64,000 nt of DNA from Ophelia neglecta (GCA_965285935.1 OZ260664.1:14384001-14448000), one strand, 5' to 3'. Positions 1 to 64,000 are shown, counted from the first letter of the stretch. A program made the numbers and translations. The notes: generated by a model from the letters alone, not told the origin.

Positions 1-232
1 TAGCAATCTGTCACCGAGTCATACATTGTCAAACCGAATCTTGTTCATTATACGTAAAGAGTTACACATTGATTATAATATTATTTTAACTAAAATGGAA
101 TGATTTTTTTCATGGTTTGCCTGTCACTTCAGACATATCGCACTTCAGACATATCGATTTCCTCAATGCTGATAAAAAGCATTTCTACTTTATGTTTATA
201 TTTTGAATTTTGTACGTTTGCTTTCGGGGGTT

Positions 233-255
233 GGTGGCCACCGGCTGTGGCTGGG
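233..255 (+). other. Solo copy of conserved hairpin motif (GCCAC-cggct-GTGGC)
   Basis: ggtg GCCAC cggct GTGGC tggg: perfect 5-bp stem, 5-nt loop and the same GGTR/TGGG flanks as the array-1 core. Flanking DNA is unrelated to the array. Confidence 0.7.
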
Positions 256-1192
256 TTCCCCAAAGACTATACCAACATCTTTTTTACTTTTTTCCTATGT
301 GATGTGTACATACTTGACAAAAGTTCTCTGTTTTGTATCCATTTTACTTGGAAGGAAAACTTGAAATATGTCCAATAATATGTAAACCATCTCCAGTAAA
401 ATCTGCAGTATGTGTTTTAACCGAGCAAACGATCAATGTCAATAGGTTTTGAGTGACACCTTCAGTACAATTGGGTTAGAGTCGCAAAAAAATGCGTCCG
501 CAGATTCCAGAATCACTTGCTACGTACACTTGTTGTTATTTTTTGTTTTTCCTATTACTCGGGTTTTAAGTAAGACTCGAAAGGGAAATATGCTTGAAAA
601 CATGAGAACACCACTTCGTTTATAACTGTTTTTACAGTGCATGGCATTGGGTACCTGGATTTATTGTCATCGATAATTACTGACAACCACTTAACATTGA
701 CTAACCCTCTACCGTAAACTACTATCATGCTGGATATGAAAGTTATTCAATATGAAAAATTGACCGATACTAAAGGAAATTCCAACACAAATAAACAAAC
801 ACTAGAGGAAACTAAAGGATTGAAAATTCATCATACCCCCTCTACATGACACAAAACCAGAATCTTAAATAAATGGGATAAGAAGAAAGGTTTCACTGCC
901 CGAAAACTTCTTGGCAAGGAAATAAATAATCACATACTTCTGGTAGACTAGGACAACAGGATAATAGACAACAAAGGACAAGCAAATATCCCGGATAAGG
1001 AAATGTTATGTGGCAGTAGGAAAAATAATACAAAATCTCTATTATAAATTCACACGGAATATCAAAAATGAATAGAAAATGAATAGAAAATAAAGTCAAC
1101 TATGCTCTTCGACAAGGAAATGTCAACAAGAAGAAAGAAAAATACAGTTCGTAGGAACATGTTAAACATAAAAAAAAAACAAGGGAAAATGA

Positions 1193-1267
1193 ATGCTAGA
1201 CCAGAATTGAACGGCTAAATCTTGACACTGACACATCTGACAACGCCTTATCCACTTGCGGCATCGC
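1193..1267 (-). mobile_element. Degenerate tRNA-like / SINE head (Pol III A/B-box-like)
   Basis: Minus strand reads GCGATGCCGCAAGTGGATAAGGCG...GTTCAATTC followed by T-runs. A-box-like and B-box-like motifs are present, but I could not fold a convincing cloverleaf. Confidence 0.3.
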
Positions 1268-2659
1268 AAACCGAACAAAATACAGAGGAATATTCATGAA
1301 TGGTTCTACGTCATTTTAGCAAACTGAAAGGGGAAAACATCAAAAGCAAAATGGGTGTATTTTTAAGTTTGGAATAGCATAATAGGTACATATTTAGAAA
1401 CAAGAAGGAATAGACAAAAACCTGACCCGGGTTATTGAATAGAACACCCGACCATAGAAACATTTTGTGAAATAAATATGCTGATTTTGTAATTTTTGGG
1501 AAGTTATATACTGCCTCTGAATGTTCCGAAGGGCATACTGTCGATATAAAAACACAGTAAAACCACAGGGCTTTCAGTAGCGTAGCTAGGCTAGAAAGGT
1601 GCCATATTTATATTTTGGTTAGATAAGAAAGTATGGACGCAAAAAGTGACAAGAGTAGTACGTGTCTCTGGGTTAGTCGAACGATTAGTTGTGGCCAACC
1701 GCATAACCATATACCCTGCATGTAGACTATAAACAAGGGTTGGCTCCAAATAGCATAAGATACAGACTAAGTAGTTCGGGAAATGGTTATCCTAGCAAAG
1801 GGACTTGCCCTAGCAAAGGGACTTGCTAATAGGTAGATTGAAAATAAATCGCAAATACCAACCAATGTTCCCTTGCTACATATTTAGTTGAACTTTGACA
1901 ACCACTATTGTGATGATTTAGGCATTCTCAGCCAATGGAATTTTCTTTGTAGAAAGTAGTAAAGACGAGATGTGCAGCCACATAGGTGTAGACAGTAGCT
2001 TTCATTCTTCTATCGATACCTTAGTAGTGATGAGACAATATATACCCTGCGTACAGAACAGGAATGCATAGTGTTGACTTTCAGTTGGTGCAATGAATAA
2101 ATACTACTATTGTATATCAGCAAGGTTCAGTAGTAAGGCAGATCCAAATTGATTTAAGTGTATATGCACTGAAGCAGGAAATTAAGGTCAAGATTTTCAC
2201 CTCAGCCTATTGACTAAGAATGAAGTCGATTGAAGTGTCATTATAAATATATGTTGATGGCAGCCCAATTGATCGATGATTTGTAAAGGCATCATTTGCC
2301 AGATAGTCTTGTATGATTGGAAAAATGTCTGTCCAAAGTCCTGGGCAATACATGGGCTAAGTACACATTTGAGCTATCTCACAACTTGAACTATCTCACA
2401 TCTAAACCATTTAATATATAAAGAACGTAGATGCACGACTTCGAGATATGAAATTATATGAATGATATTCATTGCCTTAGTTGACGCTTACCATATTTGA
2501 CCACATTCGAGACACACATTAAAAGTCTCCAATTATTACTTACCACCTCTACTCTTTTGATGACCATTGTCCATGGTGAACAACTAAATCCATGCCTCGC
2601 CAATTTTGATGTCCGTAAATATCCGATTAAAGATGGCAACAATGCTATAGGAGCTATAT

Positions 2660-2697
2660 CAGTACAGTGGGTGACCACCAGCTGTGGTTGGGTGCTG
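2660..2697 (+). repeat. Diverged outlying copy of array-1 core (ACCAC-cagct-GTGGT)
   Basis: cagtacagtgggtg ACCAC cagct GTGGT tgggtgctg matches the array core. Confidence 0.8.
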
Positions 2698-5600
2698 AAT
2701 GTAGAAATATATTTTGAGTATGTCCTCGTTTGAGTATGTCCTCGTTAGGGTAAAGTTATTTGATAAATGGCTTGCGCTGTAGTAATTGGGGAAAACCATG
2801 CGATTTACATCTATCGGATAGATATTTATCAAACTGCAAACAGATAAACAGATTATTCAAGCTGAGTTGGCTTTCCATCATATGCCTTTGTAATTTTCAA
2901 GCACGGGACTATTCTCCTGTTAGGTCATGCCATTAAATTAGGAGATAAATGGTTAATAATTAGGGGACTGATTGTCCTATTTAAATCTATTGGGCATTCT
3001 TATGCCATAAAAAATTATTCTTTGCCAAAACCAAACCAAGTACCTGGCAGGTACTACAAAACAAATGTAACATATATATGTATATGTATATATGCTGTAT
3101 TGAATATACACTGAAGCATTTGTTGCTTCATAAGTAACCACGTTCTTGTAAAATGATTGGTCCAACATCGGCTGGTAGTCATCGACTGGGCGCTGATATT
3201 TTTCTCCACCATGTAGCTTAAGGAGTTGACAGGTATTAGTTTCAAATCTGCAAAGTGCCTTCAGTAGGCATTGCATCCAGAACCAATTGCTACACAGCAA
3301 TGCGCTGCTTAGCTAAAAATGAAACGTAATAGGAGCAATTTCAACAGAGGATAATAGACGTAAATTGAATCTAAACAGAATATATATCTTCACCTCATCT
3401 ATCAGAGGGCATCCGTTATAGATTACTATCGGATTTTTTGCTCCGCAGAGTGATAGCCAGCTATGGTTGGGTTCTGCAAAATAGAAAACCTTTTTTAAGG
3501 CTTCGCTACAATCAAATACAGTTCGTTATTCAGTCTCCGCTGTTAGTCACCACTTGTGGCTGGATTCTTCAGGAATTCTAATCACATTTGGAAAAAAATA
3601 ATGCCCAATATAAAGACCCTCCCAAGACTTCCGTAAATATGACAGCAGGTTATATCAAACCTACTCAGCATATTTTGTATCCCCGTAGGACTGAGTAGTT
3701 CTCAAAACCTTCAAAAGCCAACAACGGCGTCCAAGGAGCATCCGCTTTATATCACCAACCAAGTATTAGTTACTCAGTCAGTTCTCAGTTATTTCGCCCG
3801 AAATCATAAGTGGTAAATAACAGTAGGTTATATGTAATCAGTGCAGTGGGTGACCATCAGCTATGGTTGGGTTCTGCATATTAGGTAACTTAAAATCTTC
3901 ACCAAAACAAGGGTCGGAGAAATTTCTACATTCAGCCTTTGCTGGTAGTCACATGCTGTGACTGGGTACCTTCGGAATTTCTTCAAAACTCACTTGCGAA
4001 TCAGATTCAATATGAACGCTTCCCTAGGGTTTATAAACTACGAATACAAGTTGAAGCAAACATGGTCGGGTTAGTTCAAATCTCTATGTTGCAGGGTAAT
4101 GCCACTTTTTAAACACTCGAAAACCACACAAGTCTTTCAGAGGACATCCGTTATAGAGTACAGTCATAGATTTGATTCACCGACACACAAAAAACGAGTT
4201 ATTTCAACATAAATTTTAAAGGGAAGTATTACAGTAGGTTGTATCTAATTAGTGCAGTGGGTGACCATCAGCTGTGGTTGGGTCCTGCAAATTAGAAAGC
4301 CTTTCTGAAAACTTAACCTTGAAATTGCTGCAGGTCACTAAGTGTGACTAGGTATCTTTAGATTTGCTATAACATGACTTGAAAATCGTTTCACAGGAAT
4401 TACTGCCCTAGCACTTTCTAAACTCCTCAAACAGATCATAGCACAACTTTGAAAGTACAATGCATCCGCCTATTAAAGGTTAGAATCAATGTCAAGGAAT
4501 GCTGTAACACTACACACAATGTTTAAACGTGTCCACTATCAATGACTGTACATCACTTAGCGGCTCAGCTAAAAGTAACATGTTATCGTAACCACATTTA
4601 CAGGGGATAGCCGATAGGAAGATTTATCTAATTAGTGCATTTGGTGACAATCAGCTATTGTTGGGTTCTGCAAATTTGAAAACTTCTCTTAAGGCTTCGC
4701 TACATTGAAATCAAAGATCTGAATATGCGCAATCCATCGTTTGCTGCAGGTCACTAAGTGTGACTAAGTCTCTTTAGATTTGCTATAACATGACTTGAAA
4801 ATCGTTCCACAGGAATTACTGCCCTAGCACTTTCTAAACTCCTCAAACAGATCATAGCGCAACTTTGAAAGTACAATGCATCCGCCTATTAAAGGTTAGA
4901 ATCAATTTCAAGGAATGCTGAAACACTACACCCACTGTTCAAACGTGTCCACTATCAATGACTGTACATCACTTAGCGGCTCAGCTAAAAGTGACATGTT
5001 ATCGTAACCATATTCACAGGGGATAGCCGATAGGAAGATTTATCTAATTAGTGCATTTGGTGACAATCAGCTATTGTTGGGTTCTGCAAATTAGAAAACC
5101 TCTCTTAAGGCTTCTCTACAAACAATATGAACAGTTGGCTTTTTCAACCTCCGCTGTTAGTCACAACTTGTAGCTGGATTTTTCCTGATTTCTTCTAATC
5201 ACATTTATGAAATATTTATCGATATAAAGGCTGTCCGAGAATTCCGTAAATGCGACAATAGGCGGTATCGAACATGTTCAGCATATTTATTGTGTCCTCA
5301 TATCACCGAGTAGCTTCACCTTAAAATAAAGATATGGAAAAGTCGTGAATAGGTCTATACTTTGTATTACCTGACTTGAAAATCGTTTCACAGGAATAAC
5401 AGGTTAGATTCAATTTCAAGGAATGCTGGAACACCAAAAGCTGTTCAAAGCGCGTCCACTCTCAATGACTGTACAACACCTAGCTGCTCAGCTAAAAATG
5501 TCATGTAATCGTAAATATATTCACAGGGAATAGCCGATAGGAAGATTTATCTAATTAGTGCATCTGGTGACAATCAGCTATTGTTGGGTTCTGCAAATTA

Positions 5601-8600
5601 GAAAACTTCTCTTAAGGCTTCGCTACAAGCAAATATGAACAGTTTGTTGAATCTGTATCCGCCGTTAGTCACCAATTGTGGCTGGATTCTTCAGGATTGC
5701 TTGTCACCACATTTGAGAAATGGTAACCAATATAAAGACCATCCGAAGACTTTCATAAATACAACAGTCAGTATGGAACATGTTCAGCATATTTTGTATC
5801 CACGTAGGACCGAGTAGCCCTCAAAACCTTCAAAAGCCAACAAACGGCGCCCAAGGAGCATGTTTATATCACCATCCAAGTGTTAATTGCTCAGTCAAAT
5901 CTAGGTTATTTCGCCCGAAATCATAATCAGGACTTAGCTGCTCAGCTAAAAGTGACATATAATCGTAGCCATATTCACAGGGGATAGCCGATAGGAAGAT
6001 TTATCTAATTAGTGCATCTGGTGACAATCAGCTATTGTTGGGTTCTGCAAATTAGAAAACTTCTCTAGAGGCTTCGCTACAACCAAATATGAACAGCGCG
6101 TTGCTTCTATATCCGCCGTTAGTCACCAATTAAGGCTCGATTCTTCAGGATTGCTTGTAACCACAGTTGAGAAATAATAACCAATATAAAGACAACCACA
6201 AGACTTTCATAATTACGACAACAGGCAGTATGGAACATGTTCAGCATATTTTGTATCCCCGTAGGACCGAGTAGTTCTCAAAACCTACAAAAGCCAACAA
6301 CGGGGCCCAGGGAGCATCCGTTTATATCACCATCCAAATGTTAGTTACTCAGTCAAATCTAAGTTATTTCGCCCGAAATAATAGAGGGTAAATAATAGTA
6401 GGTTGTATATAATCAGTGCAGTGGGTGACCATCAGCTATGGTTGGATTCTGCATATTAGGTAACTTAAAATCTTCACCAAAACAAGAGTCTGAGCAATTT
6501 CTACATTCAGCCTTTGCTGGTAGTCACATGCTGTGACTTACCTTCGGAATTTCTTCAAAACTCACTTGCGAATCAGTATGACGCTTCCCTAGGGTTTATT
6601 AACTACGAATACAGGTTGAAGCAAACATGGTCGGGTTAGTTCAAATCTCTATGTTGCAGGGTAATGCCACTTTTTAAACACTCGAAAACCACACAAGTCT
6701 TTCAGAAGACATCCGTTATAGATTACAGTCATAGATTTGCTTAGACACACAAAAGACGAGTTATTTCAACATTAATTTTAAGGGGAAGTATTACAGTAGG
6801 TTGTATCTAAGTAGTGCAGTGGGTGACCATCGGCTGTGGTTGGGTCCTGCAAATTAGAAAGCCTTTCTGAAAACTTAACCTTGAAATAAAGATATGGAAA
6901 AATCGTGACTAGGTTATATTTGTATTACCTGACTTGAAAATCGTTTCACAGGAATTAGTGCCTTAGCTCTTTCTTAACTCCTCAAACAGATCATAGCACA
7001 ATTTTAAAGATACACTGCATCCCGCCATTAAAGGTTAGATTCAATTTCAAGGAATGCTGGAACACCACACACTATTGAAAGCGCGTCCACTATCAATGAC
7101 TACACAGCACTTAGCTGCTCAGCTAAAAGTGACATGTAATCGTAGCCATATTCACAGGGAATAGCCGATAGGAAGATTTATCTAATTAGTGCATTTGGTG
7201 ACAATCAGCTATTGTTGGGTTCTGCAAATTAGAAAACTTCTCATAAGGCTTCGCTACAACCAAATATGAACAGCGCGTTGATTCTGTATCCGCCGTTAGT
7301 CACCAATTGGGGCTCGATTCTTCAGGATTGCTTGTAACTACAGTTGAGAAATAATAACCAATATAAAGACAACCACAAGACTTTCATAATAACGACAACA
7401 GGCAGTATGGAACATGTTCAGCATATTTTGTATCCCCGTAGGACCGAGTAGTACTCAAAACCCACAAAAGCCAACAACGGGGCCCAAGGAGCATCCGTTT
7501 ATATCACCATCCAAATGTTAGTTACTCAGTCAAATCTAAGTTATTTCGCCCGAAATCATAGAGGGTAAATAATAGTAGGTCGTATATAATCAGGGCAGTG
7601 GGTGACCGTCAGCTATGGTTGGGTTCTGCATATTAGGTAACTTAAAACCTTCACCAAAACTAAGAGTCTGAGCAATTTCTACATTCAGCCTTTGCTGGTA
7701 GTCACATGCTGTGACTGGGTACCTTCGGAATTTCTTCAAAACTCACTTGCGAATCAGTATGAACGCTTCCCTAGGGTTTATTAATTACGAATACAGGTTG
7801 AAGCAAACATGGTCGGGTTAGTTCAAATCTCTATGTTGCAGGGTAATGCCACTTTTTAAACACTCGAAAACCACACAAGTCTTTCAGAGGACATCCGTTA
7901 TAGATTACAGTCATAGATTTGCTCCACAATCACACAAAAGACGAGTTATTTCAACATAAATTTTAAAGGGAAGTATTACAGTAGGTTGTATCTAATTAGT
8001 GCAGTGGGTGACCATCAGCTGTGGTTGGGTCCTGCAAATTAGAAAGCCTTTCTGAAAACTTCACCTTGAAATTGCTGCAGGTCACTAAGTGTGACTAGGT
8101 ATCTTTAGATTTGCTATAACCTGACTTGAAAATCGTTTCACAGGAATTACTGCCCTAGCACTTTCTTAACTCCTCAAACAGATCATAGCACAACTCTGAA
8201 AGTACAATGCATCCGCCTATTAAAGGTTAGAATCAATTTCAAGGAATGCTGAAACACTACACACACTGTTCAAACGTGTCCACTATCAATGACTGTACAT
8301 CACTTAGCGGCTCAGCTAAAAGTGACATGTTATCGTAAACATATTCACAGGGGATAGCCGAAAGGAAGATTTATCTAATCAGTGCATTTGGTGACAATCA
8401 GCTATTGTTGGGTTCTGCAAATTAGAAAACTTCTCTTAAGGCTTCGCTACAACCAAATATGAACAGCGCGTTGATTCTGTATCCGCCGTTAGTCACCACT
8501 TGTGACTCGATTCTTCAGGATTGCTTGTAACAAAAGTTGAGAAATAATAACCAATATAAAGACAACCCCAAGACTTTCATGATTACGACAACAGTCAGTA

Positions 8601-11600
8601 TGCAACATGTTCAGCATATTTTGTATCCCCGTAGGACCGAGTAGCTCTCAAAACCTTCAAAAGCCAACAACGGCGCCCAAGGAGCATCCGTTTATATCAC
8701 CATCCAAGTGTTAGTTACTCAGTCAAATCTAAGTTATTTCGCCCGAAATCATAGAGGGTAAAAACAGTAGGTTGTATGTAATCAGTGCAGTGGGTGACCA
8801 TCAGCTATGGTTGGGTTCTGCATATTAGATAACTTAAAATCTTCACCAAAACTAGAGTCTGAGCAATTTCTACATTCAGCCTTTGCTAGTAGTCACATGC
8901 TGTTACTGGGTACCTTCGGAATTTCTTTAAAACTCACTTGTGAATCAGATTCAATATGAACGCTTCCCTAGGGTTTATTAACTACGAATACAGGTGGAAT
9001 CAGACATGGTCGGGTTAGTTCAAATCTCTCTTTTGCAGGGTATTGCCACTTTTTAAACACTTTAAAACCACCCAAGTCTATCAGAGGACATTCGTTATAG
9101 AGTACAGTCATATATTTGATTAACCGACACACAAAAAACGAGTTATTTCAACATAAATTTTAAAGGGAAGTATTACAGTAGGTTGTATCTTATTAGTGCA
9201 GTGGGTGACCATCAGCTGTGGTTGGGTCCTGCAAATTAGAAAGCCTTTCTGAAAACTTCACATTGAAATCAAAGATCTGAATATGCGCAATCCATCGTTT
9301 GCTGCAGGTCACTAAGTGTGACTAAGTGTGACTAGGTCTCCTTAGATTTGCTATAAACTGACTTGAAAATCGTTTCACAGGAATTACTGCCCTAGCACTT
9401 TCTAAACTCCTCAAACAGATCATAGCACAACTTTGAAAGTACAATGCATCCGCCTATTAAAGGTTAGAATCAATATCAAGGAATGCTGTAACACTACACA
9501 CAATGTTTAAACATGTCCACTATCAATGGCTGTACATCACTTAGCGGCTCAGCTAAAAGTGACATGTTATCGTAACCACATTTACAGGGGATAGCCGATA
9601 GGAAGATTTATCTAATTAGTGCATTTGGTGACAATCAGCTATTGTTGGGTTCTGCAAATTAGAAAACTTCTCTTAAGGCTTCTCTACAAACAATATGAAC
9701 AGTTGGTTTTTTCAACCTCCGCTGTTAGTCACAACTTGTGGCTGGATTTTTCCTGATTTCTTCTAATCACATTTATGAAATATTTATCGATATAAAGGCT
9801 GTTTGAGAATTCCGTAAATGCGACAACAGGTGGTATCGAACATGTTCATCGTATTTTTTGCGTCCTCCTATTACCGAGTAGTGACATTTCTGAAAACATT
9901 CGAAAGCTACAAACGGGGCTCAAAGAGAATCCGCTATATATATCATCGTCTCATCTATCAGAGAGCATCTATTATATATTACTATCGAAGTTTTTGCTAA
10001 ACAGACAAAAGGGTACTATACAGTAGGCTGTATCTCATCAGTGCAAAGGGTGACAATCAGATGTGGTTGGGTCCTGCAAATAAGAGAGCCTTTCTGAAAG
10101 CTTCACCTTAAAATAAACATATGGAAAAATCGTGCCTAGGTCTATATTTGTATTACCTGACTTGAAAATCGTTTCACAGGAATTAGTGCCTTAGCACTTT
10201 CTTAACTCCTCAAACAGATCATAGCACAATTTTAAAGATGCACTGCATCCCGCCATTAAAGGTTAGATTCAATTTCAAGGAATGCTGGAACACCACACAC
10301 TATTGAAAGCGCGTCCACTATCAATGACTATACAGCACTTAGCTGCTCAGCTAAAAGTGACATGTAATCGTAGCCATATTCACAGGGGATAGCCGATAGG
10401 AAGATTTATCTAATCAGTGCATGTGGTCACAATCAGCTATTGTTGGGTTCTGCAAATTAGAAAACTTCTCTTAAGGCTTCGCTACAACCAAATATGAACA
10501 GATCGTTGATTCTGTATCCGCCGTTAGTCACCACTTGTGGCTGGATTCTTCAGAATTGCTTGTAACCACATTTGAGAAATAATAATCAATATAAAGACTA
10601 CCCCAAGACTCTCATTAATACGTCAACAGGCAGTATGGAACATGTTCAGCATATGCTTTATCCCCGTAGGACCGAGTCGCTCCCAAAACCTTCAAAAGCC
10701 AACAACGGCGCCCAAGAAGCATCCGATTTATATCACCATCCAAGTGTTAGTTACTCAGTCAAATCTAAGTTATTTCGCCCGAAATCATAGAGGGTAAATA
10801 ATAGTAGGTCGTATATAATCAGGGCAGTGGGTGACCATCAGCTATGGTTGGATTCTGCATATTAGGTAACTTAAAACCTTCACCAAAACTAAGAGTCTGA
10901 GCAATTTCTACATTCAGCCTTTGCTGGTAGTCACATGCTGTGACTGGGTACCTTCGGAATTTCTTCAAAAACTCACTTGCGAATCAGTATGAACGCTTCC
11001 CTAGGGTTTATTAATTACGAATACAGGTTGAAGCAAACATGGTCGGGTTAGTTCAAATCTCTATGTTGCAGGGTAATGCCACTTTTTAAACACTCGAAAA
11101 CCACACAAGTCTTTCAGAGGACATCCGTTATAGATTACAGTCATAGATTTGCTCCACAGACACACAAAAGACGAGTTATTTCAACATAAATTTTAAAGGG
11201 AAGTATTACAGTAGGTTGTATCTAATTAGTGCAGTGGGTGACCATCAGCTGTGGTTGGGTCCTGCAGATTAGAAAGCCTTTCTGAAAACTTAACCTTGAA
11301 ATTGCTGCAGGTCACTAAGTGTGACTAGGTATCTTTAGATTTGCTATAACATGACTTGAAAATCGTTTCACAGGAATTACTGCCCTAGCACTTTCTAAAC
11401 TCCTCAAAGAGATCATAGCACAACTTTGAAAGTACAATGCATCCGCCTATTAAAGGTTAGAATCAATTTCAAGGAATGCTGTAACACTACACACAATGTT
11501 CAAACGTGTCCACTATCAATGACTGTACATCACTTAGCGGCTCAGCTAAAAGTGACATGTTATCGTAACCATATTCACAGGGGAAAGCCGATAGGAAGAT

Positions 11601-14600
11601 TTATCTAATTAGTGCATTTGGTGACAATCAGCTATTGTTGGGTTCTGCAAATTAGAAAACTTCTCTTAAGGCTTCTCTACAAACAATATGAACAGTTGGT
11701 TTTTTCAACCTCCGCTGTTAGTCACAACTTGTGGCTGGATTTTTCCTGATTTCTTCTAATCACATTTATGAAATATTTATCGATATAAAGGCTGTTTGAG
11801 AATTCCGTAAATGCGACAACAGGTGGTATCGAACATGTTCATCGTATTTTTTGCGTCCTCCTATTACCGAGTAGTGACATTTCTGAAAACATTCGAAAGC
11901 TACAAACGGGGCTCAAAGAGAATCCGCTATATATATCATCGCCTCATCTATCAGAGAGCATCTATTATATATTACTATCGAAGGTTTTGCTAAACAGACA
12001 AAAAACGAGATATTTCAGCATAAATTCAAAGGGGTACTATACAGTAGGCTGTATCTCATCAGTGCAAAGGGTGACCATCAGCTGTGGTTGGGTCCTGCTA
12101 ATTAGAAAGCCTTTCTGAAAACTTCACCTTAAAATAAACATATGGAAAAATCGTGCCTAGGTTATATTTGTATTACCTGACTTGAAAATCGTTTCACAGG
12201 AATTAGTGCCTTAGCACTTTCTTAACTCCTCAAACAGATCATAGCACAATTTTAAAGATACACTGCATCCCGCCATTAAAAGTTAGATTCAATTTCAAGG
12301 AATGCTGGAACACCACACACTATTGAAAGCGCGTCCACTATCAATGACTATACAGCACTTAGCTGCTCAGCTAAAAGTGACATGTAATCGTAGCCATATT
12401 CACAGGGGATAGCCGATAGGAAGATTTATCTAATTAGTGCATTTGGTGACAATCAGCTATTGTTCGGTTTTGCAAATTAGAAAACTTCTCATAAGGCTTC
12501 GCTACAACTAAATATGAACAGCGCGTTGCTTCTGTATCCGCCGTTAGTCACCAATTAAGGCTCGATTCTTCAGGATTGCTTGTAACCACAGTTGAGAAAT
12601 AATAACCAATATAAAGACAACCCCAAGACTTTCATAAATACGACAACAGGCAGTATGGAACATGTTCAGGATATTTTGTATCCCCGTAGGACCGAGTAGC
12701 TCTCAAAACCTTCAAAAGCCAACAACGGGGCCCAGGGAGCATCCGTTTATATCACCATCCAAATGTTAGTTACTCAGTCAAATCTAAGTTATTTCGCCCG
12801 AAATCATAGAGGGTAAAAACAGTAGGTTGTATGTAATCAGTGCAGTGGGTGACCATCAGCTATGGTTGGGTTCTGCATATTAGATAACTTAAAATCTTCA
12901 CCAAAACTAGAGTCTGAGCAATTTCTACATTCAGCCTTTGCTAGTAGTCACATGCTGTTACTGGGTACCTTCGGAATTTCTTTTAAACTCACTTGCGAAT
13001 CAGATTCAATATGAACGCTTCCCTAGGGTTTATTAACTACGAATACAGGTGGAATCAGACATGGTCGGGTTAGTTCAAATCTCTCTTTTGCAGGGTATTA
13101 CCACTTTTTAAACACTTTAAAACCACCCAAGTCTATCAGAGGACATTCGTTATAGATTACTGTCATAGATTTGCTACACCGACACACAAAAAACGAGTTA
13201 TTTCAACATAAATTTTAAAGGGAAGTATTACAGTAGGTTGTATCTAATTAGTGCAGTGGGTGACCATCAGCTGTGGTTGGGTCCTGCAAATTAGAAAGCC
13301 TTTCTGAAAGCTTCACATTGAAATCAAAGATCTGAATATGCGCAATCCATCGTTTGCTGCAGGTCACTAAGTGTGACTAAGTCTCTTTAGATTTGCTATA
13401 ACATGACTTGAAATTCGTTTCACAGGAATTACTGCCCTAGCACTTTCTAAACTCCTCAAACAGATCATAGCGCAACTTTGAAAGTACAATGCATCCGCCT
13501 ATTAAAGGTTAGAATCAATTTCAAGGAATGCTGAAACACTACACACACTGTTCAAACGTGTCCACTATCAATGACTGTACATCACTTAGCGGCTCAGCTA
13601 AAAGTGACATGTTATCGTAACCATATTCACAGGGGAAAGCCGATAGGAAGATTTATCTAATTAGTGCATTTGGTGACAATCAGCTATTGTTGGGTTCTGC
13701 AAATTAGAAAACTTCTCCTAAGGCTTCTCTACAAACAATATGAACAGTTGGTTTTTTCAACCTCCGCTGTTAGTCACAACTTGTAGCTGGATTTTTCCTG
13801 ATTTCTTCTAATCACATTTATGAAATATTTATCGATATAAAGGCTGTCCGAGAATTCCGTAAATGCGACAATAGGCGGTATCGAACATGTTCAGCATATT
13901 TATTGCGTCCTCATATTACCAAGTAGTGACAGTTCTGAAAACATTCGAAAGCTACAAACGGCGCTCAAAGAGAATCCGCTATATATATCATAGTCTCATC
14001 TATCAGAGAGCATTTATTATATATTACTATCGAAGTTTTTGCTAAACAGACAAAAAACGAGATATTTCAGCATAAATTCAAAGGGGTACTTGACAGGAGG
14101 TTGTATCTAATCATTGCAGTGGGTGACCATCAGCTGTTGTTGGGTCCTGCAAATTAGAGAGCATCTCTGACAGCTTCACCTTAAAATAAAGATATGGAAA
14201 AATCGTGACTAGGTCTATACTTTGTATTACCTGACTTGAAAATCGTTTCACAGGAATAACAGGTTAGATTCAATTTCAAGGAATGCTGGAACACCACAAG
14301 CTGATCAAAGCGCGTCCACTATCAATGACTATACAGCACTTAGCTGCTCAGCTAAAAGTGACATGTAATAGTAGCCATATTCACAGGGGATAGCCGATAG
14401 GAAGATTTATCTAATCAGTGCATGTGGTGACAATCAGCTATTGTTGGGTTCTGCAAATTAGAAAACTTCTCTTAAGGCTTCGCTACAAGCAAATATGAAC
14501 AGTTTGTTGATTCTGTATCCGCCGTTAGTCGCCAATTGTGGCTCGATTTTTCAGGATTGCTTGTCACCACATTTGAGAAATAGTAACCAATATAAAGACC

Positions 14601-16076
14601 ATCCGAAGACTTTCATAAATACAACAGTCAGTATGGAACATGTTCAGCATATTTTGTATCCCCGTAGGACCGAGTAGCCCTCAAAACCTTCAAAAGCCAA
14701 CAAACGGCGACCAAGGAGCATGTTTATATCACCATCCAAGTGTTAATTGCTCAGTCAAATCTAGGTTATTTCGCCCGAAATCATAATCAGGACTTAGCTG
14801 CTCAGCTAAAAGTGACATATAATCGTAGCCATATTCACAGGGGATAGCCGATAGGAAGATTTATCTAATTAGTGCATCTGGTGACAATCAGCTATTGTTG
14901 GGTTCTGCAAATTAGAAAACTTCTCTTAAGGCTTCGCTACAACCAAATATGAACAGTTGGTTTTTTCAACCTCCGTTGTTAGTCACAAATTATGGCTGGT
15001 TTTTTCCGGATTTCTTCCAATCACATTTAAAAAATATTTATCGATATAAATGCTGTCCGATAATTCCGTAAATACGACAACAGGTGGTATCGAACATGTT
15101 CAGCATATTTTGCGTCCTCATATTACTGAGTAGTAACATGTCTGAAAACATTCGAAAGCTACAAACGGAGCTCAAAGAGAATCCGCTATATATATCATCG
15201 TCTCATCTATCAGAGAGCATCTATTATATATTACTATCGGAGTTTTTGCTAACCAGACAAAAAACGAGATATTTCAACATAAATTCAAAGGGGTACTTGA
15301 CAGGAAGTTGTATCTAATCATTGCAGTGGGTGACCATCAGCTGTTGTTGGGTCCTGCATATTAGAGAGCCTCTCTGACAGCTTCACCTTAAAATAAAGAT
15401 ATGGAAAAATCGTGATTAGGTCTATACTTTGTATTACCTGACTTGAAAATCGTTTCACAGGAATAACAGGTTAGATTCAATTTCAAGGAATGCTGGAACA
15501 CCACAAGCTGATCAAAGCGCGTCCACTATCAATGACTATACAGCACTTAGCTGCTCAGCTAAAAGTGACATGTAATAGTAGCCATATTCACAGGGGATAG
15601 CCGATAGGAAGATTTATCTAATCAGTGCATGTGGTGACAATCAGCTATTGTTGGGTTCTGCAAATTAGAAAACTTCTCTTAAGGCTTCGCTACAAGCAAA
15701 TATGAACAGTTTGTTGATTCTGTATCCGCCGTTAGTCACCAATTGTGGCTCGATTCTTCAGGATTGCTTGTCACCACATTTGAGAAATAGTAACCAATAT
15801 AAAGACCATCCAAAGACTTTCATAAATACAACAGTCAGTATGGAACATGTTCAGCATATTTTGTATCCCCGTAGGACCGAGTAGCCCTCAAAACCTTCAA
15901 AAGCCAACAACGGGGCCCAAGGAGCATGTTTATATCACCATCCAAGTGTTTAATGCTCAGTCAAATCTAGGTTATTTCGCCCGAAATCATAATCAGGACT
16001 TAGCTGCTCAGCTAAAAGTGACATATAATCGTAGCCATATTCACAGGGGATTGCCGATAGGAAGATTTATCTAATT

Positions 16077-16598
16077 AAAAACTCCGATAGTAATATATAA
16101 TAGATGCTCTCTGATAGATGAGACGATGATATATATAGCGGATTCTCTTTGAGCTCCGTTTGTAGCTTTCGAATGTTTTCAGACATGATACTACTCAGTA
16201 ATATGAGGACGCAAAATATGCTGAACATGTTCGATACCACCTGTTGTCGTATTTACGGAATTATCGGACAGCATTTATATCGATAAATATTTTTCAAATA
16301 TGAACAGTTGGTTTTTTCAACCTCCGTTGTTAGTCACAAATTATGGCTGGATTTTTCCGGATTTCTTCCAATCACATTTGAAAAATATTTATCGATATAA
16401 ATGCTGTCCGATAATTCCGTAAATACGACAACAGGTGGTATCGAACATGTTCAGCATATTTTGCGTCCTCATATTACTGAGTAGTATCATGTCTGAAAAC
16501 ATTCGAAAGCTACAAACGGAGCTCAAAGAGAATCCGCTATATATATCATCGTCTCATCTATCAGAGAGCATCTATTATATATTACTATCGGAGTTTTT
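16077..16598. repeat. 223-bp inverted repeat (16077-16299 / 16376-16598) with 76-bp spacer inside array 1
   Basis: 16077-16299 reads as the reverse complement of 16376-16598, including the local variant gtagtatcat. It replaces one hairpin core. Confidence 0.93.
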
Positions 16599-19404
16599 GC
16601 TAACCAGACAAAAAACGAGATATTTCAACATAAATTCAAAGGGGTACTTGACAGGAAGTTGTATCTAATCCTTGCAGTGGGTGACCATCAGCTGTTGTTG
16701 GGTCCTGCATATTAGAGAGCCTCTCTGACAGCTTCACCTTAAAATAAAGATATGGAAAAATCGTGATTAGGTCTATACTTTGTATTACCTGACTTGAAAA
16801 TCGTTTCACAGGAATAACAGGTTAGATTCAATTTCAAGGAATGCTGGAACACCACAAGCTGTTGAAAGCGCGTCCACTATCAATGACTGTACAGCACTTA
16901 GCTGCTCAGCTAAAAGTGACAAGTAATCGTAAACATATTCACAGGGGATAGCCGATAGGAAGATTTATCTAATCAGTGCATTTGGTGACAATCAGCTATT
17001 GTTGGGTTTTGCAAATTAGAAAACTTCTCTTAAGGCTTCGCTACAACCAAATATGAACAGCGCGTTGATTCTGTATCCGCCGTTAGTCACCACTTGTGAC
17101 TCGATTCTTCAGGATTGCTTGTAACAAAAGTTGAGAAATAATAACCAATATAAAGACAACCCCAAGACTTTCATGATTACGACAACAGGCAGTATGCAAC
17201 ATGTTCAGCATATTTTGTATCCCCGTAGGACCGAGTAGCTCTCAAATCCTTCAAAAGCCAACAACGGCGCCCAAGGAGCATCCGTTTATATCACCATCCA
17301 AGTGTTAGTTACTCAAATCTAAGTTATTTCGCCCGAAATCATAGAGGGTAAAAACAGTAGGTTGTATGTAATCAGTGCAGTGGGTGACCATCAGCTATGG
17401 TTGGGTTCTGCATATTAGATAACTTAAAATCTTCACCAAAACTAGAGTCTGAGCAATTTCTACATTCAGCTTTTGCTAGTAGTCACATGCTGTTACTGGG
17501 TACTTTCGGAATTTCTTTTAAACTCACTTGCGAATCAGATTCAATATGAACGCTTCCCTAGGGTTTATTAACTACGAATACAGGTGGAATCAGACATGGT
17601 CGGGTTAGTTCAAATCTCTCTTTTGCAGGGTATTGCCACTTTTTAAACACTTTAAAACCACCCAAGTCTATCAGAGGACATTTGTTATAGATTACTGTCA
17701 TAGATTTGCTACACCGACACACAAAAAACGAGTTATTTCAACATAAATTTTAAAGGGAAGTATTACAGTAGGTTGTATCTAATTAGTGCAGTGGGTGACC
17801 ATCAGCTGTGGTTGGGTCCTGCAAATTAGAAAGCCTTTCTGAAAGCTTCACATTGAAATCAAAGATCTGAATATGCGCAATCCATCGTTTGCTGCAGGTC
17901 ACTAAGTGTGACTAAGTCTCTTTAGATTTGCTATAAACTGACTTGAAAATCGTTTCACAGGAATTACTGCCTTAGCACTTTCTAAACTCCTCAAACAGAT
18001 CATAGCACAACTTTGAAAGTACAATGCATCCGCCTATTAAAGGTTAGAATCAATTTCAAGGAATGCTGTAACACTACACACACTGTTCAAACGTGTCCAC
18101 TATCAATGACTGTACATCACTTAGCGGCTCAGCTAAAAGTGACCTGTTATCGTAACCATATTCACAGGGGATCTAATTTGTGCATTTGGTGACAATCAGC
18201 TATTGTTGGGTTCTGCAAATTAGAAACGTCTCTTAAGGCTTCTCTACAAACAATATGAACAGTTGGTTTTTTCAACCTCCGCTGTTAGTCACAACTTGTG
18301 GCTGAATTTTTCCTGATTTCTTCCAATCACATTTATGAAATATTTATCGATATAAAGGCTGTCCGAGAATTCCGTAAATGCGACAAAAGGCGGTATCGAA
18401 CATATTCAGCATATTTTTTGCGTCCTCATATTACCGAGAAGTGACATGTCTTAAAACAGTCGAAAGCTACAACCTGCGGTCAAAGAGAATCCGCTATATA
18501 TATATCATCGTCTCATCTATCTGCGAGCATATATTATAAATTAATATCGAAGTTTTTGCTAAACAGACAAAAAACGAGTTATTTCAACATATATTCTAAG
18601 GGCAAGTATGACAGAATGTTATATCTATTCAGAGCAGTGGGTGACCATCAGCTGTGGTTGGGTCCTGCATATTAGAGAGCCTTTCTGACAGCTTCACCTT
18701 AGAATAAAGATATGGAAAATCGTGACTAGGTTATATTTGTATTACCTGACTTGAAAATTGTTTCACAGGAATTAGTGCCTTAGCACTTTCGTAACTTCTC
18801 CATCAGATCATAGCACAATTTTAAAGATACAATGCATCCGCCTATTAAAGGTTAGATTCAATTTCAAGGACTGCTGGAACACCACACGCTGTTCAACGCG
18901 TCCACTATCAATGACTGTACAGCACTTAGCTGCTCAGCTAAAAGTGACCTGTAATCGTAAACATATTCACAGGGGATAGCCGATAGGAAGATTTATCTAA
19001 TCAGTGCATTTGGTGACAATCAGCTATTGTTGGGTTCTGCAAATTAGAAAACTTCTCTTTAGGCTTCGCTACAACCAAGTATGATCAGTTAGTTGATTCT
19101 GTATCCGCCGTCAGTCACCACTTGTGGCTCGATTCTTCAGGATTGCTTGTAACTACAGTTGAGAAATAATAACCAATATAAAGACCACCCCATGACTTTC
19201 ATAATTACGACAACAGGCAGTATGCAACATGTTCAGCATAGTTTGTATCCCCGTAGGACCGAGTAGCTCTCAAAACCTTCAAAAGCCAACAACGGCGACC
19301 AAGGAGCATCCGTTTATATCACCATCCAAGTGTTAGTTACTCAGTCAAATCTAAGTTATTTCGCCCGAAATCATAAGGGGTAAAAACAGTAGGCTGTATG
19401 TAAT

Positions 19405-19883
19405 GGTTTCGAGTTATGTTCAAAACTCTCATGCTCGCATACCGTGTACTCATAGGCTCTGCTCCATCATACCTCTCGGAGCTTCTCACCATTCGCCAAA
19501 CCACATATATGGGACTACGCTCATCGGATTCACTAACATTGGTGCAGCCTCACAGCAGGCTATGTACATATGGAGATAGGGCTTTCTCTGTGGCAGCTCC
19601 CAAATTATGGAACTCTTTGCCACATCACATTAGGGGTGCTAACAGTATTGCCATTTTTAAAAGGGAATTAAAAACTCACTTGTTTAGGCTGGCCTACCCA
19701 TAAACATTCTTTTTAGATGTTTAAAAAAAATAATATTTGTATTTTTAAATTATTGCACTTCTTATCTCAGATTATGCTGGTTTTTCATTAATTATTTTGT
19801 TGTCTTAATTTTATGTACAGCGCTGCAGAACATTTTGCATGAATGGGGCGCTTTATAAAAATAAATATTATTATTATTATTAT
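19405..19883 (+). mobile_element. 5'-truncated L2/CR1-clade non-LTR retrotransposon (ORF2 C-terminus, 3'UTR, (ATT)n tail)
   Basis: Peptide FKTLMLAYR..APSYLSELL..LRSS..GDRAFSVAAPKLWNSLP..FKRELKTHLF is the typical L2/CR1 ORF2 end. The 3'UTR has agcgct...gcgcttta and a (tta)n tail. TAAT lies on both sides (19401-19404, 19884-19887) and the insertion interrupts an array unit. Confidence 0.92.
19416..19703 (+). pseudogene. Fragment of LINE ORF2 (post-RT C-terminal region)
   Basis: 95-aa ORF carrying the L2/CR1 C-terminal motifs. It is 5'-truncated, with no RT or endonuclease domain present. Confidence 0.88.
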
Positions 19884-22375
19884 TAATCAGTGCAGTGGGT
19901 GACCATCAGCTATGGTTGGGTTCTGCATATTAGGTAACTTAAAATCTTCACCAAAACTAGAGTCTGAGCAATTTCTACATTCAGCCTTTGCTGGTAGTCA
20001 CATGTTGTGACTGGGTACCTTCGGAATTTCTTCAAAACTCACTTGCGAATCAGTATGAACGCTTCCCTAGGGTTTATTAACTACGAATACAGGTTGAAGC
20101 AAACATGGTCGGGTTAGTTCAAATCTCTATGTTGCAGGGTAATGCCACTTTTTTAACACTCGAAAACCACACAAGTCTTTCAGAGGACATCCGTTATAGA
20201 TTACAGTCATAGATTTGCTTAGACACACAAAAGACGAGTTATTTCAACATAAATTTTAAAGGGAAGTATTACAGTGGGTTGTATCTAATTAGTGCAGTGG
20301 GTGACCATCAGCTGTGGTTGGGTCCTGCAAATTAGAAAGCCTTTCTGAAAGCTTCACCTTAAAATAAAGATATGGAAAAATCGTGCCTAGGTCTATATTT
20401 GTATTACCTGACTTGAAAATCGTTTCACAGGAATTACTGCCCTAGCACTTTATTAACTCCTCAAACAGATCATAGCACAATTTTAAAGATGCAGTGCATC
20501 CCGCCATTAAAGGTTAGATTCAATTTCAAGGAATGCTGGAACACCACACGCTGTTCAACGCGTCCACTATCTATGACTATACAGCACTTCGCTGTTCAGC
20601 TAAAAGTGACATGTAATCGTAAACATATTCACAGGGGATAGCGGATAGGAAGATTTATCTAATCAGTGCATTTGGTGACAATCAGCTATTGTTGGGTTCT
20701 GCAAATTAGAAAACTTCTCTTGAGGCTTCTCTACAACCAAATATGAACAGTTCGTTGAATCTGTATGCGCCGTTAGTCACCACTTGTGGCTCGATTCTTC
20801 AGGATTGCTTGTAACCACGTTTGAGAATTAATAACCAATATAAAAACCATACCAAGACATTCATAAATACGACAACAGGCAGTATGGAACATGTTTAGCA
20901 TATGTTGTATCCCCGTAGGACCGAGTAGTTCTCAAAACCTTCAAAAGCCATCCGCTTTATATCACCATCCAAGTGTTAGTTACTTAGTCAAATTCTAAGT
21001 TATTTCGCCCGAAATCATAGAGGGTAAATAACAGTAGGTTATATGTAATCAGTGCAGTGGGTGACCATCAGCAATGGTTGGATTCTGCATATTAGGTAAC
21101 TTGAAATCTTCACTAAAACAGTGTCTGAGCAATTGCTACCTTCAGCCTTTGCTAATAGTCATCTGTTGTGACTGGGTATCTTCGGAATTACATTTGCGAA
21201 TCAGGTTCAATGTGAATGTTTCCCTAGACTGGATTAAATATGAATTCAGGTGGAATCAAGCATGGGCGGATTATTTCGAATTTCCACGTTACAGGGTAAT
21301 GTCCTTTTTCAAAACAGGCAAAAGCCACACGCGTCTGTCAGGGAGTATGCGTTATAGAATACAACCAAAGTTGTTGATCCATGGAAAAATAAACGAGTTA
21401 TTTCAACATATATTCAAAGAGGAAATATGACAGAAGGTTGTATCTAATCAGTGCAGTGGGTGACCATCAGCAATGGTTGGGTCCTGCAAATTAGAAAGCC
21501 TTTCTGAAAATTTCATCTTGAAATTAAGATCTGGAAAGATCTGAATATGCGCAATCCATCGCGGGCTGCAGGTCATCAAATGTGACTAGGTCTCTTTAGA
21601 TTTGCTGTAACCTGACTTGAAAATCGTTTCACATGAATTACTGCCCGGCACTTTCTAAACTCCTCAAACAGATCATAGCACAGTTTTGAAAATGCATTAC
21701 ATCCCCTTGTTAAAGGTTAGATTCAATTTCAAGGAATGCTGGCACACTACACACACTGTTCAAAGCGCGTCTAATATCAATATCAGTACAGCATTAGCTG
21801 CTCAGCTAAAAGTGACATGTAATCGTAACCACATTCACAGGGAATAACTGATAGAAAGATTTAACTAATCAGAGCATCTGGCGAAAATCAGCTATTGTTG
21901 GGTTCTGCAAATTAGAACACCTCTCTTAAGGCTTCGCTACAAAAAATTGATCAGTTGTTTTTTTCAACTACCACTGTTAGTCACCACTTGTGGCTGGATT
22001 CTTCAGGGTTGCTTCAAATAACATTGGAAAAACATTTACCGATAAAAAGGCTGTTCCAAGACTTCCGTATAGGCGACAACAGGTGGAATCGAACATGTTT
22101 AACATATTTTGCCTCTTCGTATTACCAAGCAGGGTAAATTCTTAAATCCGTCAAAAGCTACAGACGGCGCTCAAGGCGCATCCACAATAGATCACCATCC
22201 AAATGTTAGTTACTCGGTCAAATCACAGTTATTTCGCCCGAAATCATAAGGGGTAAATAACAGTAGGTCGTATATAATCTGTGCAGTGGGTGACCATCAG
22301 CTATGGTTGGGTTCTGCGTATCAGGTAACTTAAAATCTTCACAAAAACAGCGAACAAGTCCGAAGCTTGACATCG

Positions 22376-25020
22376 AGTTGTATTTAAGCAGTGTAGTGGG
22401 TGATCATCAGTGTGATTTTGATCTGCATGATTTGCAAACATGTAAGAAACTTGATAATAACCAATTCAATTAAATCCTGGCATCCTGTAACATTTTGCGA
22501 TGTTGATATAAATAACAGAGGAACCGAATCCTCTAGGAAAAACCGATCATTACTTCGGGAAAGATGTACAGATATTCATAAAGTTAGTTTAAGGATATGC
22601 AATGCTTGAAAAACATCCACTCAATGTTTTGGGAAAACAATTGCTGCAAAACGAATAACACCAATCGCTTTGATCCAACCGAATGCGTAATAATAATACA
22701 TCTTATGGCTTCTTCATTAATTAGTGCAGTGGGTGACCATCAGCTATGGTTGGGTTCTGCATAATTTAACGGTGGTAAAGCAACACATGTAATACAACTC
22801 GCCCTTTTAACGCTTAACCATAGCGGGTGGTCACCGGCTGTGACTGGGTGCATGAACGAATCAAGTTATATCTGCACATATACCTAATTGAACTCCAAAT
22901 TGAATTGGCAATCTCACACAGACTGTGTCTCCTACTAATGGAAACCAAGATCTGGAAGTGGCAATTACTTTATACTATACATGCGGGGTTACATATACTG
23001 TAGAAACAGAACCATACTGTTTAAATGATAAATGCAAAATAATTTATACAAAGTAGAAAATAGTGAATGCTTGTCTAGGCATCTTTTCGACTAACTACTC
23101 TTAAAGCGCTACAATAAGCACACAATTTTACCGAGTGCTAAGTGCGACAACTGCAATCGCCGGTTATTCTGCTTTGGGAGTTGTGTGATCATAGGTTATG
23201 CCCCAGGTATTCACAGTATCAAGTTAATTTTTCATGCAAGCAAACCATTGTTTCAACATGTTATAATATCAGTTTGATGTTCGATGTGTACTTTAATCTG
23301 GTGGTAACTCGTGAACTATTACAAAACCGTGTCGAACCGTTTATTGTATAACTATGAACGTTTTATCGGTTGTGTATGCTTGAAGTTGTTGTAGTTTGAT
23401 TATCATAAGTACTGCATTCGCACAAAACCCCAGTTTACGTATTTGACACACACTCACGCTCTGGTTATGATGTGATCTTTGGTTAAAAGCTAAGTTGACT
23501 GTAGATTTAAAACAAGTAGGATATCTTGCCATATACATTTTAGGCATCGTTATTTCTGTACATTTTTTCCACGATTGCTAGCTGGTTTGTTTTATGTAAA
23601 ACAATTGCATGATAACCTAATGCTGATTCTCCTCCTGTACGATTAAGAACTCGTCACCTTTGCCTTTGATACTATCACGCATTAGCTAACTACCGAAGCT
23701 ATAATTAACCGACCAACATGTTGATGCAAATCAATTTACTTCAAATTTTTATTAAGAACCGTAATGTGAATAATTATTGAAATCTAACGAATACGTATCT
23801 GTTGGTTAACCTGCGAATATAAAATAACCCTTTTACCGGCTTGTCTACGGTTTTTGGGCTGCAGTACTGGATTTAGGTGGTTTGCTTGGTAAATACTTTG
23901 ATCAATCCCATCCTTTTTACACGAGGCTTTAAAAAAAACAGTGCTAGCTTCTTTGTGACACCTGCAGTTTGACAATTTTTCTGGGAATTTTTCTGGGAAT
24001 GCCCCACTATATAAAGCATGTTTTGTTGTTGCCGGCCACTTAATGTATATTTCATCAAATATGTCAAGGTATTTGGGCCTTTAGTTTATAATATTATGAG
24101 TGTGTCTTAAATTACCTCTATTATAATAGGCATTTCTAAGCACTAATAGGTATATGATATAGAGCTAGTTTTAATTATGGCTGCCCAAATTCTCAGGTTT
24201 TATCTTGAATTGCACGGTTGTGATAATCTGTCTCAGATTAATATAGTCTGGTTATTTGACCCCTTGTAGTGGTATTAGTAGTTCGAAATATATTGAACTC
24301 GACACATTGTGTTTGTGTTGGACTGGTATATATTAATTTCGTTTCTAAACGGTATTTATGTGCTAATGAATCATTCACTTTTGAACTATTATGCACTAAA
24401 ATACTATTAGTGACACTTTCAAACCCATTTTGCCTGACATATGTACCATTTTCAACGTTTAACCCGTGGTTGAAGTCATTTACCTGTTTGTCTTTTACTA
24501 AAGCAAAACGCTTTACTGTGACTGAGAACAAAGATTTGTCAATCATATGTTCATTTCCCACAATAACAGTCTGGATATAAGGTATTATACTTTGCGGTTA
24601 AAGGCGTATTCTTTATCTTTTGTAAGAAAGCACTTCTGTTTGCGCTTGCATTGAACAAGTACTTGTTTGTGGTGAATGCCTGTAAACAATTATATTGGAT
24701 AACCTTTTTTGAAACAACATGTCAAAACTTTCTTTTTTCTTTCTTGCTTAGGATTGTTACTAGTTGCTAATTGTAACGCTGGAATGCTACAAATCATTTT
24801 CAAAGCGCTCCACTTTGGCATAAGCAAAATGCTATTCTGATGACATTGTATGTTACAAAACGGTTTGTGGAACACTATTAAGATGACCTAGTCCACCGAC
24901 AATGAAATATATATAACGTATATAACGAAATTAAATCCACTAGTACACGGAAAAACTGAAAATGAATCCAATTCATTGAAACGATAACGGTAAAGTAATG
25001 CGGACAGTGAAAGGCAGGAA
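22376..25020. repeat. Diverged module M1 (hairpin core ... GC-motif-like end)
   Basis: Colinear homology with 25245-27120, e.g. 22376/25246 gagttgtatttaa.cagtg.agtgggtgatcatcag, 23181/25538 ttgtgtga.catag, 24421/26852 aaaccc.ttttgcctg.catat, ~24670/27105 gtgaat.cctgta. Confidence 0.8.
22717..22850 (+). other. Isolated paired-hairpin unit (ACCAT/ATGGT at 22736 plus GTCAC/GTGAC at 22830)
   Basis: A near-perfect array core, with a second perfect hairpin 94 bp later. The linker is not obviously alignable to the array linkers. Confidence 0.75.
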
Positions 25021-25244
25021 TATGAAAGCAAAAACCAGAGGGTTTTGAATTGTGTGGCAAAAAAATCTTCAACGCCCCCAATGAATTTACCAGTGTGTAT
25101 ATTTGAAATTAACTATTGTGCTTCAAACTAAGTGCTAAAAATCGCTCAAATGCTAAAACGCATACGTTGAATCAGTTAAGTTTTGCGTACATGTTAGTGG
25201 TACACAGAATCATTTTATGTCTGAACAGAATTAACGTGGAAGAA

Positions 25245-28200
25245 GAGTTGTATTTAATCAGTGCAGTGGGTGATCATCAGCAATGGCTCGGCGTGTTAGC
25301 AGAGTTGACTCAGATAACAATTTTTCTGGTTAGCGATTCCTCTATGAAAAAACCAACCATTATCTCAGATATGTTAAACACTTGTTTTATTAAACAGATA
25401 ACCTATATGAAAAAGTGGAAAAACTGCCTCCAAGCAGAAACCGCCAACAAAATACTCGATTATCCCGACTACAATATGCACGCTTATACAGGCCCTAATT
25501 ACGAAAACTCATATGTTATGTAGTACTGATTTGCGAGTTGTGTGACCATAGACTATTCCTCAAATATACACTGTATGAAAATAACAGTTTGTGCGAATTG
25601 TATGACATTTATACAATCAAACAATGTCAGAAAGCTAACAGATGTTTTCAGAATATCATAGTATCAAATTGCTATTCAATGTGTATGTCCATTTACCGTA
25701 TGTTACCAATTGAGCTTTAACAAAACTGTATTGAAGTTACCGTCCTGCATTTGCAGTTTATTGCTATAACTGTGACCGTCCTATAAGTTATTTATTGTCT
25801 AAAGCTATTGTAGATTGAAAATGATACTTGCTGAACCCACACAAAACCTCAGTTTTCACAAAGCGTTGTTTGGTTAAATGTAGATTTACGAACAAGAATG
25901 ATATCTTGCTATGCAAAATGTGTGTCTTGCTATTCCTGTACGTTTTCCAACTAGTCCTTTTGTGTGTATATGCTGTTGAATATAAGCTCGACCACCTAAG
26001 TTTAATGCTGATGTACTTATATGTTTAAGGACTCCTGACATTTGTCTTTCAACTACCAGAAATTGACTGAATACTCATCACGTATTGTATTAGTAACCGG
26101 AACAGCATGTTTGTGCCATTCACTAAAGTTGTGATTTTGTATAAAAAATTGTCACTTGATTAATGGGTCTAGTCTAACATATTTGTACACAATAGTTAAC
26201 CTGCAAATGATTTGATAGCAAATCACAACCCCTTATTGGCGGCGGTATGCCATTGTATAATGTTTCGGGGTTATATTTCTTGAATGCACTGATAACATTA
26301 AGTGGTTTGCCTTTTTTTAAAGCTTTCATCTATTCCATCTGAATTCCTTGGTGATGTCAAAAATACAATCTCACTGTTTTCTTCTCTGTTCCAAATGCCT
26401 CATGTCAATCTTTATTGTGAATATCCAACAATAGAATAGCTTGATTTGTTTGTGGATTCCTTTTTGTTGTATCTTTAATTAAATACTTCATGGTATATGG
26501 GGCTAATAGCCAGACATTTTACGTTTCTAGAATTATTTTAATTATCATAGCCTATGCTAAGCACTTACCGATATATGCTATAAAAGGGATATGGAACTAG
26601 CTTAGATTATTGGTGCCCGGTTCCTCATGTCTTATATTACATTGCACGGATGTGATAATCTAATCCAGATTAGACTGATTATTTGAACCCTTGTACAGTC
26701 GTAACCTGCTCGAACTATCTTGAACGCGTCATTTTCTTTTTTGATTAGATTGGTGTTTAATATGGTATTTATGTGCTTATCAAGCGTGTACTTATACTCT
26801 TATTAGCATTAATATATAGTATAAGTGTCATAATGCTTAGGGTCACGTTGCAAACCCCTTTTGCCTGGCATATCTGCCATTTCACCGTCAACCCGCGGGT
26901 AAAGTAATTATCTTTGAGTCTTGTACTAAAGCAAACGCTGTACTGTAACTGATGATAAATTGTTTTTAATAATCTGGTCCTCTCCTAGATTAACAGCCTG
27001 AATATAAGATACTCTACTTTAGGGTTTGAGGCATATTCGGTTTCTTTGTAAGAAGCATGAAGCATATCTGTTTGCGCTTTGTACTTGGACAGGTCTTTGT
27101 TTGCAGTGAATACCTGTATACATTTGGTTTTGATAATCTGAGTAATTTCCAATCACCATAAGCAAATTCTTGCATCTTATATAGGATAGGTGTATAAGAG
27201 ATGATTTTACTGATAGTGGAAATTCACTCTCCCTTTTAACTTTTAACTTTTGACTCTCATGATGTTAATTGTATATATCGGGACCCCTTAACATGTGCAC
27301 CATTTATTCCCATACGTTTTGATTGCGCATATTGCTTGTACATTTGTTATTAGTCAAAACAATATCAACAAAATTCAACAAAGCTATTCCACATCCTTAG
27401 TTTTTTAAGCCTGTATCTGCTGATATTTTGTTGTATTATGGTTAAGTAGCTGTACAATGCGACACATGGCGAAACTATTTACTCACCAGTTTGAATTCTT
27501 AAACTGTTTGAAATCAGTAACATTATTTGACGTTCTGTGAAATATGAGTTGGTTTATTATGTTATGAACTTATATAATTGTCTTTTGAATTTTCCAAAAT
27601 TTGTATGGTCCTTGTGATATTTTGTTCCAACTGTATATTTTTGTACAAACTACTGTGATCATTTTTCCTATAATTTATTCATATACATAATTTGGTTTTT
27701 AGTAACTCATAAGGATTCCGGATGTTTATGACACAGATAATGTTATTATTTGTTGCTCTCTGTTATTCAAATTGGCTTTGTTACGAACGTCATAATGGCT
27801 TTGTTTGTGACTCTAATGATTCCAAATTGTGATACTAACAGATGATCAACCTGTGTGGTTTCCTTATCATACACAAATTGAAATTCCATCTGTACGTGGC
27901 AGTAGGTTATTTAGAAATCCTTAGCATTCTGGTTGAGGCAACAAACTTGTTTGAACAATACACTCTGATACGTCTAGAAAGGCCTTACCATTTAAGTAAA
28001 ATAACATTCTACAGTGCCAAATGAAAGTGCAATTAGAATCATATGATGCTTGTCATCTAAGAACAAATAATATAGCACATACATCTCTATAAAAAGAGAT
28101 GTATGTAAATATAATTATGAGATGTGTATTAGTTGCTTAATCACTGTGTAGAGCAGCCGCAATAACAAACACTCATAAGTTCAATGCGCAGAAATACAAA

Positions 28201-28400
28201 GCCTGCCGTATTGATTGCCATTTCGATGTACGTTTGCTACTGTGACAGTGTCCAAGATACTTCAAAGAAGGTTATTAGGTGTCACTTATCCTAAATAAGG
28301 CTCGCACTAAAACAAAAAATGCGTTGCAGATGCAAACCTGCTATTTATATTTTGCAAAAAGAAAACTGATGTGCACAGTGTGCGGGTGGAAGGCGGGAAG
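25245..28400. repeat. Diverged module M2 (hairpin core ... GC motif)
   Basis: Homologous to M1 over ~1.9 kb. Starts with a degenerate core (ATCAT-cagca-ATGGC at 25273) and ends with gtgtgcgggtggaaggcggga. Confidence 0.75.
28378..28398. promoter_or_regulatory. Recurrent GC-rich motif GTGTGCGGGTGGAAGGCGGGA (copy 1), function unknown
   Basis: Related copies at 30242, 31684 and, more weakly, ~24999. It stands out in very AT-rich surroundings. A regulatory role is inferred only. Confidence 0.4.
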
Positions 28401-29959
28401 CACACAAAACACTTGAATTTCCATTAAACAATATAAATCACAATTAAATCCTGTCATCAAAATATATTGACAGATTGTGTCTGCATTGCTCTATGTATAT
28501 CGACACTTTTTCAATGCCAAATATCTTCAATGTTGCAGCTAAAACATGTAATTGTTCGTATGATTGGTGCTTCCTGTTTTAATATTTGTCCCGAGAATGT
28601 CCTTGTTTCTTGAAAGCAACAAGTTTGTGTTTGCACACCGGTCAGAACAATAGGTCTATTGAATATTAGTTTGAATATGTTTAGTGTAATTTAACAAACA
28701 TGTAGAGAGGTGGAACAATTTTCGCCTGAAGCAAAGGTGTAATTATAATTCGAGATTTATGTTGATACGTCCTAATTGAGTCAAATTGCTCAGCTATAAT
28801 TTCAGCCGCTATGATTAGTTTGTAGATACGGTATTCTACACTGATGTATATTGGTTACATTGATAAGATTCTATATTATTTGTTTAATCTAGAAAAAAAA
28901 CTCAATTCAGTTAAGCATTGTTATATCAAATGATTTTTGGCTGCAACCAAAACTCGATCCAGTTTGCTTACACTTAAGTGTAATTGCAACCATGTGTATA
29001 TATAAAGCCTTAGCACAAAGTCAGTCAGGCTTTCCTTTGTATGCTAATATCTGTTATTTTCATCCAGTAGGAACTATGGTACCATACTATTTTGAGTAGT
29101 GACATGAGTTTATTTAAACTGGACATATCATTTGTTAAAATGAATTCAGTGACTTGGTTTACATGCTGTTTTAATTCAGTTGCTAAGAGTATGAATCTTT
29201 GTTTTCATTGGAAGAATACTGTTTTGGTTTCTGACATTTCGACTGGTGTGCCTTCAAAGTACTTTGTCATTTACGTGGTAAATTGGGTCTTTAATGTTAG
29301 GGTCTAAAGTGAGGCACATTTGCCAATTAAATTGAAATTCAAATCTTGTCAATGTCCAACAGAAAAGAAATCAACATTATGTTAAGGATACAAGTGTTCA
29401 CCTGAAATGCCAAAATCAAAATTTAGCAAAAGTTGAGCCGAAAGATGATAAAACAATTCTTACAATGACAGTTACATAGAAGTCTTTATAGGCGATGATT
29501 GGTATAGAATATGTAACGCCATAAATACTATCGCTATCGATATTATTACTTAAAACTGTTTGCTTTAGCATAGAACAAGAGAGCTCTTTGAGATTACCTT
29601 GGAAAAGTTTGAGCTACATAACTAGTGTATTGTGATGAATCTGCTACGCTGCTCATTTGTACACGCGATTGACATCCATTTACTTATCTGTGATACTGTG
29701 GTATGTGAAGCTTATTATCGCTTTAAGGTCCCTGCCAGGAATGACTTTCTTATTCTAACCGCATGTTTGACGGATTCGGGATAGATATTAAAGAACACGT
29801 TAGGTTTGTTTTCTTGTCTTACTAATACTGTACAATTTTCTCTCTTTTCACTTCGTGAGAGTGTTTTTCTGTATCAAAAATTGTGAATATGCTTAAGGCC
29901 CAGATGGTTGATAGAGATATTGTAATGGGGTAATCCTATGATTTTTTTATTCACGTTTG

Positions 29960-30262
29960 CTTCTTTAAGTTGAGCTTATTCCGTATTGGTTTGTTTTGTG
30001 ACATGTTGCCAGTATTGCAGAAACTATACCACGACCATAAGCGTGAATGTTATACATAGATAAAAGAAATGAAGCAAAAACTGTTGCTGTATAACTTCTT
30101 GGCTGTTATAGTTGGTATTATTACATTAAAGGTGTATGCTTTGTGGATATGCAGTTATGTCAGATGAGGATCAAAAAACCATAAAGGCTACACGTGATAG
30201 CATTACAAGAATAACACCCGAAAAAAACTGTTTATTTGCAAGTGAGTGAGTGGAAGGCGGGA
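29960..30262. repeat. Diverged repeat block ending in the GC motif (copy 2)
   Basis: tttaagttgagcttattccgtattggtttg, aagcgtgaatgtta and gtgagtgagtggaaggcggga align with 31375-31704. Confidence 0.7.
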
Positions 30263-31374
30263 GTCGCAACGAACATAGTCAAAGAAATAGGCGTAATAGA
30301 TTCAACTTGAGGTAAACTCCAAATACATAGGAATAATTCAGCCATAGATACTTTTAGCAGATGTTAAGTCAATAAGACTGCAATCACGACGGAACACGTT
30401 TAAAAGAAGGATAACGGGAAAGGCATGGATTTGGATATAAGACACTTGGCATTAAGCTTGGAGAATGAATTGATGTAATTTTTTATCTCATCTATGTTGT
30501 TACTATGTCCCACAGTCCATGTCTAATTGTGCAAAGTTAGGCTAGGGTGCTTTATGAAAATATACGGTAGTCTGTAATTGTTCTTTATAGCGACAGTGTT
30601 AATCCCTTGTACGTACAGTTATACTTGAATGGCTTTAAGTACTGAATTGTTGTGAAATGAAACAAAAAAGGTCAATTAAGAAAGGTCGGTTTGAACGTGA
30701 ATCGCTAAACTGATGAAGGTAAATGAAATACAAACCAATACAATGTACTTAGCAAAAGAAATGAACACGGATTGAGAAAGCATCCATCCTAAACGATTGA
30801 AACATACCAAGCTTTGTCAATTTCCTGAAAGGAAAAAAGTATCTTTAATGACAGTAACATCTTACTACATACGATTCTTTGTAAAAGATGTGTTTTTATT
30901 ACTTTAATGGCATTTACGATCAGGAGAGATAAGGGTTTAATAGAGGTCATCATAATTGCTTGATATGCATTACGCGGTTGGTATTTTATTATTGTTTCAT
31001 GCGGGGTCTTATATATGACCATTTTCGGGTGTGTATTGCTTGTTTTATCCACTTATATACCATTAATCCCACAATCTCACATGTCGACATTTCTAGCAAA
31101 TGCATTCCAAGGTACCTGCCGTGAATGGATTCCTAATTATGAAAGTTTTGTTGTTCGAGCTTAGTTATTTACCTCCCTGAAATCTAGTTTCATGAAAATA
31201 ATGTTGTACTGTTGAAAGTTGTGTCCGTAAATTTTGCGTCTATGATTCCACTAATGATGTAAACATTTATTGTGTTAGTGAATTCTAGGGTATACCGATG
31301 TGTAAGCCACAGTTGGCTTAAAACGAGTTTATGGTGCTTTATTACAACAAGTTTTTGTTTTTTATATTTGTTTT

Positions 31375-31704
31375 TTTTTAAGTGGAGTTCATCCCACGTT
31401 GGTTTGCTCTTTGTAAACACTTGAGTTGCAAATATTTTCCAAACTAAACAAAAAACCCAAGCGTGAATGTTAAATATATGTGAAACATATATGTTTAATC
31501 AGAAACTAATTGTATATATTAATGTTAAGCGAATGAGTTGGCATTGCCACATTAAGATGTAAACTTGTTAGGAAACCTCCCGAAGTGTATAATTAGTTGA
31601 CTGATGGCCTAAAATACCAAGACAAAAACCTAAAACGTTGCATACTATTATAATAATACCACAAAAAAAATGTTGATGTGCAAGTGTGCGGGTGGAAGGT
31701 GGGC
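31375..31704. repeat. Diverged repeat block ending in the GC motif (copy 3)
   Basis: tttaagtggagttcatcccacgttggtttg, aagcgtgaatgtta and gtgtgcgggtggaaggtgggc align with 29960-30262. Confidence 0.7.
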
Positions 31705-33060
31705 AACGCACTAAAGCCAAATTTCGATCTTGCATAGGCTTAACCAGTTTTGTTCAGCTACACACCAAATAAAACAAAGTAAAATATTTCCGGGCTACAG
31801 ATTTGTACACGCAAACAAATATTTACTGTCATGATGCTCTCAGATATTCATATTGAGATATTGTACCCCTTTACCCCAAACCGTGCTAGATACCTCCTAG
31901 GAATGTGTCTTAATACATGTCAACAAACTCACTTGCAAACATTTGGTGTAGTTGACATACAGATTATTGTTTAAGATATTGACCGCTGGATTGAATGTTA
32001 AATAGAATTAGTTATGTAAGTCATTGCTTTTTATCGAACCTCTTATTGGAAAATAACACCCAGTCAGGCGCTTGTGAGATATTGTTTGGAACTTGGTATT
32101 AATGAGTTGATTCCCTTCCCCCCCTTTTTTTTTTTTACTTTTGGGCGTTATTTTATCTAATCACTTTGTAGCAAGAGCATTGCAATTAAATTGCAAAAGT
32201 CGTTTTTTGCTTATTCAATCTTTTATGGCTAAACCCTATGTTTAATTTAAATTGTCAACGTGCTATTACTGGGAATGTTATTTTGAATTGTGTCATGGCT
32301 TTGTACATTCTAATATTTTCTTGTAGATCGGGTCCTATCCTACTATCCTACTAATGATAGTGTTCATCAATTAGACAATCCATTTACCTAACCATAGTTA
32401 TCGTGATGATCATAGACTGTCCCTAGTATTTTTGTACAAACACTGTCATACTGTGAATGTTTATTACGATCGTACCTTTAAATGATCCAAAATTTTACAT
32501 TGCAACTTTGCCTGAAGATGTGCACCTTTGTGAATCTTTTGCTATACCATTTGAGTTTTATCAGTTCTTTATGTACAAATACATTTTATGGTCAAATACT
32601 ATATAAGATAGCCTTTCACGTCTTGAATACTACTTTGTTTGAACTCATTTCTTCTTTAAGTACAGGACTGTTTGGCTAAATATCCATTTCAACTGTGATA
32701 AGAGTGTTTGTAAAGGTCACGACGCGTCTCAGTACACGACATTCTTTTAAGATATTCCGAAAGTGTGGGCATTACCTATAGACAAGGCAATAAGGAACTG
32801 TTGATTTGTATTCCAGTGTTGTGCTTATTATAATTGTAACATATATAGTGCTTTACGAAATAACGGTCCATCGATATAAACACACGCACTGTTCAGTACC
32901 TATATGCCAGCTGTTTCCCTTCATATTTTAACATGTATTTACGCTTTGAAATATCATTGTATTTGTTTAGTAATATTAGACGTGATATATTTTTTTTTAC
33001 CTGATATGCCTTTTAATATGTCATCACGCAATACTTACTGTATACCCATATAAGTCTTCT

Positions 33061-33090
33061 AGTGGGTGGTCATCGGCTATGACTGGGTGC
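33061..33090 (+). other. Solo copy of conserved hairpin motif (GTCAT-cggct-ATGAC)
   Basis: agtgggtg GTCAT cggct ATGAC tgggtgc: perfect stem with flanks matching the array core, more than 10 kb from array 1. Confidence 0.75.
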
Positions 33091-33899
33091 TTCGACTACA
33101 GGTAAAATGCACGATGGTGATAAACATGCGCAGATGTTCCATAGGAATACAAACAAAGCGATTTTTTTCCCCGGCATTTGATTGTAAACAAGATATTCAT
33201 TTTCGACTGACACACCAGATTGAATCATTTACACGTACCTTTTCGATATTGTATGAGAGAAAAGTATGGACAAGCCAATACTTGTCGGTAGGTGAATGCG
33301 GTTCGTTTTATACGAGAATTTTCAGGACAGATTCAAAAGTGATTAACAGTGCTATGTACATGCGCAGGTCAGTCATCATAGGAGGGTCTTGCTACTCATG
33401 GAAAGAGCACAAGAAACACATAAAACAAGTACTACGTTTTTCCAATGGAGTTTTAGCAATGATCAGTCTTACAATAATAATACCCTTTAGGGTTTATTTT
33501 AATCAAACAAATGAAAATAAGATGTCACAAGGTACGCCAAAATGGCCTCTCGTCGTTACTTTTCAGCAGGTACCCCTAGGCATATGCCTGAGTCAATATG
33601 AACTTCTCTTCATAATACAACGTCTGGTCCGTTGGCCAAGAATTAAGATATGTTAGATGCAGGAATTCACGTCAAGGCTTCATTGTCACCAGAGATGTAA
33701 ACAAAAGTAGGTCAATTGCAATTGTGTATCGTCTGACTCACTACACTACGTTTGTTGCACTGGATTCGATGCAAATATACGAAATGCTTTTAATCAGGTT
33801 ATGTTTAGAAGAAAGTATTATTTTTCAAACTTCTTTCCTTGTTCATCCGTATAAAACTTCGCTTACCAGACAGCTTCTTAGGCCCTCTCAGCACTCAGT

Positions 33900-36800
33900 T
33901 CAGGAAAAGCCCACTCGAGTTCACTTTTTTCTGGTTTGTCGTATAACCATTTTTTTGAGAGAAAGGAACACGCAGTCAAAAATGCGGGAGGGAATGTAGT
34001 AAGAGTTATGTTCTCGTGAAGAAGACAGAGTACCGTGAAAAGATTTTGATTTTGGAAATAAATCCCTGTTCCACCAGGCTTACCAGAATGACAGTCGTAT
34101 GACATTTACGCAATAAAGGCCTAGACTCTTTTCGTAGGCAGCACCCAGAACGAGAAACGTGCCCTAAGAGTTTTGATAACACGTGCAGGAACAATCTCAG
34201 GCTCGTTAAGAACTTCAAATACTTAGCTGGTCCTTCACACTTCTCAGACAGGAAAAAATTGCCTCGGTATTTTCACAAAACATGCATTGAATCTTAATGC
34301 TATTCCAGCTTCCACATCATTAATGAAAGGAACAATATAAGCAAGAGTATTCTTAGCCTTTCCTTCAGACTACGCCAGGGAAAAAAGGAAAACTCCGCAT
34401 TTTATTTTGCAAACAAGCGCAAAAAAAGTCCATGGATGATCGAGTTGATCACGCTATTACGAAGAACTATGGATCCTTCGGTAGGCTACACAGGAAGTGT
34501 AGATCCATGCCTCGTCATTCGAATTCCAACCCTAAAGAACAACCGTACCTCTTGTTTTTACTAATCAAACAGTTAGAATCATTACACCTCCATGTGAACC
34601 ACCTCTTCCTGAAGCACGTGTCATGTTCCTTAGCCAAATCATGGAGTGTAATACCTAGACTTTTGTTTCAGGCCACGCCGTTTAAAGGACCTTCTTCATT
34701 AATATGACATCAGACGCACTTAATAGAGAAAACAATTGTCACAATATTTCTGACAAGACAGACAGGAATCTCGACTTATAGACACAACCTTCCAAGCAAA
34801 CCGATGCAAAACTTCGCAGCAAAAAACCAACCATGTCAGTATTGAATCATGTTGGCTTTTCAAAGATTGTGCTTCGAACAAATGAGACTGTCCAACTGTT
34901 TTGACAACGCATTCGGCAAAATTACTAGTCTGGTCCTGAACATCAAGCTGTATCATAAACCATGGATACTTGAACTGAAGACGTATGTAGTGAAAAACCA
35001 TGACCCGATACCTTTCTTTTGAAAAGAAAACACCGCCCAGGCTATGATTACACGTATAGGGACAATTCGTAGCTTTTCGTTTTGTCAACGCCTTAAAGGA
35101 AACACAAATCGCTTTTTTTGTCATTTAACAACACAGGCAGGGAAATCACACGCTTAGAGCAAACGTGCCGCCGCAATTGTAATTCACTGGACATGTTATG
35201 AAAAGCATTGGTTCGTCGTTTGAACAGCTTCCTGGGTCAAGCCCGTAAGAAATAAACTTGACATATCATTTTGCCAAGACAAATAGGGAAAATCAAAGGT
35301 TAGTTCTTCGAAGAGCGTGCTGTTTGTTTTACTTACAATTACAGTGAAAATCATTGGTTCCTTTTGTTAACCACGTACACCAGGGGACATTACGACACAT
35401 TTCTTAGGAAGCTCATGTTGTGTAAATCCTTGATTCGTCCTCGATTCAGGCCTTAACCGGAAAAACAGTTCCTCATTTATTTGACATGAAGTGAAAACAG
35501 CCTTAGCTCGTCCTGTGGACAACACTTCTGAAAGCTTTGGATCATTCATATGACCACATACGTAGTCAAATTGTTGGATTTCCATTAGGCAATGTCATTA
35601 AAGAACAGCTACATTTCCTTCAGTTGATTTACCTCCGATGAAATATCCTCGACTCTAACTTCAGACAGCTTCCTGAATTTTGTTTTTGCCCCCATGCCTG
35701 CATTGAAAATACAAGGCTCGTCCTGTCCACCACGACCTAAAAGTAAAATACATTTCGACCATAATAGCGGTGAAAAACTTTGCCTCGTCCCGCATATCAA
35801 CCTGATAGAAAAACGTCCTAATGCGTTTGACTGAACATGCAGTGACAATCAGGGTCCGTTTAGAACACCCATCATTCGAATATGGTGCTTGTATCTGCAA
35901 TGAAAAATACTTGGCTCTTCCCCTAGATTGCTTCCCGATTGCACAGGTGTGGCCCCGTGTTTTATCAATAGAAGCAGGGAATACCCCGGGCTCGGTCAAT
36001 CTTCCACGTCCCTATGAAAGACAAATCAGCGTGCCTTGTTGTGGCAATACAGACAGTGATAACCTCTGGCCTGTCATGTAAACAACGATTCAAAGAAGAA
36101 AATGAATCAAGGTTTCTCCTTTTGACTTCACGAGAAGTTAGACACTCTGGCTCTTCATTTAAACCCCGCCCGTAACGACAAGAAATGTTTCTTCAGTCTT
36201 GACACAAGTTCGAAAAGCATTGGCTTTAGACAGCTACCAGAATCTTGTTTTTGCCTCCATGCCTGCATTGAAAATAGAAGGTTCGTCCTGTCCACCACGA
36301 CCTAAAAGAAAAATCATTTCGACCATAAAAGCTGTGCAAACTTTGGCCCGTCCCGCAGATTGACCTTGAAGAAAATTGTTCTTATTCGTTGCACTGAGCA
36401 TGCAGTGACAATACAGGGTCATTTTAGAACACCCAGTATACGACTATAAGGCTTGTATCTGCAATGAAAATCCTTGGCTCTTCCCCTAGATTGCGTCCCG
36501 AGTGCAAAAGTGATCCCCAGTGTTTTATCAACAGAGGCAGGGAATACTCCGGGCTCGGCGGTTCGTCCACGTCCCTATGAAAGACAAATCAGCGTGCCTT
36601 GTTGTGGCAATACATGCAGTGATAACCCTTGGCCTGTCATGTAAACAACGATTCGAAGAAGAAAATGAATCAAGGTTTCCACTTTTGACTTCACAAGAAG
36701 TAAGACTCTCTGGCTCTTCATTTAAACCCCGCCCGTAACGACAAGAAATGTTTCTTCAGTCTTGACACAAGTTCGGAAATGCATTGGCTTATCGCCTTAT

Positions 36801-39800
36801 CTTCCTCTCTAATCCAAATGCATTCTCTTTACTACGCATTGGGTCATAGTTTCGGCCACATCTTAAAACAACAATCGATTTAGCTGTATAAATATGCTGT
36901 AAAATCCTTCGTTCGTTCCTTTAGGAAACCCGAATCTGATCTCAATATCTGCAGGTGGAGTATGAAAATAATTTGACTTTTGCTATAGGCCATTGCAAAA
37001 AAAGAATATTTGGATGTCACTTTTATGTCATTTGCAAACCTTGGCACTTCTATGAACTATACCCTGAAGAAGAACGGAATTATTTTGACAGCTAGGCTAA
37101 AGTGGTGAAATGTCGTTTCCATGTTTAAAAAAAAATATGCAGATGAAATCCAAGGCTTGACCTGTAGACCACATCCTTTACTGAAACAGCGCATCCTTGC
37201 CTGAGTACATGAAAGCAAGATAGCACTTGTCCTGCTAATTATACTACCCTTAAAGAAAAAGCTTTGTTGAAGATATTGACTACATGAAATCGCCTGGTTC
37301 TTCATTTAGACTGTGCGCCAGAATATGTGTTGTATTATTTCCGAAAAAGTATAAGAAAAGTCCTGGACTCTTCTTGTTGACAACGTCCGTAAAGACAGAG
37401 GAATTAGATTATCCACCATGTTTTGACAATATTAGCAGGAAAAATTCAAGGTTATTCCCGTCGACCTAAGAAAAAGGAAAATCCATGTTATTTGTTTTGA
37501 CCAGACATACCTAAAAACAGTGTCTCCTCCGGCAGATCACACTTGACAAATGTTTCCTTTTCTTTTGATTGAATATACAGTGACATTACAGGGCTCGGCC
37601 TTTAGGCCAGACGGTTGCTGACTATATTGAATGGATCTGCAATGAAAATCCTTGGCTCTTCCACTAGATTGCGCCTCGATGGCAAATAGTTTCCCCAGTG
37701 TTTTGACAACATGAGCAGATAATATCCCTGCCTCGGCCATTCGACCACTTGCTTAACACAAAACTTGGAGCCAATTCTTTTTCACCGGACATGTCATGAA
37801 ATGCATTGGTTCGTCATTTGAACAGCTTTCAGGTCCAAGCCCGTTAGGAATAAACTTGACATATCATTTTGCCCAAACAACTAGGGAAAATGATTGGTTA
37901 GTTTTTGAAGAGCGTGCTGATTGTTATACCTACAATTACAGTGTTAATCCATTGGTTCCAAATGTTAACCACAGTACACCAGGGGACATTGCTACCCATT
38001 TATTAGGAAACTCATGTTGTGTAAATCCTAGATTCGTCCTCGATGCAGGCCTTAACCTGAAAACTGTTTCTCATTTATTTGACGTGGAGTGAAAACAACC
38101 CTAGCTCGTCCTGTGGACAACACATCTGAAGAAAGCTTAGGATCATTCATATGACCACACATGTAGTTAAATTGTTGGAATTCAATTAGGCAAGGCCCTT
38201 AAAGATAGCTACATTTCCTTCAGTTGCTTTTAACTCCGATGAAAAATCCTCGACTCTTGCTTCCGACTGCGGCTGAAATTTGATTATGCTTCCATGCCTG
38301 CATTGAAAATACAAGGCTTTTCCTGTCCAACACGACCTAAAAGAAAAATACATTTCGGCCATAAAAGCGGCGAAAAACTTTGCCTCGTCCCGCAGATCAA
38401 CCTTGAAGAAACACGTCCTAATTCTTTGAATTGAACATGCAGTGACAATACAGGGTCCGTTTAGAACACATAGTATACGACAATGATGCTTGTATCTGCA
38501 ATGAAAATCCTTGGCTCTTCCCCTAGATTGCGTCCCGATTTTGCAAAAGTGATCCCGAGTGTTTTATCAACAGAAGCAGGAAATACCCCGGGCTCGGTCA
38601 GTCGTCCACGTCCCAATGAAAGACAAATCTTTGTGCCTTGTTGTGGCCATACATGCAATAATAACCCTTGGCCTGTCATGTAAACAACGATTCGAAGAAG
38701 AAAATGAATCATAGTTTCTCCCTTTGAATTCACGAGAAGTTAGATCCTCTGGCTCTTCATTTAAACGCCGCCGTAACGACAAGAAATATTTCTTCACGCT
38801 TGACACAAGTTCGGAAAGCCTTGGCTAATCGTCCTATCTTCCTCTCAAATCCAAACGCATTCTCTTCACTACGCATTGGGTCATAGTTTTGGCCACATCT
38901 TAAAAAACAATCGATTTGGCTGTATAAATATGCTGTAAAATCCTTCGTTCGTTTCTTTAGGAAACCCGAATCTGATCTCAATATCTGCGGGTGGAGTATG
39001 AAAATATATTGACTTTTGCTATAGGGCATTTCAAAAAAGAATATTTGGATGTCAGTTTTCTGTCATTGACAAACCTTGGCTTCTCCATGAACTATACCCT
39101 GAAGAAGAACGGAATTATTTTGAAAGCTAGGCAAAGGAAAATCCTCTGCTCGTCTTGCTGGTCACCTACTGTGGTGAAATGTCGCTTCCATGTTCTGAAA
39201 AAAATATGCACATGAAATCCAAGGCTTGACCTGTAGACCACACCCTTTACTGAAACAGCGCAACCTTGCCTGAGTACATGAAAGCAAGATAGCACTTGTC
39301 CTGCTAATTATACTACCCTTAAAGGAAAAGCTTTGTTGAAGATATTGACTACATGAAATCGCCTGGTTCTTCATTTAGACTGTGCGCCAGAATATGTGTT
39401 GTATTATTTCCGAAAAAGTACAAGAAAAGTCCTGGACTCTTCTTGTTGACAACGTCCGTAAAGACAGAGGAATTAGATTAGCCACAATGTTTTGACAATA
39501 TTCGCAGGAAAAAATTCAAGGTTATTCCCGTCGACCTAAGAAAAAGGAAAATCCATGTTATTTGTTTTGACCAGACATGCCTAAAACAGTGTCTCTTCCG
39601 GCCGATCACACTTTGATGAAAAACGTTTCTTATTCTTTTGATTGAGTATGCAGTGACATGACAGGGCTCGCCTTTAGACCAGATGAAAATCCGTGGCTCT
39701 TCCCCTAGATTGCGCCCCGATTGCAAACAGTTTCCCTAGTGTTTTGACAACTTAAGGCAGAGAATATCCCAGACGCGGCCAGTCGACCACTTGCTTACGA

Positions 39801-42800
39801 GAAACATTTGGGTCCAATTTCTATCCACTGGACATGTTATGAAAAGCATTGGTTCGTCGTTTGAACAGCTTCCTGGGTCAAGCCCGTTAGGGATAAACTT
39901 GACATATCATTTTGCCCAGACAACTAGGGAAAATGATTGGTTAGTTTTTCGAAGAGCGTGCTGATTGTTCTACCTACAATTACAGTGTTAATTCATTGGT
40001 TCCACATGTTAACCACGTACACCAGGGAACATTGCTACCCATTTTTTAGGAAACTCATGTGTAAATCCTAGATTCGTCCTCGATGCAGGCCTTAACCTGA
40101 AAACTGTTTCTCATTTATTTGACGTGGAGTGAAAACAGCTCTAGCTCGTCCTGTGGACAACACAACTGAAGAAAGCTTAGGATCATTCATATGACCACAC
40201 ATGTAGTTAAATTGTTGGAATTCCATTAGGCAAGGCCCTTAAAGATAACTACATTTCCTTCAGTTGATTTTAACTCCGATGAAAAATCCTCGACTCTTGC
40301 TTCCGACTGCGGCCTGAAATTTGATAATGCTTCTATGCCTTCATTGAAACTACAAGGCTCTTCCTGTCCAATACGACCTAAAAGAAAAATACATTTCGGC
40401 CATAAAAGCGGTGAAAAACTTTGCCTCGTCCCGCAGATCAACGTTGAAGAAACACGTCCTTATTCTTTGAATTGTACATGCAGTGACAATACAGGGTCCG
40501 TTTAGAACACATAGTATAAGACCATGAAGCTTCTATCTGTAATGAAAATTCTTGGCTTTTCCCCTAGATTGCGTCCCGATTGCAAAAGTGATCCCCAGTG
40601 TTTTATCAACAGAAGCAGGGAATACCCCGGGCTCGGTCAATCTTCCACGCCCCTATAAAATACAAATCAGCGTGCCTTGTTGTGGCCATACATGCAGTGA
40701 TAACCATTGACCCTTCATGTAAACAACGATTCGAAGAAGAAAATGAATCATAGTGTCTCCCTTTGAATTCACGAGAAGTTGATCCTCTGGCTCTTCATTT
40801 AAACGCCGCCGTAACGACAAGAAATATTTCTTCAGTCTTGACACAAGTTCGGAAAGCATTGCCCAGACAACTAGGGAAAATGATTGGTTAGTTTTTCGAA
40901 GAGAGTGCTGTTTATTTTACCTACAATTGCAGTGAAAATCATTGGTTCCTTTTGTTAACCACGTACACCAGGGCACATTATGACACCTTTATGAGAAACT
41001 CATGTTGTGTAAATCCTAGATTCGTCCTCGTCGCAGGCCTTAACCAGAAAACAAGTCCTCATTTATTTGACAAGAAGTGAAAAAAGCCCTAGCTCGTCTC
41101 GTGGACAACACCCGGAAGAAAGCTTTGGATCATTCATATGACCACATACGTAATAAAATTGTTGGATTTCCATTAGGCAAGGCCCTTAAAGAACCACTAC
41201 ATTTTCTTCAGTTGATTTACCTCCGATGAAATATCCCCGACGCTAGCTTTAGACAGCTTCCTGAATTTTGTTTTTGCCTCCATGCCTGCATTGAAAATAC
41301 AAGGCTCATCCTGTCCACCACGACCTAAAAGAAAAAAAACTTTCGACCATGAAAGCAGGGAAAAACTTTGGCACGTCTCGCAGATCAACCTTGAAGAAAC
41401 ACGTCCTTATTCTTTGAATTGATCAACCAATGTTAACACAGGGTTCGTTTAAAACACCCAGTATACTACTATGAGGCTTGTATCTGCAATGAAAATTCTT
41501 GGCTCTTCCCCTAGATTGCGTCCTGATTGCAAAAGTGATCCCCAGTGTTTTATCGACAGAAGCAGGGAATACCCCGGGCTCGGTCAATCTTCCACGTCCC
41601 TATGAAAGACAAATCAGCGTGCCTTGTTTTGGCTATACAGAGAGTGATAACCCTTGGCCTGTCATGTAAACAACGATACAAAGAAGAAAATGAATCAAGG
41701 TTTCCCCTTTTGACTTCACGAGAAGTTAGACTCTTTGGCTCTTCATTTAAACCCCGCCCGTAATGACAAGAAATGTTTCTTGAGTCTAGACACAAGTTCG
41801 GAAAAGCATTGGCTTTAGCTTCCATAATCTTGATTTTTCCTCCATTGAATATACAAAGCTCATCCTGTCCACCACGACCTAAAAGAAAAATCATTTCGAC
41901 CATAAAAGCTGTGAAAAACTGGCTCGTCCCGCAGATCAACCTTGAAGAAACACGTCCTTATTCTTTGAATTGTACAAGCAGTGACAATACAGGGTCCGTT
42001 TAGAACACCCAGTATACGACTATGAGGCGACACATTTCTTAGGAAACTCATGTTGTATAAATCCAAGATTTGTCCTCGGTTCAGGCCTCGGAAACAGTTC
42101 CTCATTTATTTGACATAAGGTGAAAACAGCCCTAACTCGTCCCGATGACAACACTTTTGAACAAAGCTTTGGATCACTCAGATGACCACATGTAGTAAAA
42201 TTGTTGGATTTTCTTTAGGCAAGGCCCTTAAAGAATAACTACATTTCCATCAGATAATTTTCCTCCGACTCTGGCTTTAGACCTCTTCCTGAAATTTGAT
42301 AATGCCTCCATGCCTGCATTGAAAATACAAGGCTCATCCTGTCCACCACGGCCTTAAAGAAAAATACATTTCGACCACAAAAGCGGTGAAAACTTTGGCT
42401 CGTTCGGCAGATCAACCTTGAAGAAAATCGTCCTTATTCTTTGAATTGAACAACCAATGTTAATACAGGGTCCGTTTAGGACACACAATATAGTACTATG
42501 AGGCTTGTAACTGCAATGAAAATCCTTGGTTCTTCCCCTGAATTTCGTCCTGATTGCAAGTGTTCTCCAGTGTTTTATCAACAGAAGCAGGGAATACCCC
42601 GGTCTCAGTCAATCCTCTACTTCCCTATGAAAGACAAATCTGCGTGCTTTGTTGTGGCAATACATGTAGTGATAACCCTTGGCCTGTCGTGTAAACAACT
42701 ATTCAAAGAAGAACATGAATCAAGGGTCGGAAAAGCATTTGTTAATCGTCTTAACTTCCTCTCTAATCCAAACCCATTCTCTTCACTACGCATTGGGTCA

Positions 42801-45800
42801 GGGTTTCGGCCACATCTTAAAACAACAATCGATTGCGCTGCATAGATATAATTGTAAAATCCTTCGTTCGTTCCTTTAGGAAACTGCAGGTGGAATATGA
42901 AAATAATTTGGCTATTGCTACTAGTACAGGAAAACACTCGTTCTGTTGACCACGTCCGAAAAGAACAAATGGAAAAATGTTTTGCCTACTCGTTTGGTCC
43001 AATAATGGCTCGTCGTCCTAGATTCGTCCTAAAAATATTACCTCTATCCTCGCTATGAAAAGAAAGTCTGCGTCAATTTTTCGGGAAAACCTATGTCCTG
43101 TCGTGCATACGAAGCTTTTACGAAAAAGTGTCACTCATTATTTTGACCACACGTCTTGATTTGTCATTTATACAACGCCCTAATTGATTTTGAGAAAAAA
43201 AAGCTCCACCATTCTTTTGACTTTACATGTCCTTAGACTACGCCCTAATGGAACGATAGACCCCTGATAGAGAAAAGCAGTCAATTGTTTGTATGCCTTG
43301 ACATCTAGATTGATTCCATGACATGTCCTGTAGACCAAACCAATGAAAAAGCATCCAGGCCTTGTATTTTGATTTATAATAAGCGATAATGATTTGCTTA
43401 TCTTGTGTACCTTCAATAACCACCGTGCCTTATTTTTAGACTCTTCATGCAGTGCAAATAATTGGCTCCTCCTGCATACCATGCAACGGCCCTTATGGAA
43501 AACCTATCATTTGGGAGAAAATCTTATGATCATCGGGAGGACACGTGTTCAAAATACACCTCTTCTTCGCCCCAAAAGAAAATAAAAAAGTCGGTTCAGT
43601 CATTTGACAACAAAGCAGGGACATTTCGTGACGTTTCCTTAAGGCTGCACCCCGCAAAGAATAAAATGTCACCCTTATTTCGGAATCTAGCGCGGCAAAA
43701 ATCCTTGGCTCGTCTTGTTGATTATTCCGGAACCGATACACAGTGACTCCTTCTTGTTCATTGATAGTCCTATCTAGCGCAATTCCGTGATTAGATCTGT
43801 AGGGCATGATTTGAAGAAAAAACTGATCATATTATTAAGACTGCATTTGAAGTGACTTCCTCGAGCCATCATTTGTTCACATATGCAATGACATATCGTC
43901 TCTGGCGCTGTTGAACATATCCGATATGAAAACATTCAGTTCTTCATTTACAGTACGCTCAATTTTTTGGACAACAGACTGCAAATAACTAGGCTCATCC
44001 GGTAGACCATGCTATGAAAATATGCGTCTTATTCGTTTGATGGACGTGCCATGAACTTGTTTGGATTGTCCTTTATCTCACGCCTATGACAAACAACCGT
44101 CTCTGGCGCTGTTTAAGGCAATAAACATTCCGCTCTTCATAAAAGTTGCGCTCCGAAAACAAATTGACCCTACTTTCGAACAATAGACTCAGAGAATACC
44201 TAGGTTCCAGTAGAACACGCCATGAGAAAAAACTACTGGCACTTGATTACATGCAGGGAAACCCATGCCATACATACCATGTTTTCGTGAAAAAGTGTCT
44301 CCCCCATTTTTGACTACACATGTCCTAGCTCTCGATTCACCTTGATGTTGTGCTCCCGAAGAAAATATACCATTCTTAATAGACAAAAGACTCAGCTAAA
44401 CAGTAGGCTCTTCCGGTACAATGAACCGTGGACCCTTGGTCAGACCACCCATATAGGGAAAGCATTTTAACTACAAGCACTACAATGTCACCTTTATTCG
44501 GAGACTAACGCGGGAAAACTGTTTCTGTCCTCCTTGACAACCCCGCTACAGAAAATACTTCTTTTGCTTTGCATCTAGCACAATTCCTTGAAAGGTCCTA
44601 TAGTTCACACATATGAAAAAGCAAGGTCTTATACTTGAATAGATATGCAGCGAAAAAATCTTCATGACGCGGCCTACTTGCAAGTACAAAAGTTCCTAAT
44701 TCATTTGACAACGCTTGGAGGAAATATACATAGCTCGTGCTGAACTGGTCAATTTTCTACTGACTATCTCCAGACTCCTTGGCCCTTTATTGAGACGGAG
44801 CCATTACCCCGCCATAAGGATTGGTCATATATTCATCTGAATACGTCAAGCTTAAGGAACAATCATGGCGCCTTCAGTTGATTTTAACGGCGATGATGTT
44901 TAACCGCTCTCGCTTTATAGCTGTGCTTAGAATAATATATGTTGCCTCTATCAGCCAGGGCAAGCAGGGAAAATCCAACGCTCGTTTTGTGGAAAATGCC
45001 TCAAGTAAAACCTTACACCATTTTTTGCCTGCAACCGCAGAGAAAATCCTAGACCCGTTCGGTAGACCGCGCTCTGACGAAAACGCCTCGTATTATTGTG
45101 GCTTCTTCTATGAATCGTTTGGCTCGTTCATCCACAATGAAGAAAAAAAATTGCCTCTTCCTTTAGGGGGAGTTATGGAATAACCCCCCCCCCCCTCAGT
45201 TGGACAACAGACCCCACAAATAAGTAGGCTTGTCTGGAAGTAAGTATCAGAAGAGACGCCGTCCCTTGATTAAACCCCCCTTGCGGGGGAAGCGATGTCA
45301 TGTCATGCATCCAACGTTTCTAACGTTTCAACGAGAAAATAATTTCACCAATTCTTTTGACCAAACATGCCATAGGTCGTCATTTAGACTACGCCTTAAA
45401 ATAAAAGAAAAACTTTGCCTTGGTCATTTCAAAACGTAGGCAGGACACATCTTGGCGGTTCCTTTAGGCTGCATTCGAAAATCAGTACAAGGATCCCTTT
45501 ATTTCGGAAACTAGGACGGGGAGAATTCTTTGCTTGCTTCGCTTACCACCCCGATACAGAAAGGGTGAATTCTAGTCATGTGACTAGACCTGTAAACGAC
45601 GACACTTCAAAAACCATAAGGTCTCATTAGAATACATATGCAGCAAAAATATTGCTCACCCTGTGTACTTTAGAGAGTATCTTATTGTTAGTCTCCTCAT
45701 GCATTGCAAATTCTTGGCTCGTCCTGCAAATAACGCCGAATAGGACACACGTTGAGAGCATCAAAGGCCCATGACGCCGATTAAATGCTCGGAAAACCGT

Positions 45801-47600
45801 TCATAATTGATACCACTAGATAAAAATATCCTGAACACTTGCTGAACTGATCACTTGTCTAATGATGGTATCTGAAAAATACCTTTCGCCCTTCATTTAG
45901 GCTGTGCCGTGACATTAAAGGTGCTGAGCGTTTTGGCTATACATGTAGGAAGCATCCAAGGTTCGTCCTCTAGGACACTGCCCTAAGGAGAGGTATCAGG
46001 TTTTCTTTATACTTCAATATTAAAGAAGAACAATGTCGCCTTCATTTGATTTTATCTGCTTTGATAGATAGCCATTTCGTCTTCAGTTATTTAAATGCTA
46101 TGATAATCCTCCTGCCGCCTTCAGTTGATAAGGTCTGCTTTGAAAATCCTCGACTGTGGCGTTATACTGTGCTTTGTATAATACGGGTTGCCTCTATCAA
46201 ACAATACCAGCAGGGAAAAGCCAACGTTCGTTTGACGACCAAGTTCTAAAACCCTAATCGTTTTTTTGTCCCCGCATGCAGGGAAAATCGTAGGACCATC
46301 ACGAAGACAATGTTTTAATAAAATCGCCCATTATTGCTATGGACGCTCATGGAATGCAATTGTTTGGCTCGTTTTTGAGCAGAAATTTTCCGGCGCTGTT
46401 GAACATATTCGCAAAGAACACATTTGGATCTTCCTTTAGTTTGTGATCCGGAAAAAAATGGACAACCGACTCGACAAATAAGTAGGCTCGTCCAGTAGAA
46501 TTTACCATGATGGATTGCTGTTGCCCCTTGATTCGACCAACCTTGCAGGGATAAACCAAGTCCTGTCTTGCATTCCATATGTTGAGAAATAAATTACCAA
46601 TTGATAGTGTCAACAAATCGTCCCAAGAAATTATTCCCTTAATAATGCTGGGCTCTTAAAAACACATGTTGCCTATGTCAGACAACAGTAGCATGAAAAA
46701 TCCAACGCCCTATTGAAGACCAAGGCCTCCAAAAATAACCTCCTATCAATGATTGGCCAGATATGCAGAGAAATTGAATGTTCGTCCCCTAGACCACCCT
46801 TTGAAGGACAACGTCTTTTATCCATTCTGTATATGCAAGGAAGTTGATTGGCTCATCCTGTTGCTCTATCATGAAGAACTGTCCTCTCTGGCACTGTTGA
46901 ACATATCTGCAATGAAATGTTTGCTTCGCCCTTGTGGCGCTACTTAAAAAATGTGACCTATAATTTGGACAAGGGACCCTTGATTGTTTAAGCTCGTCAT
47001 TTAGACCACGCTCGAACAGAAATTAAGAAAAATATTGCCTTAGTCATTTGACAACGTAGGCTTTCTTTAGACTATGCCATTATAGAAATATTTCTCAGGG
47101 TTTCGTAAATACATGTAGAAGCATTCCTTACTCATCCAGTAGAACACTGGCTTTAGGAAAGTTTTTCTTTTTGCCTCAATCTTTACGAACAGTCACGTTC
47201 TTTCAGTTGTTTGTTCTTCTATGATAATCTTCTACTCTCGCTTTAAGCTGTACCATGAACAGAAAATGATGTTTTGTCAGACAATACTAGCAGGGAAAAT
47301 CCAGCGCCCCGTTTGGTAGACAAAGACCTCAAAGGAAAACCTTGGATCATGGTTTTGCCCAAACCTGCAGAGAATATCGTAGGCTCGTCCCATAGACCAC
47401 GCTTCGAAAGAAACGCCCCGTATTCGTATTCGCCCTTCAGCTCGAACCTATGAAGACCAACCGTCCCCTTTATTTTGGAAACTAGCATAGAGAAATTCAC
47501 TGGCTGATCTTGTTGACCACACGCGTAAAGAACGAAGTGGAAAATTCCGTTGCATTGACATCTATGGTACTTACCTCGGTCGTCCTCAATGCTGCTATCT
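33900..47600. repeat. Second complex repeat array built from a degenerate ~65-80-bp monomer (aaa..cttggctcgtcc.gtagaccacg), with nested 0.5-2.6-kb duplications
   Basis: The motif ggctc(g/t/a)tc recurs throughout. Block gcctgcattgaaaatacaaggctc at ~35696, 36261, 38296, 40337, 41284, 41845, 42312. Block cactggacatgttatgaaaagcattgg at ~35185, 37783, 39826. Older ~1.1-1.25-kb repeats at ~44914/46162/47243. The outer boundaries are approximate. Confidence 0.9.
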
Positions 47601-50600
47601 TAGAATAAGGAGACGGTACTCGCTTTCCATTTTGCAAGATACTTCGATTAGATTCATACTTCTTCTAGCCGTCAGACTATATACAGGCACTACCTCTGCG
47701 AATGCAAATATACAATTAAGGAAAAACAGTAATGCTAACAACCAAGAAATTCGTTTCTGAATAAAAGGAAATATGTATTCACTATCCTTGCCAGGGCTCC
47801 ACATAGACACTAATCTACAGAAACTGTTTCTTTTGTCATTGACGTTCTTTTCCTACTCGAATTATTAAGATCATATAGCGTCATTTCTACTATGCAGTAA
47901 TTTTACTAGCGTTTGTCAATCACCTACTGGCATTCGAACATAACGCCCTGTGCAATAAAATTCCGGTCATTCCGTGCTACATAGTGGGTTTTTGTTCGTG
48001 ACATAGCCCGTTGTGCTCAGCTATTTATCTCATGATACCAGACAGAACAACGGGAGTTAGAAAAACAATGGTTGCAAGGCCCTCCACATTTAACCATCTC
48101 TGTGGTAGCAGTTCGTTCGAACGTATATCCCAAGCATACTACTCCCATACGTGTTTTGATACTGATGGAGGTTCGGGGATATTACACATTTATCCATACA
48201 TAATAACTTTTCAATGTTATACCAAACAGGGAATCTTGAAGTTATCATCATTGATGCCCTTCGCATGTGTAGTTAAACAAGTACTCGTTCTTCCGGGTTA
48301 ACCACAAGGTCTTCAGCATTTATAAATATCTCAATTATCCACATGAATGTGTCAATATGTTCCTCCCCATTATGATACATGTAACCCGACTAGAGAATTT
48401 AATTGTTTTTTTCTTTGAATGTCGCCGTTATGTTTGTACAGGTACCCCGTCACGAGAGGCTTATCACTTCTCATGTATTTAACGATATTTCGATTTCGAT
48501 TTACATGAAAAGTGCATTTTTATTACTGCCGTGCTAGCCACTACATTGGCTACCAGACTTCACTTTCATACTACCAGCCCAACTTAGGAATAATTTTTTT
48601 TTGACTTTTGCCCATACCTTTAGGCACACACGCACGCATGTTATTGTAAATCTCGAAATGCTATGTCTATGCTTGAACTATTATATGTGTTCTTATACTG
48701 ACAAATCGGACTGTTCATTCAATTGTTGAGTTTCGACTTTTTTTAACTTTAAGTTACTTCATTACTACCGGCAGTACTGAATGTCAAATGGTCTAAGTAA
48801 TGTCCAATGTTAAGTATTCCGCTTAACAGTTCATTCGTGCCCCAGGATTATAATTCCTATGGGTTTATTGACTCTGATTATTTATTGTTATATAAAGCCG
48901 AGTCACTTTTTGTTCACGACCATATTTAACAATTTGGCATTTACCTATTTATAATACCAGCACCTTAGTCGATTGCGGTATTATTAGTAAAACATGTTCT
49001 AGTTGAACGCTTAATAGTAAAAAGATAGTATCATTTGAGTTCAGGGATAACAAAAATACGTACAAATCCTTTACCATGGCCCATGTATAGGATATTACGT
49101 ACTGTTTACACCATGCCTAAGTGGCTGAAAGGTATGCAAAATGTGGCGGACAATTCTCTGATAATGGTTGCAATATTATTAAAAGATTGCTCTAACCTTT
49201 GTTTCTAACATTGCCTCTAGCCAAGAAAATGAAATGCAGAAGAGGCTAGCTATCTGTCAGTGATGACGAATACAAACGTGCACACATCTGTGGTGTCAAA
49301 GGGTTAAAGTGAGAGCCGGTGGGTTCTACGATGTGAAGCACTTTATTATTTAAATTATCAATATTGGCATGTATTATGAAACGAATTCAAATACTTACCA
49401 CGAGACCAATAGCAATAATGATAAACTATATGTTGTCCCTTGTTCCGTGGGTAACAATTGTGGAACAGAACTCAGCGAGATAACGCTTATTCTTCAAGTT
49501 GCTGATATGCAACAGGGAAAGAAAACTCTGGTCTGAATTTGAAAAGGAAAATAATACGAGAACATGTCTTGTAACTACATTTCAGTCAAACTAATGCTGT
49601 TAAAATTACAAATTGAGTTGAATATGGTAGAGCTGTTTAGCCCTTATCCATATACATGATATACGTCTATCGCTGCAGTGACACCACCCCTTCTGGGCAG
49701 TTTGTACAGGGAGGCTGGTTTATAACTCAGTCCTCTGTGCGATCTCTTTGAAGGACAACGGTGTTACGAACAATAAATAAATAATTATAGACTTACTTTT
49801 TTATGTTCAGTTTTATTAAATAGAAATTATTATATATATTTTATCCGCGGCAGTGTTTGTTCTTACTTACCTGAAATTGTTCTAAGTAAGCAAGTTTATT
49901 GTAAAAATGTATCTGTTTTTGTATGACTGGATAGAAAAAAAGAACGAATCGTATATGGTACTTATCTCTGATAAAAGATAATATCAGATTTTTTTATGCA
50001 ATTTTTAAACAAATATATTTTTCAATTGTATCGCCAAATTGAACATCGGAAGCAAACATCAATTTTTCGCCTTTTCTTTCTTAAATGGGTCTACTTGATT
50101 TGCTTATTTATAATCAAAATAAGGCGAAATAAAAGGCTAGAGTTTGTTTCAAACTCTCGAAAAGTGAAAATAACATTTTAATAAAGCTAATGGCAAAATA
50201 ATATATAAAAACACCCATACAATCACCATACAACCCTCAACAAAAACATTTTTCATACGACCACGGAGGAAAACATCATAAAAACCCTCCACCATTAACC
50301 TAAAAGCACTGATTATCACCTTCTTTCAGAAGTCACTATTTGCTGTACTCTGTTATTTGATAATTATTTTCATTACTCACTCATTGGTTGTCTACTTTGA
50401 CATATTTCTTAATCGGACCAATCTTGGTTTGACTTTGCGACGGGTAATTTTGCAACAGACATGCTTATTATTATTGCATGCTTATTATTATTGGTTGGGG
50501 GCGGAGAGCTTGCGTTTCTTAATGACACGTGCAATTTGCATTGTTGAATACGACTGTGTCACACAACTTTGTTTGAAATCCTTCTTACAACTGTGACCAA

Positions 50601-50614
50601 TGTGCATTATGACC

Positions 50615-50927
50615 ACAAAAGCGTGACCGAGTGGTTAGAGCGTCCACCTCGCAAGTGGTAGATCGGGGTTAAAATCCCGATCACGTCAAACCCAAGACGA
50701 TGAAATGGGCACTAATAGCTCCCCTGCCAGGCGCCCAGCATTTCGGGGGTAGTATCAGGACTGATCAACCCGCTGTCAGTATAATGTGACTGGGTGGTTT
50801 CCGGCAGGAACTCCAGCGAGGCAGCAGTATAAAGAGGGCTTCGAACCCACGGTCACAGGTAGACACCGTGCTGGGAATTACAACAATGCTCGATATAACT
50901 CGCCTTTATCTCAAGAGCAACCAATCA
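50615..50927 (+). mobile_element. tRNA-derived SINE, central region resembling the Meta/MESC domain
   Basis: A-box TGACCGAGTGG (50624) and B-box-like GGTTAAAATCCC (50667), then aagac...aaatgg...ctcccctgccaggcgcccagca and gtcagtataatgtgactgggtg. The family assignment is from memory of invertebrate SINE consensus sequences, not from a search. Confidence 0.75.
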
Positions 50928-52387
50928 CGTAAACACAGAAGAGTATATAGTAAAATATGAGGAAATATATTAACCGGCCAAAGGCAAACAAACAGTCACT
51001 CACAACTCAATACATTTAATAAACGTGACCAATGCGAGGGGCTTCTAGATAGTGAACAAATCGATTCTTAATGTATGTGCTAAATCTCAGAACTACTTTG
51101 TGTAGAATAGTACAGTCTGAGACATAAAGACTAAACCAATATCCTACACATACCAACAAATAGCTGCACACAGAAATATCAACAGCACGAATTTAAAAAT
51201 AAGTAGTTAAGTACTACTTATATATCGGTACTATTCTTTTCAACTTACAAAAACTAGAAAAATTCGTCTTGAAGACGTGGACGGAGACTGGTAAGTCAAA
51301 TGGTTAAAGGGCTACTTACAAAATGGAGATGATCTTGCAGTATGCAAATAATAGGGACCAGTGGTCAAGGCAGGGGGGGGGGGGGGGTTTAATACTAAGT
51401 TGATATTTATTAGCTTAGTTCCAATTTGTCAAAACTTAACCCAAGTAGTTCTATGCTGTCCTCCCACACTACACTACTACCATGACACTAAATTTAACTT
51501 CCTAAAGAGAAGACATTAGCTTCTATGAAAAAAATAGCAAATCAATGTAGCTGAAGACGAAATGGTGTCTTTCTTTCTCTCTATTAATTACTCAATGATT
51601 AGAATAATATCTATGCCGCTATTATTTCGCAGATATTTAATTTTACATGAGTGACATATAATGGCCTCAAAAAGGAAAGTTAATGACATGTTCTATCCTT
51701 GTTGTGTCGTTTAAAAAGCTGAGAAATCCAATGGGCAATGTTTTGTAAAATGCCACCTTCCAAATTTATAGATATAGGCCAATTGGAAATTAAGACCTGA
51801 TACCTGCAACAAAGACCCCCCCCCCAAAAAAAAAAAAACCGAAAGACAAAAATACTTTGGCTCACTCGCATAGGTTTGTGAGACACTCCTATCCCTTAAT
51901 TACCACCTTAATACCACCTAAACCCTTAGCAGAAGTAAGATAAGCCCCTTCAAGAGTACCACATGTACACTCCCAAACATGTTAATATTGGTAGCTGGTA
52001 TAGGTAGGACCACGCTCGCACCCAAAACCCAACATCCACGCCTATTTTGAAAGTATACCCCCCCCCCCATACAAAAATGAAGCATAGTGAGAATTTAACT
52101 TTTGTAAAAGTGGGCATTATGATGTAGCTGAAATAGCTGCAGCATATGACTACTATTTAGGCTAATGGGGTGATACTTCAATATTTCATTTTTAAATGAC
52201 ATAAACATGCTATATGATATCAGCTAAAAGGTTTTAAGATAATCATTCATAATACAAATGTTAGAAATTTGCACCCAATTACACCAAACAAGCTCATTTT
52301 ACATTCCGGCTTAAATGTTCATTCCTCTTACCCCCTTGAGTTTTCGAGTCCATACCACCGCCCTCGTGACAAAGGTCAAGTTGGGCC

Positions 52388-52701
52388 ATTTAGTCAGCAA
52401 TGTTCCATTACTCTGCCCCAATTTACAGCGTGCTGGGGTCAGATCTACAGGACGAACACTCGGTTATTAAAAGTTTATATATGGGAATTTTGTCCGGTGC
52501 TGATAACTGTTTGGGTACTTTGGTCAGGAGATTGTAGGGTCTCAGAATTAATTTACACATTGGGACACTCGCTTTTACACTGCAAGAAAGCCGGAGACGT
52601 GCTACACACTACCCTACATCGGAGACTTCTCAAGTCCCCCGTATTGTACGCTAGGTATAATTATTATCGGTCTGAGGTTGCATGCTTTAGAACCGGGACA
52701 C
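52388..52701. repeat. Interspersed repeat copy 1 (homologous to 54437-54799)
   Basis: Shared colinear blocks ttagtca.caatgttcca, tgataactgttt..g.acttt.gtc.gga and gcatgct.t.gaaccgggacac. Confidence 0.7.
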
Positions 52702-53481
52702 TATTTTTTAGTATATGGAACCCCGAAATAATGATAAAGCACACAGTTATTGTCTCATTTTACGTTTTTCTCCCCCATAGCAGGCCATATCTTCTCACAA
52801 TAGTCAACAAAACATAAATATATCTGGTATTAAGGTTGCTTGTTAGATGGTTAAAGTTGCTCATCTGTCAACCGCCCTTTTTTTATATCCACATGTTTAA
52901 TCCGCCTTAATATAAGGTCTACTAAGTCTACTCTCTTGGCGGCTGGCTTCCTTCTGTCCTCCTTGGTAATGGCCTCATGTTTGGTAAATCCTCGAAGCCG
53001 TTGTCCGCGTGTTTTCTTGCTCCATTGGTAGCCAGAAAGGATGAGAAATTAGCAACAAGCACTAGGCTAGACAACCAGTTTTCCTCCAATTCACGTATGA
53101 ATTAATGTCTTTATAGCACCCAAACTCCACTGTTTGGAAGCACGGTATTATTGTAATCTTGATGAAATACAAAAGCTGCGCCCACGTCAAAAAATGAAGA
53201 TGTTTGCTGAACCTAAAATTTGTTTATGTCTTTGTGTAACTTTACTTATTTTAGCCTTATTTTAACATCGTTTGCTCAGTCAACAAGAGTACAGCTTTCC
53301 ATGACAATTATATAAATTACAGCAGGTAACACCAGTGGCGCAGTTAGGTGCGACTGCCCTAGCCCAGCCCATGAATGCCCCCTCACAGCACAGCCCAAGT
53401 CAGCCAAGCCCATCCGAGAACATACCATCACAGTACCGTTCAGCCCATCCAAACAAACATAAACAATAGTTTAATCAAAAG

Positions 53482-53670
53482 TGACTATAGATATTTATAG
53501 TTTACTATAGGGTATTATAGGATACTATAGGTTAACTATAATTTACGAAATATACATTGTTTGCTTTGTAGGTTTAACTATAGGTTTCCTATAATTTTAC
53601 TGAAGGCTACTATAGTTTTCGTTAGTTTACAAAAGGTTACTATATGTTATTACAGGTTACTATAGTTTAA
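53482..53670. repeat. Degenerate ~10-bp minisatellite (actatag-based)
   Basis: Repeated actatag/ttatag/ctatag units. Confidence 0.7.
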
Positions 53671-53893
53671 GGTAAAGTATAATTTTATTTTATTTTTCAA
53701 AATCAGTAATGTAAAAGTGAAGTGTTTGCTCAGCAAGTTCTCAATCAACTATATCTTTACCATATGATTACTATAGGATTCCTTTCGTATACTAAACTTT
53801 ACTTACTAAAATATCACTACAGTCAATGAGTAGTGTGCCTCTCACTAAGGTATACCTGCACAGTTCTCTCCTTATTTTACCTGGTACTATATA

Positions 53894-54066
53894 CAGTGAA
53901 ACCTGTGAATTAAGACCATCCAAGGGACTGCAAAATGCTGATTTGAGAGGTGGTCTGTTTAGAAAGGTTAATCAACATTGAAAGTATACTGAATGGTCGT
54001 CATATTAGTGGTCTGAATTTACAGGTGGTCTGATTATAGAGGTGGACTTAAAGGCAGGTTTCACTG
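53894..54066. mobile_element. Tc1/mariner (pogo-type) MITE
   Basis: Perfect TIR CAGTGAAACCTG ... CAGGTTTCACTG with TA on both sides (53892-93, 54067-68); 173 bp. Confidence 0.88.
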
Positions 54067-54436
54067 TATCATATTTACTATAAGAACCTATATTTAAAGA
54101 TTTTTGAAGCTTGGTTTACTTTATTAATGATATTCAATAGATCTGTATATCATTTAGCTTCGGTATTGAATTTTCAAATTGTTTGCCTACGAAAAAATAA
54201 TGATAACTATGGCAAGAAATCATGTTTGCATTCATCTGATTAGTGATGGCAATTGGGCCCATAACAATCATTTATCTATTCGGCTCTAGATTGCTCTCCG
54301 TTTTGCAAATTCATCACCTACATGTATAAATGACAATTACAGTTTGCACACATACAAGCAACTTCGAATAGCCTTGCCCATGTAGCAAAACATACGAGCG
54401 CCGGAGTTGTGCCCATATTACTGCCCGCGTGTCCCA

Positions 54437-54799
54437 GTTAGTCAACAATGTTCCAATTGGAATCTCTGCCCTACTTTGCGGCGTGGATGGTTCATGGCTA
54501 TAGGAGCAACACGCCGGCTACGAGCGCCAGGGGTAATAAAATCGTGTTTTAACACAGCAGTTTAATATCAATGACAGCTAGTATTTGAGAATTGTAGATG
54601 CTGTTGATAACTGTTTTGGGACTTTAGTCGGGAATTTGTAGAGTGCCCGACTTATTTTACAGACTGCGACACTAGAGTTAAACCACCAGAGTGCAGAGGG
54701 CGTACTACATGCAATTCTACTAGCTCCTCAAGTCGCTCGTATTATAAGGTAGGTTAAAAAATCGGTTTTAAAAGTCCGCATGCTGTGGAACCGGGACAC
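54437..54799. repeat. Interspersed repeat copy 2 (homologous to 52388-52701)
   Basis: Same colinear blocks as copy 1 at 52388-52701. Confidence 0.7.
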
Positions 54800-55510
54800 C
54801 CATTTAAGTACTTCTCAACTCCAAAATGTCCGAACGTTGTATCTTATTCGGATTTTCAAATTTGAAAATCAAATTCTTCTTTTATCGAAGTATAAGGGGT
54901 TGAATTTGATATAATGTTTTCTGTTTGGCCTACTTGGAGTTATTAGAGACGAGTTTTATTTCATTCAGAGTGCCAAGGTTTGATAATGTTTTATCCTCTC
55001 TGACCGCTGCCTTTCCACGACGCCTGGCTGCCTAGGCCTTGATAATAGAGGGCTTTAAGAGTTTTCTGACGTGGTCATCCGGGACACATGGGCCAAGGGA
55101 ACAAGATAATAATGTCCGAATAAAATTTTCCTCGTGTCTGTATGCATATGTGCATTCAAGAAGTATTTGCCTGTTTGGTTGGTGTCCACGGAAAAAGCCA
55201 CGTCTGTGACAACTAGGCCTAAAACTCGCTTAAATCCTTCCTCAGTTCCGACCGACAACTCATGGCCTATTGACCCTCAGACACAAGGGAGGGTGTGTGG
55301 GCCATTGTTCTGTTTACAAACAGGGACCGTTCGACCATCCGGGAGTTTCTCGTTTAAAGACGCTTCTTTATGCTCCAAGGTGTGCTGTACCTTATGCCAA
55401 AACTATAGACCCCATGTGCACGCTTTGGCCATTCACTCCCGTAAAATATAACGATAGGTCTTAGATCATTTGTATATTTTCTTAAGGTATCATACCTAGT
55501 TCTTCCCCAA

Positions 55511-55710
55511 CAGTGGCGGATTGAGGGGGGGGGGCAGGGGGCCCGCCCCCCCCCCCTTTTTTTGCCAAAAAGTGGGCCCGGACCAGGGCCGGACCTATAC
55601 GCAAGGTGGTTTCAGAGGGTTGGTACCGGGGACAATCCAGACATTGGCCTTGTCAAATTTGGAAAATTTGCCCCCCCCCCCCTCTTCCTGAAATCCTGGA
55701 TCCGCCACTG
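55511..55710. mobile_element. MITE with CAGTGGCGGAT TIRs (PIF/Harbinger- or hAT-like)
   Basis: CAGTGGCGGAT ... ATCCGCCACTG, 200 bp, with internal G/C homopolymer runs. No clear long TSD. Confidence 0.8.
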
Positions 55711-56033
55711 CCCGAGTACCCTAATACGGCCGTCGAAAATACTAAACAAGAACGTTTGTGTTCTGAACGACCGATGCCAGACCCAACCATTGATCGTGTA
55801 AATAGATTACAAGGATCGAGTTGGCCTATATATTACCGATAGTCCCGCAAGAAATGTAGCTTTTAAAAGAGTGACCTTTGAGTGTGCGAATACAAAAGTT
55901 TGAGGAAACCAATGTTGTATTCGAGAATAATTCTAGTATAAAGGTTTAAGTAAGATATAAACCTAGCGTGTGTATGATGACTATTGACAGTTTAAACTGG
56001 TGCTTCATACATAGGATTTTTAACCGATTTCGG

Positions 56034-56556
56034 TAAGGGGCAGACCATTTAATACCGGGGGGGGGGGGGGGTTGTGAAAAAAGTTTGTTTGCCACGTTGA
56101 CCAAAATAAATAGTTTGCTTCCACATGTGTGTGGAAAAAAAAGTTTGTCTAGCAATGCGTGTGAAAAAATGGATTGTTGACAGCCAGCAGATTGATAAAA
56201 AAAATCTGCCCGAAACTGCTGCAAAAAAAAAAGAATAAAAAGATGGAAGATTTTCTTCGCTGGGCTTGGTCAACAGGCTTGGTCAAGTACAGCATGCTTC
56301 AAAGCTGAGGACAGTGATAATATTTTCCTACTGTATTAAAGACTTTACATCTAAGAACAGGAGATTTTCTTCAACTTCTGAATACGGGATAACATAATGG
56401 TTTCGATATAATTGTGTCCAGGTAAAAAGTTTGTCTCTGCCAAATGGGGGATAACAATGTTGGCTTTTGATCAAGGAAGAATAAAGCTTTAGTTTTTCGT
56501 TTGACGTAAACAAAATGTGCCCCCCCCCCCCAAATTGTTAAATAGTCCGCTCCTTA
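56034..56556. mobile_element. PIF/Harbinger-like MITE
   Basis: taaggggcagaccatttaa...(G)n at the left end; (C)n...ttaaatagtccgctcctta at the right end (reverse complement taaggagcggactatttaa). TAA/TTA ends. Confidence 0.7.
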
Positions 56557-58492
56557 CTCCCTTTAAAACGTTTGAGATCTGCGTACTTCGCCTTGTTTAA
56601 CCGGGCGGTTTAAAAGGGGCGGCATTCGTGCAGGAATTGCTATAATTTCGTATCCCATTCTCGCGTATAAACTAAAATTACTCATGCACATGAACTCTTA
56701 TATGATATATGTGGCCTATCTGAAGAAAGGCATTTATATACTTATCATTTGTGCACATGTCAAGGTCAGCCAAGGGTAGTGCCGTCACAAAATTTGATCC
56801 CCAGTCCCGTTTTTTTCTGGCAGTAAAAAACATGGCAAGTGCGGCCTTAGATTTGAAAACATCCCCCAAGCACGTGCGATCTACTGGCAAACGCTTTAAC
56901 AGGTGGCTTACGTTTGTGAGTGAATCTATCGAGTATAATATAGGCCAATTATTTAAGGGAGTAGACCTCCATGTTTTCATAAAATAGGGCCAGTAATGTT
57001 GAACCGATGATACTTAATTTTCTATCTAGAGTTAGGCAGAGTACATGAAAACCTTTATAGGGAAAACTATTTGAAATGAGTCCTCCAAGCTAAATATCGA
57101 TTGTTAGGGCAAATTGGGCATTGTAGCCCCTCAATTTCAGTAAAAGTTGAAACAAAATTCAGTCGAATTGTGTGCGTAATGACATGAGGAAATTCATGGT
57201 ATGTTGGTTTTTAGAAAACATACCCTGGTGACCCATTGTTTTTCTTCAAGATAACATACTATTGGCTCGTCTTTGGGTGCCAACCATTCAGTAAATTCGT
57301 ATATGCAAATGAAAATTGTAACCACATCAGAGCTGTTCCAGAATGATGCATTTGAAATAAATATGGGTTTTGTATTATCAGAATTTCATGATATCTTGCT
57401 TCGCTAAAATGAAGCCTTAACCTTTTTTGAAAGTAGAACTGAATTTGGACTAAATGAAGCATTGTCCTGTTCATCGTAGGCGTATTCATTGTTGTGACTA
57501 TGCCGGCCATAATTATTCCAGGCGTGTGCTGAAACGACCAAAGCAATAGGGAACGTTGGAAAATTCGAGCGGCTACGTGTACGTCTAGGGGAAAAGGAAA
57601 GCCTTTGTTTAAAAAATGTCTCGTGGGTCACTTTCTCCCGTGTCACGCATATCGCACTCGCGCGGTACGGACGCATAGAATTGCATATACCACATTAACA
57701 AAACCCAAAATTCGAATAATTCCGCACGACACTATAGTTTTTATAAACTGTTAACATACATATATTGGATTATAATTCTAATATATTTGTTCCGCTGGAG
57801 TATAATAGTCATACAGAGGTATGGAGAAAGGAAGAAAATGCGTTTAGTAGATTTTTGCGCGAGATCTCCTGCTTAAATTTTCCAATATTAATATGGGATT
57901 CCCAAAGACAAAGTTGGAAAAAAATCTGAAAAGATGGTTCCCCTATTCCCCTAGATTATGTGTGTCTTTATAATAAACGTTTTACAAATAATGAGCATTC
58001 TTCTGTGTCACATTTATCTTCTTAACTGTTGCAATCGGTGTTATTTTTGTATTTTTTCTACGCTGTATTGAAAAGAACTGAAATGATCTCCTTCTATCTA
58101 AGCTTAAAACATTACGTACAACCTTTGGCACTGCTTTACCTCTTTCCTCCATAATTGGAATTTTGTGGCAATTTGCCCTGACCTTTGCAGATGCATCCTC
58201 GTAGAAAAAAAATACCATCTAATTATTCTAGCAGCATGGTTAACAGCCAAAACTAGCCAGCTATTTATGCTTTAGAGAATCTCAAAACGGTTAGAGAGAT
58301 TAAAGGTGTCTATTTATGTCAGTTTTACAATCCACACATGTCCCTTTACAAATTTTACACCGGTATACGTGTACTTTGGTACTATCATACCTATGATAAT
58401 AGGACAAAAAAGGCTACCAATGCTAACACAATATTTGCCCGCCTGATCAAAGATGATAAAACACTGCTTTGGACATGTTCACTTTATGCTAA

Positions 58493-58944
58493 TAGGCGTC
58501 TACTCAATTAACTAGTGTCTGGATAAGACCAATTGTTTATTCCAGCCTTAAAAAGTTAACATTTGTTTTATTAACAGACCATCTCCATACAGAGACATTG
58601 TTTCTGTGTGCCTTAAGGAAGAGTGAACAAAATTTGTCAACTAACTAAATGCTATCTTTATGCTCTGGGTGACTCAAGACGTCTATTTAGTTTATCAGGC
58701 AAGCAGGTCAAACCAGTAAATCTCTAACACCCCATCAATTATATTAACTACTACGTGTTTTTTCCTTCGTTTTTGTGAATGCCTTTTTGTTTTGCACTTG
58801 TGCTCCAAAAGAGGTTACTGATTCATTTGCTTTAAGAAATGATTCTAACTTGAATCTCGGGAGTTTAGTATGTAATTGGGGCTACAGCCACTCGGGTATC
58901 ACCTACGGCCCTCGATATCAAGGAAAACCATGGGAATTCGGCAG
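58493..58944. repeat. Direct repeat copy 1 (~450 bp)
   Basis: Colinear with 60857-61272 from taggcgtctact to aaggaaaaccatgg.aattcggcag. Confidence 0.9.
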
Positions 58945-60856
58945 CTTTCTATTATCTAAAGCCAGCAGATACAGTCCCGCTCACATATTACGTGACGATA
59001 ATACGCAGATAACGGCGTAATGGTACGAAAGAAATACGTCCTAATACGCCAAAATATTTAGGCGCTGGTAAAAACAGTGTGCGTACAGTACGCCCTAATA
59101 CCCCAAGCCGTACGCGTATTCTCTACAAACAGTGTGCGTACAGTACGCGGCGTATAGATGTAGGCCCTACAGAAAAAGTCCGACACCCATCATTATTGCG
59201 ATTGTCGCCTCCTGAGGAAACAGGGATTGTGATACTCCAAATGAAATCTTCCAAAGCAGCATTAGACTTGACTGAGAAAACTATGCATCGTGACATTTGG
59301 AGACATTTACTCACATTTCATACTAGTAGTCCTACAATAATATGACAAACTTCACAATAGGCCTATCGAATAGTCATACAGCACTGCAACATTACGCTGA
59401 ACTTTTTTCATATATCAAATATATTTATATACACGTCTAGCTTAGTGTCATTTCACTGGCTATACATAGCTTCATTTTCCCGTTCAATATTCTGTTGGAA
59501 AATGTCACTGTCGCTATGTGGTGAGACGGATCTTTCTGACCTTGAGGTCGTCTCGATACCTCCTGTTTGTAGTATCGATGGTGGTTTGAATCATGGACTT
59601 CACGGCTGGTTGGTCGGCATTCTTATACATGGCTTAAACAGCCAAAAAAAACCGTCCTTAAATCTGCTCCCAATGAGTTAATCTCTCATAGCGCATCGAA
59701 TGGCTGGATATGATATACTCGTGATGTGCTCATGATTCGACTAATGATAATTGGTATTTGGCGAGGAACGCTGTATTTTAATATATATAGATAAGTCAGA
59801 ATTGACTTTATTAAATTTTATCAATCAATCTATAGCGCAATTAACACAAACTGTCGGCCAGTACACGGTGCGGTGTGTTTGATGTGCTTCTGTCCAGCGG
59901 AACAGCCCAATGCTCTCAACCAATGATTGAAATTGATAAATTGTCAATAGCTTTAACTATACTACATGCATGCACATGTATACGAGAGCAAGCCGATATC
60001 AAGATTGATGATTTGAGAAATATGTAGCCTCTTTGAATAATTAATCCGAATAAAGAGCCTGGGGCGTATTTGAACTGTGATGTGATGGCCCCGGCGAGTA
60101 GATAACATGTAAAATCGGGTAAAAGGAAACCCTGAATTTAGTACATTTTTGGAATTGATTGACGGTATACCATGCGACTGAAATGTAAACAATCGAACAA
60201 ATCGTATTATGTACTGACTAATACACTGTATCCACAAACGCAATTCAACTTATCGGATTAGTTGCGCGCCTCGGGAAGATGTCGCCAAAGAAATTGCCGC
60301 TGTCTGGACAGTCACAGTATCCCAGGAAGCACTGCAACGGCGCACACACTGTTGATTAGTTAATTAGTACCAATACTAGGCAGATTGGTAATTTGTATGG
60401 ATGTAAACTGTGAGATTATTGTTACTCGTGCAATGTCGGTATCTCATTTGACTTCTCAACAGTAAGGTCATGCTCCGCCAGGGGGTCTAAAGTCACAGTG
60501 GCCGATTCGCATTTTAAGCCTGAATGTTCCGACGTAAACGGTGCAACGCCGATGATTATGACACTCCCAAATTTTATTGTTCCTCATAATTATGTACATG
60601 TATAGAAGTGCAAAAAGTAAATAATGATGGTATTAGAAGTTCCGATATACCGAATAACTGTTAGTGTAAATATACGTGTGTATATAATATCACAGAGTAG
60701 GCTATAGTGCACAGAATTAAACATATTGTTACTGGTCTGATTGCCTATGATAAAAAAATGTTAAAATGGGCATGTTAAATAAAATGGGCATGTAAAATAA
60801 AATGTTTAAGCATTAGAGAGACAACCTTTATCAGAACGATCAACAAATATATTCAT

Positions 60857-61272
60857 TAGGCGTCTACTTAATTAACTATTGTCTGGATAACACCAATTGT
60901 TTATTCCAGCCTTAAAAAGTTAACATTTGTTTTATTAACAGACCATCACATACAGAGACATTGTTTCTGCGCGCCTTAAGGAAGAGTGAACTAAATTTGT
61001 CAACGAACTGAAAGCTATATTTATGCTCTGGTCGACTCAAAACGTCTACTTAGTTTTTCAGGCAGGCTGTAACTCCCTGACACCCGATCAATTATATTAA
61101 CCACCCATACGTGTTTTATCCTCCTTTATTGTTAATGACTTTTTTTGCTTTGCACTAGTGGTTCAATTGATTCATTTGCTTTAAAAAATGAATCTAACTT
61201 TAATCGCGGCTACAGCCCCTCGCGTATCACCTTCGACCCTCGAATTCAAGGAAAACCATGGAAATTCGGCAG
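60857..61272. repeat. Direct repeat copy 2 (~415 bp)
   Basis: Colinear with copy 1 at 58493-58944. Confidence 0.9.
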
Positions 61273-61709
61273 TTAAAAGTTTCCAGATCAGTCGAGGGCC
61301 ATAGAAGACAAATGTGGCAGGTGTTATCGTGGCGTGAATTGTTCGAGAGCATGTCATTAAGAAGAATATGTATGTAAAATATGAAAAATCCCCTCAATTT
61401 GGGAAAAATGACAATAGCTCGACGGTATACGAGTTGTGGCTTGTATCCTCTTCCGTACCATTTTTACTGGATTGGCCCAGCTGCAGGCAGGGGATATGAT
61501 AAAGATCGCTTGAAAAAAGTCTCTATGGTCAGACATATGAGCCCTATTTTCTCTACACCATCTGACCAAATAATTGATCAATGTTGGCAGACAATGCAAC
61601 TAATTAATTTAATAAGATGTTTATAATTATTTGATATGGTTATAGCGTTACGCTAGATTTTCTTGTTCCAGGGATACATTTTGCTGTCTCTAAGTTATAT
61701 GGTTGAACA

Positions 61710-61836
61710 ATGGAGGTTGATGAAGCTTTGACCTATCTAGGCAAAGGGAACCGCTGGCAGATTCGCTCCTACACGGTATTCGGAATCGCCTTCGGCATTG
61801 CATTTGCCTGGATGAATCTCGCAATCATCTTCATAA
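61710..61836 (+). CDS. SLC22-family organic cation/anion transporter, first coding exon
   Basis: MEVDEALTYLGKGNRWQIRSYTVFGIAFGIAFAWMNLAIIFI matches the SLC22 N-terminus (D..L..LG..G..Q plus TM1). Donor A|gtaagt at 61836/37, phase 1. A candidate acceptor ttccag ends at 61671. Confidence 0.85.
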
Positions 61837-61899
61837 GTAAGTCTGAAACAATGCACAAACCTAATCCCTGCACTTTGTGTACGTTCAATACATTTCTTG

Positions 61900-62300
61900 A
61901 TTGGCTACATACCTCCTCCCTACCTAAAATACCCATATCTACCACCCTACCCACTACCCTGCCTACCACCACTACCACTTGTACCACTATCGTCCTACGC
62001 ACTACCGCCAAACCCGTCAACCTAGCTACTACCATCATCAGTATTAACCAGCCTACCTACTTCCACTCTGACCGCCATCCTAGCCAAGTTTTTTGACTGC
62101 AATCTACCTGCTTCGGCTTCAGTCATTGACGCTCCTCACACTCCCTGCCCAGCCTTCATCTCTCTTCACATTTCCGCTCGTTCTCCTATCCACCCTCATT
62201 TCTTACTCACTTGTCTCTTAGTCCTCCCTGCCCCCCCCTTCCCCTGACGTGTCTATCCTTTTGCCTTCACCTCCCTCTCCTCTACCGCCCTCTACCGGAT
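61900..62300. repeat. C/T-rich low-complexity intronic tract (ctaccacc repeats, polypyrimidine)
   Basis: Directly visible composition bias and short repeats. Confidence 0.7.
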
Positions 62301-62383
62301 AGAGCCAGTTTTATATGCCTCAACCGAGCCATATACATTGTAATTATATGACATGACCCAGTTCAATTTGACTTCTTTTTCAG

Positions 62384-62607
62384 CTGATTCCCCATACTAC
62401 CGATGTGCGCTTCCAGACGACGCGCTACAAGAAAACCAGACACTGCCAGACAATGAGACGCTAGCAGAGTGGATCCCCCTAACGGAAAAGGGGGAACACA
62501 GTCAGTGCATGCAGTATACAAACCGCAGTGCGAACACCACCGCCAGTTGTCAGCACGGGTACTGGTATGATCCTGCCTCGGGATACGACCAAACCATATC
62601 AACACAG
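62384..62607 (+). CDS. SLC22-family transporter, second coding exon (large extracellular loop)
   Basis: Acceptor ttttttcag| is phase-compatible with exon 1 (A+CT = Thr). Reads DSPYYRCALP...WIP...SQCMQY.N.S..T.SCQHGYWYD...TISTQ|gtagga, with the conserved cysteines and N-glycosylation sites. It ends just before the expected (W/F)DLVC motif, which I did not find in this window. Confidence 0.88.
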
Positions 62608-64000
62608 GTAGGACAGTAGAGGAAATAGATCAAAATGATTTATGTGAATGTTTTAAACGTCAGTGTCTGCAACATTGCTTACATATGTGGCTGTATAAAG
62701 AATCTTACATCACATTTGTTGCAACATTAACCACTTTTCCCCGTCGGATATATTCAACGGGCTACCAAGTGATCACGGGGACTATCTGAGTGTGTTTCAT
62801 GTATATATGTGACGTACCCTGTAGTATTGTTTGTCCTCTGATGATAGATCTCGAGCATAAATCGTTCTTTCCTTTCAGCTTAGGCTATAATATATGGTAG
62901 GCCTATATGATACCAATATTAAATTGCCATGGATAGCATCTGTGACCTTTGTATAAAATCAGTACATTTCTAAAGATTTCAGTCATTTGCTGCTTATTTT
63001 TAAATTCCTGTTTTTAATTCCATCCTATGTCAACATAACATCAAATAAATCTAGTAGGTTCTTTATCTATTTTTTTTCCACAGACCTAGTTTAGCAACCC
63101 TCTTATTTATATCATGAGTCATCCGCATGCCTCTCAACAGGGTACTCCTCCGAGGGGCGCACACATTTCTAAAAAATATTTCTAAATATCGCATTTTCGA
63201 GCACATTAAACAACTTGAAGTCGGCTGCGGTTTCCTATTTGCTATTTGCGGACTTATATAATTTTTTTTCATTTTTCTCAAATAGCAAGCTACTAATTTA
63301 CAACATAATTGCATTTTTTTAGCCAGCTTCAACAATACTGTCTGTTTTCATTTTTTTTTAACAAGGAAAAGACATGATTGTAAATATGCCAGAATTCGCA
63401 ATTACTAACTTGCTGCGGATTCCATTTCCTGTTTGCCAATGACTTTTGCGGATTTTCCGAGTCGTTTCTTTTCATTTAAACATGAACCTAGGTCGAAATT
63501 CATCAAATTTTGCATAATTGGACCATGTCAACAAGTGTATTTATAAGATCTAAATCGTTTTAAGAAAAATTAATTAAAACCATTTATTGTGTAAGTTTCA
63601 CTTGGCTAAAACACCGATTGGTGAAAGCGAGACGGCATTAAAACAAATCCTTTACAACTTTTCAGATAGAACAGAAAACGCCTTAACTAATAATCTGAAT
63701 GATAAAATAAAAGCAAGATGCTGCGTTTTTGTTTCCCCAGGTCTAAATAATGAGTCAAAGAAAATGGGACATTTAGCGTAGCGATTCCGACTTTTTATTC
63801 TCTCCCGTGTATTTTTTTAGCGCCTGCTCATTCTCAGCCCTTTTGCTTCTCTGCCCTTCTAGCTGTAACTGTCTATATCTCCCCCTCTAATTCCTCGACC
63901 TTCCGTTTCTCTCCCCATCGATTCTCCGACCGTCTGCATCTCTTCCAGTCTGTATTTATCCAAGTCTTGCTTCTCACCCCGTCTGTATCACCTCCTCTCC

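Follow-up and report, generated by a model that had tools for sequence, protein, structure and literature searches.

A tandem repeat confined to one locus of Ophelia neglecta carries a constrained stem-loop in each monomer

The 64-kb stretch of DNA analyzed here (the window) raises the question of why a short hairpin should recur dozens of times over approximately 33 kb, its stem changing in sequence while remaining paired. The consensus proposed in the initial annotation, GGTR-stem5-loop5-stem5-TGGG, was recovered in an exact scan with GGT[AG]-N5-N5-N5-TGGG, which gave 47 matches on the + strand of the window and none on the - strand, all between positions 233 and 33088. A perfect 5-bp Watson-Crick stem was present in 33 of the 47 matches; ten had a single non-Watson-Crick pair, a T.G wobble in nine of them and G.T in the other, and four had two. 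The six stems named in that annotation were all present at their sites, but the copy near 9308 keeps the GTCAC/GTGAC stem and lacks the GGTR and TGGG flanks. Across the whole 762-Mb genome, the free-stem pattern GGTG-N5-CRGCT-N5-TGGGT matched 45 times in the forward and once in the reverse orientation. Forty-one of these 46 matches lie in the one window, and the same pattern written backwards gave only two matches in the genome, which excludes a chance origin of the motif. The five matches outside the window are not hairpins; the motif was found at no other locus of the genome, and every copy of the stem-loop at this single locus is in the + orientation.

Most copies belong to a tandem array (Table 1), whose monomers are 304-507 bp in length (typically about 400 bp) and each carry one copy of the hairpin, designated hairpin A. 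The monomer types differ in their stems, ACCAT/ATGGT in A1, ACCAT/GTGGT with a T.G wobble in A2 and ACAAT/ATTGT in A3. Mosaics also occur, with breakpoints within the hairpin: the copy at 10049 has the 5' arm of A3 and the 3' arm of A2, and three copies read ACCAT/GTTGT. Trimers of A1-A2-A3, about 1.2 kb long, alternate irregularly with extra A2 and A3 monomers in a higher-order pattern, and copies of one type spaced 1.2, 2.0 or 4.5 kb apart share 93-95% identity. The array becomes more diverged and degenerate toward its edges. A retroelement fragment inserted into an A3 monomer has given a unit of 886 bp, and an inverted duplicate of a linker abuts a hairpin-A copy truncated at about 16076. 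The assembled array is backed by independent short-read contigs, and the three sequencing runs that contain this stretch are short-read DNA from one sample.

Table 1. Positions of the array, the hairpin copies and associated features within the window.
Feature	Position	Strand	Details
Solo core, B'-type	233..256	+	Stem GCCAC/GTGGC, loop CGGCT; 48.8 bits
Solo core, A-type	2670..2693	+	Stem ACCAC/GTGGT, loop CAGCT; 59.3 bits
Degenerate B'-type copy	3174..3190	+	Weak nhmmer match 3151-3196, read by eye
Tandem array, about 46 monomers	3270..22849	+	Single orientation
Reference 44-nt module	3839..3882	+	69 bits
Reference in-array hairpin B	3944..3966	+	GGTA GTCAC ATGCT GTGAC TGGG
Inverted duplicate of linker 16372-16598	16077..16303	-	99.6% identical
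ORF, multi-copy retroelement fragment	19416..19703	+	Read depth about 9x the single-copy level
Degenerate A-type copy	22389..22431	+	5' arm GATCAT, 3' arm lost; 15.9 bits
B'-type core at right edge of array	22826..22849	+	GTCAC/GTGAC, loop CGGCT
Degenerate half copy	25259..25297	+	5' arm and loop present, 3' arm lost; 12.8 bits
Solo core, B'-type	33065..33088	+	GTCAT/ATGAC, loop CGGCT; 45.8 bits

The head-to-tail monomers in one orientation, the three types recurring in order with high same-type identity, the degenerate edges and the short conserved segment are features of a satellite with higher-order repeats and a conserved box. Unlike a chromosome-wide or genome-wide satellite family, the repeat occupies a single 20-kb locus, and its conserved segment shows compensated stem changes and isolated cores outside the array. 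The locus is thus a tandem repeat confined to one place in the genome, with three diverged monomer types that each contain one constrained stem-loop of about 30-44 nt.

The stem-loop proved longer than initially annotated. In the 44-nt module, an outer stem of 3-5 bp (TGCAG/CTGCA) and a G-rich 6x6 internal loop (TGGGTG/TGGGTT) precede the inner 5-bp stem and the loop CAGCT; the inner stem extends to 7 bp with G.U pairs and is mostly A/T-rich in types A1 and A3. We counted the pairs of the inner stem on 57 aligned copies (35 distinct rows). Pair 1 was AU in 28 and GC in 7, pair 2 was CG in 27 and UA in 6, pair 3 was CG in 19 and AU in 9, pair 4 was AU in 33 and GU in 2, and pair 5 was UA in 18, UG in 9 and CG in 7. 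Overall, 94.9% of the inner-stem cells were paired, and the covariation score of 0.306 was reached by none of 500 shuffles (0.216 +/- 0.019). The blocks GGGTG, CAGCT and TGGGT are invariant and fixed in spacing, with the two TGGGT(G) blocks forming direct repeats 22 bp apart. The constraint therefore has two parts, a 5-bp helix that is free in sequence provided that pairing holds, and a pentaloop C-R-G-C-T with G-rich flanks, (T)GGGTG and TGGGT(K), that are fixed in sequence. Most monomers contain a second, weaker hairpin (hairpin B) 70-104 nt 3' of hairpin A, at about 95 nt in type A1. Hairpin B is variable in loop and flanks within the array and is no more conserved than the linker.

The invariant blocks at fixed spacing, the direct repeats and the uniform orientation would also suit duplex sites for a sequence-specific DNA-binding protein, such as a dimeric factor or a multi-zinc-finger protein, in a regulatory or architectural element built from repeats; a possible gene downstream on the same strand (see below) would fit as well. 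A duplex-binding protein needs no complementarity among the variable positions, so five compensated double changes in the stem are left unexplained, and we regard such sites as improbable.

The view that the surrounding unit is far more diverged than the hairpin was borne out. Between monomer types, identity is 88-96% in the 24-nt core and 81-86% in a 68-nt island around it, vs 46-54% in the rest of the unit; within types, the 44-nt core has a diversity of 0.04, compared with 0.11-0.22 elsewhere. The island is the one tract in which monomer types resemble each other, and gene conversion concentrated there could also account for its low diversity. The solo cores are intact over 24-31 nt in flanks without detectable similarity to the monomers, and the recency of the array alone thus cannot explain the conservation. 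The core at 233 has its own outer stem (GGGG/CCCC) and flanks unrelated to the monomers, similarity around the core at 2670 is limited to about 50 nt (2657-2707), and around the core at 33065, which lies 10 kb past the array, it extends over no more than 35 nt. At the right edge of the array, monomer similarity stops exactly at the 3' end of the B'-type core, 94 nt past the last A copy, where TGGGT is followed by GCATG. Among the decayed copies, the B'-type one has lost the last part of the loop and the first part of the 3' arm through a 5-nt deletion, and the half copy at 25259 sits in genome-unique sequence.

The mode of change in the core was analyzed with seven haplotypes from one genome, joined in a minimal tree with five events. 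Of the 11 changes, ten hit the 10 stem sites and one the loop and flanks (binomial P 0.0011), and the ten stem changes form five compensated pairs, one of which is a transversion pair. In simulations with ten random stem changes, all tips were paired in 2e-6 of the runs, or in 0.009 when changes were restricted to transitions. The surviving intermediates are T.G on the + strand, in the A2 monomers and in the B copies GTCAC/GTGGC and GTCAT/GTGAC. A one-step intermediate is still extant for three events, which argues for stepwise change. Among non-Watson-Crick cells counted by distinct haplotype, 22 are G.T, 4 are A.C and 10 are other combinations; counted by events, the ratio of G.T to A.C is about 7-8 to 3, which is not significant.

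These compensated changes might instead be a neutral by-product, with a chance palindrome in a satellite maintained by template switching within the hairpin and homogenization of the array, and no function. Published work documents that hairpin stems and compensatory changes can arise and persist through template switching, in which one arm is copied from the other and double changes appear in one step (PMC8794818, PMC5453318). The unremarkable fold energies, the decay of hairpin B within the array and the few events from one genome agree with such an origin. A test set beforehand took unconserved loop and flanks as the mark of neutral template switching, but the loop and flanks are the most conserved positions of the hairpin and change about ten times less than the stem. 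Moreover, inversion of the loop, a hallmark of template switching, was not seen, double changes in one step do not account for the extant intermediates, and the cores at 233, 2670 and 33065 are intact in unrelated flanks. We consider a neutral origin unlikely.

The mosaic breakpoints inside the hairpin and the inverted duplication joined exactly at a truncated hairpin highlight another possibility, that the palindrome has a role within the array itself when it extrudes in single-stranded DNA, as a hairpin or cruciform, during replication or repair. It might then serve as a hotspot of recombination or gene conversion, as a site of fork pausing, or as a non-B-DNA mark comparable to the dyad symmetries in some centromeric satellites. 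Homologous exchange between types would find sufficient similarity in the island alone, and G.T is the most stable mismatch in DNA hairpins as well. However, a cruciform needs both strands folded, and the surviving intermediates that are G.T on the + strand are A.C on the - strand. Extrusion does not need an invariant, non-palindromic loop and flanks, and it does not call for solo cores conserved outside any array; in addition, a single locus of 20 kb would make a small centromere, and other chromosomes lack the satellite. A role at the level of DNA is unlikely on this evidence.

The proposal that the constraint acts on the fold and not on a peptide is upheld by the compensated stem changes, the fixed loop and flanks, and the reading frame, which is open in the A copies and is stopped by TGA in two B'-type copies (22826 and 33065). 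No conserved peptide was found across the hairpin copies, and the 33 kb contain no ORF above 200 aa. A possible transporter-like gene, recognized by eye and without a Pfam match, begins on the same strand about 28 kb downstream. As the initial annotation had supposed, no known RNA family was recognized: the 64 kb gave no Rfam match at the gathering threshold (ribozymes, IRE, miRNAs and snoRNAs included), and only two chance-level matches appeared at E up to 10 in the region 3400-9400. No tRNA was found, and the hammerhead core CTGANGA is absent. Fold energies are ordinary overall (z vs shuffles of -1.4, -2.1 and, for type A3, +0.6), and the consensus fold is weak (-6.8 kcal/mol). The same 86 nt fold at -19.6 kcal/mol on the + strand vs -10.5 kcal/mol on the - strand.

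Array copies extend into an imperfect hairpin of about 53-60 nt, which in type A2 has about 21 bp (-25.2 kcal/mol in 86 nt). The recurrence of three hairpin variants in order, all at one locus, recalls a small-RNA precursor cluster of tandem miRNA-like triplets, as in zebrafish miR-430. However, conservation peaks in the apical loop and is lacking in the basal stem, the fold of type A3 is no better than that of its shuffles, and the solo copies retain a hairpin of just 5-7 bp, below the length that Drosha or Dicer would need. Animal miRNA precursors typically combine a stem of about 22 bp and a basal stem with a fold energy well below that of shuffles and with arms more conserved than the loop, a combination that was not found here, and no Rfam miRNA family matched; a precursor cluster is very improbable.

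The initial annotation had also suggested an ssDNA hairpin read by an HUH endonuclease, and we evaluated the hairpin as the terminus or recognition site of a rolling-circle element (Helitron, Helentron/HINE or REP-like), with the array as concatenated ends. The hairpin does resemble HUH substrates in being a short palindrome, on one strand, whose single-stranded flanks are conserved; the array terminates exactly at a hairpin, and Helitron-like Rep genes are numerous in this genome. Helitrons have 5' TC and 3' CTRR ends and insert between A and T (PMC4683698). No TC...CTRR ends were found: CT[AG][AG] is missing 10-13 nt past the hairpin in A, B' and solo copies, and the stem is 5 bp, not the G+C-rich palindrome of 15-20 bp about 11 bp from the 3' end. 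Interspersed copies with termini common to Rep/Hel elements are absent from the genome, and the nearest of 86 Helitron_like_N loci lies 0.82 Mb away. Helentrons and HINEs (DINE-1-like) have subterminal inverted repeats of 12-15 bp, a 5-10-bp palindrome 8-35 bp from the 3' end and a TT target with T strings, and form interspersed families (PMC4067079). The hairpin fits that palindrome in length, but the genome holds no interspersed copies, and a reading by eye of the solo copies and array edges found no subterminal inverted repeats or T strings.

Bacterial REP/BIME elements with RAYT (TnpA-REP) likewise have a short imperfect palindrome after a conserved tetranucleotide and are strand-specific and clustered; REPs are dispersed in hundreds and accompany a Y1 HUH gene, unlike this one locus. 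Y1 transposase (PF01797) had no match in the whole genome, with the control positive in 6 of 14 reference genomes. An HUH substrate would be expected to be dispersed and linked to its enzyme, and the motif occurs nowhere else in the genome, hence in none of the Rep-bearing elements, so the suggestion is unsupported. Together with the lack of a linked Rep, this largely refutes a rolling-circle terminus, which we judge highly improbable.

Viral origins fared no better. The 5-nt loop (CRGCT) and the lack of a nonanucleotide-type stem-loop with an adjacent Rep led us to reject a CRESS-DNA or nanovirus-type origin; Viral_Rep matches lie on C2 and C1 only, two CRESS-type Rep relics on other chromosomes. 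The suggested analogy with viral hr repeats fails because the locus has no viral gene; baculovirus-type hr repeats are clusters of palindromes among viral genes, and no viral or long ORF is present here. A search of viral contigs gave no match.

Taken together, the results favor selection on a folded single strand over a transposon end. Known RNA protein sites that combine shape with a loop include the IRE, the Smaug recognition element (SRE) and lambda boxB. The stem-loop resembles these in its covarying 5-bp helix of free sequence capped by a conserved loop of 5-6 nt; its loop, CRGCU, differs from CAGUGN (IRE), CNGGN (SRE) and the GNRNA-like loop of boxB, and the Rfam IRE models did not match the array region.

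The closest likeness is to Drosophila hsr-omega (93D), whose 280-bp repeats are unique to the gene and span 10-20 kb (10.1101/695486). Those repeats diverge fast and keep a short hnRNP-binding motif that is also found in the adjoining unique part (10.1101/695486). The array described here is similarly unique to its locus, with a conserved island amid diverging repeats and solo copies in the flanks, a likeness of functional class only. The sequences of the two are not similar, and we neither expect nor claim homology. They also differ in that the hsr-omega motif is a linear nonamer bound by hnRNPs, whereas ours is a stem-loop of 24-31 nt with a covarying helix, and in that hsr-omega is an established transcript, whereas a transcript of this locus is putative.

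By this analogy, we tentatively suggest that the hairpins may serve a protein as landing sites on a + strand transcript made from this locus-specific repeat. The ordinary fold energies, the weak consensus fold, the few lineages, the possible role of gene conversion in the island and the unconserved hairpin B weaken this suggestion; the single locus and strand, the conserved island, the intact solo cores, the compensated stems, the T.G intermediates and the better fold of the + strand support it. The element would function in single-stranded, folded form with + polarity, RNA being the most plausible candidate, and would offer repeated sites for a protein that reads the loop and flanks on a short helix. 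Such sites would be carried on a long transcript running through the locus, and tandem amplification of a piece of about 400 bp with two sites may have created a multivalent platform.

An exact scan of the window for GGT[AG]-N5-N5-N5-TGGG returned 47 sites spanning 233-33088, all of them on the + strand; the - strand gave none, and a fuzzy scan added a few degenerate copies. The window is A+T-rich (34-43% G+C), contains no N and carries no ORF longer than 200 aa; judged by sequence, the retroelement fragments in it indicate an animal genome. Between 3.3 and 22.85 kb, the sites form a head-to-tail array of ~46 monomers, each 304-507 bp in length, with three types of stem in the hairpin (hairpin A): ACCAT/ATGGT in A1, ACCAT/GTGGT in A2, whose loop-closing pair is a T.G wobble, and ACAAT/ATTGT in A3. 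Monomers of one type are 93-95% identical and are spaced 1.2, 2.0 or 4.5 kb apart, which makes the array a higher-order repeat, if an irregular one. In most monomers a second, weaker hairpin (hairpin B) lies 70-104 nt 3' of hairpin A (~95 nt in A1). In short-read contigs from three runs of one sample, the unique flank had single-copy depth and the summed depth of the array was higher, and we therefore consider the assembly sound.

Several other features of the locus are listed in the table. A monomer linker is present as an inverted duplication whose left junction (~16076) truncates a hairpin-A copy past its 5' outer arm, and which may be a palindrome-associated fold-back rearrangement. The right unique flank contains old local duplications (~75% identity), one pair of which bears both degenerate copies of the GATCAT type. 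The ORF inserted into an A3 monomer ends in a ...GDRAFSVAAPKLWNSLP... tail, which we take to be typical of one retroelement family found in aquatic animals; the ORF gave no Pfam match, and its read depth, ~9x the single-copy level, indicates that the element is multi-copy. The second tandem array is in the same orientation, and the hairpin model found no match in it.

Positions of the features described in the text (bare coordinates are window positions; C1-C19 are contigs of the same genome; L044 is a further stretch)
Feature	Position	Strand	Remarks
Hairpin array	3270-22849	+	A1, A2 and A3 monomers
B'-type cores	233; 22826; 33065	+	intact; loop CGGCT
A-type solo core	2670	+	intact
Degenerate copies	3174; 22389; 25259
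Inverted duplication	16077-16303; 16372-16598		227 bp, 99.6% identical
Right-flank duplications	24407-24688 and 26837-27122; 22370-22420 and 25240-25290
ORF in A3 monomer	19416-19703	+
Second tandem array	35174-42900	+	~1-kb units, 82-92% identical
Longest ORF	33066-33656	+	196 aa
SLC22-like ORFs	61710-62093; L044:3276-3662	+; +
GGTGTGATCACCAGGTATA-type minisatellite	C9:68165000-68193000; C8:38.6-38.7 Mb; C8:45.7 Mb; C5:113.6 Mb		loci L032-L037
PF02407 matches	C2:31534013-31534273; C1:18626653-18626832	-; +	open frames of 238 and 272 aa
Helitron_like_N series	C19:1185-491225		~17 matches, ~27-30 kb apart

The hairpin is confined to this locus. Genome-wide, a pattern with R/Y-degenerate stems gave 21 matches, all inside the window, as were the six matches to the B-type pattern. 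A free-stem pattern gave 46, of which 41 were in the window and the remaining five had unpaired arms; the backwards control gave 2. A covariance model of the module found matches in the window alone among the 150 scored of ~258,000 candidates, so that absence elsewhere rests on the exhaustive pattern scans and not on the model, which also found no hairpin in the 40 kb upstream or the 10 kb downstream. No further genomic copies of the monomer DNA, the 23.0-25.2-kb flank or the second array were found. A dispersed hairpin family was rejected: a search allowing up to 3 mismatches gave 183 matches, and those outside the window belonged to an unrelated 19/39-bp minisatellite (GGTGTGATCACCAGGTATA type), which forms large arrays with higher-order periodicity. 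Metagenome contigs gave two exact matches, both in high-G+C bacterial contigs with unpaired stems and hence due to chance.

We read the anatomy of the module from 57 copies aligned without gaps. Its outermost element is a 3-5-bp stem (TGCAG/CTGCA in the array, GGGG/CCCC at 233, CAG/CTG at 2670), which leads to a symmetric, G-rich internal loop with TGGGTG facing TGGGTY, followed by a 5-bp inner stem and a CAGCT or CGGCT pentaloop. As RNA, the module is predicted by RNAfold and RNAalifold to allow G.U pairs at the two internal-loop positions nearest the pentaloop, generating a 7-bp helix. One 86-nt stretch folded at -19.6 kcal/mol on the + strand versus -10.5 on the - strand; energies were ordinary relative to shuffles (z -1.4, -2.1 and +0.6).

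The stem-loop is the best-preserved part of the monomers. Between types, identity was 88-96% in the 24-nt core, 81-86% in a 68-nt island and 46-54% in the remaining ~300 nt, and within types nucleotide diversity was 0.041-0.047 in a 44-nt core versus 0.11-0.22 elsewhere (P 0.025 to 4e-10). In a profile search, monomer similarity around the three out-of-array cores (233, 2670 and 33065) was limited to 34-55 nt. The B'-type cores differ from one another by two compensated pair changes and nothing else. A minimal tree of the seven core haplotypes required 11 changes: the ten stem sites account for 10 of them and the 14 unpaired sites for the other (binomial P 0.0011). The stem changes group into five compensated pairs, one each of A-T/G-C at pair 1, C-G/T-A at pair 2 and C-G/A-T at pair 3, plus two independent C-G/T-A exchanges at pair 5. 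When ten random stem changes were simulated on the tree, every tip was paired in 2e-6 of runs; with transitions only the fraction was 0.009, a model under which the observed transversion pair is impossible. Overall, 94.9% of inner-stem cells were paired, double changes occurred in four of the five pairs, and no shuffle reached the covariation score. The proposal in the initial annotation that selection acts on the fold and not on a peptide is supported by these five pairs and the fixed loop and flanks, and a peptide was rejected: the open frame of the A copies (ISAVGDHQLWLG...) stops at a TAG 3' of the hairpin and meets a TGA within B' copies.

Every one-step intermediate that survives is a T.G on the + strand. 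Non-Watson-Crick cells per distinct haplotype numbered 22 G.T, 4 A.C and 10 other, but by independent events G.T exceeded A.C by only ~7-8 to 3, making the + strand polarity of the constraint suggestive, not proven.

Intra-hairpin template switching in a neutral palindrome, combined with array homogenisation (PMC8794818), accounts for the double changes. It leaves unexplained both the tenfold lower change in the loop and flanks and the intact solo cores, and as an explanation we regard it as improbable. A hairpin acting at the DNA level would fit the mosaic monomers, whose breakpoints lie inside the hairpin, and the inverted duplication joined at a truncated hairpin; it too is unlikely, if a serious candidate. 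Binding sites in duplex DNA are among the less likely readings, and we give them little weight.

No known RNA was recovered with Rfam at gathering and permissive thresholds, a tRNA scan or a search for a hammerhead core, in agreement with the initial annotation. A spliced-leader RNA array was rejected by eye, as a GT donor follows the hairpin in A1 only, the Sm site is absent and the copies are heterogeneous. A tRNA-like or Pol III element was also rejected: an A-box-like word (TAGTGCAGTGG) overlaps the 5' flank and a B-box-like word lies ~15 nt on, far too near, and ARAGORN found no tRNA. Small-RNA precursors of the kind found in a miR-430-like cluster are, again, a less likely reading and a very doubtful one; unlike such a cluster, the apical loop here is the best-conserved part, the A3 fold is at shuffle level and the solo copies consist of the short hairpin only. 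Pfam detected no domain in the longer ORFs of the window. The longest begins exactly at the last solo hairpin and, being Pfam-blank and odd in composition, is probably due to chance.

The suggestion that the hairpin is a substrate of a Helitron/Helentron Rep or a REP-like HUH enzyme did not hold. The defining features of these elements are TC/CTRR ends, a G+C-rich 15-20-bp palindrome, subterminal inverted repeats, T-rich targets and interspersed copies (PMC4683698, PMC4067079), and none was found here, terminal repeats and T strings being judged by eye only. The genome contains 86 Helitron-like Rep loci, the nearest at least 0.82 Mb away, and these cannot carry the hairpin since the motif occurs nowhere in the genome outside the window; no Y1 transposase was found in the genome. 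Rolling-circle termini are thus the remotest of the less likely readings, and a transposon end is excluded for this genome. On one small contig, C19, the Helitron_like_N matches lie inside open frames that run to 2214-2238 aa (1293 aa in one case), and the series looks, by sequence, like a block of Helitron/Helentron genes, apparently intact, that was amplified in tandem or segmentally. Two CRESS-type (circovirus/nanovirus-type) Rep matches, both on other chromosomes, are probably endogenous CRESS-DNA virus relics. The analogy with the palindromic hr regions of viruses was likewise abandoned, as viral genes are absent and the viral contigs searched contained no hairpin match.

A free-but-paired helix with a fixed loop and fixed single-stranded flanks, in one polarity, is the signature of a protein-read site on a folded single strand. 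Because the sites are same-oriented over 33 kb of locus-unique sequence, and one two-site segment was amplified, we favour, tentatively, putative landing sites repeated along a long + strand transcript. A protein would read the hairpin on a folded single strand of + polarity, such sites would stand repeatedly along one long transcript, and one segment with two sites would have been amplified in tandem. Drosophila hsr-omega repeats are functionally comparable to the transcript that we infer: they are gene-unique and fast-diverging and keep a short hnRNP-binding motif, which the unique sequence next to them also contains (10.1101/695486). Two ORFs ~28 kb further downstream than the last solo copy, both on the hairpin strand, resemble by eye the first exon of an SLC22-type transporter and one of its later exons; Pfam gave no match for these fragments.

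More specifically, though with less confidence, the core might be an undescribed structured cis-element, in which single sites under purifying selection over a putative 33-kb transcription unit were subsequently amplified ~46-fold, yielding an animal lncRNA or ssDNA platform for titrating or assembling a specific hairpin-binding protein. Such an element would, as part of the same uncertain proposal, have four parts: a 5-bp helix free in sequence, a pentaloop fixed as CRGCU, G-rich strands that do not vary and form G.U and G.G appositions below the helix, and a variable outer stem.

Taken alone, the array is a locus-specific satellite of an ordinary kind, with higher-order structure. The unusual feature, on the evidence of a single genome and few independent events, is a covariation-backed stem-loop with invariant loop and flanks, present as bare cores outside the array and absent from the remainder of the genome and from Rfam. 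A transposon end would have made the locus routine. Conserved boxes within fast-evolving satellite monomers are often reported, and selection on sequence, on fold or on nothing is seldom distinguished; here these options can be told apart within one genome by the compensated stem changes, the invariant loop and flanks and the bare cores surviving amid unrelated sequence. Should the locus be transcribed, it would be a compact case of tandem amplification turning one protein-binding hairpin into a multivalent RNA platform; otherwise, it would be a clean example of a DNA hairpin under selection or under a coupled mutational process.
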